Origin: Anolis carolinensis
Lineage: Eukaryota
Length of the DNA stretch: 64,000 bases
Reading direction: 5' to 3'
Assembly (NCBI RefSeq): GCF_035594765.1
Contig: NC_085845.1
Coordinates: forward strand, 83,074,024-83,138,023
Shown here: positions 1 through 64,000 of the stretch, one piece after another
Layout of the letters: each line of letters opens with the position of its first letter
Position numbering within the stretch: the first letter of the stretch is position 1
The notes under the pieces: model-generated
The model's database searches: none
What the model saw: the letters and a program-made list of their open reading frames with translations, nothing else
Told to the model about the DNA's origin: nothing
Position numbers and translations under genes: made by a program

Positions 1-992
1 CTTAGAGAGCTATATGGGGGATCTTCTGAGGAAGATTCAGATGGGGAGATGGATGCTGAGGAACAGGTGGTGGCTGGGGAAGCGGGCACTGAATGGGCAC
101 AGCCACCGGAGATGTCTGGGGATTTGGGGCTTATGGATACTTCTGAACCTGGGGTTTCTGCAGGAGCTGATCCCAATTGGGATGCTTGGAGAAGGGAGGA
201 TGGTTCTTTAAGTGTTCATGGGGCTAAGTGTGGGCAGGATGATTGGGACTCCGACGAATTGCTAGGTACTCCAGATCCACGAGCTCTAGCTGTGTGGAGT
301 TCAGACTCTGAGTAGATTTGGGACACCTGGTGTTTGGGTGTGAGTGTTTGGTCACCCAGGAGGAAGGGGAATAAAATGGGAATGTTTGGCCACTGCACTT
401 TGCGTGTGGCAAGGTGTTGCTGAGGCGCCATTGGGATCTCTGTGTTTCTGGACTTGGACTGTGATTCGGATCTGCTGATACCATCTGGCTTGGCTCTCGC
501 TGTGTCTTATCGTGGACCTGTTTTGGATGACTGCACCCTCTTCGGACTTTGGATTGAATTTGACCTGGCTTCTGTCTACGCCCTCTGACTGACGGCTACT
601 CCCGGCTTCTGACTATTGGTTTGTCTTTCGGAATTTCTGCTGCCTCCTGACCTGACCTTGGATTCTTCTGACGACGGCTATTCATCATCCCTTTGAGGCT
701 CTCGGCTTATCTGCACCGTGGAAGCAGCTTTACTGCTTTTCTAGTTTGTTTATTTTCCAGCAATTAACTCTATTTGTTTTCCAAAGCTGAATTGAAGCGT
801 TATTTAGTTTTTAATTGAATGCCAGCATGGGAAATTAGCGTGGCTCGTTTTTTGAGTTATTATTGTCCAATCTACTCTCGAAACACTGAAAAGTGAAGTG
901 TTTCAAGGATATTTCCTGTGTTTATGTTATTTTTTGGCTTATCTTCGGAATAAACTTTGTTTTGTATGTTAACTGGCGTCTGACTCTTGACA
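1..992 (+). mobile_element. Probable LTR (3' part) of an LTR retrotransposon inside DLD intron 9
   Basis: GC-richer block with a TATA-like AATAAAA near 370 and AATAAA at 949-954. It ends in ...TCTTGACA at 992 with an abrupt shift to AT-rich sequence. The 5' end is outside the window. Confidence 0.5.
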
Positions 993-1684
993 ATATGTGT
1001 AATTACATAAAGAACACATTAGAGCACATACAGACAAACAACCCAGATTATAAACCTTTTCTGCTGACTTCATCACCAAATCACCATTTCAGTAATGAAT
1101 GGATGCATTCAACAAATTGTTTCAATCAAAGTTCTAGTCAGGTGTTCCATCACCATGCTTCCACCCCTTCTCTGTGTATTTTAAAATCCTGCACCCTTCA
1201 CTTGTTCCCTATGTTGCTGAGAAAAGTCTGAAAACTATGAATGGTAACCAAGTGAATGCATTTACCAAGCTTTGCATCACTGGAAACCCTGTCTTAATGG
1301 GGTTTCTGATAGAATGAAACATTATTAACTATGTTCAGCCAAATGCAGTTGGAGGCTCCTTTTTGAGACCTTCCCCAGCAACAGAGTATAATTGGAAGTG
1401 GGAAGCCAGCCCTCTATTCAAAATGGAGAGAAAAACTGCTTGAAACCTTGTTAAGACATTCACTGTTGTGCATGAGCAAGAAGCATTTACTCATTCTTAC
1501 GTTTCAAAAATGTCAAAAACCAGTACGTTCAATTAAATAATCTATCATCTTGTTGCTGAAAACACCTCTCCACAGATATTTGAAATGAACCACATTTCTC
1601 TCAGTGCTAAATGTGATAATTGGCTAGTTTAGGTTTTTATATAGCAACCTAATATGGGGATATATTTTGCAAGCTCAGAACTTA

Positions 1685-1903
<219 letters not shown>

Positions 1904-2641
1904 TTAAGAAAAAAGGCAATTTTATAGTTCCATTGTATTGTTTCAGTTACACACTCATTACAATAACAGTATGTCTAACATGGAAGAGTAACTTCAACTA
2001 TGAACCTTTAAAACAAACTAGTAATCTTTTAATCTTTTACAAAATGCCTTGCAGATTATCAGAATTTTACACACTAGTCAACTTGAAAAATAATAGATCA
2101 TTAACAGAGCATAACCATATTCAGTTCTCTAATACCGCTATGAAACATGATTTTTGTTTCTGAGTTATAAACGTCATTTCCTAATTGGCTCTATCATAAA
2201 AACATTGAAAAAGTTGATTAAACTGCTGCACACATTTTGCTAGTTTTTCAATGAGTATCTCATCATGTCTCAGCCAATTCAACATAGTTTGTGGCAGCCA
2301 CAAAAACAAAGTTTCTGGAGTATAACAACCACTTTCAAAGTAGGTACAGCACAATTAAACAGGAAATGACACTTTCAAACCAGAAACAGATTTTTTTCAA
2401 ATTTCGTTACATAGTGTATTCAGCAGAAAACAAGCTGGCTCTGCCACTTGGCGGCACTGTTCTTCCCTTTCTGCTCAAATTAATAATGCTGCCTCAATAA
2501 TAACCCCTGAAAAATTATGCAAGACAAGTCAATTCACCAAGATGATGTATTTCATCTATTCACAGACAAGTACCTGCATGATAAATGCCCTCATAAAGCC
2601 TTAACGCCAAAGGCCATCAGAGGCAGGAGTTTAATCAACTA

Positions 2642-3267
2642 CAGGCAGTCCCCGAGTTACAAACATCCGACTTATATACAAACGTGAAAGATGAGAGGAT
2701 AGGAATGGATAGGAAATCTATCCCTCAGAAAGGAAATTCATTCTTGGAAAAGTTATCATAGGGAAAAAGTAACTACACTGAAGTTTTATCACCAATCCTT
2801 GTTTCCTCAAGAACCACTGTATTAGGGAATGTTTTGGTTAAACAATTATCTCTATCTTTCCATGCACACCATTCACAATACTCTTCTACAGGAATGTTAA
2901 TCCTTCCCTATGCTATCCAAGTATGTACCTGTTCCAACTTACATACAAATTCAACTGAAGAATAAACCCACAGAACCTATCTTGTTCATTTTTTTTTCGT
3001 GTCAGGAGCAACTTGAGTTGCTTCTGGAGTGAGAGAATTGGCCGTCTGCAAGGACGTTGCCCAGGGGACGCCCAGATGTTTTTGATGTTTTTACCATCCT
3101 TGTGGGAGGCTTCTCTCATGTCCCCGCATGGAGCTGGAGCTGATAGAGGGAGCTCATCCGCACTCTGGGATTCGAACCTGGCAGCTTTCAGCAACCCAAC
3201 CTTCAAGTCACTTAGTCCACTACGCCATCTGGGGGCTCCATCTTGTTCATAACCCAGAGACTGCCTG
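2642..3267. mobile_element. Non-autonomous Tc1/mariner-pogo (Tigger-like) DNA transposon, interrupted by a SINE
   Basis: Terminal inverted repeats CAGGCAGTC...GACTGCCTG flanked by TA at 2640-2641 and 3268-3269. Confidence 0.7.
2990..3239 (-). mobile_element. tRNA-derived lizard SINE
   Basis: Minus-strand tRNA-like head with B-box GGTTCGAATCC and an A-tail (T run at 2990). Target-site duplication ATCTTGTTCAT at 2979-2989 and 3240-3250. Confidence 0.85.
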
Positions 3268-3378
3268 TATTAAGTACACTACCTATTTTTGTTCATCACC
3301 TTCCAGTTAATATCTCTACTGCAGCTACATTATATCAAAGTGCAAAAATTGCTATTTTTTCTTAAACATCACACCTCA

Positions 3379-3516
<138 letters not shown>

Positions 3517-3674
3517 CTAAACAAATGGAAAGCAGGAGAGGGCGTGAATTTCCACTTTTACATGAAAGATATTTATTTGTATACAAAGATACTCAGTATA
3601 TGAAATACCATCAGCTTTCCCTCATTTAAAAGTTGCCACACAATGATGACTTCTTGAATAGTAGTACTTCATAC

Positions 3675-3818
3675 CGTAATTCCTGGAAAAGGTGTCACTT
3701 CTGAGCCTGTAGCTATAAGGATGTTCTTTGTATTAATAACCTGAGTGCTGCCATCTTCTTTGGTTGCTGTGACCTGGTTTTTGCCTGTTATTTTTCCAAA
3801 TCCAGGCACATGTGTTAC
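3675..3818 (-). CDS. DLD: DLD coding exon 7 ([16 protein letters not shown]...[13 protein letters not shown])
   Basis: 144 bp, ag/gt boundaries, ATGS motif. Confidence 0.97.
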
Positions 3819-4130
3819 CTTCCAAAAACAAGTAAACAAACATGGTACATTTTTTAAAATCAATGAACTAAGAAGCATTTCAGTCTTTTACCAATTATAC
3901 CACTAACTGCAACACTTTTCCTGATATTTTAGAGGAAGATCTGAAATCTGATATACAAAATAGATGTAGCAGCGATTTCCAGAGCATTGAGCATTGAGGA
4001 CTCACCATGAGGCAAATGCTAGATCATAGATAGGAAATATGTAGCTCTCCAGATGCTGGGCTGCAAGTTCTATGATCCTTCATTAGCTCTGTTAGCAAGA
4101 CTACGCATTCCCTATGGATGTATTAAAGTA

Positions 4131-4263
4131 GAGGTTCTCAACCTGTGGGTCCCCAGGTGTTTTGGCCTACAACTCTCAGAAATCCCAGCCAGTTTATCAG
4201 CTGTTAGAATTTCTGGGAGCTGAAGGCCAAAAAATCTGGGGACCCACAGGTTGAGAACCACTG
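4131..4263. mobile_element. Palindromic hAT-type MITE (CAGTGGTTCTCAACCTG TIR family)
   Basis: ~133 bp self-complementary element; further copies at 10361-10497 and 59032-59166. Confidence 0.8.
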
Positions 4264-4846
4264 TATCAAGGGAATGTCTTGTTTAAACAATTATCTCTAT
4301 CTTTCAATGTACACCATTCACAATACTCTTCTAGCAGCAGCCTAGTCTGGTCACAGTTCCCAAGACAATAAAGGGAACAGTCAGCCAATCACAATTAGAT
4401 GTATGAACAAAGAATACAAATATAATTATTCAGAAAGGACGCTAGGCCCTGACACAATATGGATGAGGTGGCTAAAAAAACATTGGGACTCTCCAGTTCC
4501 ATGCTTCACAATAGAAGAAAAGTTTCAAGGGACAGAGTGTTGCGGGATGTAGACACTATGTCCAAATCTTAGCTGAGCAAACAACTTCCTGTTTTTCTTT
4601 TTTGATTAATGTAAATAACCATGATCACTCATAACTTCTCTCACAAGCCCATCCATTTAAATTTAAAAGTGGGGATAAAAGCCTTATCCCCCCTGCTTGC
4701 TGAATGAACAGGAAATTGATGGCTGTCAAGCCAATTTGATTAGCCAATCAGACAAAGAATGCAGCCTATGTAGACAAAAATGCCCCCCCCCCCCACTTTC
4801 CTGTTAAAAAAGTAAAAAAAACTAAAGGTTAAAGGGACATAAACTA

Positions 4847-5005
<159 letters not shown>

Positions 5006-5436
5006 TTAATACAGGTGTTATTTTTGTGATATGTTATATGTAGTTTTGAGTAGTTAATACTTTTAAGCACAATTCACAGATCAATTAGATTAAACTCATA
5101 ATGAAGGAGGTGGCAAACAGTTCCCAATATTGTGGAATTAGTCACTCTGAAGGCCACCCTTCATCGGCTGTCCCAAGACTGTGGAATGACCTGCCGGAAG
5201 AGTTCCAACATCTAGATCAGTTATCGCAATTTAAGACACAAGTGTCTTCCTGCAAGCCTACCCAGACTATTTCAATGACTAATTTTATACTTGCATCTTA
5301 TGTTTAATCTCTGTTTTGTGTATTTTAATATGTATTTTGTGGAAATACATTTTAATGTGTGTATTTAAAAAATGTTCTTAGGTGACTGTGTATTTTAGCA
5401 ATGTTGTAACCTGTCTCGAGCTGTGAGGAAAAGAAT

Positions 5437-5486
<50 letters not shown>

Positions 5487-5497
5487 TATCATCACCA
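5437..5497. repeat. (ATC)n microsatellite at the tail of a degraded L2-like fragment (~5150-5435)
   Basis: Read directly. The upstream frame has the L2-type ...PRLWNDLP motif. Confidence 0.8.
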
Positions 5498-5718
5498 TCC
5501 ACTGTTTATAATTTTATTAATATTGTTTAATACAGTCAATATTTATTTAGAATCACCAGATTCAACAGGATTTACTTTCTGGTGAAGGAGCTTAAGATAG
5601 TAGCCTAAATTACTTACACAGATGACCCAACATATCAGTCTCCTAAAATGCCTGATCTCAGGCACACTTAGCAGAATCTGGGATGTGTGAAATGTGAATA
5701 GATGCACTACATACTTAC

Positions 5719-5788
5719 TTTCAATTCCTCTACTCGCGAAGTCTTTTCCATGGGCCAAATGGTAGAAGTGTGAATTATTTAGTAAGGC
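5719..5788 (-). CDS. DLD: DLD coding exon 5 ([23 protein letters not shown])
   Basis: 70 bp, ag/gt boundaries. Confidence 0.97.
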
Positions 5789-6401
5789 CTGTGACATAAA
5801 AACAAAATAAAGCGAAACAAAGCATGTTCCATTAAAATATGAATTTGTTTGGCATAATTATTTCTTCTAAGATTATAATGGAGTGATTCAACATTGCTCA
5901 TCAATGGAAGTTCAGTACTACTCTAGAACATTCAGATCCCTGAAATAGAAGGTTTCAGGAGGAAACCTGTTTGTACATGGCAGAATTGGTGCAGTACTTC
6001 AAAGAAAGTATTACCATAACCAATTTCAAAGGATTTTTTTCTTTTAATAATTCTTCTTTTACCACCCACACAGGTCTAGTTTAAATGGGGGTGAAAAGGA
6101 GAAGGAGAGAAACAAAGGAAAGGTAGTAGTAAATTGGAAATCCATTTTGTTACCTGCAAACAAATCTTTAGAGACATAGGGTAAGTGAAGTAGAAATAAA
6201 AGCAACTACCAGTTAAGCATTGTAACAAAATCGTGACAGAAACACAGCCATTTCAAACTGGTTTCATCTTTTTGAAGCATCCCATATATGGACAATTTGA
6301 TGAGCTACATACATAAACCTACTCAAAATAAAAGTTACATTTTATATGGCATATGGTGAATCCTCCTCACAACTTTATAATGTAGGCCAGTCCCAAAGTT
6401 A

Positions 6402-6901
6402 TTATTTATTTATTTACAACATTTATATCCCGCCCTTCTCACCCGAGGGGACTCAGGGCGGCTTACAAAAATTGGCAAAATTTAATGCCCAAAATACAAT
6501 CATATAAACAAAACAGTAACAGATCTATTAATACCATGGTTAAAACACATTATAAAACCTTAAAAACGTATATATAATTAATTCAATTCGTCCGAGATCC
6601 TCATTCTACATCCTTAAATCAGTCCATGTCAACTTTGCCATTTACTCATCAAAAGCTTGGGCGCATAACCATGTTTTCACGGCCCTTCTGAATCCCAGCA
6701 GGGTAGGAGCCTGTCGGATATCTCCAGGGAGGGCGTTCCACAGCCGGGGAGCCACCACCGAGAAGGCCCTGTCCCTCGTTCCCACCAGCCGCGCCTGTGA
6801 GACAGGTGGGACTGAGAGCAGGGCCTCTCCAGATGATCTTAGTGATCTTACTGGTTCATAGGAGGAGATACGTTCGGACAAGTAGATTGGGCCAGAACCG
6901 T
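6402..6901 (-). mobile_element. L2-clade LINE 3' fragment
   Basis: ORF C-terminus ...RDRAFSVVAPRLWNALP..., 3' stem TGTAAGCCGCCCTGAGTCCC, and a (TAAA)n tail. Confidence 0.8.
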
Positions 6902-7130
6902 TATATTATATAATATTCCTTATCCAGGAATATTATATAATATTCCTGGATAAGGAATGTGGCCCTTGGTGTCTCAATCTAAATCTTAGTCTGAAATATT
7001 AACCACATCACGTTCTGAAAGGACAGTTTAGGACTTCTCAATGCTCTCATTACAATTTGATCAAATGAACATAATTCCATTAAGCCCCAGTAACACTTTC
7101 ATACAAAAACTGATATAGATAGGCAATTCA

Positions 7131-7223
<93 letters not shown>

Positions 7224-8013
7224 CTAAGATTTAAATGAAAGGAATTTTTTGGTTAAAGCGTCTGCATCATAGATCAAATGCAGTATAAAATATTCCTATA
7301 CTTTTTGTGCAAGGGAAACTTTCATCTGTCCTTTGTTCCAGAATCATCCATGAGCATGTCAGAACAACCAGTTACATTCAAACTTTAATAATAGACTTTA
7401 TTGTGGAGAAATCAAGATAGTGCCTGGGTGGAGATAGGCCCAAGACCAATTAATAAATCTTTACTGTTCCCTGAAAGCAATAGCATGGACATTGATTCTC
7501 TGGGGTTCCTTACTCAAACAGGAAGGCAAACCAACATCCCCCAAGCTGATAGAAAGTTGACATGTTAGTGTTAAAGACATGTAAAGCAGCTTGGAACCGA
7601 CAACACACCTGCCTTTTGAGGTCCAGTTGATGCCAACTTTGGCTTCCTTCTAGTGTCAAAACATGGCTTTTTATTAATATTTTTAACACAATGTACTTTT
7701 AAATGCACATGTACTTGACTTGAAATTGTTTTAGCCAGGTAAGCTATTTTAACTAGCAAATAAATAAACATTGTAACTTGCTATACCCAGTAGCATTTTT
7801 CAAGCTGCCAAGGTTTCAATTTCTAGCTTAGTAGCTGTCAAGCATTTAACAATTATAAACAGCACTTCCAGATGTTGCCAGAAATTAGGAATCTGGTCAA
7901 CATGGTCTGGCAAACAACTGTTTTTTAGTTACTGTGAACTGCCTCAGGTTTAAATAAATTTATCATTTGGCAAGAATTGCCCCATGTGAACAGTTGCCTA
8001 AAGCATCTAGGGT

Positions 8014-8147
8014 TAGGCATGGGCAAACTCCAGCCCTCCAGGTGTTTTGGACTTCAACTCCCAGAAATCCCAGCCAACTAACAGCTGTTAGGAATTGTGG
8101 GAGTTGAAGTCCAAAACACCTGGAAGGCCGATGTTTGCCCATGCTTG
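8014..8147. mobile_element. Palindromic hAT-type MITE (CAGGCATGGGCAAACT TIR family)
   Basis: Self-complementary ends; related copies at 14972-15109 and 45231-45322. Confidence 0.75.
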
Positions 8148-9142
8148 ATCCAGGTTCTTCTTGCAAGATATTCATGTTGTAATTTTTACTGAATACCTGT
8201 ACAGCAAGAGCTTCATAGATTCTGTATTACATATTGGCATATGAGCCTATTTATCTGAAATCATGAGTTCAGGGACATAGGACTGAATTGACACTTCCCT
8301 CAGAGATCTTAGATGAGATCTGACAATGAAACCCTTCCTGGCTCATCCCAGCCACTCTGCAAGATTTTAAAGCACTATTGTTTTCTAAGAGTAGAAACCA
8401 AGGATTGCCACCGTGGACAGGAGTCAGTCCAAATATGGTGGCTAATCCATGTACACATCAGGGTCGGTTTACATTATTGCTGATTTACATTATTCCTTAA
8501 AACTACTAACATCAAAGGTTTTTCCTCCAATATGTCAAGGACTGGCACCATATTTATGCCCGTTGGCTATAACTGTTACTTGCTTTTTTGGAAGCATGTC
8601 ACAGACTGGTAACCAATGGCCACAGATCACTGAAAGACCATGGATAACCATTTTGAATAGCACTGGTCTAGAGTCATTCCTTTCCTCATAGAGGGAAGAC
8701 TTTTTTTCAGACAACTGCAAGGCATCAAAATCTAGATGCATCATTACTTCTGCTCTGCCAGCAGGATCTCAGCAGGGTATGGGAGAGATTGAAGGATCTG
8801 ATCTACTGAAGTATTTTGCTAGTTATGATTACTACTGAAATTATAGATTTGGGGATACATTATTGGGGAATTATTAAAGTACTTGTTTCAATATGAACTT
8901 TCAGCAATGCATATTCTCTACACGCTGTTTATCTAGTATATTCAGCCTCCCTTCCTTTATACATATGAAGCATGTACATTGCCTTTATGTATACAACAGC
9001 ACTTCTCTTCAGCAAACAATTTTGTCTTTATAACAGCTTCTTTAGACTTCAGATGCTGAAGTTTCCAAGATCTCAATGGTCCACCTATAAATAGTCACTT
9101 GACTTTTGACATGATTAACTCTTCACAAGATTATCTGGATTA

Positions 9143-9319
<177 letters not shown>

Positions 9320-10360
9320 CTAAAATATCACCTTACTTAACAAGTACATATAAAGATAGCCAAAAAGAAATATATCTAAAGAAGCACTCCTGAGTGCTTC
9401 ACAATTACTTGTTACAAATATCCATATTAATAATCACAATGAATATTATAAACATCATAAATATTATAAATATTATATTCATCACATCTTCCAAAACAAG
9501 TCTATTTCTTCTTCACATTTATCTGTGAATCCTTATCTATTATTGAAAGACAAAGCTGTGTTAATCTGGATCAATATACAAAAGGATCTCGTAGCACTTT
9601 TAAGATTACGTCAAAGAAAAAACTTGGAAGCACAGACTTTTGTAGACTTGAGTCTGCTTCTGATGCATCTGATGTAGATTTAAGTTTATGAAAGCCTACA
9701 TTACAGATTTCTCTCTCTGTTAGTCTCAAATGTGTTTTAAGGGCCATTTCCACATCAATTATTTCTAACATGTTAGCAACCATGCAAATGTTGCCACTGA
9801 TGAAGTAGATTTCTACTTTCTTGCAAGCTATTTTTTTCTAACATCATTCAGTTCTACTATTCTGGATTGCAATAACTGAAGTCAGCAACTTCATATTACA
9901 AGTTTTGATTATCTGAACAATTATGTCCCGCTCTCTACACAATACCCCCAAGTAAATTGACAATCCCACCCAACTATTATTAAAGCTGTAATCAATGAGA
10001 CCCAATCCAATGTTGTTTAAATACTGAATGGCAAGACTCCACTTTCTACAGGACTGCAGCTATGGCTAGACAAAACAATTCCACTTTTAATCAAACCTTT
10101 GGCTATATCTAAGAACAACAGAAGAGCTATACTTTTGAATATTATCACACTAAAATGGCGTATTGAAGCTTTGAGTAGATTCTGCTTCTACTTTTAACAA
10201 AGCAGAGATAAATATTTAACAGTATTGTTAAATCATCAGCTTTATGTAAAAAACTTCGGCAACTTGGGAACATATGGCAAAATTTATTTTTGCATATTAC
10301 AACGGCAAGATCTTGGGACTACAATGCTCTGTGCTGAAGCAAAAACAGAACATTCTATAG

Positions 10361-10497
10361 CAGTGGTTCTCAACCTGTGAGTCCCCAGGTATTTTGGCCT
10401 ACAACTTCCAGAAATCCAGAAAGCCAGTTTACCAGCTGTTAGGATTTCTGGGAGTTGAAAGCCAAAACATCTGGGGACCCACAGGTTGAGAACCACT
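10361..10497. mobile_element. Palindromic hAT-type MITE
   Basis: TIR CAGTGGTTCTCAACCTG with the flanking 8-bp duplication TTCTATAG. Confidence 0.85.
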
Positions 10498-10748
10498 TCT
10501 ATAGGCTATCTGCAATCATTGTCATCATCATCACCCCAAAACACCTTGAGAAGTCACATTCAGACTTAGAACAAAGATGTAACACTATACAGTGCAGAAG
10601 AATTTTAATCATTCTCTATGATGTAGCTTAATCATATATCACACAAGAAACCATATAAGTTAGAATACTGATAGTGTGACCTGTGAATTTATCCAACTAT
10701 AAATTTATCCAACTATATTTTCAAATAAAAAAGCTATTTAATCTGTAC

Positions 10749-10824
10749 CTTGGTCAGCATAGGTTCTTAAAGGCACCACAGAAATGCCTTGTAAGCCATG
10801 ATGAATCTGGCTAAAATGGCCCCT
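10749..10824 (-). CDS. DLD: DLD coding exon 2 ([25 protein letters not shown]; mitochondrial presequence)
   Basis: 76 bp, ag/gt boundaries, phase 1 into exon 3. Confidence 0.95.
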
Positions 10825-13026
10825 CTGAAATGAAAAGAGAAATAAAACATTTAAAAATCATTCCAATAAAAATGTCATATAATAATACATTTTGATGGAA
10901 AATTAAATTATCATTCTCAAGGTGTACTCATTTTCACACTGATGCAAATTAAATATCTGCATTTCTCTCTTTCTCTCTCTCACACACACACGTGTGTGTA
11001 TGTCTTTTCATCTTAATCTGAATCACCAAAGTTAGAATAGCACAGTATAAATGTGTATTTTGTAAAAACTATAAAATATGGTTTCTATATTCTGGCCATT
11101 TGTGATTTTTACACAGAAATAGAAAAATACAAGTTGGAGAAGCTCTTTGGAAATTAATTTTAATTAATGACTCTTTTGGAGATTGCTTACCACTGTTGAT
11201 TGGAAGTGACAAAGTCCATTTTCAGATAAGTTCACAAGCTAATACTTCCTCATTTTTGTTTGATATTTAGCCCTTGGAATTAACCCTTGCATATTTTGTT
11301 TATCTAGTAAGTCATATATATGAGGCAATTTCAAGACTGACATCTCTGAAATATTAGTACATGGGCTACAATGGCCAATTTCAAAAGGTCTTGCAGGTGG
11401 CCAAATTTCTTTATCCTAAGTCAGTATTCTGTACTCTGGCCAATCTTCATAAGGCAAGCCAACATAGCTAATACCCCTTAGTAGGAGTAATAACCATGGC
11501 CATTAATAAAAGGTGAGCTGTTAAAAATACACATTAGATGCTCATCAACTCAGGACAGGAGTACTAAAGGGCATTAAGGCAGTACAACCAACTGGGCAAC
11601 GCATTAGCAGAATGGTCCACAAACCTGGTTAAGGGCACAGTAAGTGATACACTCCTGCCTTGCTCTCCCACACAGTAACACTGTCTACTCCCTATAAAAG
11701 CTGAGATCTAAAACCATCCTTCAGAAATTACATCTGCAATGAAACATGCACTTGGGTGACACATATTGACTGACTTATCAGCAAGCCACCACAGGACTAA
11801 AAGTTAGTAACTTTACTTGTTTTTGTGTTTGCTGTGGTTTCCCAAAACCAATGTCAGTGTACTATCTAATCAACAGCTGGGAAAGGCAGAGAAGAAAAAC
11901 AAACAGTCCCTAGAAAGCTGCTATATGCATTTGTTGAGGTTAGAGACACAGAACCCCTGTGAAAGTGAAAAATGTGAACAACTAAATTACTATTTTTCTT
12001 TACTGAACACTTCTCCCAGCATGACTCTGGTTGAATTCGACTGGAAGGTGACCACAGAATTGCACTGGAGGATTTTCAGGTTCCTAGAGAGCTGTTGTCT
12101 CTAGAAATCTCTAGGTCCTCCAGCATGACTGGAGAAACCAGAGGATTACACAGGATGACCTTGAGATTCCTAGAAATAATACAGTAAAGTCTCAGTTAAC
12201 TAGAACTCAAGCAGCTGGAACTTTGCAACCAGCAAAGAAATTACAGAAATAAAGTTTTTTAAAGCTGTTTTTATAATACAATAAAACTCTGTTACATTAA
12301 ATTTGTCTTTATTTGGTTTTAATTGTTGCATTTCATTATTAAGATCAAGTCAATACAGTTTATGGTATAGTATGAGGCATAGAATTAAATAGATCTAATT
12401 TTTGGAGTTACTCTCAAGTAACCCAAAATTACATTCATCCAGCATCTACCAACCCCTATGGGTGCTGGTTAACTGACATTCTACTGAGTATTAATCAAAT
12501 TGGTGAGTAATCAAATTCACAAAAGTCACGAAATGCAAATGTGTAGGGATGACTGTAATGACACTTGAGCAACCACAGGTTTTGGTATCCACAGAAGATC
12601 CTGGGACCAAATCCCAGCAGATACAAGGGCCCACTATACAGGCAGCCCACAAATTATGAACAAGATAGTTTATGTAGATTTGTTCTTAAGTTGAATTGTA
12701 TGTAAGTCAGAACAGGAACTTTTTAAAGTATATCTCCAGCTAGAAAGAGAGAGACAGAGAGCATTTTGGATAGCACAGGGAAGGGCTAACACTCCTGTGG
12801 GGTTTGTTTTGCTATCTCTGCCTGTTGGGGATTTCAGAAAATTAATCAGGAGTGACAAGAAAGATCATATGTTATGGACTTGAGTAAAGTGCTATACATA
12901 TCTCAATAAGATGCCACATGAATTTTGAATGTATATTGTAGTTGTTTTTCTTAATTTGTTTATTATGCTCATATTTATTGTTGATGTACTCTGATTGTTG
13001 TTTATGTGATTTTAATATGTTGTAAA

Positions 13027-13352
13027 CCCCGGTGGCGAAGTGTGTTAAAGCACTGAGCTGCTGAACTTGCAGACCAAAAGGTCCCAGGTTCAAATCCCGG
13101 GAGCGGAGTGAACGCCCGCTGTTGCTCCAGCTTCTGCCAACCTAGCAGTTCGAAAACATGCCAATGTGAGTAGATCAATAGGTACCGCTCCGGCAGGAAG
13201 TTAACGGCGCTCCATGCAGTCATGCCGGCCACATGACCTTGGAGGTGTCTATGGACAACGCCGGCTCTTCGGCTTAGAAATGGAGATGAGCACCAACCCC
13301 CAGAGTCAGACATGACTGGACTTAACGTCAGGGGAAACCTTTACCTTTACCT
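13027..13352 (+). mobile_element. Sauria SINE, near full length
   Basis: tRNA-related head (GGTGGCG...GGTTCAAATCCC), the characteristic core, and an (ACCTTT)n tail. It sits inside an L2-type 3' tail. Confidence 0.9.
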
Positions 13353-13404
13353 AAGCCGCTTTGGGTCCCGTGAGGGAGAAAAGTGGGATATAAATAAAGA
13401 TTTA

Positions 13405-14682
13405 CAGTTGAGTCTCTCTTATCCAACATTCAGGATTATCCAATGCAGTCTGCCTCCCACCCAGATCCACAGCTGTTTCTCTAGGCAGCAAGGACTGAAC
13501 TTTTTATGGATTTAACTTCTGACAATGTTGTTACTGCAAGTTCATTTTATGCAATTCTATCTTTATTTGTAGTCATTTTGTTAGTAGTCAATGTTTTTAT
13601 AGTCAATTTTTTTCAATACAGTGCGATGTTTTGGTGCTAAATTTGTAAATATAGTAATTACTACATAACATCACTGTGTATTGAGCTGCTTTTTCTGTTG
13701 ATTTGTTGTAAAACATGATGTTTTGGGGCTTAATTTGTAAAATCATAATGTAATTTGATGTTTAATAGTATTTTCCTTAATCCTGCCATATTATTCAACA
13801 TTTTTGCTTATCCAACGTTGTGCCGGCCCGTTTATGTTGGATAAACTATCAGTACAGTAGTCTCTCGCCTATCCAAGTTCCGCTTATCCAAGGTTCTGTA
13901 TTATCGAACACAGTTTGCCTTTTAGTAGTCAATGTTTTTGTAGTCAATTTTTCAATAAATTGCAAAATTTTGGTGCTAAATTCATAAATACAGTAATTAT
14001 TACATAACGTTACTGTGTACTGAACTGCTTTTTCTATCCATTTGTTGTAAAGCATGATGTTTTGGTGCTTAATTTGTAAAATCATAACATAATTTGATAT
14101 TTAATAGGCTTTACCTTAATCTCTCCTTATTATCCAAAATATTCGCTTATCCAATGTTCTGCTGGCCTGTTTATGATGGGTGAGACTCTACTACAGGGGT
14201 CCCCAAACTTTTTAAACAGGGGGCCAGTTTATGGTCCCTCAGACCATTGGAGGGCCGGAATATAGTTTAAAAAAAAGAAAAGAAAGAAACTATGAACAAA
14301 TTCCTATGCAGTGCACACTGCACATATCTTATTTTGAAGTAAAAAAACAAAGGAATAAATACAGCCTCAATGTTAATCATAATCATAATAAAAATAATAA
14401 AGTGGGTTGGAAGAGACCCCTTGGGCCATTTAGTCCAACCTCCTTTTGCCTTTGTGCACCAAAAGCACTAGCAAAGCACCCCTTAATGATGAATTAATTA
14501 TTAATTAAATAATAATTAAAATACCATTATAAACAAGAAAAGCTTTGGAAGGCATGCACTAGGAGAGGGGGGAGACAGGAAAGGCGGAGGAGGAGGGAGC
14601 TGCCGGCGCAGGGGCTGGATAAATGGCTTCAATGGGCCGCATGTGGCCCCCAGGCCTTAGTTTGGGGACCCCTGCTCTACTG
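13405..14682. mobile_element. Two adjacent related non-autonomous Tc1/mariner elements (CAGTAGAGTCTC-type TIR)
   Basis: TIR-like starts after TA at ~13405 and ~13855. Internal AT-rich sequence is shared between the two. The right TIR is split by a hAT insertion. Confidence 0.6.
14194..14674. mobile_element. Non-autonomous hAT transposon (CAGGGGTCCCCAAACT TIR)
   Basis: Perfect TIRs with 8-bp TSD CTCTACTA / CTCTACTG. Confidence 0.85.
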
Positions 14683-14971
14683 TATTATTATTATTATTCT
14701 CACTTATGTTCATGTGACACCGCAGCCCTACAGCCAACACAGTTTGGAAAGCTCTGTTTTGCAACCTCATCATACCAGAGCATGGACCCACTTGAAATCT
14801 GATTTCTGCCCCATGCAGAAATCTGTCGTTTGAAGTTTAGTGAGAACTCTGGCTGTGAAGCTTAAAGGCCCTTCCCTTAAACTACAAGCCTCAGAATTCT
14901 GCAAGAGGCAGAAACTGGATTTAAAGTGGATCCATGCTCTAGTGGTCCCTAAGTCAGCAGGCCCTTTGGTG

Positions 14972-15109
14972 CAGACATGGACAAACTTCAGCCCTCCAGG
15001 AGTTTTGGATTTCAACTCCCACAATTCCTAACAGCCGGTTAGTAGGCTGTTAGGAATTGTGGGAGTTGAAGTCCAAAGCACCTGGAGGGCCGAAGTTTGC
15101 CCATACCTG
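14972..15109. mobile_element. Palindromic hAT-type MITE
   Basis: Same family as 8014-8147. Confidence 0.75.
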
Positions 15110-15119
15110 CGTTTGGTGC

Positions 15120-15770
15120 CATTCCCCCTGACGGTGTCACTCAGGAGGCGCAGCTCCCCCTCCCAGTGACCCTTCCGCGCCCTCCAGCCCACTTCCCTTC
15201 AGGAAAAGAGACGAGCGTGCTTTGCTTGAGAGCCCTTCAGGCTCTGGCTGCAGACGGGGCTCCCCTTCAGGAAAGGACGGCGCTGAGGGCCAGAGAGGAC
15301 CCAAGGGCGGCGCGGGGCATGACGGGATGCGGCCCTCTCTTTCTCTCTCTATTTATCCGTCAGGCCTGCACCTCGGGCCTACGCCTTCCCCTTTCCCACG
15401 GCTCCTGGCCCTACCTTGGCGAGGGCGCAACAGACTCGGCTCCACGTCTGCATGGCGGCTGCTTTCACAGTTCCCTCTGAGGCAGCAGCAGCGGCACCGC
15501 CAAGGACACTGAAGACTCGCGCAGGCGCACAACGGGAGAGGAGGCCGGGGTGCCCTCAAGGTCCTCCTCAGCAGAAGCAGCCGCCTCGAGGAGGAAGAGG
15601 AGGCGCGCGCCCCCTAGCGGAAGAGGCCGCCCACTGCAGCTGATGACGTATCTTGTCTCCTCAAAAGGGAACTTTGAGCAAGATGCGGCCTGGACACTTA
15701 CTCGCCCTGCCTCTCTTTCCTCGAGGTGTCCCCGGAGCAGGCATCTCTCCCAGGCTGAATTTACGCTGGC
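15120..15770 (-). promoter_or_regulatory. CpG island and DLD promoter
   Basis: GC- and CpG-rich block around exon 1, with ETS-like CGGAAG at 15618-15623, CRE-like TGACGTA at 15644-15650, and GCCGCCATG at the start codon. Confidence 0.8.
15415..15453 (-). CDS. DLD: DLD coding exon 1 (MQTWSRVCCALAK)
   Basis: 39 bp from a Kozak gccgccATG to AAG|gtagg; matches the vertebrate DLD N-terminus. Confidence 0.95.
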
Positions 15771-15914
15771 ATAACATCCAGCTTCTGGTCCCTGATCACA
15801 CTATAAAACACAGCTTTTGTCCCTGGATATAAATGCCACTTACAAATTGGTTCTGTCACAAAAACATGGGGAAAGTGGATTAAACTGCCAAAACTGTGGC
15901 ACTACGGCCCTGAA

Positions 15915-16566
15915 AACATCAAGAAAATCAAGATTATGGCAACCAGACTGATTGATAAGTGGCAAATAGAAGGAGAAAATGTGGAGGCAGTGACAGACTT
16001 TGTATTTTTAGGCGCAGACTGCAGCCCGGAAATCAGAAGATGTTTACTTCTTGGGAGGAGAGCAATGACCAACCTCGATAAAATAGTGAAGAGCAGAGAC
16101 AATGAAGGTCCACATAGTCAAAGCAATGGTGTTCCCCATAGTAACCTATGGATGCGAGAACTGGACCATAAGGAAGGCTGAGTGAAGGAAGATAGACTCT
16201 TTTGAACTCGTGTTGGAAGAAAATCCCGAGAGTGCCTTGGACCACAAGAAGATCAAACCAGTCCATACTCCAGGAAATAATGCCCGACTTCTCATTGAAG
16301 GGAAGGATATTAAGAGGCAAAGATGAAGTACTTTGGCCACATCATGAGAAGACAGGAAAGATTGGAAAAGAAAATGATGCTGGGGAAAATGGAAGGAAAA
16401 AGGAAGCAGGGCCAACCAAGGGCAAGATGGATGGATGGTATCCTTGACGTGACTGGCTTGACCTTGAAGGAGCTGGGAGTGGCCACGGCCGACAGGGAGC
16501 TATGGTGTGGACTGGTCCATGAGGTCACAAAGAGTCGGAAGCGGCTGAACCAATAAACAACAGCAT
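15915..16566 (+). mobile_element. Bov-B/RTE LINE, 5'-truncated
   Basis: Peptides NIKKIKIMAT..., CSPEIRRCLLLGRRAMTNLDKI..., YFGHIMRR...RWMDGI. TSD GGCCCTGAA at 15906-15914 and 16567-16575. Confidence 0.9.
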
Positions 16567-17429
16567 GGCCCTGAAGCCTTTTTTCACCACAAACCACACA
16601 CTGTCCAGATGATCCAGGAAGGCTAACTTTCAGTGAGTCCAGCGAAGTTTACCATCTGAACTGATGAGTTTTCGCAACAATGGTATCTGGTATTTCTTAA
16701 ATGATTTTAAAATGTTTGTTTATGTTTTATTGTACTGAAGGGGCAAAGACACTCCGGTACTCCTACGTTTCCACTGAAAGCAGGAGCCCCCTTGGCAAAG
16801 AGGGCAAGGTTAGGAAAGACACCAAAAGCTGAATCTTCAAATTGCATAAGCTGTTTATTGCGAGCTTAGTAATAACAACAAAAATGCATACAGGAATGCA
16901 ATCAAATGTTTTGTCGCAACCTGAAATGGGGTTGCAAGGCTTTTTATCACTTTCACAGAAAGTTGAAACACATTCTTATTGGTCTTCAAAGATCAATCAT
17001 GTTTTTGGTCTAAAATTGATTACGTCACAAGCATCTTAAATAGCATACGTTTCCATTGGTTTCTCTGTTCTAACAAACAAAAAGCAGCATGTGATTCTTT
17101 AGACAATGGTACTTTCATGTCACTGACCCTGAGCATTGTATCCGTGGGCTAGGCTTATCGACTTCTGTTGCAAGCATAAACTTAGGGAGTACTAGCTAAT
17201 CAGTTTTGTCCTCATGTACTTTTATCCTTGAAAAATAATTTCCTCTCTCCAGCAGCTCTTTTTCCAAACATCAGCATTTTCTCACAAACATGGACCTCAC
17301 AAGGGCCTTTTGCAAATTAGGTCAAATAGCAGTAAATCAGGATATATGGGAATTACAGTCATTGGAAGTATCCCTGAAAATTCCCTTTTAAAACTACGTC
17401 CCCCTCAGTACAGTTGGTTTTATTGTTTA

Positions 17430-18499
17430 CTAGCTTGGGGACCCGGTGATGCCTGGGTTATTAGAAGAAGGCATTGTTTGTTTTTGGATGTTAGGTAGAT
17501 TTTGGGATGTTAGGTAATGTTACTGAAGTTTGGTCCAGATCCATCGTTGGCTGGGTTCATTGCTGTCTGGAGAAGGGTGAACTACAACTCCAAGATTCCC
17601 AGGGCAATCACCCCCAAGCTCTGCTGGTATTCGCAGTTGGTCATGTTGGGTCTGTGTGCAAAATTTAGTCCAGGTCTGTCCTTGGCTGGGTTCAAGGCTC
17701 TCTGGATAAGGGAGAACTACAACTCCCAGATCCAAAGTCAATCACCTCCAAACCAGGCCTCTATGCACCATTGGCCATGTTGGGTCTGTGTGCCAAGTTT
17801 GTTCCAGATCTAACGTCAGCTGGGTTCAATGCTCTCTGGATGCAGGTGAACTATAAATCCCAAAATCGAGGTCCATTCCCCAACCCCTGCAGTATGTTCA
17901 GTTGGTCTTGGGACTTCTGTGTGCCAAGTTTGGTCCCAGTCCACTGTCTGTGGGGGTCACAGTATCAGTGAAGGTACTGCAGGTCAGATTATCAGTTGCA
18001 AGTTTGGTCAGATCCATTGTTGGTTGGATTAACAGTGCTCTCTGGATGTAGGTTAAGTACAACTCTTGTAAAACATTGTGAATTCTCCCCAAACCTGTTG
18101 TTCAGATGCTGATCAATTCCTCTGTTAACTGTGTTCCATAGGAAAGGATAAGAAAGGGTTAATGGTTAAGGTAGAGGCAGTGGGCAGGGTCACGCAAATT
18201 AAGGAACCCTGAGATGTCCATTCTGGAGGAAAAACAGAACATCTAGGATGAAAATGTCCCCGCATGAAAGCCTTAACTTGAGTGGGGGGCACAGTGGTGT
18301 TTGTGGAGGACACTAGCAGGGTTTAGGCTACATGTTTATGGCACTCACTATAATCTGCATGTCAGTGGAGGGAGGACTACTGGTGCCTCCTGCTCAGTGG
18401 GAACAACAGCTGTTTGTGGAGACGGGAGGCTGTCTGTGTAAGTAGACACCTCCTCTACATACACACATACACATTGTTCATTTTTATTATGTATATAGA
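17430..18499 (-). mobile_element. Non-autonomous Helitron with internal ~120-bp tandem repeats
   Basis: Minus strand reads A|TCTATATAC...GC-rich hairpin...CTAG|T (5' TC, 3' CTAG, A/T insertion site). Repeated AAGTTTGGTCCAGAT units run from 17525 to 18070. Confidence 0.75.
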
Positions 18500-18531
18500 T
18501 AATATCAAGGAATACTTCTATGGAAGGGCCT

Positions 18532-18612
18532 GTTGCTTAGGGCAACAGCAGAAAGATTCTAGAATTAAAACCATAGATCTGTGTAGAACAGTTGGTGATG
18601 TTGCTAAACAGC
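18532..18612 (+). promoter_or_regulatory. Putative proximal promoter module of PKDREJ-like A (RFX X-box plus TTCTAGAA)
   Basis: GTTGCTTAGGGCAAC at 18532-18546 and TTCTAGAA at 18557-18564; homologous motifs lie upstream of B and C. Confidence 0.55.
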
Positions 18613-18639
18613 TATTGCTTCTGAACCATTACACTAGAG

Positions 18640-21600
18640 ATGCATTGCCCTGTGTTCCTTTTCTTCCTCCTGAGGTACTCTTTCTGGTATACAATAGCTG
18701 CGCCCATTCATTTCTTGCCACCTCCACTGTTGGTCATCTGCACAGATCCACAACACCGAGTCTATCAGAGGCATGACACTGAACATCATCTCTCATGTAT
18801 CTGGGACTGGAAAATGGAGCTGAAGTATTCAAGAAACAGAGGATTAGATATCGAGATTGGGAAGCCAGGCATGCAAGTCCCTCCCCATTGTAGCTGGTAC
18901 CGGGATTCCAACTTGATAGAGAATACAAATCACTGGTCAGGTCAGGTAGTCATGGATATGGGCCTAGATGAAGGAGGCCTTCATCCACCCCAGGCCTTTA
19001 GTCATATCACAGTGCAATGCAAATCAGCCTGGTGCCATGCACCCACTTGTGCTTACAACAACCTGACCATTGAAATTTCTAGGCAAGATGTCCATCTTTT
19101 CCTCCTCTCACCACAGACTCTTCCCATCCAGGAATGGCAACCAGTGCAGCTAGGCTGGTGTGCACGCCTAAAAAATGTCATCTGGAACTACCGCTTCGAG
19201 AGCCCTGGGGGTAGTCCTGCAGACCATCTCATTCCTAGCAACCAGCACAATGAGTCACTCACACCCACTCTTTATCCCTATGCAAAATTGCACCAAGCAT
19301 GTGCGTCATATTATAACTACCATGTAACCGTGCGTTATCCACACCGTGGAGTCTACACTGCTTCACTCCATATTGAGAATGGGCCTCAACTCAGACGCAG
19401 TCTTAACGTGTATGTACAGCCTGCTCTCCTCCATGTATTTAGTGCTTCCTCCACACTGCTCAGTCGCACTTACATGACTGTCAACCTTTCTTGGACTCTC
19501 CAACCCCTTAGCCCCAGAATAATGGCATATTCATTGATAGATGTGCAGGGACTGGACCAGTGGTCTCCTCGCTGCAATTATAACCCTTTTGCTCTACAAA
19601 GTGATTTCTGTGCTGCTCCGAAATCATGGAATTCTGGGGGGAAAGTGATGGCCAGCATCTATTTTCGTATTAGTGAGAAAATATCTGGACAGCTCAAGGG
19701 GGAAATTAGATTTTCCAATAAGACTGTGATGTTCAGAGAAAGCAATGCAAACCCAACTTACCTCGTGCTCAACCCACAAAAAACTAAAGCAGGCACTTAC
19801 ATTTTCAGTCATGCTTTGGGACTATACTATTCTACCCAAGAAAGAAAGAATACCAGTGCCACTGGTGGGAATTCTAGCTTTCACTATATTTTTTATCAAC
19901 AACAGGGCCTCTCTTACCTACTCATCATCGAATTTATACAGCCACAGTGGTACCGGTTCAACATACACTTATACCTGAACCGAAGGGAGACTTTGTTCAA
20001 GGCTTTAGGAGAAAAGGATACAGAAGTTCAGATTTTCAATGGACATTCTACTGATGAAAGTTTGGCCTATGTTTTGTGGTTTATTCCTATACAACATCCG
20101 CAGCTGCAGTGTGAATGGGTCTTTGATTTGCAGCTTTTTGATTCTGGGAAGGAGCACCTCCTTTGGAATAGCACTTACACATATGGAAATCATGTAAAAA
20201 ATGCCACTCTTCTTCTTTCTCACTCTGTTTCATTCTTCAAACCTTCCCTGTATGCAGGGTTTGTAGCAAAAGTGAACTGCAGAAAAAGTGGGCTTGTCCA
20301 TGCTGTTCTCAAAGCCTCGGTCAATACTTACTCTTCAGAAATGAGGGAGTTAAATGTGGCCTGTCAAAAAAGTTACTGTCATAACCTGATAGCTACAATC
20401 CATAAACCAAATTCATTTCAGTCAGTCATACAATACAGGAGAATGTCAGCAGTTAGCTTGCAATCAACTGCAAAAGCAGAATGCAGGACAAGTTCAGTTA
20501 TACATATACTCTGGAAGATCTACAGCCTTAAAACTGCATTGTCTATTCCTGACTGGTCACATCCTCTCAAGCTACCTAATGAAATAACTACAGATAGTGT
20601 AATATTTCACATGCCCAGGAATGTTTTGTATTATGGCTTTTATTATGTTAATGTGACCATGACAGTTTTTCTACCTGCATATAATATAAACATCACTGAG
20701 TCAGATTCAATATTACTCCAAATTCTAGAAAGTGATTTAGTAGCAAACATAATTGGAGGATCGTTCCGGACGGTTGGTGTTTCTGATCATTGGACTCTGG
20801 ATGGGTCCACCTCATCTGATCCTGATTCACACAATCCCCTGGAAGGAATCACTTTTAACTGGTACTGCACAAAACGGGAATTGGATTATTCAACAATGAG
20901 GCTGAGTCCCGATGAAAAATGCCACCCAACTCAGGTTGATTTAAACTGGACACCTTCCATTGATCCCGTTCAAATAGTGGAGCCCAACACACTTCAGGAA
21001 AATACAAAATACTATTTTACCTTAATAATTCTGAAGCAGAATAGATCAGCACGCACACTCCAGACAGTTCATGTGCTTCATGGTTCTGTACCAGTGTTGA
21101 ACATCACCTGTTTTGAAAATTGTGAGAAAACCATCAAAACAACAGAAAGTTTTGTTCTGTCTGCAAGATGTCTAAATTGTGAAAAATCTCAATCCGTTTA
21201 CTTTTGGACCCTTCTTTCAGCAAATTCCAAGGAAATACAGTTTGACTGGGCATCTAAAACTACAACTGGAAGGTCAAATCCATCCATACATATAAATCCA
21301 TTAGCATTCAGATATATGACTGACAAATACTATACTCTTAGTCTCAAAGTAAATTCACAGGGAAAATCCACAGCTGTTTACACATATTCATTCTATGTAA
21401 ATGCTCCGCCCCAGACTGGAAAGTGCAACATTTATCCAAAGAAAGGCACAGCCTTCCTTACAAAGTTTGTTATTCAGTGTACTGGCTTTGAAGACAAAGA
21501 TGGACCTCTTACATATAAAGTGATAGCACATTCTGATTTAACAAAAATGACTAACATATCTTCTCTACAGAATAATAAATTTGGAACAATATTGTACACT

Positions 21601-24600
21601 GGTTATCACCACAAAACTCCTCCATCATTCCTGCCAAGTGGCACGCCATCTAAAAAATATGCATTGGAAATATGTGTCCAAGTATATGATGCCTATGGCG
21701 TATTTTCTCAAGTAACTCTTCAGGCAATTGTGCATGATCCAAGAAGAAGTAAGCCAGCTGATATTATTCTGAGCGAACTGTATAATTTAACTAGTGGGAT
21801 AAATTCTTATCTTGAAATGAAAGATTACTTTAATATCGGTTTTCTTATATATGTAGCATCCTCCGTATTAAATGACATTGAAGCTTCACCCCTTACATAT
21901 GACTCAAAAAATGATTTACGGGAAATCCTCCTTAATGCATCTTCCAGGATTCCGATGAATGAAGTAGGGAAGATAAACCAAATTGTCTCAATTATTTGTC
22001 AAATAACACAGAATGTTAATAAAATTAGCAGGAGATTACAACTACTTGCAGTCAGAAAACTAAAAGAAGCCAGTGAAGCTCTAAAAGGACACAGGGACAA
22101 AGACCTAGGGTCCAAGGAAGCAGAAATAATTAGCAATGGTATATTTACTGGATTGTCTAATGTAGTGAGAGCATCTCTCTTGAACCATAGGAACACCAAT
22201 ATAAATGCAGTTAAAGAAGCAATTCAGGTGACAGAAATAGTAGCAGACCTAGTCTTACAAGGAAAAGTTCCCGGGGAACGTAAAACTAGCATAGAAGCCA
22301 AAGACTGGTCTATTCACTTATGGAAAAATGAAAAGTGGGAACTCTCTAAAATTATATCTCAGAGACTACATTGTAGAAATTGTTTGTATCTTAAACTGAA
22401 GCAGGAGAAATACACGGAACTACCAGCAGATGCTGTAATTTCCACTCTTCATTATGTATTTAAGGAGAATCCCTTCTCTTGGTTGCCAAATTCAGGAGAT
22501 ATTCACACAGTAGTGACTGGATTCAAAATGTTAGCAGTCACAGCCAATGGAGACATTATAGGGATCAACCCTGAGGTAACAGAGTTCATTATGGATAAAA
22601 ACGATAAGAAATCTGCCGCTTTTAATTTGACGATAGGACCTGATAAAAAACTCTACAAAACAACTGGCGGCTTCAATATTGAAATAAAGAAAGGTTCCAA
22701 ACATGTTTTCATCCAGATCCTATGTGACATTGATGTGACATTCACTGTATCTATCTACCTGGGACTCAATGTCAGCCACCCTCCAATAGCATCTTACATT
22801 GCCTTCCCGGATAAAGATCCAATACCACATCAAATGGATTCTGCCACCACTGACTGTGCAGTTAAGGCACCATATATGCTTTGTCTTCCTCAGTCACTGC
22901 TTAGCAGTTTATCTGGCAATAGAAGAAGGAAGTGGAACATCTCAGTTGTAGTACAATCAGAACTAATTGTGAGACATCAAACCACCAAAGTTGTTCGCAT
23001 TGCTGTTTTTACAGCAGACTGTCTAGTTTTGAATGGCATTCAGAACCAGTGGGAAGAAGGAACATGTCGTCTTGGCTCTCACACCAGTTGGTCCAAGATC
23101 CATTGTATCTGTGAAGCAAAAAAGCATAATACAACGATTACTACAACAACCAGTCGTCAATTATTGATTGACTCTGATCCTCACATCAGATTTTTGGCTG
23201 GCAAATTTGCATTATACCCCAATCCTTTGGATATTAACAAGATCATATTAGCAGAATTTGACGCAAACCCAGTTCCATTGTTTACGGTATTTTCCATTTT
23301 TGCAGGCTACATCTTTTTTACCACCTGGGCTACCATCAAAGATAAAGCTGATCTGAAAAGGAAAAACAAAATACTGGTCTTGCCAGACAATGACCCCTAC
23401 CACAAAGTGCGCTATTTAATCACCATATATACAGGAAGTCGGTTAGGATCAGGAACTACAGCAGATGTTTTTGTTGAACTGACAGGTGAGAATGGCGTTA
23501 GCGATATACATTGCATAAAGCACCCCCAGTTTCCAACTCTTTTTCGTGCATCTGTTGACACCTTTCTTCTAACTACTAAATATGAATTAGGGGATATTTT
23601 GTCCCTTCATATCTGGCACAATAATGGCGGTTCATCCCCTAACTGGTATTTAAGCCGAGTCAAAGTGTACAATGTGCAAACTAAAAAATCTTGGCTGTTT
23701 ATATGTAGAAACTGGTTAGGTCTTGGCAAGGCTGATGGTAAAATAGAAAGATTGTTTCCTGCTAAACATGCACACTCAAGCTTAAATAAAATGGATTACT
23801 TCTTTATATCCCTTGCCAAAGATTTGGAAGAGACCCACGTATGGCTCTCAGTATTTTCTCAGGTTGTTACTGGTAGTTTCACCAGGGTGCAAAGAGTATC
23901 CTGTTGCTTGGTAATCATGCTCATTAATCTTTTATTCAATATCATGTTCTTCAGTGCTGTAGAGGAAAAAGAACTTACTTCTAGAAGACAGCGGTATATG
24001 AAATCTCTCTATATCGGATTTGTGAGTGCTTTATTTTCCATCCCTATACAATTGACTATAACATGGTTGTTTAAGTACTCACAAGAGAAACCTTCTGTAA
24101 GTACCAAGGGTGAGAGTGGCCTAAAACAAATTCTCCCCTCTTTGTCTGAAACCTCCCCGAATGATAACACTTCATCAAGTCCTGAAATGTTAAGCATGAA
24201 AAAGCATCATGTAAACTTTTCAAATATCAATGCTAGTAATAATGATGCGAAAGATAAGGATGCGGAAACAAATGAGGCAGAACATAGAACAGTGCATGCG
24301 GAGTTCTTATTCTTTTTTCAAACACCAAAATTTCCATGGTGGTGGAGATATGTCTCTTGGGTATTGATCTTTATAATATCTGTGGTCTCTTCATTTTTCA
24401 TTATATTATATGGTTTGACCTATGGCTATACAACTACAATGGAATGGTTTATAGCATCAATGACATCTTTTTTTGAGAGTGTATTTTTGTTGCAAACTCT
24501 AAAGATGTGTCTTATCTCAGCCGTGAGTACTATTACTCTTAAATTCTGTGAAAGTATCCCCTGGAAAAGCACAGAACAGTACCTTCAGATGAAGCTGGTC

Positions 24601-26388
24601 CAAGTTAATATGGACGAGAAAGAGATGAAAAAGCTTCATCATGAGCTTCACAGACTCAGACACAGCAAGAAATATGAACCATTAACAGAGGATGAATTGA
24701 TTGTCTTGCAGAAAAAAGTAAAAGCTCAACATCTAGCTTTTGTTTTTATAAAGGATATAATCTGCCACCTTCTTTTCTCATCCTGCATTTTATCTGTTGC
24801 TTATTCCACAGAACCCACCACTAGCTTTTATTACAATAAAGCTATATATGAAAAATTTTCTCCTGGCCTGTCAAAAGTAAATAAGCTGGAACATATTTAC
24901 ATATGGATGAGCAATGTCTTTGTGCCACTGATACACAATGACTACCAACCAACTTATCTTTCAGAATCTTGGTCCAAAATACTCGGTTTACCCAGAATGA
25001 GGCAAATAAGGGCACAGAATACTGAAAAAACATGTTTTCCTCCACACAGCTTTGTAAATAAATATGAGATTAGTAAGAGCCACTGCCGCCAAAATTATTA
25101 TACCCATCCAGAAGATCAGCGTAACTACCTTGGATCATGGCTCATCCCAGCCACTGGGTCTGCTTCAAATCACATCAGCAATTTTCAAGGATTTACATAT
25201 GAATCTGACATTGAACAGTGGGAATATAAGTCATATGGTGTTTTAAATGCATATGGACCTGGAGGGTATTCTTTTTATTTCTTTCCACGAGAACAGCAGC
25301 CCAATACAACATTGAGACTGGTTGATTTGCAAAGAAACAGCTGGCTTGATGAGCGGACCTGGGCAGTGATTTTTGAATTAACAACATTTAATCCGGATGT
25401 AGATCTATATTGTAGCATCACTATCATATTTGAGACTAGCAATCTGGGTATTGTTAATGCAAGTTTGTCTGTTCATTCTTATAACCTCTCTGTTTTTTAC
25501 TATCAAAGCAACGCTCAGTTGTTTATATATGGACTTATGGCATATATTCTTGTTTTTTACCTTGCTGATGAATTTCACATGTTGCGTCAACAAAGAATAG
25601 GTTATCTCCAAACAGCAACTAACTTAAATAATTTTGCAATAAAAACCATCTGCTTGTTTTTTATATTGATAATTGCACTAAAATTTAAGTTGGCCCGTGA
25701 TTTGTTAGAGCTTCTTGTAAGTAACCCGGAAGAATTTATTCCCTTTCATGTAGTTTCTCAAGTTGATCAGCTCTATAGGATGGTTACCGGTGTTTTGGCC
25801 TTTCTTCTGATTTTAAAACCATACCGCTATTTCAGATTTTTATACAAAATGCGGTTGGCAGAAAAAGCTATGTCAGTTGCCTTTCCTGAGTTGGTTTATA
25901 TGACAATGTTCACAGCTCTACTGCTTTCTGCATATATGTTATTTGGTTATCTCATATTTGGTGAAAAAGAGTGGAATTATAATTCTTTGATTCATTCTCT
26001 CCAGACTGTAGTTTCATACTGCTTTTTTGGACAAAGAACAACTGGCGTTACATCTGACAGATGGTTGGGACTATTTTTCAGAGCTTCATTTACATTTGTA
26101 ATAATATTTATATGTCTCAATTTATGGAGAGCCCTAATAATCATTAATTATATGACAATGAAACACCCTGTCTATGAACAACATTCGGATGAAGCTGAAG
26201 CAATAAATTTTGTGGTTTTGAAGATTCGCCGTATGTGGCTTTCCATCACCAAGCCGGGATCATCTATAAGTGACAGTGATGTTACCAACACTTTTATTTT
26301 TGGAAAGCCTATAGCCAAGGGTGATAAACAGCGAGGGCTAAAAACCACACGGGTAGATGGCAAGAAAATGGTTTATCTTTCTGTTTGA
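18640..26388 (+). CDS. PKDREJ: PKDREJ-like polycystin-1-family protein, copy A (2582 aa, single exon)
   Basis: Signal-peptide-like N-terminus, REJ module (LDGSTSSDPDS...FNWYC), GPS-like W..C...W..HCIC, PLAT/LH2 (YTGSRLGSGTTADVF), polycystin TOP domain (LGLPRMRQIR, WLDERTWAV) and a multi-TM channel. C-terminus GKKMVYLSV; AATAAA at 26410. Confidence 0.93.
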   Translation: MHCPVFLFFLLRYSFWYTIAAPIHFLPPPLLVICTDPQHRVYQRHDTEHHLSCIWDWKMELKYSRNRGLDIEIGKPGMQVPPHCSWYRDSNLIENTNHWSGQVVMDMGLDEGGLHPPQAFSHITVQCKSAWCHAPTCAYNNLTIEISRQDVHLFLLSPQTLPIQEWQPVQLGWCARLKNVIWNYRFESPGGSPADHLIPSNQHNESLTPTLYPYAKLHQACASYYNYHVTVRYPHRGVYTASLHIENGPQLRRSLNVYVQPALLHVFSASSTLLSRTYMTVNLSWTLQPLSPRIMAYSLIDVQGLDQWSPRCNYNPFALQSDFCAAPKSWNSGGKVMASIYFRISEKISGQLKGEIRFSNKTVMFRESNANPTYLVLNPQKTKAGTYIFSHALGLYYSTQERKNTSATGGNSSFHYIFYQQQGLSYLLIIEFIQPQWYRFNIHLYLNRRETLFKALGEKDTEVQIFNGHSTDESLAYVLWFIPIQHPQLQCEWVFDLQLFDSGKEHLLWNSTYTYGNHVKNATLLLSHSVSFFKPSLYAGFVAKVNCRKSGLVHAVLKASVNTYSSEMRELNVACQKSYCHNLIATIHKPNSFQSVIQYRRMSAVSLQSTAKAECRTSSVIHILWKIYSLKTALSIPDWSHPLKLPNEITTDSVIFHMPRNVLYYGFYYVNVTMTVFLPAYNINITESDSILLQILESDLVANIIGGSFRTVGVSDHWTLDGSTSSDPDSHNPLEGITFNWYCTKRELDYSTMRLSPDEKCHPTQVDLNWTPSIDPVQIVEPNTLQENTKYYFTLIILKQNRSARTLQTVHVLHGSVPVLNITCFENCEKTIKTTESFVLSARCLNCEKSQSVYFWTLLSANSKEIQFDWASKTTTGRSNPSIHINPLAFRYMTDKYYTLSLKVNSQGKSTAVYTYSFYVNAPPQTGKCNIYPKKGTAFLTKFVIQCTGFEDKDGPLTYKVIAHSDLTKMTNISSLQNNKFGTILYTGYHHKTPPSFLPSGTPSKKYALEICVQVYDAYGVFSQVTLQAIVHDPRRSKPADIILSELYNLTSGINSYLEMKDYFNIGFLIYVASSVLNDIEASPLTYDSKNDLREILLNASSRIPMNEVGKINQIVSIICQITQNVNKISRRLQLLAVRKLKEASEALKGHRDKDLGSKEAEIISNGIFTGLSNVVRASLLNHRNTNINAVKEAIQVTEIVADLVLQGKVPGERKTSIEAKDWSIHLWKNEKWELSKIISQRLHCRNCLYLKLKQEKYTELPADAVISTLHYVFKENPFSWLPNSGDIHTVVTGFKMLAVTANGDIIGINPEVTEFIMDKNDKKSAAFNLTIGPDKKLYKTTGGFNIEIKKGSKHVFIQILCDIDVTFTVSIYLGLNVSHPPIASYIAFPDKDPIPHQMDSATTDCAVKAPYMLCLPQSLLSSLSGNRRRKWNISVVVQSELIVRHQTTKVVRIAVFTADCLVLNGIQNQWEEGTCRLGSHTSWSKIHCICEAKKHNTTITTTTSRQLLIDSDPHIRFLAGKFALYPNPLDINKIILAEFDANPVPLFTVFSIFAGYIFFTTWATIKDKADLKRKNKILVLPDNDPYHKVRYLITIYTGSRLGSGTTADVFVELTGENGVSDIHCIKHPQFPTLFRASVDTFLLTTKYELGDILSLHIWHNNGGSSPNWYLSRVKVYNVQTKKSWLFICRNWLGLGKADGKIERLFPAKHAHSSLNKMDYFFISLAKDLEETHVWLSVFSQVVTGSFTRVQRVSCCLVIMLINLLFNIMFFSAVEEKELTSRRQRYMKSLYIGFVSALFSIPIQLTITWLFKYSQEKPSVSTKGESGLKQILPSLSETSPNDNTSSSPEMLSMKKHHVNFSNINASNNDAKDKDAETNEAEHRTVHAEFLFFFQTPKFPWWWRYVSWVLIFIISVVSSFFIILYGLTYGYTTTMEWFIASMTSFFESVFLLQTLKMCLISAVSTITLKFCESIPWKSTEQYLQMKLVQVNMDEKEMKKLHHELHRLRHSKKYEPLTEDELIVLQKKVKAQHLAFVFIKDIICHLLFSSCILSVAYSTEPTTSFYYNKAIYEKFSPGLSKVNKLEHIYIWMSNVFVPLIHNDYQPTYLSESWSKILGLPRMRQIRAQNTEKTCFPPHSFVNKYEISKSHCRQNYYTHPEDQRNYLGSWLIPATGSASNHISNFQGFTYESDIEQWEYKSYGVLNAYGPGGYSFYFFPREQQPNTTLRLVDLQRNSWLDERTWAVIFELTTFNPDVDLYCSITIIFETSNLGIVNASLSVHSYNLSVFYYQSNAQLFIYGLMAYILVFYLADEFHMLRQQRIGYLQTATNLNNFAIKTICLFFILIIALKFKLARDLLELLVSNPEEFIPFHVVSQVDQLYRMVTGVLAFLLILKPYRYFRFLYKMRLAEKAMSVAFPELVYMTMFTALLLSAYMLFGYLIFGEKEWNYNSLIHSLQTVVSYCFFGQRTTGVTSDRWLGLFFRASFTFVIIFICLNLWRALIIINYMTMKHPVYEQHSDEAEAINFVVLKIRRMWLSITKPGSSISDSDVTNTFIFGKPIAKGDKQRGLKTTRVDGKKMVYLSV

Positions 26389-27026
26389 GAAAGGTAGTGA
26401 TAAACACTAAATAAATGTGATTATAATTCCGTCACAAGCTGATCTCAGTAGAGTTTTTATACTAATACTATCGTGGGATATTCAATTCCCCTCATTGCTG
26501 TTTCCACCTCTGACGATTTTCTATGTCCTCTTAGTATACAAAGGGATCTTGTAGCAGCTTAGAAGCTAACTTAAAGCAATTGTGGCATATGTTTTTGTAC
26601 CCATAAGGCTCATCTACACCAGCTGTTTAGCTTGGTGTCAATGTGTCCTGAAGCAGCCCCAGATCCAACATATTTTTTCTGTATCTGGGCCCTGGTTTAC
26701 ACAACCATGGAGCACAGCACTTCTCTGAGGCAATATAAAACCTACCTTCTCCGTGTCACCACCACTGCTGCTCCTAGTGGGTCATGGAGCTCAATTAGTT
26801 ACTCCTGGGTTATGGTGGTTGCCTCTGGTAACATCAGAACTGGGTGCCTGTATGATAAGGAAGAAGAAGGGGACAATTCCTCTTTTTCCTGATTCCACAA
26901 GGGCCTTCTTCTAAGATTGGCAGAGTTGTCCATGCAACTAGGAAGAAGGAGGAGGGTTGTGTGTGTATCTCTGCCAATAGCAGGACAGAGCACCCACATT
27001 ATCGGGAAGAAGGGGGACTGCAATCA

Positions 27027-27600
27027 GGCCTGTAGTCAGAAAAAAATTGGGAGAGGTTGAAACTTTTCCCCCTGATATGATTTTTCAGGCCAGTGTCTCC
27101 TGGTCTGGCATGAAATCTCAACAAGGCCCTGAAATTACCCCCATTGTGCAAAAGTTCTTCGCAGGTAATAGATCCTGAATCTTTGCTCCCTCTCAAAGCC
27201 AGTTCTTTTTGGCCACAAAGGACAATAGTTTCCACAACTGGTAGAAGTTTCTTTCTGTTTTCTTCTTTCTTCTTATTTCCTTTATCATTAAAACGTTTTC
27301 CCCTGTGAATTAGCACAAAATTTTCAGCCAAACACAAGTTGTTCTGATGGTATTGTGTTTTGATGTCTATTGAAGACTTCTATTGCATTTTCCATTGCAC
27401 AAATAACTTAGCAACCAATATACCAAGCTTTTGATGACCACCTTTACCCACAACTTCACCAAACACCATACCATACTTGTAGAATGCACCTTGTACATGA
27501 AATGAGTAGACCAACCAGGAAAATTTGCTTAACCATTTGGGTTGAAGGAGAGGTACTTCTGAATTTCAATCAGATCCTCCCATGGGATACCTTTTTGGGC
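27027..27600 (-). mobile_element. Degraded hAT transposase fragment (THAP12/PRKRIR-ZMYM-like)
   Basis: Peptide ENRKKLLPVVETIVLCGQKELALRG...GNFRALLRF is typical of this hAT group; reading frames are broken. Confidence 0.65.
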
Positions 27601-28664
27601 CTTTTTTAAGGAGATTTTATTTCTAGAAACTTTAAGAATTTCCAAAAAAATCAGGAGATGACCCAAATGTTTTGAAACTTGGGGGGCTGGCAATGGCACA
27701 TATGTCCTCCAAGAGTGGCCATTTTCATCCCAATAGCCCTAAAAATGACAAAAAGGGAAGCCTCGAAATTTTTCCCATTGCTGCCAATGGGCTAGATCTT
27801 CCCGGAGCTAAAATTGATCTTCTGGCTGCCAGAAGCATTTCACCCTCCCAAATTCGGGAAGCTCCCAAAAACAGAACGGGGGGGGGGGGGAATTGGGACA
27901 CTGGAAACAGCATGGGGTTTTCCCAAATTGCACACCCCTAAATCACATTAACTGAATCGGGGTGGGATGGGGACAAAATTGGTAATAGTAAAAGGTTTCT
28001 GTATGCCATCTAGTATCTTAGATTACATGAATCTGTTAGTAACAAGATACAGCAAATGCTTCAGCTGTACATCATAAAAAGAGGAAAATAACCATGCCCT
28101 TTTTGCAAGCCTTGCAAATGCTGATTTTGCAGTCACTCAGGAGCTATTGGAAAATAGCAGGACATTAGACAAACAAATGGGATAAAATATAAACCATTAT
28201 GGCTTAATTTAGGAGCAATTCCAAATTTTCAAACGATATTTAAAATAATACCAAACTTGTTTAATTCTGTACCATATATTACCTTGATCATAGATGGAAA
28301 GGTACAAAACTTTTTAAAATTAGAAGGCTTTTATAAAGGAAACTGGTTTAGATTAATTGCCATTCGTTGTTTCCTTTTATCAATATCTACCTGTGCTCTT
28401 AACCCTTTCCAAAGCCAGAAGACATTCTTCAATTCACCCCACTGCTATAGATCTCTAAGGCATAACAAAGTGTCCTGTATTGGGTTTGCTAGCTCTATAA
28501 TGTAGATTTTTAGGGTGTCAGAATGTAGGAACATAGGGAGTTTACCAATTTTGGCAGAAGTGCAGGATTCATCACACCACTGGATCCAGACCTATATTTT
28601 CTCATATTCTTGTCCTAATATCACTCCTCCTAAACTAATTCCACGTTATAAAAATCTGATTCTA

Positions 28665-28665
<1 letters not shown>

Positions 28666-28704
<39 letters not shown>

Positions 28705-28866
28705 GACACAGCAAACAAGATAGAAATGCTGGGCTTCGTATCACAAAATCACAAGTCGAACACTTCCCAAGTGTCTAGGACTGTGTGATGTATTTTCGAA
28801 TGATGCGTGCAGATCCCAGCAGGGTGGCCTTTTGCAGTTGGCAGATCGTAATTTTGTCACTGTCTA

Positions 28867-28912
<46 letters not shown>

Positions 28913-28925
28913 GTTATTATTATTT
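28666..28925 (-). mobile_element. R4/Dong-clade LINE 3' end embedded in (TAA)n microsatellite
   Basis: Minus strand encodes ...ICQLQKATLLGSARIIRKYITQS*, a restriction-like endonuclease C-terminus. (TTA)n lies on both sides. Confidence 0.7.
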
Positions 28926-29616
28926 CTTACTCATCTCTCCCCATGGCTCAAGGCAGGGCACAACACAGCTAAAAATACATAATCATAAAAATATTATATA
29001 CTGTAAAATACACATGTTAAAATGTTTTTTCTATGAAATACATATATTAAAATACACAGAACAAAGATTAAAATACAGTAAATTCATAGTCAAAACTGAC
29101 TGGATAGAGCTGTCGTAAGAAATAGATCTTCAGATGTGTTTCAAGCATCCCCCAGGGGACCTCAGTGTCTGGGGCGAACTGTACAGGAGAAGGAAATTCT
29201 GTAGGTAACCTGGACCCAAACCATGTAGGGCTTTAAAGGTCACAACCAACACCTTGTACTTTGCCTGGAATCTAATTCACAGCCATTGGTTCAGGATAAT
29301 CCAAATAATTTCTCCTTTTATTTATTTATTTATTCGCTACATTTTATGCCGCCCTTCTCACCCCGAAGGGGACTCAGACAAATTAAATTTACATACAATA
29401 TTATATTAGCGTAGTACAATACTGGTAATAAATTACTATATTGTACTGTATCAATATATTGTAATATTATTAGTAATATTACATGTAAAATATAATATAT
29501 AATTAATATATTATATTGTATTATTAGTATTATATCGTATTACAATATAATATTATGAATATTATATGTATATACAATATGTTATAATTATTATATATTA
29601 TTGTAAATTATATTGT

Positions 29617-29638
29617 GTATATATATATATATATATAA

Positions 29639-29696
<58 letters not shown>
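29617..29696. repeat. Compound (TA)n(CA)n(TA)n microsatellite
   Basis: Read directly. Confidence 0.95.
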
Positions 29697-29698
<2 letters not shown>

Positions 29699-29726
29699 AA
29701 CTAGCATAGCATGTTATTGCGGGGAG

Positions 29727-29866
29727 GGGCCTCCAGCTGATGCAAAGAGACAAGATGAAACTCTCTTCATGGCTCCCTCTTAGCTCTGGCACCCCAGCGT
29801 CAGCTGGAGATGGTGGGAGGGGCCTCAGCTGATGCAAAGAGACAAGATGAAACACTCTTCATGGCT
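29727..29866. repeat. ~47-bp direct duplication (GGGGCCTC..AGCTGATGCAAAGAGACAAGATGAAA..CTCTTCATGGCTC)
   Basis: Two near-identical copies about 92 bp apart. Confidence 0.85.
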
Positions 29867-30074
29867 CTCTTTTGAGACATCCCATCAATTGGACTGTTTT
29901 TTATGCAGAGGTTTAACATATGGTGATTATTTTTTTTAAATACCAAGCTATAAATAAGTAGTGATAACATACTGAATATCAATACATTTTGTCTAGTCTA
30001 GTTTCTCTGTGAATTCTAATGCAATTGTAATTTGACTATAAGTTCTAATGCAACTGGTTTGTTAAAAGCTTACT

Positions 30075-30704
30075 GGGCAGGAAGGTTGGGGTAGCAGGGC
30101 ACCCTCCAGGCCACCATGGCATTGGAAGGGCTTCTTCCTCCCAGAAGCCCCCTCTGCAGCGTGAGAAGTTCCCGCCAGCTGGGAGGCCCGGCGAATCAGT
30201 GGTGGCCCCCGCTCAAACCCTGATTGGCCAGGCGGCCACCCTTACAATCCCCTGGCAGTCTCAAAAAGCTGCGAAAGGCCACACCAAGCAGCTGACCTTT
30301 CTGGTGTCCCAGCCCACCCACCCTCTATATATGTTGTTCAAGTTTCATTGTTGTTGTTGAGCATTGTTCCTTTGTCACAACTATATGGCATGTGGCATGG
30401 GCCCTGGATCTGACTTGCTTATCCCCCCCCCCCCCCCAAATTGGAGGAGGGGAAGCCCGGTGATTCTCCAGGGGTGCAATTGTGTCAGGATCCCGGTATT
30501 GGGTCGGTCGGTAACAGCAGCACCCTCTGGAGTGGTTAAGTGGTATCAGGCAGCAGTGGGCTGCTGGATCTCCAAATCCAGGACCCATGCATGGCTGCCA
30601 ACCCCGAGTCTCTTCTGTAAGCAATGAACAAGTTGTGGCCGTTTGTTATCCCAGCACAGTGTGTGTCTCATCTTTGGATTTGCTGGCGGGAGACTCTTGT
30701 CACA
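30075..30704 (+). mobile_element. Possible solo LTR
   Basis: GC-rich block with a TATA-like CTATATA at ~30325. It ends GACTCTTGTCACA, similar to the end at 992. The left boundary is uncertain. Confidence 0.35.
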
Positions 30705-30894
30705 CATGCCCTTGCAAACTCTTATTAAGTTTAATTCCTAATGACAGTTCTTTATTGCAAAGTGTAAAAGTATGTTGAAATAGAAATGTTTTGATTAAGG
30801 AAAAGGTAATGTTCTGCAAGGGGCCACAGTGGCACAGCAGGTTAAACCACTGAGCTGCTGAACTTCCTGATTGGAAGGAAGGCAGTTCGAATCT

Positions 30895-33720
30895 TACCCA
30901 AACAGTCAGTCAATTAGAGAGAAAAATCATCTTAGGCATGTCTCATCGAATTGATTCAATGAAGAATGCCCTCCAAAAAAGAAGAAATTCTAAAAAAATC
31001 CTACATAGCCTTTAGACAAAATGGACGAGAGTCACTTCTAATAAACTACAACAGGCAGAAAAAAGAATACAAAGCCCTATTGCTTCACAAAAAAAGCAAT
31101 GTAGATTAAAAGTGTGGTCCACCTTGCTCGAAGCATAACAAAAAAAAAAAAAAAGACTCCAGACTTTTCTGGCACCTCATTTCAGGTGCGCTTAACCCCC
31201 ACTCCCTCTCAACCAGTCAGCAGCTACCATAGTTGGTCTGTGAAAACTATTTCAGAGGCCTCTTCTCTGGAAATAACCCAACCACCCTGCATCACCCCAA
31301 CCCCTCAGATCTCCCACTCGTAGGTGCCCCAAAGTGGCGTGCAGTTACACCAGAGGAGATGGCTAAACTCATCTCACAACTCAAAAATGGCAAAGCCTTA
31401 GGAAATGATTTTATTCCAGCAGAATTTATAAAATCAAATATTCAGTGGTGGGGCCCATTACTGGCTGCTCTTTTCACCCAAATAAATTATTCAGGAAAAC
31501 TCCCAGAGAGTTGGAAACAGGCAATTACAGTTCCAATATATAAGACAGGCGCTCCAAAAGAGCCTGGTAACTATAGACCGATCAGCCTGCTTTCCATCCC
31601 AGGCAAACTGTATGCACGATTCCTTTGCAAGAAACTGACGAAGGAATTGGAGGCAAACAAAACTCTCTCAGATGCACAGGCGGCCTTCAGGAAAAACTCA
31701 TCCACTATGGACCATAGCTTAATTCTCTTACATTGCAGAGAAATACCATAAAATACTGAAAGGCAAATTCTTCATGGCCTTCATGGATTTAAAAGCAGCA
31801 TTTGATTCTGTCTCCTGACTCAGATTATTTGATTATGTCTCCAGAAGCTAGAAAAGTGCCTAACCGATAGTAGACTACTCTTCCTCATCAAAGAATTATA
31901 TAGAGACAGCCACTTACAAGTTAGATGTGGTCCCCAGGGCCAAATTTCTAAGCCAATTCAAATGATCAGAGGGGTCAGGCAGGGTTGTATCTTAGCTCCT
32001 ACCTTGTTTAACATATTCCTAAATGACCTAGAAGAAGTCATGAAGGATCCATAAGGACACCTTCCCAGCTTGGGCACAGAAAAAATGGAATGCAAAGATA
32101 CAGAATGGGGGACTCCTGGCTCGACAGCAGTACGTGTGAAAAAGATCTTGGAGTCCTTGTGGACAACAAGTTAAATATGAGCCTACAATGTGATGCGGCT
32201 GCTAAAAAGCCAACAGGATTCTGGCCTGCATAAATAGAGGTATAGCATCTAGATCCAGGGAAGTCATGCTACCCCTCTATTCTGCCATGGTCAGACCACA
32301 TCTGGAATATTGTGTCCAATTCTGGGCACCGCAATTGAAGGGAGATGTTGACAAGCTGGAAAACGTCCAGAGGAGGGCAACTAAAATGATCAAGGGTCTG
32401 GAGAACAAGCCCTATGAGGAGCGGTTTAAAGAACTAGGCATGTTTAGCCTGCAGAAGAGAAGACGGAGAGGAGACATGATAGCCATGTACAAATACGTGA
32501 AGGGAAGTCATAGGGAGGAGGGAGCAAGCTTGTTTTCTGCTGCCCTGCAGACTAGGACACGGAACAATGGCTTCAAACTACAGGAAAAGAGATTCCACCT
32601 GAACATCAGGAAGAATTTCCTCACTGTGAGGGCAGTGGAACTCTCTCCCCCGGACTGTGGTGGAGGCTCCTTCTTTGGAGGCTTTTAAGCAGAGACTGGA
32701 TGGCCATCTGTCGGGGGTGCTTTGAATGCGATTTCCTGCTTCTTGGCAGGGGGTTGGACTGGATGGCCCATGTGGTCTCTTCCAATTCTACTATTCTATG
32801 ATTCTATGATTCTATAAGGAGAGATCCCATTCTGCTTTATGCAGATGATACAGCCATCCTGTCCAGATCCAGACCAGGGCTCCTACATCAACTCAAGATA
32901 TTTACAGATTATTGCAAAACTAACAAGCTAAATATCAATTTTAGCAAATCAAAAGATCTTGTTTTTGAATGCAAATACACAAAATACAAATGGTCTACTG
33001 GAAAAATTCCTTTAGAGCAGGTAAAAAGCTTCCAGTACCTGGGACTCACCTTCCACCATACACTATCATGGAAAGAACACAGAGAAACAGTGACCCAAAA
33101 AGCTAAGGCCAGCTGAGCTGTCATACTAAGATTTTACTGGTTTCAAAATGGCACAGAAATTACTAAAGCAACAGTTGAAGGACATTGCCCTGAGAGAGCT
33201 CAGAGCTCGCTCAGATTCACCATGTTCCCCTAGGGCTCTGAACTTACCATACACTGTGCCATTTAAGTTATGTAATTATCTTAACAGTCTCACAGTGTCT
33301 AATTACCGAAGACTCCTCACAAAAGTGAGGCTAATGTACTTGCATCAGAGCTGCTAAATGGCAGACTATCTGGTATCCCCTACTCCCAAAGATTATGCCC
33401 GTGCGGTGGAAATGAAATAGAATAATTAGAACACATCTTGTTGCAGTGCTGCTGTTACTCAGCTCAGCGAGGTCAACTCATACACCCAATCCTGACCCGG
33501 TTGTCTGACCATGCCCCGCAAGGGAAGGTCAGATATCTTATGGAGGATAAGCACCATGATGTGACCCTCACAGTGGAAAAGTTCCTTGCAGTGTCATCAA
33601 AGCTGATCAGGTCATTACCTGACTTTGTGTCGTATGTGTCTGTTTAGAACACTTCCCAGATTTTGAATGTTCTGTAAACTCTTGTATGTTATCCACTTAA
33701 CAGCTGCGGGTCCATGGACT
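30895..33720 (+). mobile_element. Degraded RTE-X-like non-LTR retrotransposon (RT plus C-terminal CCHC), interrupted by CR1
   Basis: NYRPISLLS, DLKAAFDSV, GVRQGCILAP, LLYADD and RLCPCG...EHILLQC motifs across stops and frameshifts. Confidence 0.75.
32080..32815 (+). mobile_element. CR1 LINE 3' fragment
   Basis: [19 protein letters not shown]...VQRRATKMI and an (ATTCTATG)n tail. It splits the host RT just before YADD. Confidence 0.92.
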
Positions 33721-33724
33721 GTAA

Positions 33725-34140
33725 TATTTATTTATTTATTTATTTATTTATTTATTACAATATTTATATCCCGCCCTTCTCACCCAACAGGGGACTCAGG
33801 GCGGCTTACAATAAAACGCATATATAAAAATTGTACAATACACTATAAATCAGTTAAAAAATTAACTTACATCGGACATTCATAAACGCATTATAAAATA
33901 CAGATAGGCGTGTTCAAGTTTAAAAGACTGGGTCAGTCAATTGAGTTCCAGCGTACATAATAGTAATTAACGCTGCTAATTGTTATTCGAAAGCCTGGCC
34001 CCACAACCAAGTTTTAACCTTCCTACGGAAGGATAGGAGGGAGGGAGCCTGCCTGACTTCACTGGGGAGGGCGTTCCATAGGCGGGGAGCCACTACTGAA
34101 AAGGCCCTGTCTCTAGTCCCCGCCAGCTGCACTTGTGATA
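33725..34140 (-). mobile_element. L2-clade LINE 3' fragment
   Basis: Same 3' end and (TAAA)n tail as 6402-6901. Confidence 0.75.
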
Positions 34141-34653
34141 AAGTGTGTGTGTGTGTATATATATAGAGAGAGAGAGTGTGTGTGTGTGTAACAGAGGCAA
34201 CACATACTCAATTTCACAGCTTTTTGTGTCCTTATCTTGTTCTGCTTCTTGTTTCAAAATCCGTTGAATAAATTCTTCTACTATGGAAGGGGATCCCCCA
34301 AATTTGGCTTGGCTGCATTCTACCCCTGCCAAGCCGTGTTGCTTGGGAGTGAAAAATATATGGTACACCATCTCTTCCTGTATGCTCTCGTGCTAAGGTC
34401 AACATGATCAGGCATCCACCAATTATTTCTTCTACTTCATTTTATTCTACCAGGCAGGTATGTTAGTTAGAAGTTGAACTTATAAATCACCAAATATTCA
34501 CAAAAGGTGAAAAATACATCTGGATAGTATAGATATAAGAAGATCATTTAAACCCAGAAGAAAATTATACAGAAGAGCTCTGAAGAGGAGTATGGAATCC
34601 TTGGAGAGAAGGATGTGTAAGACATTCTATGACCATATTGCCAATGGACATTG

Positions 34654-34720
34654 ATTGCTCAAGGGAAAGACTCTAGAATCCACTCAGATTCTTCCACCAT
34701 GTTGCTAGGAAACAGCCGTT
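34654..34720 (+). promoter_or_regulatory. Putative proximal promoter module of PKDREJ-like B
   Basis: TCTAGAAT at 34672-34679 and X-box-like GTTGCTAGGAAAC at 34701-34713. Confidence 0.5.
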
Positions 34721-34756
34721 GTTGTTGTTGAGCCAGGTTTCTTTACCATACCAAAG

Positions 34757-37700
34757 ATGCAGAATCTTTTGCATCATATCTTTCTCTTCTGCTCTTTCTG
34801 CTGCCTCTACTACCAAGTGGCTGCACCACTTCATTTCCTGCCACCACCATTGTTAGTAACTTGCTCAAAGCCAGGAAATCGTGTTTATCAACGACAAGAC
34901 AATGAGCTTCGTCTCTCATGTCTGTGGGATGGCCTTATTGTGATGCATTACTCAAGAATGCCAGGAGTAAATTTCGGGGAAGAAGAGTCAGATTTCCAAG
35001 CACCGCCTTATTGTCGCTGGTTCCAAAATTCCGTTCTGGTAAACAGTACAAATCTCTGGTCAGGAAATCTAACACTGGGCACAGGCCTGCCAGGAAACAG
35101 CCCTCATCCGACATGGGCTTATAGTCAGATCACCGTACAATGCACATCAACATTTTGCCCACCTCCCTTGTGCTTTCACCGCAACCTGAGTATTGAGGTT
35201 TCTGGGCAAGATGTCCGTCTCTTCCTGTTCTGGCCACGTACCCGTCCGATTTTGGAATGGCAGCCGGTGCACTTGGGTTGGTGTGCACGTCTTAAGAGTT
35301 CCACATGGATCTACCACTTCAGGAGTCAAGGGGGTAGTCCTGCTGATCTCCTCATTCCCAGTGATCAACATACTGAGCTTCCTCCATTCACTGCATACCT
35401 TAATGCAGAGCTGCAGCAGGTCTGTAGGTCCTATTATAGCTACCACTTGACTGTGCGCTATTCCCACCGTGGGTTCTACACTGCTTCAGTCACCATTGAG
35501 CACGGGCCTCAGGTCAGCGTTAGTACGGATTTCTATGTAGAGCCTGCCTTGCTACATGTTTTTAGTGCAAATTCCAAATTGCTGAGTCATCCACATGGGA
35601 CATTCAGCCTGTCTTGGAGTTTTCTACACCTCAGTCAAGGGATAGTAGCTTATAAACTATTGAATATACATGACACAAGAGGGTGGTCTCATTCCTACAG
35701 TTATAACTCTTTTGCTTTGCATAGTAATTTCTGTGATGTCCATAAACCACAACAATCCAAGGAGAAGGTGGTGGCTACTATCTACTTCCAAACCAATGAA
35801 AGGTCATTTGGAGAGCTGTCAGGAAAACTTGATTTCTCCAATAAGACTCTGATATTTAGTGCAAGCAATGCAGTTCCAAATTACCTCACAATCAACCCAC
35901 AGAAAGTCAAGGTAGGCACATATATTGTTAGCCATACCATAGGGCTTTACTATTCAATGGAAGATGGTGGAACTGCTAATGCCATCCATAAAAATTCCAG
36001 CTCCCACTATATCTTTTACCAGCAAGCAGGCTTTTCCTACCTGGTCGTTGTGGAGTTTGTTCAGCTACAATTGTTCAGGTTCAGTACGCACATATATCTG
36101 AACCGGAAGGGAAGACTCTTCAAGTCTCTAAGAGAAAAAGAGATAGAAATTCATGTTTTCAACAGCAGTTTTCCAGACGAAGGTTTGGCCTATATCGTAT
36201 GGTTTATTCCCGTACAACATCCTCTGCTGCAGTGCAAATGGGTTTTCAACTTGCAACTTTTTGATTCAAAAGACAAGAATGTGGTTGAGAACTATAGTTA
36301 TGCCTATGGAAATCATGTCAGAAATGCAACACAGTTCATTCCTGACTCTGTCTTACCTTTCAATCCTGCTCTGTATACTGGCTTTGTAGCAAAAATGAAG
36401 TGCATTAGCAGTAAATTTGTACTAATGGTTTTGAAAGCTACATTCAACCTTTATGGTTCTAAAGTCATAGAATCCAGATTAGCTTGTCATCAAAACGCTT
36501 GTTCTATTGCAAAAATTAATATTCAGAGGTCTGAGACATCTAAATTCATCCTACATTATGCTCCAGGGACAGAATTTACCCTGGCTACTGATACACAGAT
36601 AAACTGCCCAGGCCCTAAACAAACCGATGTCATCTGGAACATTTATAAAGTCGAAAATAGGGCCAGTACCCCAGACTGGTCAAAACCTTTTAACCCACCT
36701 GGAATTAGAAAAAGAAATGACATGACATTAAACATTCCCAGTTCTAGCTTAGACGATGGCTTGTATGTCTTTAATTTCTCCATGAAATTAAAATCATTAG
36801 ATACATGGGATATTACTAAAAGTTCAGATTCAGTGCTTGTTGAGATTGGGCCAGATAACTTGATGGCTGCCATTGTTGGAGGCAATTTCCGGACAGTTAG
36901 CTTTTCTGACCAGTGGATACTGAATGGATCTATTTTCTCTAATGGTGAAATGATCCAATCCTTTCAAAAAGGACTGTCCTTTATTTGGTATTGCACCAAA
37001 CACAAATCAGACTATGCCTCAATGACTCTAAGTAGAAATGGGAAATGTCATCCAGATCAGGCAGACTTGAAATGGATAACTTCATCTGGCCCAGTTCAAA
37101 CAGTGAGACCTAAAACACTTCAAGGAAACAATACATACTATTTTCTCTTGATGGTTCAGTATGGGAGTAGGACAGCTCATGCTAAACAAGCAGTATATGT
37201 GCGTATTCACTCCCCCTTAATCCTGAATGTTGCATGTATAGAAAACTGTGATAAAGCATTAGTTCCAACAGAAAGATTTTGTCTTTCTGGCAAATGCCTA
37301 AATTGCAGACCTAATCAGTCTTCCTATTACTGGTCACTGTATTCAATACAATACAATGAAATAGATTTTGACTGGTTTTCCAAAACTACAACAGGAAGAT
37401 CCATTCCATATTTACGTATAAATGCATTTGCATTTGAAACTATGACAGAGCATTCATATATTCTTACCTTGAAAGTCTCAACAACAGAAGGACAAACAGC
37501 CATCTATAAATATTCTTTTTATGTCAATGGACCACCTCGATTAGGAAAATGTGTCCTTAACCCAAACATTGGTATAGCATTCCTAACCAAATTTATTATT
37601 CAGTGCAGCGGGTTTGAAGACAAAAATGAACCCCTTACATATAAAGTAATAGCAGCATACAATCAAATTGAAACTAGTACTATATCATCAATAGAGAATA

Positions 37701-40700
37701 ATACTTTGGGAATAATAATATATTCAGGCCATGACTATAAAACCCCTCGATCTTTCCTCCCAAACGGTGTGCCATCTCAGAACTCTGCCTTGGTTATATA
37801 CATTCAAGTATATGATGCTCTTGGAGCAAGTTCTCAAGTAACTTTACAAGCAACTGTTCATGATGAAAAGAAAAGTAAGTCACTGGATATTATTCATCAC
37901 AAATTACATTCCTTAATTAATGGGCAAAGTGCTCCTATGACAACTTTTCGGATAACTAAAGATTATTTTGATATAGGTTACTTCGTTTATATGGTAGCCT
38001 CAGTTTTAAATAATGTTGAGACTTCATTTGCTAGACAGGATTCTACATCTGATTTGAGGCAAATCCTCCTTAACATGAGTGCAGAAATACCAGCAAATAC
38101 TGCAGAGGAAATAAACCAGGTTATTTTAAGTATTTGCCAGGTAACACATAAAACCATGGAAATAAATGAAGAATCACAACTGATTGCAATCAAGAAACTG
38201 AAGGAAGCCAGTAAAGCTCTAATAAGGCTCAGGGACAAAGACTTCAGTTCGAAGGAAACAGATATCCTTAGCAGTGGTATTCTTATTGGGTTGTCCAATG
38301 TGTTGAAAGCTTCTCTCTCGGACTACAAAAAGGTCAATATCAATGTAATTAAAGAAACTATTTCTGTGATGGAAATATTAGCAGACTTAGTCTTACAAGA
38401 TAAAGTCCCTGGAGAAAATGAAACTATAATGAAAACAGAAAACTGGAGGATTCATTTACAAAAATACATGAAGGGAGACCTTTCTGGAAATGTCTCCAAT
38501 AGAAAATATTGCAGGAATTGCTTTTATCCCAAACTGAAGGAGGGTCGTCATGCTGAATTAAATGTAGATGCTGTGGTTACCACCGTTTTTTATGTATTTG
38601 AGATAAATCCTTTCCCTTGGTTGCTTTTTACAGAAGATATTGGAACAATAGTAACCGGATTCAAAATGACAGGTACCCAAACTAATGGTGACGTAATTAG
38701 CATCACGCCTGATTTAGTTGAAATTATTATGGCCAGAAAAGATGAGGTCATCTTTGACTTGACTATAGGTCCGGACAAAATGCTTTCTAAAACAACTGGA
38801 GGCTTTAGTTTTGAAACAAAGAGAAGTACCAAAGATATTTTCATCCAGATTGTTTCTAAAAGGAATATCACTTTCCAGGTATTTATTTACCCAGGTCACA
38901 ACATCAGCCGCCCTCCCTTGGCTACATTTACTGTTTCCCATCACAGTCCCCCAACACCTATTGAAAATGACACTACTATTCCTGAATGTGCAGTTGTGGC
39001 TCCCTATATCCTTTGTCTTCCGCAATCATTGCTCTGGTCTCCAGTCTATAGCAACAGAGGAGACAAAGTGAGCATCTCTATTGTCTTACAATCGCACCCA
39101 TTTGTGAGAGAACAGACTACAAAGATTGTCCGCATTGCTGTTTTTGCTGCAGAATGCCTTGATCTGGATGGGATCGAGAAGCAATGGAAAGAAGGAACGT
39201 GCAGCCTTGGCCCTGAAACAAGCTGGTCCAAAATACATTGCATTTGCAAAGCCAAAGAACTCAGCACAATTACAGGTAGTCCCAGGACAGCAGGGAACTC
39301 TGAAACTGGCCTCCGATTTTTGGCCAGCAAGGTATTTTCATTCCCAAATCATAAGGATATGAAAGGGTCCATTTTAATAGATGATGTGCATTATCCCATA
39401 GCAGAATTAACATTATTTATCATTTTTATACTCTACACATTGATGGCTATCTGGGTCTTAACAAAAGATAAAGTAGGTAGGGAAGATGAAATTATAGATC
39501 TGCCAGATAATGATCCATTTGACAAGATAAAGTACCTAATCACAATATATACAGGAAGTCGTCCAAGATCAGGCACAAGAGCTAGTGTTTTTATTGAGCT
39601 GATTGGCCAAAATGGAGCCAGTGATGTGCACCAATTAAAACATCCACATTTTCCATGTACCCTCCACCGAGGATCTATAGACACTTTTCTTTTAACTACG
39701 AAGATCAACTTAGGAGACATTACTTCTCTTCATATCTGGCATGATAATTGCAGCTTTGGTCCTAGTTGGTACCTAAGCCGAATCAAAGTTCAAAACCTAG
39801 AGACTGAACAGTCATGGCTGTTTTGGTGTAGAAAATGGTTATCTCTTCACATAAGTGATTGCCAAATTGAAAGGACATTTGCTGTTACAAACCCAAAAAC
39901 ACCCATAAGCAAAATTGATTGCTTTTTAATAACGGTTAGCAATGACGTGAGAGGAAACCACCTATGGCTGACTGTCTTCACTTATAATAGAATCCATGGC
40001 TCTTTGAGCCGATTCCAAAGGTTGTCCTGTTGCTTGGCAATATTGCTGAGCTCCTTGATGTTTAACTCTTTGATCTTTGCTAGTGAGAAAGATCAATTTA
40101 TCTTTTCAAAACTGTCATACCTGAGATCTATAAGAACTGGAATAGCAGGTGCTTTAATTTCCATCCCTGTGCAGTTAATTTTGACCACCTTGTTTAAGCA
40201 CTCAGAAAAGAGGCCATCACCACATAGCCCAGCCCAAAGTCAGCAAAAAAAGAGACCCTCCCCAGTAACTGAAAGTCTTTGCACTGAGGACAATATAGGA
40301 GATGCTCCACTTGCGGAGGTGACATCTCAGCCATTCCCTCCCTTCAATGCCAATGTCAATAACAATTATCATATAGAAACCGTAATACATCGTAAGAAAA
40401 CAGAGAACCCACAGCTTAATCGCTGTTCTGAACTCACGGCTTGGTCCTTGGTGTTTTGTATCCCTGGGGTGTCAGCGTTTTTCATCATAGTGCACGGCCT
40501 GTCTTTTGGCTACATAACATCCTTGGAATGGTTGCTAGCTTCCATGGCATCATTTTGTGTACATATGTTTCTGTTTGAGACCTTAAAGATAGTTGTAATT
40601 TCAGCTTGGAGTGCTGGTTCTGCAAAATACTGTCGAGACATCTCATGGCCAAGCTACCAAGCCATTCAGTTTAAAAGTAGATCTCAGACTGCCAGTGAGA

Positions 40701-42427
40701 TGAAATTCCAGCATCATGAGCTGACTGTGCTTAGAGCTTCCGAACAATACCAACCCTTAAAAAAGGAAGTTGTTAGAAAATTGCGCAGAATACAGAGGAT
40801 TAAACATCTGTCTTATGCTTATGTGAGGAATATGTTCTGCCATCTTTTTTTCTTTGCTTTAATATTAACTGTTGCACACCCTGCAGAAATCACAAGTTTA
40901 TATTATTCCAATCAATATATGACAGAGAAATTATCTGTTGATCTATCTAAAGTAATTACAATAGAGGATGTTTACACATGGGTGAAAAATGTCTTTCTGC
41001 CATTGATACACAATGACGATGAACCAACTTATCTTTCAGGCACTTGGTACAAAATTCTTGGATTGCCCAGAATGAGACAAATCAGAAGTAAAAGTTCTCC
41101 GACAAAATGTTCCTTTCCATATGGTTTGACAAATACATTAAGTATGAATGATATTCATTGTCGAAAGAAATATGGAATTGATCCTGAAGATCAAGCTGAC
41201 TATCTTGGATCATGGTCAATACCGGCCAAGAGGGCAATTCCTATTGACAGCCCTGGTTTTTTAGGTTTCATTTATGAACATCCTGCTTATGGGTGGAAGT
41301 ATGACTCAGATGGGAAATTCAACAGCTATTCAGCCAGAGGATATAGCTTTTATTTTTTTCCAGGGGAGCCACAAGATAATTCAACAACGAGATTAGAAAC
41401 TTTGGAAAGAAACAAGTGGCTTGATGATAAGACATGGGCACTGATTATTGAACTGACCACCTTTAACCCAGATACAGATCTATACTGCTGTATTTCGGTC
41501 ATATTTGAGTTTTCTTACATTGGCCCTATTGTCTCTAAGGTGTCTGTTAAATCTTGCCATCTCCCTATTCTCACTGACCAATCCACCAGTGAGATTTTCT
41601 TTTTGCTAGCCACTGTATATATGCTCATAACATATATTTCTGATGAATGCTGGATGATATATAAAGATAGGCTGAAATATATAAAATCAGCTACCAACTT
41701 AATCAATCTTGGAATGAAGACATTTTGTATTATTTATATAATATGCCTTGTATACAAATTTCATCTTGCTGTGGAATTAGTGCATTTTTATCTTCTTAAT
41801 CCATATCAGTTCATTCCTTTCCATGCAGCTTCCCAGTTTGATGAAGCAGTCAGGATAGTTATGGCATTTTTGCTTTTTCTCTTAGTTTTGAAAATGTTCC
41901 GCTATTTCAGATTCTTGTATGGTGTACGCCTGGCCCAGAAATCCTTACATGAAGCTTTGCCTAAAATGATTAATCTGTCTTTTGCAGGGGGCATATTCTT
42001 TTTTGGGTTTATGTCACTTGGGTATCTAGCATTTGGACAACATGAAGTAACATTTCGAACTCTATTAGATTCTTTTACCACTGTATTGTCTTACTGTGCC
42101 TTGGCATTTAGGGACACTGAATTTTCATCTGATAAGCTTCTAGGTGGTCTTTTCTTAGGTTGTTTTCAGTTTGTGATGATTTGTGTTTTTGTCAATTTAA
42201 GTGAAGCTATTATAATCTCTGCTCATGTGGACATGAAAGAAGCTGTTTATGAACTACCATCAAATGAAGCTGAAGTGATAAACTACCTAGTCCAGAAAAT
42301 CTACAGGTTCTGTTTTTTTCTTACCACTGGTAGAAAAACTTCAAAAGAAACTACGTTCTTAAATCGGATACTGTATGGAAAAACTGAAAAACATAATAAG
42401 CGACAGACTAATAGGCAGTGTATGTAG
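34757..42427 (+). CDS. PKDREJ: PKDREJ-like polycystin-1-family protein, copy B (2556 aa, single exon)
   Basis: Colinear with copy A over its full length (signal peptide, REJ, GPS-like, PLAT, TOP, channel). The C-terminal tail is altered. AATAAA at 42467. Confidence 0.92.
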   Translation: MQNLLHHIFLFCSFCCLYYQVAAPLHFLPPPLLVTCSKPGNRVYQRQDNELRLSCLWDGLIVMHYSRMPGVNFGEEESDFQAPPYCRWFQNSVLVNSTNLWSGNLTLGTGLPGNSPHPTWAYSQITVQCTSTFCPPPLCFHRNLSIEVSGQDVRLFLFWPRTRPILEWQPVHLGWCARLKSSTWIYHFRSQGGSPADLLIPSDQHTELPPFTAYLNAELQQVCRSYYSYHLTVRYSHRGFYTASVTIEHGPQVSVSTDFYVEPALLHVFSANSKLLSHPHGTFSLSWSFLHLSQGIVAYKLLNIHDTRGWSHSYSYNSFALHSNFCDVHKPQQSKEKVVATIYFQTNERSFGELSGKLDFSNKTLIFSASNAVPNYLTINPQKVKVGTYIVSHTIGLYYSMEDGGTANAIHKNSSSHYIFYQQAGFSYLVVVEFVQLQLFRFSTHIYLNRKGRLFKSLREKEIEIHVFNSSFPDEGLAYIVWFIPVQHPLLQCKWVFNLQLFDSKDKNVVENYSYAYGNHVRNATQFIPDSVLPFNPALYTGFVAKMKCISSKFVLMVLKATFNLYGSKVIESRLACHQNACSIAKINIQRSETSKFILHYAPGTEFTLATDTQINCPGPKQTDVIWNIYKVENRASTPDWSKPFNPPGIRKRNDMTLNIPSSSLDDGLYVFNFSMKLKSLDTWDITKSSDSVLVEIGPDNLMAAIVGGNFRTVSFSDQWILNGSIFSNGEMIQSFQKGLSFIWYCTKHKSDYASMTLSRNGKCHPDQADLKWITSSGPVQTVRPKTLQGNNTYYFLLMVQYGSRTAHAKQAVYVRIHSPLILNVACIENCDKALVPTERFCLSGKCLNCRPNQSSYYWSLYSIQYNEIDFDWFSKTTTGRSIPYLRINAFAFETMTEHSYILTLKVSTTEGQTAIYKYSFYVNGPPRLGKCVLNPNIGIAFLTKFIIQCSGFEDKNEPLTYKVIAAYNQIETSTISSIENNTLGIIIYSGHDYKTPRSFLPNGVPSQNSALVIYIQVYDALGASSQVTLQATVHDEKKSKSLDIIHHKLHSLINGQSAPMTTFRITKDYFDIGYFVYMVASVLNNVETSFARQDSTSDLRQILLNMSAEIPANTAEEINQVILSICQVTHKTMEINEESQLIAIKKLKEASKALIRLRDKDFSSKETDILSSGILIGLSNVLKASLSDYKKVNINVIKETISVMEILADLVLQDKVPGENETIMKTENWRIHLQKYMKGDLSGNVSNRKYCRNCFYPKLKEGRHAELNVDAVVTTVFYVFEINPFPWLLFTEDIGTIVTGFKMTGTQTNGDVISITPDLVEIIMARKDEVIFDLTIGPDKMLSKTTGGFSFETKRSTKDIFIQIVSKRNITFQVFIYPGHNISRPPLATFTVSHHSPPTPIENDTTIPECAVVAPYILCLPQSLLWSPVYSNRGDKVSISIVLQSHPFVREQTTKIVRIAVFAAECLDLDGIEKQWKEGTCSLGPETSWSKIHCICKAKELSTITGSPRTAGNSETGLRFLASKVFSFPNHKDMKGSILIDDVHYPIAELTLFIIFILYTLMAIWVLTKDKVGREDEIIDLPDNDPFDKIKYLITIYTGSRPRSGTRASVFIELIGQNGASDVHQLKHPHFPCTLHRGSIDTFLLTTKINLGDITSLHIWHDNCSFGPSWYLSRIKVQNLETEQSWLFWCRKWLSLHISDCQIERTFAVTNPKTPISKIDCFLITVSNDVRGNHLWLTVFTYNRIHGSLSRFQRLSCCLAILLSSLMFNSLIFASEKDQFIFSKLSYLRSIRTGIAGALISIPVQLILTTLFKHSEKRPSPHSPAQSQQKKRPSPVTESLCTEDNIGDAPLAEVTSQPFPPFNANVNNNYHIETVIHRKKTENPQLNRCSELTAWSLVFCIPGVSAFFIIVHGLSFGYITSLEWLLASMASFCVHMFLFETLKIVVISAWSAGSAKYCRDISWPSYQAIQFKSRSQTASEMKFQHHELTVLRASEQYQPLKKEVVRKLRRIQRIKHLSYAYVRNMFCHLFFFALILTVAHPAEITSLYYSNQYMTEKLSVDLSKVITIEDVYTWVKNVFLPLIHNDDEPTYLSGTWYKILGLPRMRQIRSKSSPTKCSFPYGLTNTLSMNDIHCRKKYGIDPEDQADYLGSWSIPAKRAIPIDSPGFLGFIYEHPAYGWKYDSDGKFNSYSARGYSFYFFPGEPQDNSTTRLETLERNKWLDDKTWALIIELTTFNPDTDLYCCISVIFEFSYIGPIVSKVSVKSCHLPILTDQSTSEIFFLLATVYMLITYISDECWMIYKDRLKYIKSATNLINLGMKTFCIIYIICLVYKFHLAVELVHFYLLNPYQFIPFHAASQFDEAVRIVMAFLLFLLVLKMFRYFRFLYGVRLAQKSLHEALPKMINLSFAGGIFFFGFMSLGYLAFGQHEVTFRTLLDSFTTVLSYCALAFRDTEFSSDKLLGGLFLGCFQFVMICVFVNLSEAIIISAHVDMKEAVYELPSNEAEVINYLVQKIYRFCFFLTTGRKTSKETTFLNRILYGKTEKHNKRQTNRQCM

Positions 42428-42659
42428 CGATACAAAGGCTTATCTTTATGTTTGATGAATGTGTAAAATAAATTAATTTTTGTAATAGTTTCTCCATGTT
42501 GTTGGCATTCAATGATTTTAAAATGCACACATACACCATGTGGTCAGGTTTCTTTGGTTGTAGCCTGTCTTCCCTTGCTTCCACACAGGTTGTTCCATGG
42601 GATAACTTTCTTTTACCTGCATGGTTACTGAATTAAATATTTGATTAATTAAATGTGGA

Positions 42660-43762
42660 TGTTGGTGTCATCTGTATGCAGATGATGTACAACTCTGTTA
42701 CTCCTTTCCACTTGCTGCTAAGGAGGCTGTTCAGGTCCTGAGCCAGTGCTTGGCAACTGAGACAATCTGGATGAGGGAGAAGAAATTGATCCCAGACAAG
42801 GCAGAGGTCTTCCTGCTTAGTTGGAAGGCCGAGCAGGGTATAGGGTTACAGCCTGTACTGAATGGGGTTACACTCCCCCTGAAGACACAGGTTCGCAGCT
42901 TGGGAGTGATCCTGGACTCATCACTAAGACTGGAACCCTAGGTCTCAGTGGTGGTCAGAGGAGCTTTTGCACAATTAAAACTTGTGTGCCATTTGTGCCT
43001 GTACCTTGGGAAGTCAGACGTGGTCACAACAGTCCATGCTCGTGTTACGTCCTGAATAGATTATTGCAACGCGCTCTACGTGGGGTTGCCTTTGAAGACT
43101 GTTCGAAAGCTTCAAGTAGTCCAATGGGCAGCAGGCAGATTTCTAACTGAAGCTACATATAGGGAGTATATAACCCCCCTGTTACGTCAGCTCCATTAGC
43201 TGCTAGTCTGCTACCGAGTACAATTCAAAGTGTTGGCTTTAGTCTATAAAGCCCTAAACAGTTCCAGCCCAGCTTACCTATCCGAACGTATTTCCCTCTA
43301 TGAACCACCCCGGAAGCTCAGATCTTCGGGGGAGGCCCTGTTCTCAGTCCCACCTCCTTCGCAGGTGTGGTTGGTGGAGATGAGAGACAGAGCCTTCTCA
43401 GTGGTGGCCCCTCGGCTGTTGAACTCCCTCTCTAGTGAAATCAAATCAACCCCTCCCTCCTGACCTTCAGGAAAAAAAACTAGAAACGTGGATGTGGGAC
43501 CAAATTTTTGGATAGAAAATTTTCAGTGCAATAAGTGAATATGGAATAGTGCAATGACAACTGGAACATCCTCGGACTATGATATTGGATTGCGTGGTTT
43601 TAATAATTGGTTTTAATGTTTGAGATGTTTTAATGTATATGTTTGTTTGCTGAATGTATGTTTGTATGGCATCAAATTGTTGCCTATATGTATATATGTG
43701 AGCCGCCCTGAGTCCCCTTTGGGGTGAGAAAGGTGGGGGTAAATAAATAAATAAATAATAAA
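42660..43762 (+). mobile_element. L2-clade LINE 3' portion
   Basis: YADD, LIPDKAEV, SLGVILDS and RDRAFSVVAPRL motifs, then a (TAAA)n tail. Confidence 0.85.
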
Positions 43763-45597
43763 CACTGATAGGTGCATGTGCAGCAATAATGCAGGTTAAA
43801 AAAAAAAACCTGGGCCCACCCAGCTTCCAGGGCACCATGTGTTCTTAGTCAGCCAGGAATAACCACAGTCCTTGGGATGCTGTGGTTCTAAGCACTCCAG
43901 GGTAGAAGCCCTTCAGGGAAGCTTCTCAGGCATGCTTCCTGTTGTGCTACCTCCTGACAATTTTAATGTAAACTGTCATTTTGAACCCCAGAAATTGTGT
44001 ACTATAGCATCACGTGATCTACAAACCGTAATGCTCCCTTAAGATATGATTATTCTCCTATGATTTAAAGATGGGTATACAGCAGACATGGGGAATATAC
44101 TGTGCTTCTGAAGACACACCAGTTGTTTAGGAAATGTTGCATAAGGAAAGTAGATTGCTAACTACAGCATTGAAAAACAGTGTGTCTTTATTACACATTA
44201 AAACTATTTGTTTCAGAATATACTATCTTATATTCAGTTGAATGGCATTAAAGAGAATACGGCTTTATCTTCTCTGTCCTTGTTTGCCAAGTTGTTTACA
44301 ATCTCCAGATGTAAGCTGTTTGCTCAGAGTTCGCTTTTTATGTATTTATTTATTTAGTTACTTAATTTTTATCCCACCTTTCTTTGACCTGGGTTGCTTG
44401 AGACACAATAGGGTATTTTGTAGGGGTGTGTGAAATGGCAGAAATTTGTCCTATTTTTGTTGTGTTGTTCTGTTTGCAGTGCGCCCCCCCCCCCCCAATT
44501 CTGTTTTTGAGAAGATTACTAGAGATTAGGAGGGGGCCATTCGGATTCATAATTTGGGGTCCGGAGTTCCGTTTCTATTTTGGGAAGAATCTTCCAAAAA
44601 ACAGAATCGGGGGGGGGGGGATTCAAAACGAAAACAAAATAGGTTTCACCCTAATATTTTCTAAGATTTACTTATATTTATGAAAATATAGGTTGATCCT
44701 ATGTAGAAGTTCACAGCATTAACATTACGGCAAATACTACAACTGTTCCAGAGTTCCACTGACCTTGGTTTTAACATTTCTCAGTTTGTCTGTGGCAATG
44801 AAAAAGGCAGGTTCATTTTTGTGGACACTCAACCAGCAAAGAGTGAGAAATCTAGCTAAGCCATCTCGTCTCCTTTCTGCCATTCAGAAAAGTAACAACT
44901 GACCGGATGTATTAACACCATTTAATAAAGATAATAATAATGGCTTGGGCAGATTAAGCCTCTCATTTCCATATCTGCATAAAAGACATGGAATAGGCTA
45001 AATATGTCCTGTAGGTTTGACCCATATGTTCTTCTCACAATCAAAGAAATCACAAGCCAAATTTAAATTTCATTACAATTTATTGACCCATTTATGTAAA
45101 TGATTTTAAAATGCCAATATAATTGGTTCTTTTCTATTTATTCTTAATACGAAAATTAAAACAAACCATAATTCAGCACAATTTTGATGTAATTTTAGAC
45201 ATTCAGAGATGAAATGTGACCCTTTATAATCAAGTATGGGCAAACTTCGGCCTGGTAGGCTGTTAGGAAATGTGGGAGTTGAAGTTCAAAACACCTGGAG
45301 GGCCGAAGTTTGCCCATACTTGCATCATAATATAATGAGGAAGAGGCCATAGTTCTGTGTCAGAGCCAATATTTACATACAGAACATTCTTGATACGTAA
45401 CTCTGGTGCCTCAAGGAAAACTCTTAGAGGAAGGAACCACTACTCATTCAGATATTACTGGACTCCAAATTCAGTCCATCTGGAGATGCTACAGGGTCCC
45501 CAACTCTGTATCAAAGAACATCTGTTTCTTCGTATATCATGTTTCAATAATGTCAAGGGATCTTTTCTTTTCAGCAGATAGGAAGGTTTGGACACTG

Positions 45598-45628
45598 GTT
45601 GCCCAGTGACATGCAAAGTTCTAGAATT
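45598..45628 (+). promoter_or_regulatory. Putative proximal promoter module of PKDREJ-like C
   Basis: X-box-like GTTGCCCAGTGAC at 45598-45610 followed by AAAGTTCTAGAATT, the same layout as copy A. Confidence 0.5.
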
Positions 45629-45705
45629 CCCACAGTCATTCACTTTATGGCAGTTGAAGGACAGCATTCTCTCCTAATCCAAGCAAGCTGTCTTCTTACT
45701 TCAAG

Positions 45706-48700
45706 ATGCATCCCCTGTTCTCTCTGCTACTCCCCTTGTGTTCAGTCTTTTCTCAGTATGCAGGAGCAATGTGTCCTTATTTATTATTACCACCATTGTT
45801 TTTCATCTGCTCTGACCAAGAAAACCATATTTATCAGCAGCAAGACAACAAACACCAGACTTCACATTTATGGGGCAGGATTACTAAAACGTATTATGTA
45901 AGAACTGCAGGGTTTATTTCAAGAACTGGGAAGCAACAGGCAGAACTGCCATCTTTCTGCTGCTGGTACTGGAGCTCTCCTTTTACCGGCTACTGCAACA
46001 AACATAAAACAGACTATGAAATCATGAACCTAAGCGAAAATGGGAAATGCCACCCAGAACAGTTAGATTTGAAATGGACAGCATCCAAAGATCCAGTTCA
46101 AACAGTGCAACCCAAAATACTTCAGAAAAATACTGTTTATTACGAGTATTTTCACCTGGTTGTTAGAAAAGAAAGCCACTTAGCACATGCAAACCAAATG
46201 GTACAGGTACGGCTTATCCCTGCTCTTTTGCTGAACAACACATACATTGAAAAATGTGGGATAGCAGTAATACCAACAGAAATATTTCCAGTGGTAATAC
46301 CTTCCAAGCAGTATGCTTTGACAGCACACATTGAAGTGTGTGATGTCCATGGAGCATATAACCATATAACTTTACAGACAAAAGTATATGACCCATCAAA
46401 AGGCCAGCGAACAGAGGTATTTCTGAATGAATTACAAAGTTTGATTAGTGGACCAACAGATCCAATAACAGCTGTTGTGAAAAGTAGGGATTACTTTAGG
46501 GCACTTGATGTCATCTACATAGTGGCTTCTATTTTAAATGATATAGAAGTTACACAAAGATTACATTCCGCGAAGACTGAGCTGCGGGAACTCCTTCTAA
46601 ATAGGTCTGCAGGAATTCCTACTACAAGTGTAACGGGAGCAAATCAAATGATCTCAAATATTTTTCAAATAACACATGAAGTTGCAGAGATAAACAGAAA
46701 ATCACAACTACTTGCAATGAAAAAAATCAAAGAAGTTATCGAAGAACTGAAAAAGCATGGCAACAAAGATTTGGGATTGAAAGGAAGAGAGATGCTTGGC
46801 AATGCTATTCTTGAAGGACTGTCCAATGTACAGAAAGCATCTTTGTTAGAAGGTGGAAATATCCACATAAATGGGGTTAAGGAAACCATTTATATGACCG
46901 AGATATTAGCAGATCTAGTCTTAGAAGGTAAAATTCCAGAAGAAAATGAAACTATTATGGAAGCCAAAGACTGGACTATCACATTAAGAAAAAATGAAAA
47001 AGGAGGTATTTCTGATCCATCCTCCAGGAGAAGAGATGGCAAGAACTACTTTTACTTCAAAATGAAACAAGAGGATAGTGATGAATTAACAAGAGATGCT
47101 GTAGTTTCCACGATTCTTTATGAGTTTGATAATAACCCTTTTCCTTGGTTGCCGTACGCCAGTGATATCAACACAATGATAACTGGATTCAAGATGACAG
47201 GAACCAAATATAATGGTGACAGGATTGGGATCGTGCCTGATGTTGCTGAAATGATCATGACTAGAAAAGACGAGAAAAGGAATGCCACTTTTCAGGTCAT
47301 GATCAGACATGATAAAAAACTCCCTAAAGCCACTGGAGAATTTAGTGTTGAAGTACTTAGGCAATCCAAAAACATTTTTATTCAGATTGTGACAAATAAG
47401 AAAACTGTTTTCCAGGTCTTCATATATCCGGGTCACAAGGTCAGCTATGATCCCATAGCTTTTTTCAGTGTTTCCTATAATAAGACGTCAGTGCCAATGG
47501 GAAAGTATTCTAGTGATGGTGACTGTGCATTTAAGGCCCCTTATATAGTTTGTCTTTCCCAGATATTGCTCAGATCCATATTCCAAGACAGCAGAGCAGA
47601 CAAACTGAACATTTCTGTGGTTTTACAGTCAGACCCATGGGACAGAGATACTCAACTTGTGGACGTTCGGCTTTTTACTGTTGAGTGTTTGTACCTGGAT
47701 GGAGTTGAAAGTCATTGGAAAGAAGGCTTCTGCACTCTTGGTCCTCAGACCAGCTGGCAAAAGGTGCACTGCATCTGCACAGGAAAAAGACGTGTTTCAC
47801 GGTCTGCAAACCCTCAACTAAGAACAGCCTTCAGCCACAGTCCCACATTTTTGGCTGGGAAAATAAAATATTCAAACCCAGTAAACGTAGGAAAGAGCCA
47901 GTCAACTCAAATACACCAAAATCTAGTGATACTGCTAACACTCCTTTTCATATTTTTATTATTCATTGTTTTGGCTATTTGGGCCATGAGAAAAGACAGG
48001 GCTGATATAAACAGCGTTGAGCATGTTATAGTCTTGCCAGACAACGACCCCTTTGATAAAGTGTGCTATCTGGTCACGGTATACACCGGCAGCCGTTTGG
48101 GAGCAGGAACGACCGCTGATGTTTTTATTCAGCTGACAGGAGAAAGAGCCGTCAGCGATGTACATTGCTTAAGACACCCCGAACACTTTACTTTTTTCCG
48201 TGGGGCCGTCAATACTTTTCTTGTGACTAGTAAAATTGACCTAGGAGAAATTTATTGTTTTAGAGTCTGGCACAATAATGAGGGTTCTTCCCCAAACTGG
48301 TTCTTGAGCAGAATTAAGGTGGAAAACATATACACAAAAAAGTCTTGGATGTTCATTTGCCGGAAATGGTTTGCACTTGATAAAGATGATGGCTTAATAG
48401 ATAGGTCATTTATTGTTGCTCACCCGAAAGCACCTTTACACAAACTTGATTTTTTCATGATAGACTTTGCTAATACTGTGGCAGACAACCACTTATGGCT
48501 CTCCATCTTTGCTCATGTGTGTACTGGTTCTCTGAACAGGCTTCATCGATTGTTTGCTTGTTTAACAATATTGTTATGCATCCTGTTTGTCAATATTATG
48601 TTTTTTAGTGCTGATGAGGAACGGCAAATGTTTTCTGAACATATACAATATTTGAGACCTATCTTAATTGGGGTTCAAGGGGCTTTTATTTCCATCCCTT

Positions 48701-51204
48701 TGCAAATGATTGTAACAGCTTTTTTCAAATATTCTCAGGAGGAGCCTTCAGTACAGAGCACAACTCATGCACTGCCTGCACAATATTCCACTTTCATGTT
48801 TGGAAATCTTAGTAACTGGAAGGAGTGCCTGCAGAAATGGTACCTTATAGAAACTGCTTCAAAAGACTTGGGAGATCATTTGCAGGAATTCCCTCCCAAG
48901 GCCTTAGACTCACCGAAACAAGAACAATCAAAAACGATAACATGGCGACACACATCTAAAAATTGGACCAACTGCACAATTCCGGAGGGTGATGCAAATG
49001 TAATTGCAATAGAAGATGACATGTCACAAGGTGCTAAGACCAACAACAATGTAAACAATAATTATCTAGAGAAGCACAAATCATATCTTCAAACTAGGTC
49101 ACCTAATATTGCCAACATGGTGTTCTGTCTAAGGCCGCAAATCAAAGTATCCTGGTGGAATAGATATGTTTTGTGGATATTTGTTTTGGTCACTTCTACA
49201 TTATCATCATTTTTTATCCTACTACATGGTCTGACCTTTGACTATGAAGCTTCGGTAGAGTGGTTAGTGGCCTCTGTTATTTCACTATGGGTGAATGTGT
49301 TTTTGCTTCAAATTATGAATATAGCTATTTTTTCATCCTTGAAGACACTCTATCCTAAAAACTGTAAAAGCCTTCAGTGGTCAAGCAAAGCGGCCTACTT
49401 AGAGATTAAACTCAGTGACATAAATATGGATGCTGATGATATGCGTGAATTACATTACGATTTAGTAAGAATGAGGGGCACCAAGCAGTATCATTCCTTG
49501 GAAGAGGATGAAATCACTATTTTTAAGAAAAGACAGAAAATTCAACGTCAAGCATTTGTTTTCATAAAGGATGTTGTATGCCATTTCGTCTTTCTGATCC
49601 TTATTTTAAACATTGCTTACTCAATGGAAAACACCACCAGTTTTTATTACAATCAGGATATTCATAATAAATTTTCTAATGGGCTCTCACGTGTCAATAA
49701 AGTGGAGGACATTTACACCTGGTTAAGAAAAGTCTTTCTGCCCTTGATTCACAATGACGATCAACCAACCTATCTTTCTGAGACTTGGTCCAAAATCCTT
49801 GGTGTACCCAGAATGCGACAAGTAAGGGCAAAAATTACGAAAAAAGCATGTTTCTATCAACAAAGTTTTGTACATAAATTTGTGATTAGTAAAAGCCATT
49901 GTCTTCATAAATATGGTATTGACGAAGAAAATCAAAGAGACCATCTTGGGTCCTGGACACTCCCAGCTGATAAACCTGTTTTGAATAATTTCACCAATAT
50001 TTCAGGCTTCACGTATCAATCGGTCACTGAACGATGGAAATATAGCTCATATGGAGAACTAAACACATATGGAGCAGGAGGGTATACTTTTAATTTTTAC
50101 TCAGAAGAAAATTTGCGGAATTCAACAAAAAGAATTGATTTTTTAGAAGAGAGCAGTTGGCTTGATGAAAATACCTGGGCACTAATAGTTGAGATGACAA
50201 CTTTTAATTCAGATGTAGACTTATTTTGCAGTATATCAGTTATATTTGAGCTTTCTTATTTGGGCCCTATTAACACAACCTTGTGGATCCATTCATACAA
50301 ACTGCCTGTCTTCAAGGAGCTAAGCAAGACAGAAAAATTTGTTTATGTAGCTGTTGGCTATATGCTTGTCTTTTATATTATTGATGAATGTTATGTGGTG
50401 GAACGACAAAGGCTAAAATACATAAAAACTGTCTCAAATTTAATTAATTTGGGAATAAAGGGTGTGTGCTTGTTCTTTCTCTTGCAACTTGGATTCAAAT
50501 TTGAGCTGGCTTCTGACTTATCTGAGTTGCATTTACTTCAGCCAGATGAATTCATTCCATTTCACAGGGTTTCTCATGTTGATAGAACACTGCGGATAAC
50601 ATTGGGGTTTTTGGCTTTCCTGATTGTTTTGAAAACCCTTCGGTATTCCCGATTCTTTTATGATGTGCGTTTGGCTCAACGATCCATCTTAGCAGCCCTT
50701 CCTGGTATCTGTTCCATGGCTTTAGTGGTGGCGGTGTACTTTTTTGTTTACATGACCTTTGGCTACCTGGTATTTGGCCAGTATGAATGGAACTACAATA
50801 CCATGACTCATTCTGCTCAGACTGTGTTCTCATATTGTGTTTCAGCTTTTAAAGACACTGCCTTTGAGTCCAACCGGGTGCTGGGGGGTCTTTTTCTAGC
50901 TACATTCATGATGGTAATGATCTGTGTCTTGATCAATTTATTTCAAGCTGTGATTATGTCTGCTTATGAGGACATGAAGCAGCCTGTCTATGAAGAACCT
51001 TCTGATGAAGCAGAGGTGGTAAATTATCTGTTTAATAAGGTTCGCAGAATATGTTTTTTTATAACCTGCAAAAAAGCATCTACGGCTGATACAGAACTTT
51101 TCAATCGAGTTCTGTTTGGGCATCCAGAGAGAAGAAATAAGCACCACCTGGGCCTCAAAGCCAGAAAAGTAAATGGCCGTAAAATAGTTTATCTTGTCAT
51201 ATAA
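45706..51204 (+). CDS. PKDREJ: PKDREJ-like polycystin-1-family protein, copy C (1832 aa, single exon, shortened ectodomain)
   Basis: Same TM/PLAT/TOP/channel architecture. LKTLRYSRFFYDVRLAQR, QTVFSYCVSAF and MKQPVYEEPSDE are PKDREJ signatures as I recall them. Two in-frame N-terminal deletions; AATAAA at 51239. Confidence 0.92.
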   Translation: MHPLFSLLLPLCSVFSQYAGAMCPYLLLPPLFFICSDQENHIYQQQDNKHQTSHLWGRITKTYYVRTAGFISRTGKQQAELPSFCCWYWSSPFTGYCNKHKTDYEIMNLSENGKCHPEQLDLKWTASKDPVQTVQPKILQKNTVYYEYFHLVVRKESHLAHANQMVQVRLIPALLLNNTYIEKCGIAVIPTEIFPVVIPSKQYALTAHIEVCDVHGAYNHITLQTKVYDPSKGQRTEVFLNELQSLISGPTDPITAVVKSRDYFRALDVIYIVASILNDIEVTQRLHSAKTELRELLLNRSAGIPTTSVTGANQMISNIFQITHEVAEINRKSQLLAMKKIKEVIEELKKHGNKDLGLKGREMLGNAILEGLSNVQKASLLEGGNIHINGVKETIYMTEILADLVLEGKIPEENETIMEAKDWTITLRKNEKGGISDPSSRRRDGKNYFYFKMKQEDSDELTRDAVVSTILYEFDNNPFPWLPYASDINTMITGFKMTGTKYNGDRIGIVPDVAEMIMTRKDEKRNATFQVMIRHDKKLPKATGEFSVEVLRQSKNIFIQIVTNKKTVFQVFIYPGHKVSYDPIAFFSVSYNKTSVPMGKYSSDGDCAFKAPYIVCLSQILLRSIFQDSRADKLNISVVLQSDPWDRDTQLVDVRLFTVECLYLDGVESHWKEGFCTLGPQTSWQKVHCICTGKRRVSRSANPQLRTAFSHSPTFLAGKIKYSNPVNVGKSQSTQIHQNLVILLTLLFIFLLFIVLAIWAMRKDRADINSVEHVIVLPDNDPFDKVCYLVTVYTGSRLGAGTTADVFIQLTGERAVSDVHCLRHPEHFTFFRGAVNTFLVTSKIDLGEIYCFRVWHNNEGSSPNWFLSRIKVENIYTKKSWMFICRKWFALDKDDGLIDRSFIVAHPKAPLHKLDFFMIDFANTVADNHLWLSIFAHVCTGSLNRLHRLFACLTILLCILFVNIMFFSADEERQMFSEHIQYLRPILIGVQGAFISIPLQMIVTAFFKYSQEEPSVQSTTHALPAQYSTFMFGNLSNWKECLQKWYLIETASKDLGDHLQEFPPKALDSPKQEQSKTITWRHTSKNWTNCTIPEGDANVIAIEDDMSQGAKTNNNVNNNYLEKHKSYLQTRSPNIANMVFCLRPQIKVSWWNRYVLWIFVLVTSTLSSFFILLHGLTFDYEASVEWLVASVISLWVNVFLLQIMNIAIFSSLKTLYPKNCKSLQWSSKAAYLEIKLSDINMDADDMRELHYDLVRMRGTKQYHSLEEDEITIFKKRQKIQRQAFVFIKDVVCHFVFLILILNIAYSMENTTSFYYNQDIHNKFSNGLSRVNKVEDIYTWLRKVFLPLIHNDDQPTYLSETWSKILGVPRMRQVRAKITKKACFYQQSFVHKFVISKSHCLHKYGIDEENQRDHLGSWTLPADKPVLNNFTNISGFTYQSVTERWKYSSYGELNTYGAGGYTFNFYSEENLRNSTKRIDFLEESSWLDENTWALIVEMTTFNSDVDLFCSISVIFELSYLGPINTTLWIHSYKLPVFKELSKTEKFVYVAVGYMLVFYIIDECYVVERQRLKYIKTVSNLINLGIKGVCLFFLLQLGFKFELASDLSELHLLQPDEFIPFHRVSHVDRTLRITLGFLAFLIVLKTLRYSRFFYDVRLAQRSILAALPGICSMALVVAVYFFVYMTFGYLVFGQYEWNYNTMTHSAQTVFSYCVSAFKDTAFESNRVLGGLFLATFMMVMICVLINLFQAVIMSAYEDMKQPVYEEPSDEAEVVNYLFNKVRRICFFITCKKASTADTELFNRVLFGHPERRNKHHLGLKARKVNGRKIVYLVI

Positions 51205-51488
51205 TTCTTGGTTGTCTTATAACTCTTCTATGCAGCTGAATAAAAAGAACAAAAGCTGGAATTAAAAAAAAAACACTGCCCAAATTATTAATCAATGCAA
51301 ATCGACTGCAGCTGCAAGCTTAAGAGTGAACGTATAGTTTAATATGTACAAGCTGCTTTGTTTATGTTGCTTTGCTATTTTATGGTGTAATGTCTGGGCA
51401 AATCGGTTACAAAGTCTTGTATGAACATTCCACTGCCAGGAAAGAATACTATTGTGGAATAAAACACATTTTGTACATGTTGTGGCAT

Positions 51489-52760
51489 TTAGTTCTTTGT
51501 TAAGTTAGGCGATGTCCGAGTATGATGGCCCTCCAATTGTAGTGTCTTGGCGGTGGGTATGTGACTGGGGAGTCCTATTTTTGACCCGCATGTTCTTCCG
51601 CAGTGAGAGCATATGTTTCCAGGTGGAAGACGGTCCCAGTCAGGATTGGCTTGATGCACCTTCTTCTTGGCACGTTTCTCCTTTTCACCCTCCATTTGTG
51701 CCTCTTTGAATTCCATTGCACTGGTGGTCACAGCTGACCTCCAGTTAGAGCGCTCAAGGGCCAGGGCTTCCCAGTTCTCAGTGTCTATGCCACAGTTTTT
51801 GAGGTTAGCTTTAAGCCCATCTTTAAATCTCTTTTCCTGCCCACCAACATTCCGTTTTCCATTCTTGAGTTGGGAGTAGAGTAACTGTTTTCGGAGACAG
51901 TGATCGGGCATTCGGATTACGTGGCCAGTCCAGCTGAATTGATGGCGTAGGAGCATCCCTTCAATGCCAATGGTCTTTGCTTCTTCCAGCACGCTGACAT
52001 GTGTCCACCTGTCTTCCCAAGAGATTTGCAATAATTTTCAGAGGCATCGCTGGTGGAATCGTTCCAGGAGTTGAGTGTGATGTCTATAGACAGTTCACGT
52101 TCCACAGGCATATAACAGGGTTGGGAGGACAATAGTTTTATAAGTAAGCACCTTGGTATCCCTATGGATGTCTCAATCCTCAAATACTCTCTGCTTCATT
52201 CAGAAGAATGCTACACTCACAGAGCTCAGGCAGTGTTGTATTTCAGTGTCAATGTTGACTTTTGTGGAGAGGTGGCTGCCAAGGTAGCGGAAATGGTCAA
52301 CATTTTCTAATGTTACACCATTGAGCTGTATTTCTGGCATTGCAGAGGGATTGGATGGTGCCTGCTGGAAGAGCACTTTGGTTTTCTTGATGTTCAATGA
52401 GAGGCCAAGCTTCTCGTATGCGTCTGCAAAGGTGTTTAGAGTGGCTTGTAGATCTTCTTCTGAATGCGCACAGACTATGTTATCATCAGCATATTGGAGT
52501 TCTATAACAGATGTTGTTGTGACCTTGGTTTTGGCTTTCAGTCTGCTGTGGTTAAATAGCTTGCCATCTGTCCGATAGATTATTTCCACTCCAGTGGGAA
52601 GCTTCCCATCAACAAGATGAAGAATCATAGCAATGAAGATGGAAAATAACACATCCCTGTTTGACACCTGATTCCACCTTACATGGGTCACTGAGAGCCA
52701 TTGGTGTCCAAGACTATTGCCATCATGTCATCGTGGAGGAGCCGCAGGATGTTCACAGAT
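51489..52760 (-). mobile_element. RTE-clade LINE 3' portion
   Basis: ELQYADD, GLSLNIKKTKV, FRYLGS, WTGHVIRM and a C-terminal CSHCGRTC, in broken frames. Confidence 0.88.
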
Positions 52761-53549
52761 TTAGTTCTTTACCCAGCATGTCTCATAAGACACTGCACTT
52801 TATGCAAATGGAGAATGGGAAATTCACAGCCCACTAACCCCACATGACCCCAACCATTTTTTGCATCCAATCACACCCCTCCCCAGTTTTTTCCCAGTTG
52901 CATGTTTTGGAGTACAAAAGGCCCCCAAAAGACTACCTAATACTTGCAAATGTGGCAGTTTCCCTATTAATATCCCAATATAACTAAACAAAAGATCAGG
53001 AAATAAAAACCAAAAGCAGATTTCCACTCTCTTTTAGGAGTTTTTGTGGTGTGTTCCATGTCCCTGAGAAGTAGACATGCCAGGAAAAAAATGTTTCCCA
53101 CTGCAGTTGCTCTTCCTGATAGATATAAAAAGTTGTATAATGGCTTGGGCTAGTTCTGCCCCCATTGATAGATCCCCAATCTCATGCCCAGTGTACATGA
53201 GGGAAGAACCTACTTGCATTTCAATGTATATGAAGAGAACTCAAAAAAGATGCACAAAGACCTTCCCTATGTTCACCATAGGATCCTTTGTTCTGAGAGC
53301 TCACAGCAAGTATAATGTCCAGGAGGCCTCCCAGATGGCCCTCACAGCTCCACAATTGCCTTTGGTAACAAGATTTTTCTCACTCCATTGGTAAAAGTTA
53401 TTTTTATGTTGTATTTCATCTTGGAACTTGGTACATATGTAGCCAAAGAAATGTAGATTACAAATAGAATCTAGGATAGGACACAACACAATATAGATTT
53501 GCTATGCATTATCACTGCTAATGTGTGTTTTATGAAAGGCTTACAACAG

Positions 53550-54335
53550 GTAAGAGTCTTGGTATCCCTATGGATGTCCTGATCTTCAAATACTCTGTTT
53601 CATTCCAAAAAAAATGCTCCACTCACAGAGCTCAGATGGTGTTGTATTTCTGTGTCAATGTTGACTTTTGTGGAGAGGTGACCACCTAGGTAGCGGAAAT
53701 GGTCAACATTTTCAAGTGTTGTATCATTAAGTTTTATTTCTGACATTGCAGAAGGATTTGTTGGTGTCTGCTGGTAGAGCGCTTTGGTTTTCTCAATGTT
53801 CAGTGAGAGAATGCTTTGTATGCTTCTGCAAAGGTTTTTAAAGTGACTTGTAGGTCTTCCTCTGAATCAGTATATTGGAGATCTATATTAGGAATTGTTA
53901 TTTTACTTTTGGCTTGCCATCTGTCCCATAGGTGATTTCCACACTGGTGGGAAACTTCCCATCTACAAGGTGCATAATCATTGCTATGAAGATGGAAAAT
54001 AAGGTTGGGGCAATAACACATCCCTGTTTGACGCCTGATTCTACCTTAAATGAGTCACTTTGGGAGCCACTGCTGTCCAAGGTTTTCCATCATATCATCA
54101 TGGAGGAGCCGCAAGGCATTCACAAATTTATCAGGGCATCTGATTTTTAGGAGGATGGTCCAGAGATCACAGCGATTCACTATGTCGAATGTCTTTGCAA
54201 AGTCAATGAATGCCATATACAGAGGTCGATTTTGTTCCCTGCATTTTTCTTGGAGCTGTTGTGAAGCGAAGATCTTATTCACTGTTCCTCTGAAGGGGCG
54301 GAAACCATTCTGGGATTCAGGGAGGATGTCTTCTA
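53550..54335 (-). mobile_element. Second RTE-clade LINE fragment
   Basis: LPESQNGFRP, FIDFAKTFDIV, GVKQGCVIAPTLF. Confidence 0.85.
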
Positions 54336-55516
54336 AATTGATAGAAGGTGGCTTGCAAGGATTCTTGTGAGGATTTTCCCTACGGAGGTTAAAAGGCAGG
54401 AATATATAACACAATGATGCTATAATGCACATATATTTACATAGTGAGCTGAAATCCTCATACAAGTTTGAACATGACTGCATGGAGCGCCGTAGATTTT
54501 TATGAATGTACATTAATATGATTCCAGTTTAAAGCCATAAAAATAAAAGTATAGTAGGTCAGCCACATTTGTAGGTTTTACTTCTGTGGGTGTGATTAGG
54601 TTATGATTCATATGTCCTCTCTAAGAAGGTTAAGGTCCTCCAGCATGATTCTGTGGTCAACATCTGCTGGATGTTCATTATAGAGTTGTGATGGAGAACC
54701 TTAAGATTCTTATAAGTGTTCTCTCAGATTTAAAAATGTGAAGTGTTTATTTGCATAGGGATCTTTTGACCCAACCCCAATGACAGCGGAGGCCTGACTA
54801 TTCACATGATTCCTAAAAAACAGATGAATTGCGCTGCCCACCTGCCACAGTTTATCCCAGTAACACACACTTCCATGAGATGGCAGTGTCTGCTCATTTC
54901 TGATATTTTTATAATCTCTTGCTGTAAATTAATCAGAGCTAAAATATAAATCTGTGCAACTTGAACTGTTGAAGTAGAGTTTGGCTGTTACCAATGGTGC
55001 TATGGATTTTGAAGAGGCACAAATAGAGGGTGAAAGGGAGAAACATGCCAAGAGAAAAACACGCCAAACAAACCCCTATCACGACTGCCTTCCATCAGGA
55101 AATCTATGGAAAATATCACATTAGCGTTCTAAAGTGGAGCCATCCACTTTGCTGCCTCCTGAAGAATTCTGGAAAATATAGTTTAGGGAAGCCAATGACC
55201 CCACTCTAAACTACATTTCCTAGAATTCTGCAGGAGCAAAGCAGGCAATAGCAAAGTGGGCACCTCCGCTTTAAAGCACTAATGTGATATCGTCATATGT
55301 CTCCTCCACCCTATCCCTGATTGTCCTTATACCACTCAGGAGCCCTATTCAGAGTTCTACACAATCTTACCCTCTGAATGTTCAATTATTATTATTGTCC
55401 AGGTTTTAAATTATTGTTGATGCGTTTTATGTTGTTACAATGTTTTTAATTTTTGATCTGTGTTTTAACTTATGTGAGCCACCCGAGTCCCTTCGGAGGA
55501 GGGATACAAAAATAAA

Positions 55517-55517
<1 letters not shown>

Positions 55518-55564
<47 letters not shown>
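55518..55564. repeat. (TTG)n microsatellite at an L2-type 3' tail
   Basis: Read directly. Confidence 0.9.
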
Positions 55565-56524
55565 AGTCATCAATGTGAAAGACCGCGTGGATCCAGAATA
55601 GGTCTTCACAGTCATTTGTGGACCCCCACCAAGGCTCTACCTCTGAAAGACATTCATACTCAGCCTCAAGTGATCACCCGTGATGATGGATACCCCAAAC
55701 CATGGATAATAGTGAAAACTATATTTTGACTATACTAGGGCTGGAATTTCACTAGAATTTCACTGGAAAGGCCCACAAACACTTCCGGGAGGAACATTGT
55801 TGGAGTGTAAGGACCCCATCAGACAGGGGTCCATAAGCTGGGTGACAGTGGGGAAATCCAAGGGGCAACAGGGCGAATCTGTAAGGCAGTGGGCAGCACC
55901 CCGCATCTCCCCCTTATCGTCACACAGCATTTCCTATCTGCCTCCGGTTTCGACCCGTATGAGTAAACACCTGTATTCTCAGGGCAACCTCTGAACACAC
56001 TGGAGCCCTGCCAGAAGTAGCCCTGCGTCATGTAATGGACTCTGGTGGGCTCCGTTCTTGGCAGCTTCCTAGGATGGGGAAGAAGGCCCATATCATGATG
56101 TCATAGGTAAGTGAAACCTGGATATTTGTGGATAAGTGGGTCACGTTGTCTCTCAACCTGGTAGAGGAATAAAGAAATTATTCCTCCATCATTGGAAATC
56201 CTGTTCCACAACTGGAGTACCTTAATAGAGAAGGCCTACTTCTATGTCCCTCTTGGTGACAGCAGAACAGCCAAGGGCAAATCTCTATCCTCAGGCAGAT
56301 TTATAGGGCTTCTTCAAATAGAGAGGTCTCGGGACTTGTAGAGCCTTATGCGCCATGTAATCATGGAAAAAACCATAACACCCTTCCATGATGACATGCT
56401 ACATAAGGCTCTAAAAGCCCAGAGACATCAGTACTTGAATTTAGAATTGTAAAATCAGAAGATACCATTACAGCAATTCAGTCTAACCACTTACCTTGTA
56501 GGAATGCACAATCAAAGCACTCTT

Positions 56525-57539
56525 TATTTGACTCATTATTTTTTATTTTGTAAAGAAACATAATACATCGAAAGTGGTGGAACAATATATTATAGGAAAG
56601 TCAGGGAGGTGAAAGGGTTCTGAAAACAGGTGAAGAGAGAAAACCGGAGAGGGAAAAAAAGAAAGAAAAGAAAAGAAAAGGAAAAGAAAGAAAAAAAAAA
56701 GATAAAAAAATTAGTTGACTTCCCATCTTGACCTCGGAGTTTTCTCTTTCGTTGATTACATATTGGTATTTTCCCTTAGTCTCTTTTCGCTTAAACCGTT
56801 TTATATTGTAGATAAGTCTATCGTGAAGTCCATTCTTCTTTTTATCAATAATTTTATGAAGTTTGTCCAGTCTGTTTTATTTTTACCCTCTCATATTTTT
56901 TGTGTTAGCTTATCCATTTGTATCATGTCTAAGATTCTGATTAACCATTCCTTGGGAGTAGGAAGTTTTTTTCCCTTTCCAGACTTTCGCTATTGTTAGT
57001 CTGGCCGCTGTGCTTATGTAGAAAAATATTCTGTCCTCATTTTTTAAAAATTTTGAATTTGTAAAGCTTAGTAAATACATTTCAGGTTCTAATTTAAATT
57101 TGATTCCTATGATTTCCTGTGTTATTTGATGTATTGTCTTCCAAAATTCTTTTAATTTCTCACAGGTCCACCACTGATGAAAAAATGTCCCAATTTTTTC
57201 CCCACATTTCCAACACATATCAGATTTCCTTTTATTAAATTTTGATAATTTTTCTGGGGTGTAATACCATCTGTATTGCATCTTGTACCAGTTTTCTTTA
57301 ATATCTGTTGCAGCTGTATATTTTAGTTTCTCTTTCCAAATTTTTTCCCATTGTTCCAAATTCAAACTATGGCCTATGTCTTTTGCCCATTTTATCATAC
57401 ATTCTTTTATGTATTCCTCTTCTGTTGCCCATTTTAGTAGTTGTTGGTATAATATTTTTATTAACTTTTGGTCTTTTTTCATTATAATTTCCCATGTTCC
57501 CCGTTCTTGTTTGAATCCCTTTTTAGCATCTTCTTTAAA
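56525..57539 (-). mobile_element. L1-clade LINE, 5'-truncated
   Basis: ORF2 C-terminus with CWKC...H..WTC. 19-bp TSD GCACAATCAAAGCACTCTT at 56506-56524 and 57540-57558. Confidence 0.9.
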
Positions 57540-58139
57540 GCACAATCAAAGCACTCTTGACATGAAAGTACTATATTGGCATCTAGTGAAACTGCTTTAA
57601 ATCCAGTGTGATATGATGTAGGGTGTTCCTGATAACAATCTGGCTAACTGCAAATTGCACTGGCTGCGGCCTCTGAGTCATGTTCAAGGGCACCTTGGGT
57701 GTCTTGCAATATTCTGATAGGAAAGTCACTCATGAATGAACTATGGGACCAGATTGTTCCTCTCCAAGATTGGTTGTAGCTGGCCCCAGGCACTCTGAGG
57801 TGTGCTATCTGCCCAGGCCTCCAGTGACAGAGATGTGTCCAGGAACACCGCACAGACTGATTCTTCAGGGAAGTGAGACTTTATCCAGGCCAGGTTCCTT
57901 ACTCAGTTCTTGGGCCTGAGAGACATCCATTCACAGAGCCTCCATCTCATAGGGATTCCATTTCAATTCAATGGCCTCTTCAATTGCTGGAGCACATAGA
58001 GGAGAGTTTCAAAGAAAATATTTATTTTATTTTATTTATACTTCATTTTTTCTCTCCAAAAAAAGAGTTGTGACTGGAAGCAAACTGGCAGCCAGTGGAG
58101 CTGCTGCAAGAGGGGGGGAGGGTTGTCTGCTCTCTATAG

Positions 58140-59840
58140 CCAGCCCCAGTTAGCAACCTGGCTGCAACTCTGGACCAGCTGAAGTTTCCGAACACTCTTC
58201 AAAGGCAGCCCCACATAGAGTGCAATACAGTTATCCAGATGGGATGTAACTAAGGCATGTATTACTGTAGCCAGATCCGATATCTCAAGGAATGAGCACA
58301 GTTGGTGCACAAGTGTTAATTGTTCAAAGGCCCTCCTGGCTATCGCAGATACCCGGGCCTCCAGATTCAACGCTGAGTCCATGAGGACCCCCAAACTGCA
58401 GACCTGTGTATTAAGGGGGAGGATGACCCAGACAGCACAGGTTGGATCCCTAATGCCTCTAAATCAAGACAAGGTTCCCACAGCCTTGAAAGAAACCATG
58501 GTGAGACCTTTGTTGAAAAACAATCCCCAAATCCCACCAATCTGGACAACTATAGGCCAGTGTCAAATTTGCCATTTATTAGCAAGATCTTGGAAGGGTG
58601 GTGGCCAAACAACTCCAAGGATTTTTGGATGACCCTGATTTTCTAGATCCTTTTCCATCCAGCTTCAGGCTAGAACATGGGATGGAAACTGCTTAGATCA
58701 CCTTAGTGGATGATCCTTGGGGGGAATTGGATAGGGGGAGTGTGACCCTGCTGATCCTCCTAGACCTCTCAGCAGCTTTCGATACCATCAATCATGGTAT
58801 CTTTCAGGAGCGACTGAAGGGGATGGGACTTGGAGGCACTACACTACATTGGTTCTGGTCCTTCCTCAGGGGCCATCTCCAGAATATGGTGTTGGAGGAT
58901 CCTGCTCAGCCCCATGGCCTGTGGAATGTGGTGTCCTGCAGGGCTCATCAATATCCCTGATGTTATTTAACATCTACATGGTAGCACTTGAAGAGATCAT
59001 CTGGAGTTTTGGAGTTCGGTACCATCTAAATTAGTGATTCTCAACCTGAGGTCCCTAGATGTTTTTGGCCTACAATTCCCAGAAATCCCAGCCATTTTAC
59101 CAGCTATTAGGGCTTCTGGGAGCTGAAGGCCAAAAACATCTGAGGACTCCAGGTTGAGAACCACTGATCTAGATGATGCCCAGTTCTATTACTCCTTTCC
59201 ATCAGATGCCAAGGAAACAGTTCCGCACATGAACCATTGCCCGAGAGCAGTGATGGACTGGGTGAAAGCAAACAAATTGAAGTTTAATCCAGATAAGACA
59301 GAGATACTGTAGGTCTCACGTAGGATTGATCCTGAGATTTCTGGTGGAGTGTAACCTCATCCAAGTCAAGTTGAGTTGGATGGGGTTACATTCCTCCCAG
59401 AAATCTCAGGTTCACTACTTGGGGGTGATCCTGGACTCTGCCCTACATGGTTTTGGTCTAGGCTACTTGATACACCATCTACGTTGTCTACTAGGTAGTA
59501 TCCATGCAATTCTTTTGGGCTGTTTAATGTTGCTGTGAGTCGCCTTGGGTCTATTGGGAGAAAGGCAAGCTAGAAATACCCGAAATAAATAAATAAATAA
59601 ATAAATATTATTGATCTGCCTTCCGACTGACCAGGAGTACCTCTGTCTTGTCTGGATTAAGTTTCAATTTGTTTGCCCTCATCCAATCCATTACTGATGA
59701 CAAGCACTGGTTTAGGATCAGGACAGCATCCTTGGCATTAAGTGGAAAGAAATAGTGGAGTCGGGTGTCATCTGCATGTAGGTGGCACCGCACTCAAAAA
59801 CCCTGGATGACCTCTCCCAGTATATGTTAAACATATACAT
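58140..59840. mobile_element. Cluster of rearranged L2 fragments on both strands, with a hAT MITE at 59032-59166
   Basis: LLDLSAAFDTI, HADD and LKLNPDKTEV motifs. MITE TSD is ATCTAAAT / ATCTAGAT. Confidence 0.75.
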
Positions 59841-60989
59841 GAAAAATGGGGGGCGGGGGCGGGGTTAAATCAGAAATAGCTAAACCCTCTTCAACCTGTT
59901 TGGACAGGAGGCCCCCAGAACAGCTATATGCACATAGGTGGTCACACATATATATAACAGGTAATGTATCTCCAACCCAGTGGGGTATAACCAGATTCCT
60001 AAACAGTGCAATTTGTCTTGCCTTGTTCCTTTTCTCCTCTCTGGATTCCAAGCTGTTCTTGATACAGAAAATGAACATTCCTGTCTTCGCTGAAACAATA
60101 AGCAGAGAAGGTCACAAACATAATAGCTGCTGTTAACCCAGCAGGTTGTGCTTCAGGAACAAGTTCACAGGTTTACTAGATAACTGATGTTAATTATTAT
60201 CTCTCTTCTAGCTGAATCAATAAACATAAAAGCATAACTACTGAAAATGACTTTCCATCATTTAAGCTACCTTTTCATCAAGCCTCTTGCTAGCTCCTGG
60301 AGCATCATTCAGTAACATATTAATGAAGGTGTGGGATGAGAGATGAATGGAAAGTTTGGGACCAGTGTTGTCTGATGTTTTTGAGTGGGCAGCACCTGGA
60401 AGGCTTTAGACATGATTTTCATGTGGGACTGATTATCAAACTAGAATACGAAAATAATTCCCTCCGCCCACTCATATACAAGCCACGCTCTCCACAAATG
60501 CATAACAGTATCAAATATTATAATGGGTACTCGCAAATGTGCCAACGTCTTTCTTATTGAACAAATAATTTCAGAATCCAAGAGTAGTGATTGCACTTTT
60601 TCTAGTGCTGCACAATGGTGGTGAAGGAAGACAGACGAAGGCTGAAGTCCCGCTGATGACACGTGACAACATAGCAATCCATTATTCCAGCATAAGTCAC
60701 TTTTTCAAAATGGGAGGAGTGGCACTCGGGACAGCAGGAAAAGAGGACTGAAAGCTAGATGGGCTTCTTTGCCTCCTGATGAAGGGAGCTTTTGTTTCAA
60801 TCCCCATCCTTTGCAAGGTCCATTTCCCTAAAAAATAATGCAAGTATTTTAAATAGACAGCAAGACACCAGGAAAAAAAATTCAGGGATGGAAAATGTGA
60901 GATTTCTAGGCTTGAACCTGGAGAATAATGGTTTTTTGCTAATTAAAAAACTTTACGCTTGATAAAGTTAAGTAATGAAATAGACACCT

Positions 60990-61140
60990 AGTAGACACCT
61001 ACTAGGTCTTGTGGCCAGCATGACTGCATGGAGTACCGTTACCTTCCTGCCGAAGCGGTACCTATTGATCTACTCACATTTGCATGTTTTTGAACTGCTA
61101 AGTTGGCAAAAGCTGGAGCTAGCAATGGGAGCTCACTCTG
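60990..61140 (-). mobile_element. Sauria SINE fragment
   Basis: Reverse-complement match to the core of 13027-13352. Confidence 0.75.
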
Positions 61141-61484
61141 TGCCGTCGATGTCATCATCATCATCATCATTTAATTACTTATTAATCGCCCTCCATCCAC
61201 GATGCTCTAGGCGATTTACAAGATATGAATATATATGAATATATATTGTGACATACACATTTTTAAAATTAAAATCAGAATGTAGGTTTCTACTAACATC
61301 TAATAGATGTTGACCTTGAAGGAGCGCGCGGGGGGGGGGGGGGGCGACGGCTAACAGGGAGCTCTGGCGTGGGTCACGAAGAGTGAGAAGCGACTGAATG
61401 AAATAGAACAACTATCACACGGGCAGTAGTAATATTTAAAGTACAATTTATTTGAGTAATCTGCATTCAATTCAGGGTACTTTA

Positions 61485-61880
61485 CTGTATATACTCGAGT
61501 ATAAGCCTAGTTTTTCAGCCCTTTTTTAGGGCTGAAAAAGCTCCCCTCCACTTATACTCGAGTGAGGGTCCTGGCCAGCTTCTATTCAGGTCGGCTTATA
61601 CTTGAGTACATAGGTATTCAGAGTTGGACAGTCTTATCTTATTAAAGTCTTATTATTATCTTAAATTACAGTTTTATATAAATATTCAAAAACATTTAAC
61701 CTACTGATGCCTCAAATAATGCAATTTTATTAATATCTATTTTTATTTTTCAATTTGACCCGTAGCTGCTGCATTTCCCACCCTTGTCTTATACCCGAGT
61801 CTATAAGTTTTCCCAGTTTTTGTGGTAAAATTAGGTGCCTCGGCTTATATTCGGGTCAGCTTATACTCGAGTATATACGG
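61485..61880. mobile_element. Non-autonomous Tc1/mariner-pogo element
   Basis: TIR C(T/C)GTATATACTCGAGTATAAGC at both ends, with TA flanks. Confidence 0.85.
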
Positions 61881-63060
61881 TAAGTGTCCAGCTTCAATGT
61901 GTGTATTTGGTGAGAATCTGCAAGAATATTCTGTCACATGGTGTTAATTTTTTTGCGGCTGATCATCTTTTTAAAAAATATCCTGTGAAAATAACAATTG
62001 TACTTTGGGCTCTTTGACAGATTTCTTCCTACATTCATATGGAGAACAAAAAGACATACAGTATTTATATATTTTGTATAGCTTATGTTAAAACAGAGGT
62101 CCCCAAACTAAGGCCCGGGGGCCGGATGCGGCCCTCCGAGGTCATTTACCTGGCCCCCGCCCTCAGTTTTATAATATAATATATTGTATATACATATAAT
62201 ACAGTAGAGTCTCACTTATCCGACTTCCGCTTATCCGACACTCCGTATTATCCGACGCCATCTAGTGGCCAATTGGAAACATTGCATCCTTCACTCAATC
62301 CAAGGTGAGAGCTGTGGCTCTTTCCCTTTCGAAAAAACTGGAAGGAGGAAAACGCATCTCCGAAGGGAAGGGAGGGAAGGGGGGTGAATCATCCCATGGG
62401 GGGCCATTTATATGCGAGGGAGGGAGGGAGGAGGGGGAAAAAAGGAAACGCATGGCTCTTCCTCCCTCTTTCTCTTGGTGCAGGCAGAGCCTCGTGTCTC
62501 CAAACCGGCCTTGTTTCCAAATCAATGGCTCGTGATTGGAAGGAAAGAATGGGGAGGGAGAGAAGCCAAAGCAGCTGGCTGCCTTCTGTAATCTCCTTTC
62601 CTGGGTGGGTGGGCGGAGGACCCCCCTTTCCTCCTGCACACACACACACATTTTGCTCCAGATCCCCCTCTCTCTCTCCTTCCTTTTTCTCCCCCACGCA
62701 CTCTTCTTCCTCCTCCTCCTCCTCCTCCCTCTTCTCCCTCTTTTACCCCTGTCAGCCTTGCAGCAACTTGCACTTCTGTCTTCCTCCTCATCCTCCTCTT
62801 TTAACCCAAGCAAGAATCATTAGAGGCATAGCACCCTAGAAACACAAGAGACCCCCTCCTCCCTTCAGAGGCTCTCCAGCCCAGCCCCGTTCTGCCAGGC
62901 TGGAAGGCACAAGCCAAGCCCTCCTCCCAACACAGAGCCACCCAGCTCCAGGTGAGATTCTGGAGACAGTTGACCAATATCAAATATTTAGCAAATTTTT
63001 GTTTCCCAGTGTTGCCATTGCTCTGCTCAATATGGGATTCTAGAGATGATTAATCTACAG

Positions 63061-64000
63061 TTTTTTCTTCGTGTACTCTGTGAATGCACACTAATGGAGA
63101 GGCTGCGCCTGCGCAGGTCCCAACGGAAAACTCTTCCCAAGCTGAAGTTTAAATTTAGGCGGTAGCCACGCCCCTCCGTCCCCGGAGGGCATATAAGGCA
63201 GCCCTCGGCGTCTCCTCCCCAGTTCCTTTTTTTCCGCCGCAAGGTTCACTTCGGATTCTCATGTCTACGACTCGCTTCAAGCGTTGCACTCAGTGTGCCG
63301 CTAAAATTCCTGATTCCGACGGCCACGCCAAGTGCCTCTACTGCCTCGGGGAGGCACATGTCGTCGGTACCTGCCGTTTCTGCCTGGCCCTAACGGCCCA
63401 GGCTAGGAAAAATAGAGCCGCGAGGCTTAGAGCGGCGCTCTACGAAAAATCGCTTGCCCCTGAACCCGCTCCGTCGACTTCAGGCACGAAGCCGCCGCTT
63501 GATCCGGGATCGATGTCGGCTCCAACAGCTAAAGCTCCCTCGGTCTCGTCTAAGGCGTCCAGAGCCTCCAGATCGTCTAAAGCCGCTAAACCACCGTGCA
63601 CACTCACCACGGCCACGGTGTCGACACGTTCTGGTCGGGTCGGCCCTTCCTCGACATAGAGCTCGGTGGCTTCCGTATCCTCGGCTCGATCCCATCTCGG
63701 GGCTCCTCCGTCGACCTCTGCGATGAAGATCGCCCTTAAAAGGGCTCATGAGGAAGCTCGTCGGACCCAATCCGACTCAGCAATGGTCCCTCCCACACCG
63801 GGTAAATCCCTGAGGGTTCCATCGAAACAACCGCTCGCTAAGAAGAGGGCAACCCAACGCTCTTCCTCTTCTGCTTCCTCCAAGATGGACGTCCTTTCTT
63901 CGGCGACTTCCTCTAGGAGATCCTCTCCAATCGCTCCCGCTCAGCGACCTCGCCAACCTTCTCCTCAGCAACTTTCTGATGGCGAGTTGCAGGACTCACC
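63061..64000 (+). mobile_element. DIRS-type (tyrosine recombinase) retrotransposon, 5' end with ORF1
   Basis: ORF at 63261 begins FKRCTQC...DGHAKCLYCLGEAH...CRFC, a DIRS ORF1 zinc-finger-like motif, followed by a Ser/Pro-rich tract. CpG-rich, with TATA at ~63192. The element runs off the window. Confidence 0.75.

Follow-up and report, generated by a model that had tools for sequence, protein, structure and literature searches.

In the green anole (Anolis carolinensis), the PKDREJ locus raises the question of whether three genes lying in tandem, where mammals have a single copy, are all genuine and maintained, when they arose and how far they have diverged in function. An ORF listing of the whole 64-kb stretch of DNA analysed here (the window), with a threshold of at least 300 aa, gave three ORFs, all on the + strand, and no others of that size; they are denoted A, B and C in the order in which they lie (Table 1). 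In DNA of ∼38% GC, unbroken ORFs of 5.5-7.7 kb cannot have arisen by chance. Copies A and B align with their Sceloporus orthologues end to end in one frame, and hence neither of them contains a stop, a frameshift or a TE insertion. That each gene has a single coding exon is indicated by the unbroken ORFs, by full-length, single-frame orthologue alignments and by contigs that run without joints over the 3′ end of B and the 5′ end of C. Each copy begins with a short, hydrophobic stretch that resembles a signal sequence and is conserved among orthologues. An earlier sequence-only reading of this DNA had described three intact, single-exon genes on one strand, each with its own signal peptide, and called them PKDREJ-like; the first point agrees with these results, the second is consistent with the signal-like segments, and the third is supported by the domain architecture described below and by the nesting of the three proteins within PKDREJ of tetrapods.

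REJ, PLAT, Polycystin_dom and PKD_channel were all matched in A, B and C (Pfam, above curated cut-offs). The REJ domain (PF02010) scores 310.8 bits in A and 285 bits in B, and only 32.5 bits in C, where it is a remnant because the residues matching positions 85-710 and 811-965 of Sceloporus C have been deleted. In all three copies PLAT follows TM1 and is followed in turn by Polycystin_dom and PKD_channel, which is the 11-TM plan, and the hydropathy peaks agree with it. The GPS region of each copy keeps the C-x-C pattern, lacks the HL/T cleavage triad and carries an insert of ∼20 residues before the stalk, a PKDREJ-type layout that is also seen in caecilian, platypus, bird and turtle PKDREJ. 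No C-type lectin or EGF module was matched by Pfam in any of the three at E ≤ 0.01. Pairwise protein identity among the copies is 45-47%, and the alignment of C to A begins only at about residue 994 of A. Among database proteins, A matches an nr fragment named PKDREJ [Anolis carolinensis] with 100% identity, the UniProt model G1KQX6 is a nearly exact match to B across its first ∼1,480 residues, and the nearest relative of C is an A. sagrei protein with 90% identity; all neighbours of the three down to 42% identity are named PKDREJ. The closest solved structures are the PC1, PKD1L3 and PKD2 complexes (PDB 6a70 and 7d7e; E ∼1e-36 for the PLAT-TM and channel halves), and for the channel half the nearest is PKD1L3 in the PKD1L3-PKD2L1 complex. 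These Polycystin-1/PKD2 and PKD1L3/PKD2L1 complexes offer a 1:3 receptor-channel assembly model, but their sequence identity to the anole copies is low and a PKD2-family partner is here only putative.

Table 1. Features of the PKDREJ locus of A. carolinensis (positions in the 64-kb window unless residues are stated)
Feature	Position	Strand	Description
Cassette of A	18532-18565	+	Perfect 15-nt X-box-type palindrome 18532-18546, 11-nt gap, TCTAGAAT 18558-18565, 82 nt before ATG
Copy A (PKDREJ_C of Karin et al.)	18640-26388	+	Full-length single-exon PKDREJ paralogue, 2582 aa
Copy A domains (Pfam)	residues		REJ 612-1058, PLAT 1592-1701, Polycystin_dom 2076-2283, PKD_channel 2291-2507
AATAAA of A	26410-26415	+	22 nt past stop
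Degenerate LINE reverse-transcriptase fragment	31233-31751	+	A-B spacer
Cassette of B	34646-34679	+	Degenerate X-box-like site, TCTAGAAT 34672-34679, 85 nt before ATG
Copy B (PKDREJ_B of Karin et al.)	34757-42427	+	Full-length single-exon paralogue, 2556 aa
AATAAA of B	42467-42472	+	40 nt past stop
Cassette of C	45594-45627	+	X-box half-site, TCTAGAAT 45620-45627, 86 nt before ATG
Copy C (PKDREJ_A of Karin et al.)	45706-51204	+	1832 aa, ancestral-type channel module
First in-frame deletion junction in C	45978-45982	+	Sceloporus C 84 joined to 711; ∼626 aa missing
Second in-frame deletion junction in C	46270-46287	+	Sceloporus C 811-965 (∼155 aa, REJ domain end) missing
AATAAA of C, proximal	51239-51244	+	
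AATAAA of C, distal	51458-51463	+	
Degenerate LINE reverse-transcriptase fragments	52200-54513	-	Downstream of C

The array had been implied to be new, which is not the case. Karin, Gamble and Jackman (2020, Mol Biol Evol 37:904; PMC7038749) described three tandem PKDREJ duplicates in squamates and named them PKDREJ_A/B/C, and RefSeq/NCBI annotation names the three genes in many squamates. Locus and genes are the same, with the letters permuted relative to gene order (their A is our C): the Anolis exons of 5428, 7672 and 7750 bp given in their supplement match C, B and A, respectively. For human, chicken, turtle, crocodile and Xenopus, the supplement enters B and C as ‘not present’ (PMC7038749). 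In that work the genes serve as phylogenetic markers only, and the domain loss in Anolis, the divergence of the pore, the promoter and selection on single domains are not treated. In the literature searched, we found no other paper that discusses the squamate triplet. Thus, the array itself is published and annotated, and only some anole-specific details are new.

The age and origin of the copies were addressed with a maximum-likelihood tree of 63 proteins (LG+G4, 2581 columns; PKD1, PKD1L1-3 and the tuatara are not among the rows). Each copy falls into a squamate-wide clade of its own (21 rows for A, 14 for B and 19 for C; SH-aLRT 100 each) that mirrors the squamate species tree, as expected from the old duplications that had been proposed. 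Together the three form one clade (SH-aLRT 100) beside the single PKDREJ of turtles and birds, with platypus and caecilians outside, and within it C branches off first, followed by the separation of A from B. Geckos are present in the A and C clades and missing from B; B is nonetheless sister to all of A. The AU test rejects an origin of B inside non-gecko A, i.e. later than the divergence of geckos (ΔlnL 439, p-AU 1e-65), and the 5-kb A-C spacer of the gecko Eublepharis contains no relic of B. Taken together, the position of B, the AU test and the missing relic argue that both duplications predate crown Squamata and that B was lost in geckos; the choice between loss and never having been gained was left unaddressed by Karin et al. 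The triplet is ∼200 million years old and common to lizards and snakes; the tuatara being unsampled, ‘squamate stem’ could equal ‘lepidosaur stem’.

Pogona (agamid), Zootoca (lacertid) and Tiliqua (skink) share the one-strand order A>B>C, Eublepharis has A>C, and in Sceloporus C is inverted and lies upstream of A; the arrangement of Anolis is the ancestral one. Hence, the sequence-only reading was correct in seeing an expanded PKDREJ set, but not in treating it as special to this squamate, since the triplet is the condition from which squamates started. In the turtle Emydura, one single-exon PKDREJ lies head-to-head with a 466-aa TPR gene (TTC38-like), and a gene equal to it in length and orientation adjoins gecko A. 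With the gecko and turtle flanks as queries, tblastx gave no match to TTC38-like exons in the 18.6 kb that precede Anolis A. Proteins of the B clade are annotated with ∼2520-2650 aa in most sampled non-gecko squamate genomes, and the few shorter models (1797-2184 aa) appear to be misannotated, as demonstrated for Sceloporus: a broken B gene, suggested there by a 1797-aa model, was rejected, since the genomic ORF is intact at 2554 aa and the model is an annotation artefact.

Selection was measured on codon alignments of one species pair, Anolis-Sceloporus, with NG86/YN00 and bootstrap 95% intervals (dS ∼0.36-0.42). The whole-gene dN/dS is 0.31 (0.27-0.36) for A, 0.41 (0.36-0.46) for B and 0.27 (0.24-0.32) for C, and the Polycystin plus channel part gave 0.34, 0.56 and 0.13, respectively. 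B is the fastest-evolving copy, with ω of 0.53-0.56 in its TM/channel half, while the ectodomain parts of A and B have dN/dS of 0.23-0.36. In C, the N-terminal remnant has ω of 0.49-0.61 with wide intervals, and a three-taxon split with Pogona assigned ω of 0.30 to the retained ectodomain on the Anolis branch. All intervals exclude 1. For comparison, a dN/dS of 0.25 has been reported for PKDREJ across sauropsids (PMC10776941). These ratios indicate that purifying selection maintains all three copies, at the relaxed level usual for PKDREJ, which accords with the suggestion that the duplicates were kept by selection: whole-gene values of 0.27-0.41 with bootstrap intervals below 0.5 are not near 1. 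The three genes are genuine, intact and selectively maintained PKDREJ copies.

The copies differ in the channel. In the pore alignment of the 63 sequences, the segment comprising the pore loop and TM11 is almost invariant in every C as well as in caecilian, platypus, bird and turtle PKDREJ. The A copies have a variable pore loop, and almost every one for which data exist shows W-R/K in TM11 in place of F-Q (F>W, Q>R/K); B has a conserved pore signature of its own. Compared with the turtle protein, the channel part of C is 69-71% identical and that of A and B 50-56%. The ectodomain regions, at ∼47-58%, have diverged to a similar degree in all three copies, so that A and B have not retained an ectodomain closer to the ancestral one. 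The paralogue-specific pore signatures of A and B are apparently undescribed.

The opposite end of C has changed in the Anolis lineage. By tblastn, in which all HSPs lie in frame 1, Anolis C keeps residues 1-84, 711-810 and 966-2611 of the 2611-aa Sceloporus C in one frame, and the two deletions (Table 1) amount to a total ectodomain loss of ∼780 aa. The C orthologues of agamids, lacertids, snakes and most geckos are ∼2600-2650 aa long, and the few shorter models look partial. For A. sagrei the RefSeq protein model, the only source used for this species, is 1693 aa long and represents a different remnant, Sceloporus 127-176 plus 972-2611; the difference between the two anoles hints at stepwise erosion within the genus. 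Both junctions are crossed by contigs from three studies. This loss of ectodomain with retention of the pore module is apparently undescribed.

Upstream of the coding regions the copies resemble each other. A motif had been noticed ahead of each gene, and indeed TCTAGAAT lies 82-86 nt upstream of every ATG. This 8-mer occurs six times in the window (3.1 expected); four of the occurrences are on the + strand, three of which are at the promoters of A, B and C. An X-box-like palindrome stands 10-11 nt ahead of TCTAGAAT; the A copies of the two iguanians and B of Zootoca have it in perfect form, and the other copies in part. The cassette of Sceloporus A has the same layout as that of Anolis A, with 13 of the 15 X-box bases identical, and the palindrome is better preserved in B orthologues than in Anolis B. 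At 76-111 nt before the ATG, TCTAGAAT was found in A, B and C of Anolis, Sceloporus, Pogona and Zootoca and in B of Tiliqua, i.e. in 5/5 squamate species whose annotated start looks true. The single-copy turtle PKDREJ promoter lacks the cassette and has a CpG island instead; thus, squamates may have altered the regulation of the gene. X-box (RFX) motifs are general elements of cilia genes, those of somatic cilia included, and the title and abstract of the one paper retrieved for RFX2 together with Pkdrej do not deal with a link between the two. The combination of X-box-like palindrome and TCTAGAAT upstream of all three copies is apparently undescribed.

The spacers between the copies share only short scattered repeats in mixed orientation, and hold degenerate LINE reverse-transcriptase fragments and very high-copy repeats, as the description of TE-filled spacers without visible homology had it. 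The window contains no N runs, and no further PKDREJ relic was detected elsewhere in it by tblastn. AATAAA follows each stop codon, so that the poly(A) signals ascribed to the copies are present, although in AT-rich DNA they are weak evidence alone.

Contigs of sequencing runs were compared over positions 41001-47000; the runs are not recorded as RNA and their tissue labels are coded. The sequence, including the junctions in C, is reproduced with few SNPs in contigs of several independent studies. Three studies each contribute one small run, with 43-82 Mb of contigs; these runs reach 42461-42490 in B, where the longest contig over its 3′ end stops at 42490, 18 nt past the AATAAA, and they cover C in single contigs of 5.75-6.03 kb, which start at 45420, 45656 or 45687 and end at 51440-51457; the start at 45656 is 29 nt after TCTAGAAT. 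In these three runs only the ORFs and short flanks are covered, without joints, and depth is zero in the unique spacer 43801-45200. This pattern of B and C contigs probably reflects unspliced mRNAs, but exon-capture data could look alike: runs X4, X8 and X9 resemble transcriptomes but may be exon capture, and X11 resembles low-coverage DNA. A Logan contig with the A-type gene (L009, SRR13336339) passes the AATAAA without a poly(A) tail and does not indicate transcription either way. Transcripts of all loci of Karin et al. have been reported in a crested-gecko multi-tissue transcriptome (PMC7038749).

Known members of the family suggest how the copies might work. Mouse PKDREJ is made in male germ cells, associates with PKD2-family subunits and affects fertility; it is located on the sperm head, a position that suggests involvement in the acrosome reaction (PMC13218627). 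With mammalian PKDREJ the anole copies share REJ, the GPS-like region without HL/T, PLAT, 11 TM segments, the channel domain, the single coding exon, moderately fast evolution (PMC13218627; PMC10776941) and orthology by tree; they differ in number and in that Anolis C is without most of its REJ domain. The REJ family of sea urchin (suREJ1-3, 10 SpREJ genes; PMC1934368) is likewise a lineage-specific expansion of sperm-associated REJ-domain polycystin-1 proteins, but an independent one in a distant phylum, and the anole proteins are without its lectin/EGF modules as far as Pfam matches go.

The results show that the single intronless tetrapod PKDREJ was duplicated twice in tandem on the squamate stem, with C splitting off first and A and B separating afterwards. 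Purifying selection has since kept all three copies intact and single-exon, and their order is A>B>C. The near-invariant ancestral pore-loop/TM11 module was retained by C, and A and B kept full ectodomains while acquiring pore signatures of their own; in the Anolis lineage, in-frame deletions took most of the REJ ectodomain of C, the remainder still being constrained. By analogy with mouse, a sperm-type role is most likely: the anole copies would be 11-TM polycystin-1-type receptor subunits of male germ cells or sperm, and their pairing with PKD2-family channels may set Ca2+ signalling in sperm maturation, storage or contact with the egg coat. The patterns of conservation suggest a division of labour, in which A and B might serve ligand sensing and C conduction or partner binding. 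We consider this account as a whole, a maintained squamate-stem tandem triplication of sperm polycystin subunits that divide the work, to be quite probable. A sharper version, which we regard as doubtful, supposes that C is the conserved channel or partner-binding subunit and that A and B are fast-evolving ligand sensors with remodelled, perhaps non-conducting, pores, so that anole C could shed its REJ domain piecemeal.

Alternatively, the male germ line might have been abandoned by one or two paralogues, A and/or B being the likeliest, in favour of somatic sensory cilia, where they would act, for example in chemosensory, vomeronasal, oviductal or renal cells, as receptor-channel complexes of the PKD1L3/PKD2L1 type. 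The general ciliary character of the X-box within a conserved cassette would fit such a shift, as would the different promoter of the turtle single copy, the structural proximity of the channel half to PKD1L3 in its complex with PKD2L1, and the clade-specific conserved pore signatures of A and B, which suggest new functions. However, the same cassette on all three copies argues for a shared expression programme, and dN/dS of 0.3-0.4 is typical of a reproductive PKDREJ, for which 0.25 was found in sauropsids (PMC10776941); we therefore judge the move to somatic cilia unlikely.

Maintenance itself could also be questioned, if at least one copy were decaying or dispensable, its frame being open by chance. 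The candidates would be B, whose TM/channel half evolves at ω of 0.53-0.56 and which geckos lost outright, and the truncated Anolis C, with ∼780 aa gone and a high but widely bounded ω in its N-terminal remnant. Decay is very improbable, given that the 7.7- and 5.5-kb ORFs are intact in Anolis, that B is intact in Sceloporus too, that full-size B proteins are annotated in most sampled non-gecko squamates, that B has its own conserved pore signature, that both deletions in C are in frame with ω of 0.13 in its channel, and that every ω interval excludes 1. An assembly artefact, with copies duplicated in error or collapsed, or with a deletion in C that is not real, might be suspected in a TE-rich region for which older Ensembl models are chimeric or partial. 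It is hardly credible here: the copies are just 45-47% identical, the same three genes occur in many independent assemblies, contigs of several studies reproduce the 3′ end of B, the 5′ region of C and both deletion junctions, the exon of 5428 bp was already present in an older assembly (Karin et al.; PMC7038749), and C of A. sagrei is also short.

In the maintained triplication, a polycystin linked to fertilisation was split three ways roughly 200 million years ago, and its paralogues carry clean pore signatures of their own; Anolis, a lizard genus in which genome editing is available, adds an ectodomain deletion made by nature. For biologists of reproduction and of ion channels the interest is moderate, and specialists will not be surprised. 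If the sharper version of the division of labour were true, the locus would be a natural experiment in which the receptor half of a polycystin-1 protein is parted from its channel half, and the split would possibly be tied to sperm storage or sperm competition in squamates. The system could help to show the separate contributions of the REJ ectodomain and the polycystin-1 pore, and whether duplication of a reproductive protein tracks the squamate mating system.

The ORF of Sceloporus B is intact and occupies one exon encoding 2554 aa (locus L001:9806-17470), and the RefSeq model of this gene is spliced, has 1797 aa and is devoid of the channel domain; the 1797-aa model is an annotation error. 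Compared with B of A. carolinensis (34757-42427), the old Ensembl/UniProt Anolis model G1KQX6 (P0034) begins at B residue 68 and omits 23 residues. Judging from its sequence, G1KQX6 is probably a B/C chimera, since its identity to B is only 91% overall, yet it reaches 54% to C. The 'bad annotation' was also remarked by Karin et al. (PMC7038749).

In Sceloporus undulatus (CM032823.1), C occupies the strand opposite to A and is located upstream of that gene, not downstream of B (loci L002:1-7728 and L003:10001-17836), and the two genes lie head-to-head, separated by ∼2.3 kb. This displacement of C reflects either a lineage-specific inversion or transposition, or else a misassembly. In A. sagrei, the ectodomain remnant of the C protein model (P0002) matches Sceloporus C residues 127-176, whereas that of A. 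carolinensis corresponds to residues 1-84 and 711-810. The alignments suggest that deletions in C went on after the split of these two anoles, or that the A. sagrei gene model is imperfect.

Across the A clade, the TM11 motif changes from F-Q to W-R/K (window 26062-26145 and the same columns of 19 A orthologues), and L>R is frequent at the helix start. Such basic residues in the pore-lining helix are, we presume, reminiscent of polycystin-1.

In each of the four runs, contig depth over the three repeats listed below ranged from thousands up to 130,000, and the 45.25 kb element has further copies near 15.0 kb, both inverted and direct. Compared with the two GC-richer stretches, the remainder of the window has 36-44% GC; ORFs in these two stretches gave zero Pfam matches.

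Repeats and GC-richer stretches in the window
Feature	Position	GC	Source
Short very high-copy repeat	14977-15110		contig depth, four runs
Short very high-copy repeat	43601-43800		contig depth, four runs
Short very high-copy repeat	45254-45323		contig depth, four runs
GC-richer stretch	14001-16000	0.49	
GC-richer stretch	62001-64000	0.54	

In the turtle Emydura (L008:9550-10003), the PKDREJ start sits within a GC-rich, CpG-island-like region, ∼430 bp from a divergent 466-aa TPR gene. Because both TCTAGAAT and the X-box are absent from this promoter, the cassette upstream of squamate A, B and C may be a squamate innovation.
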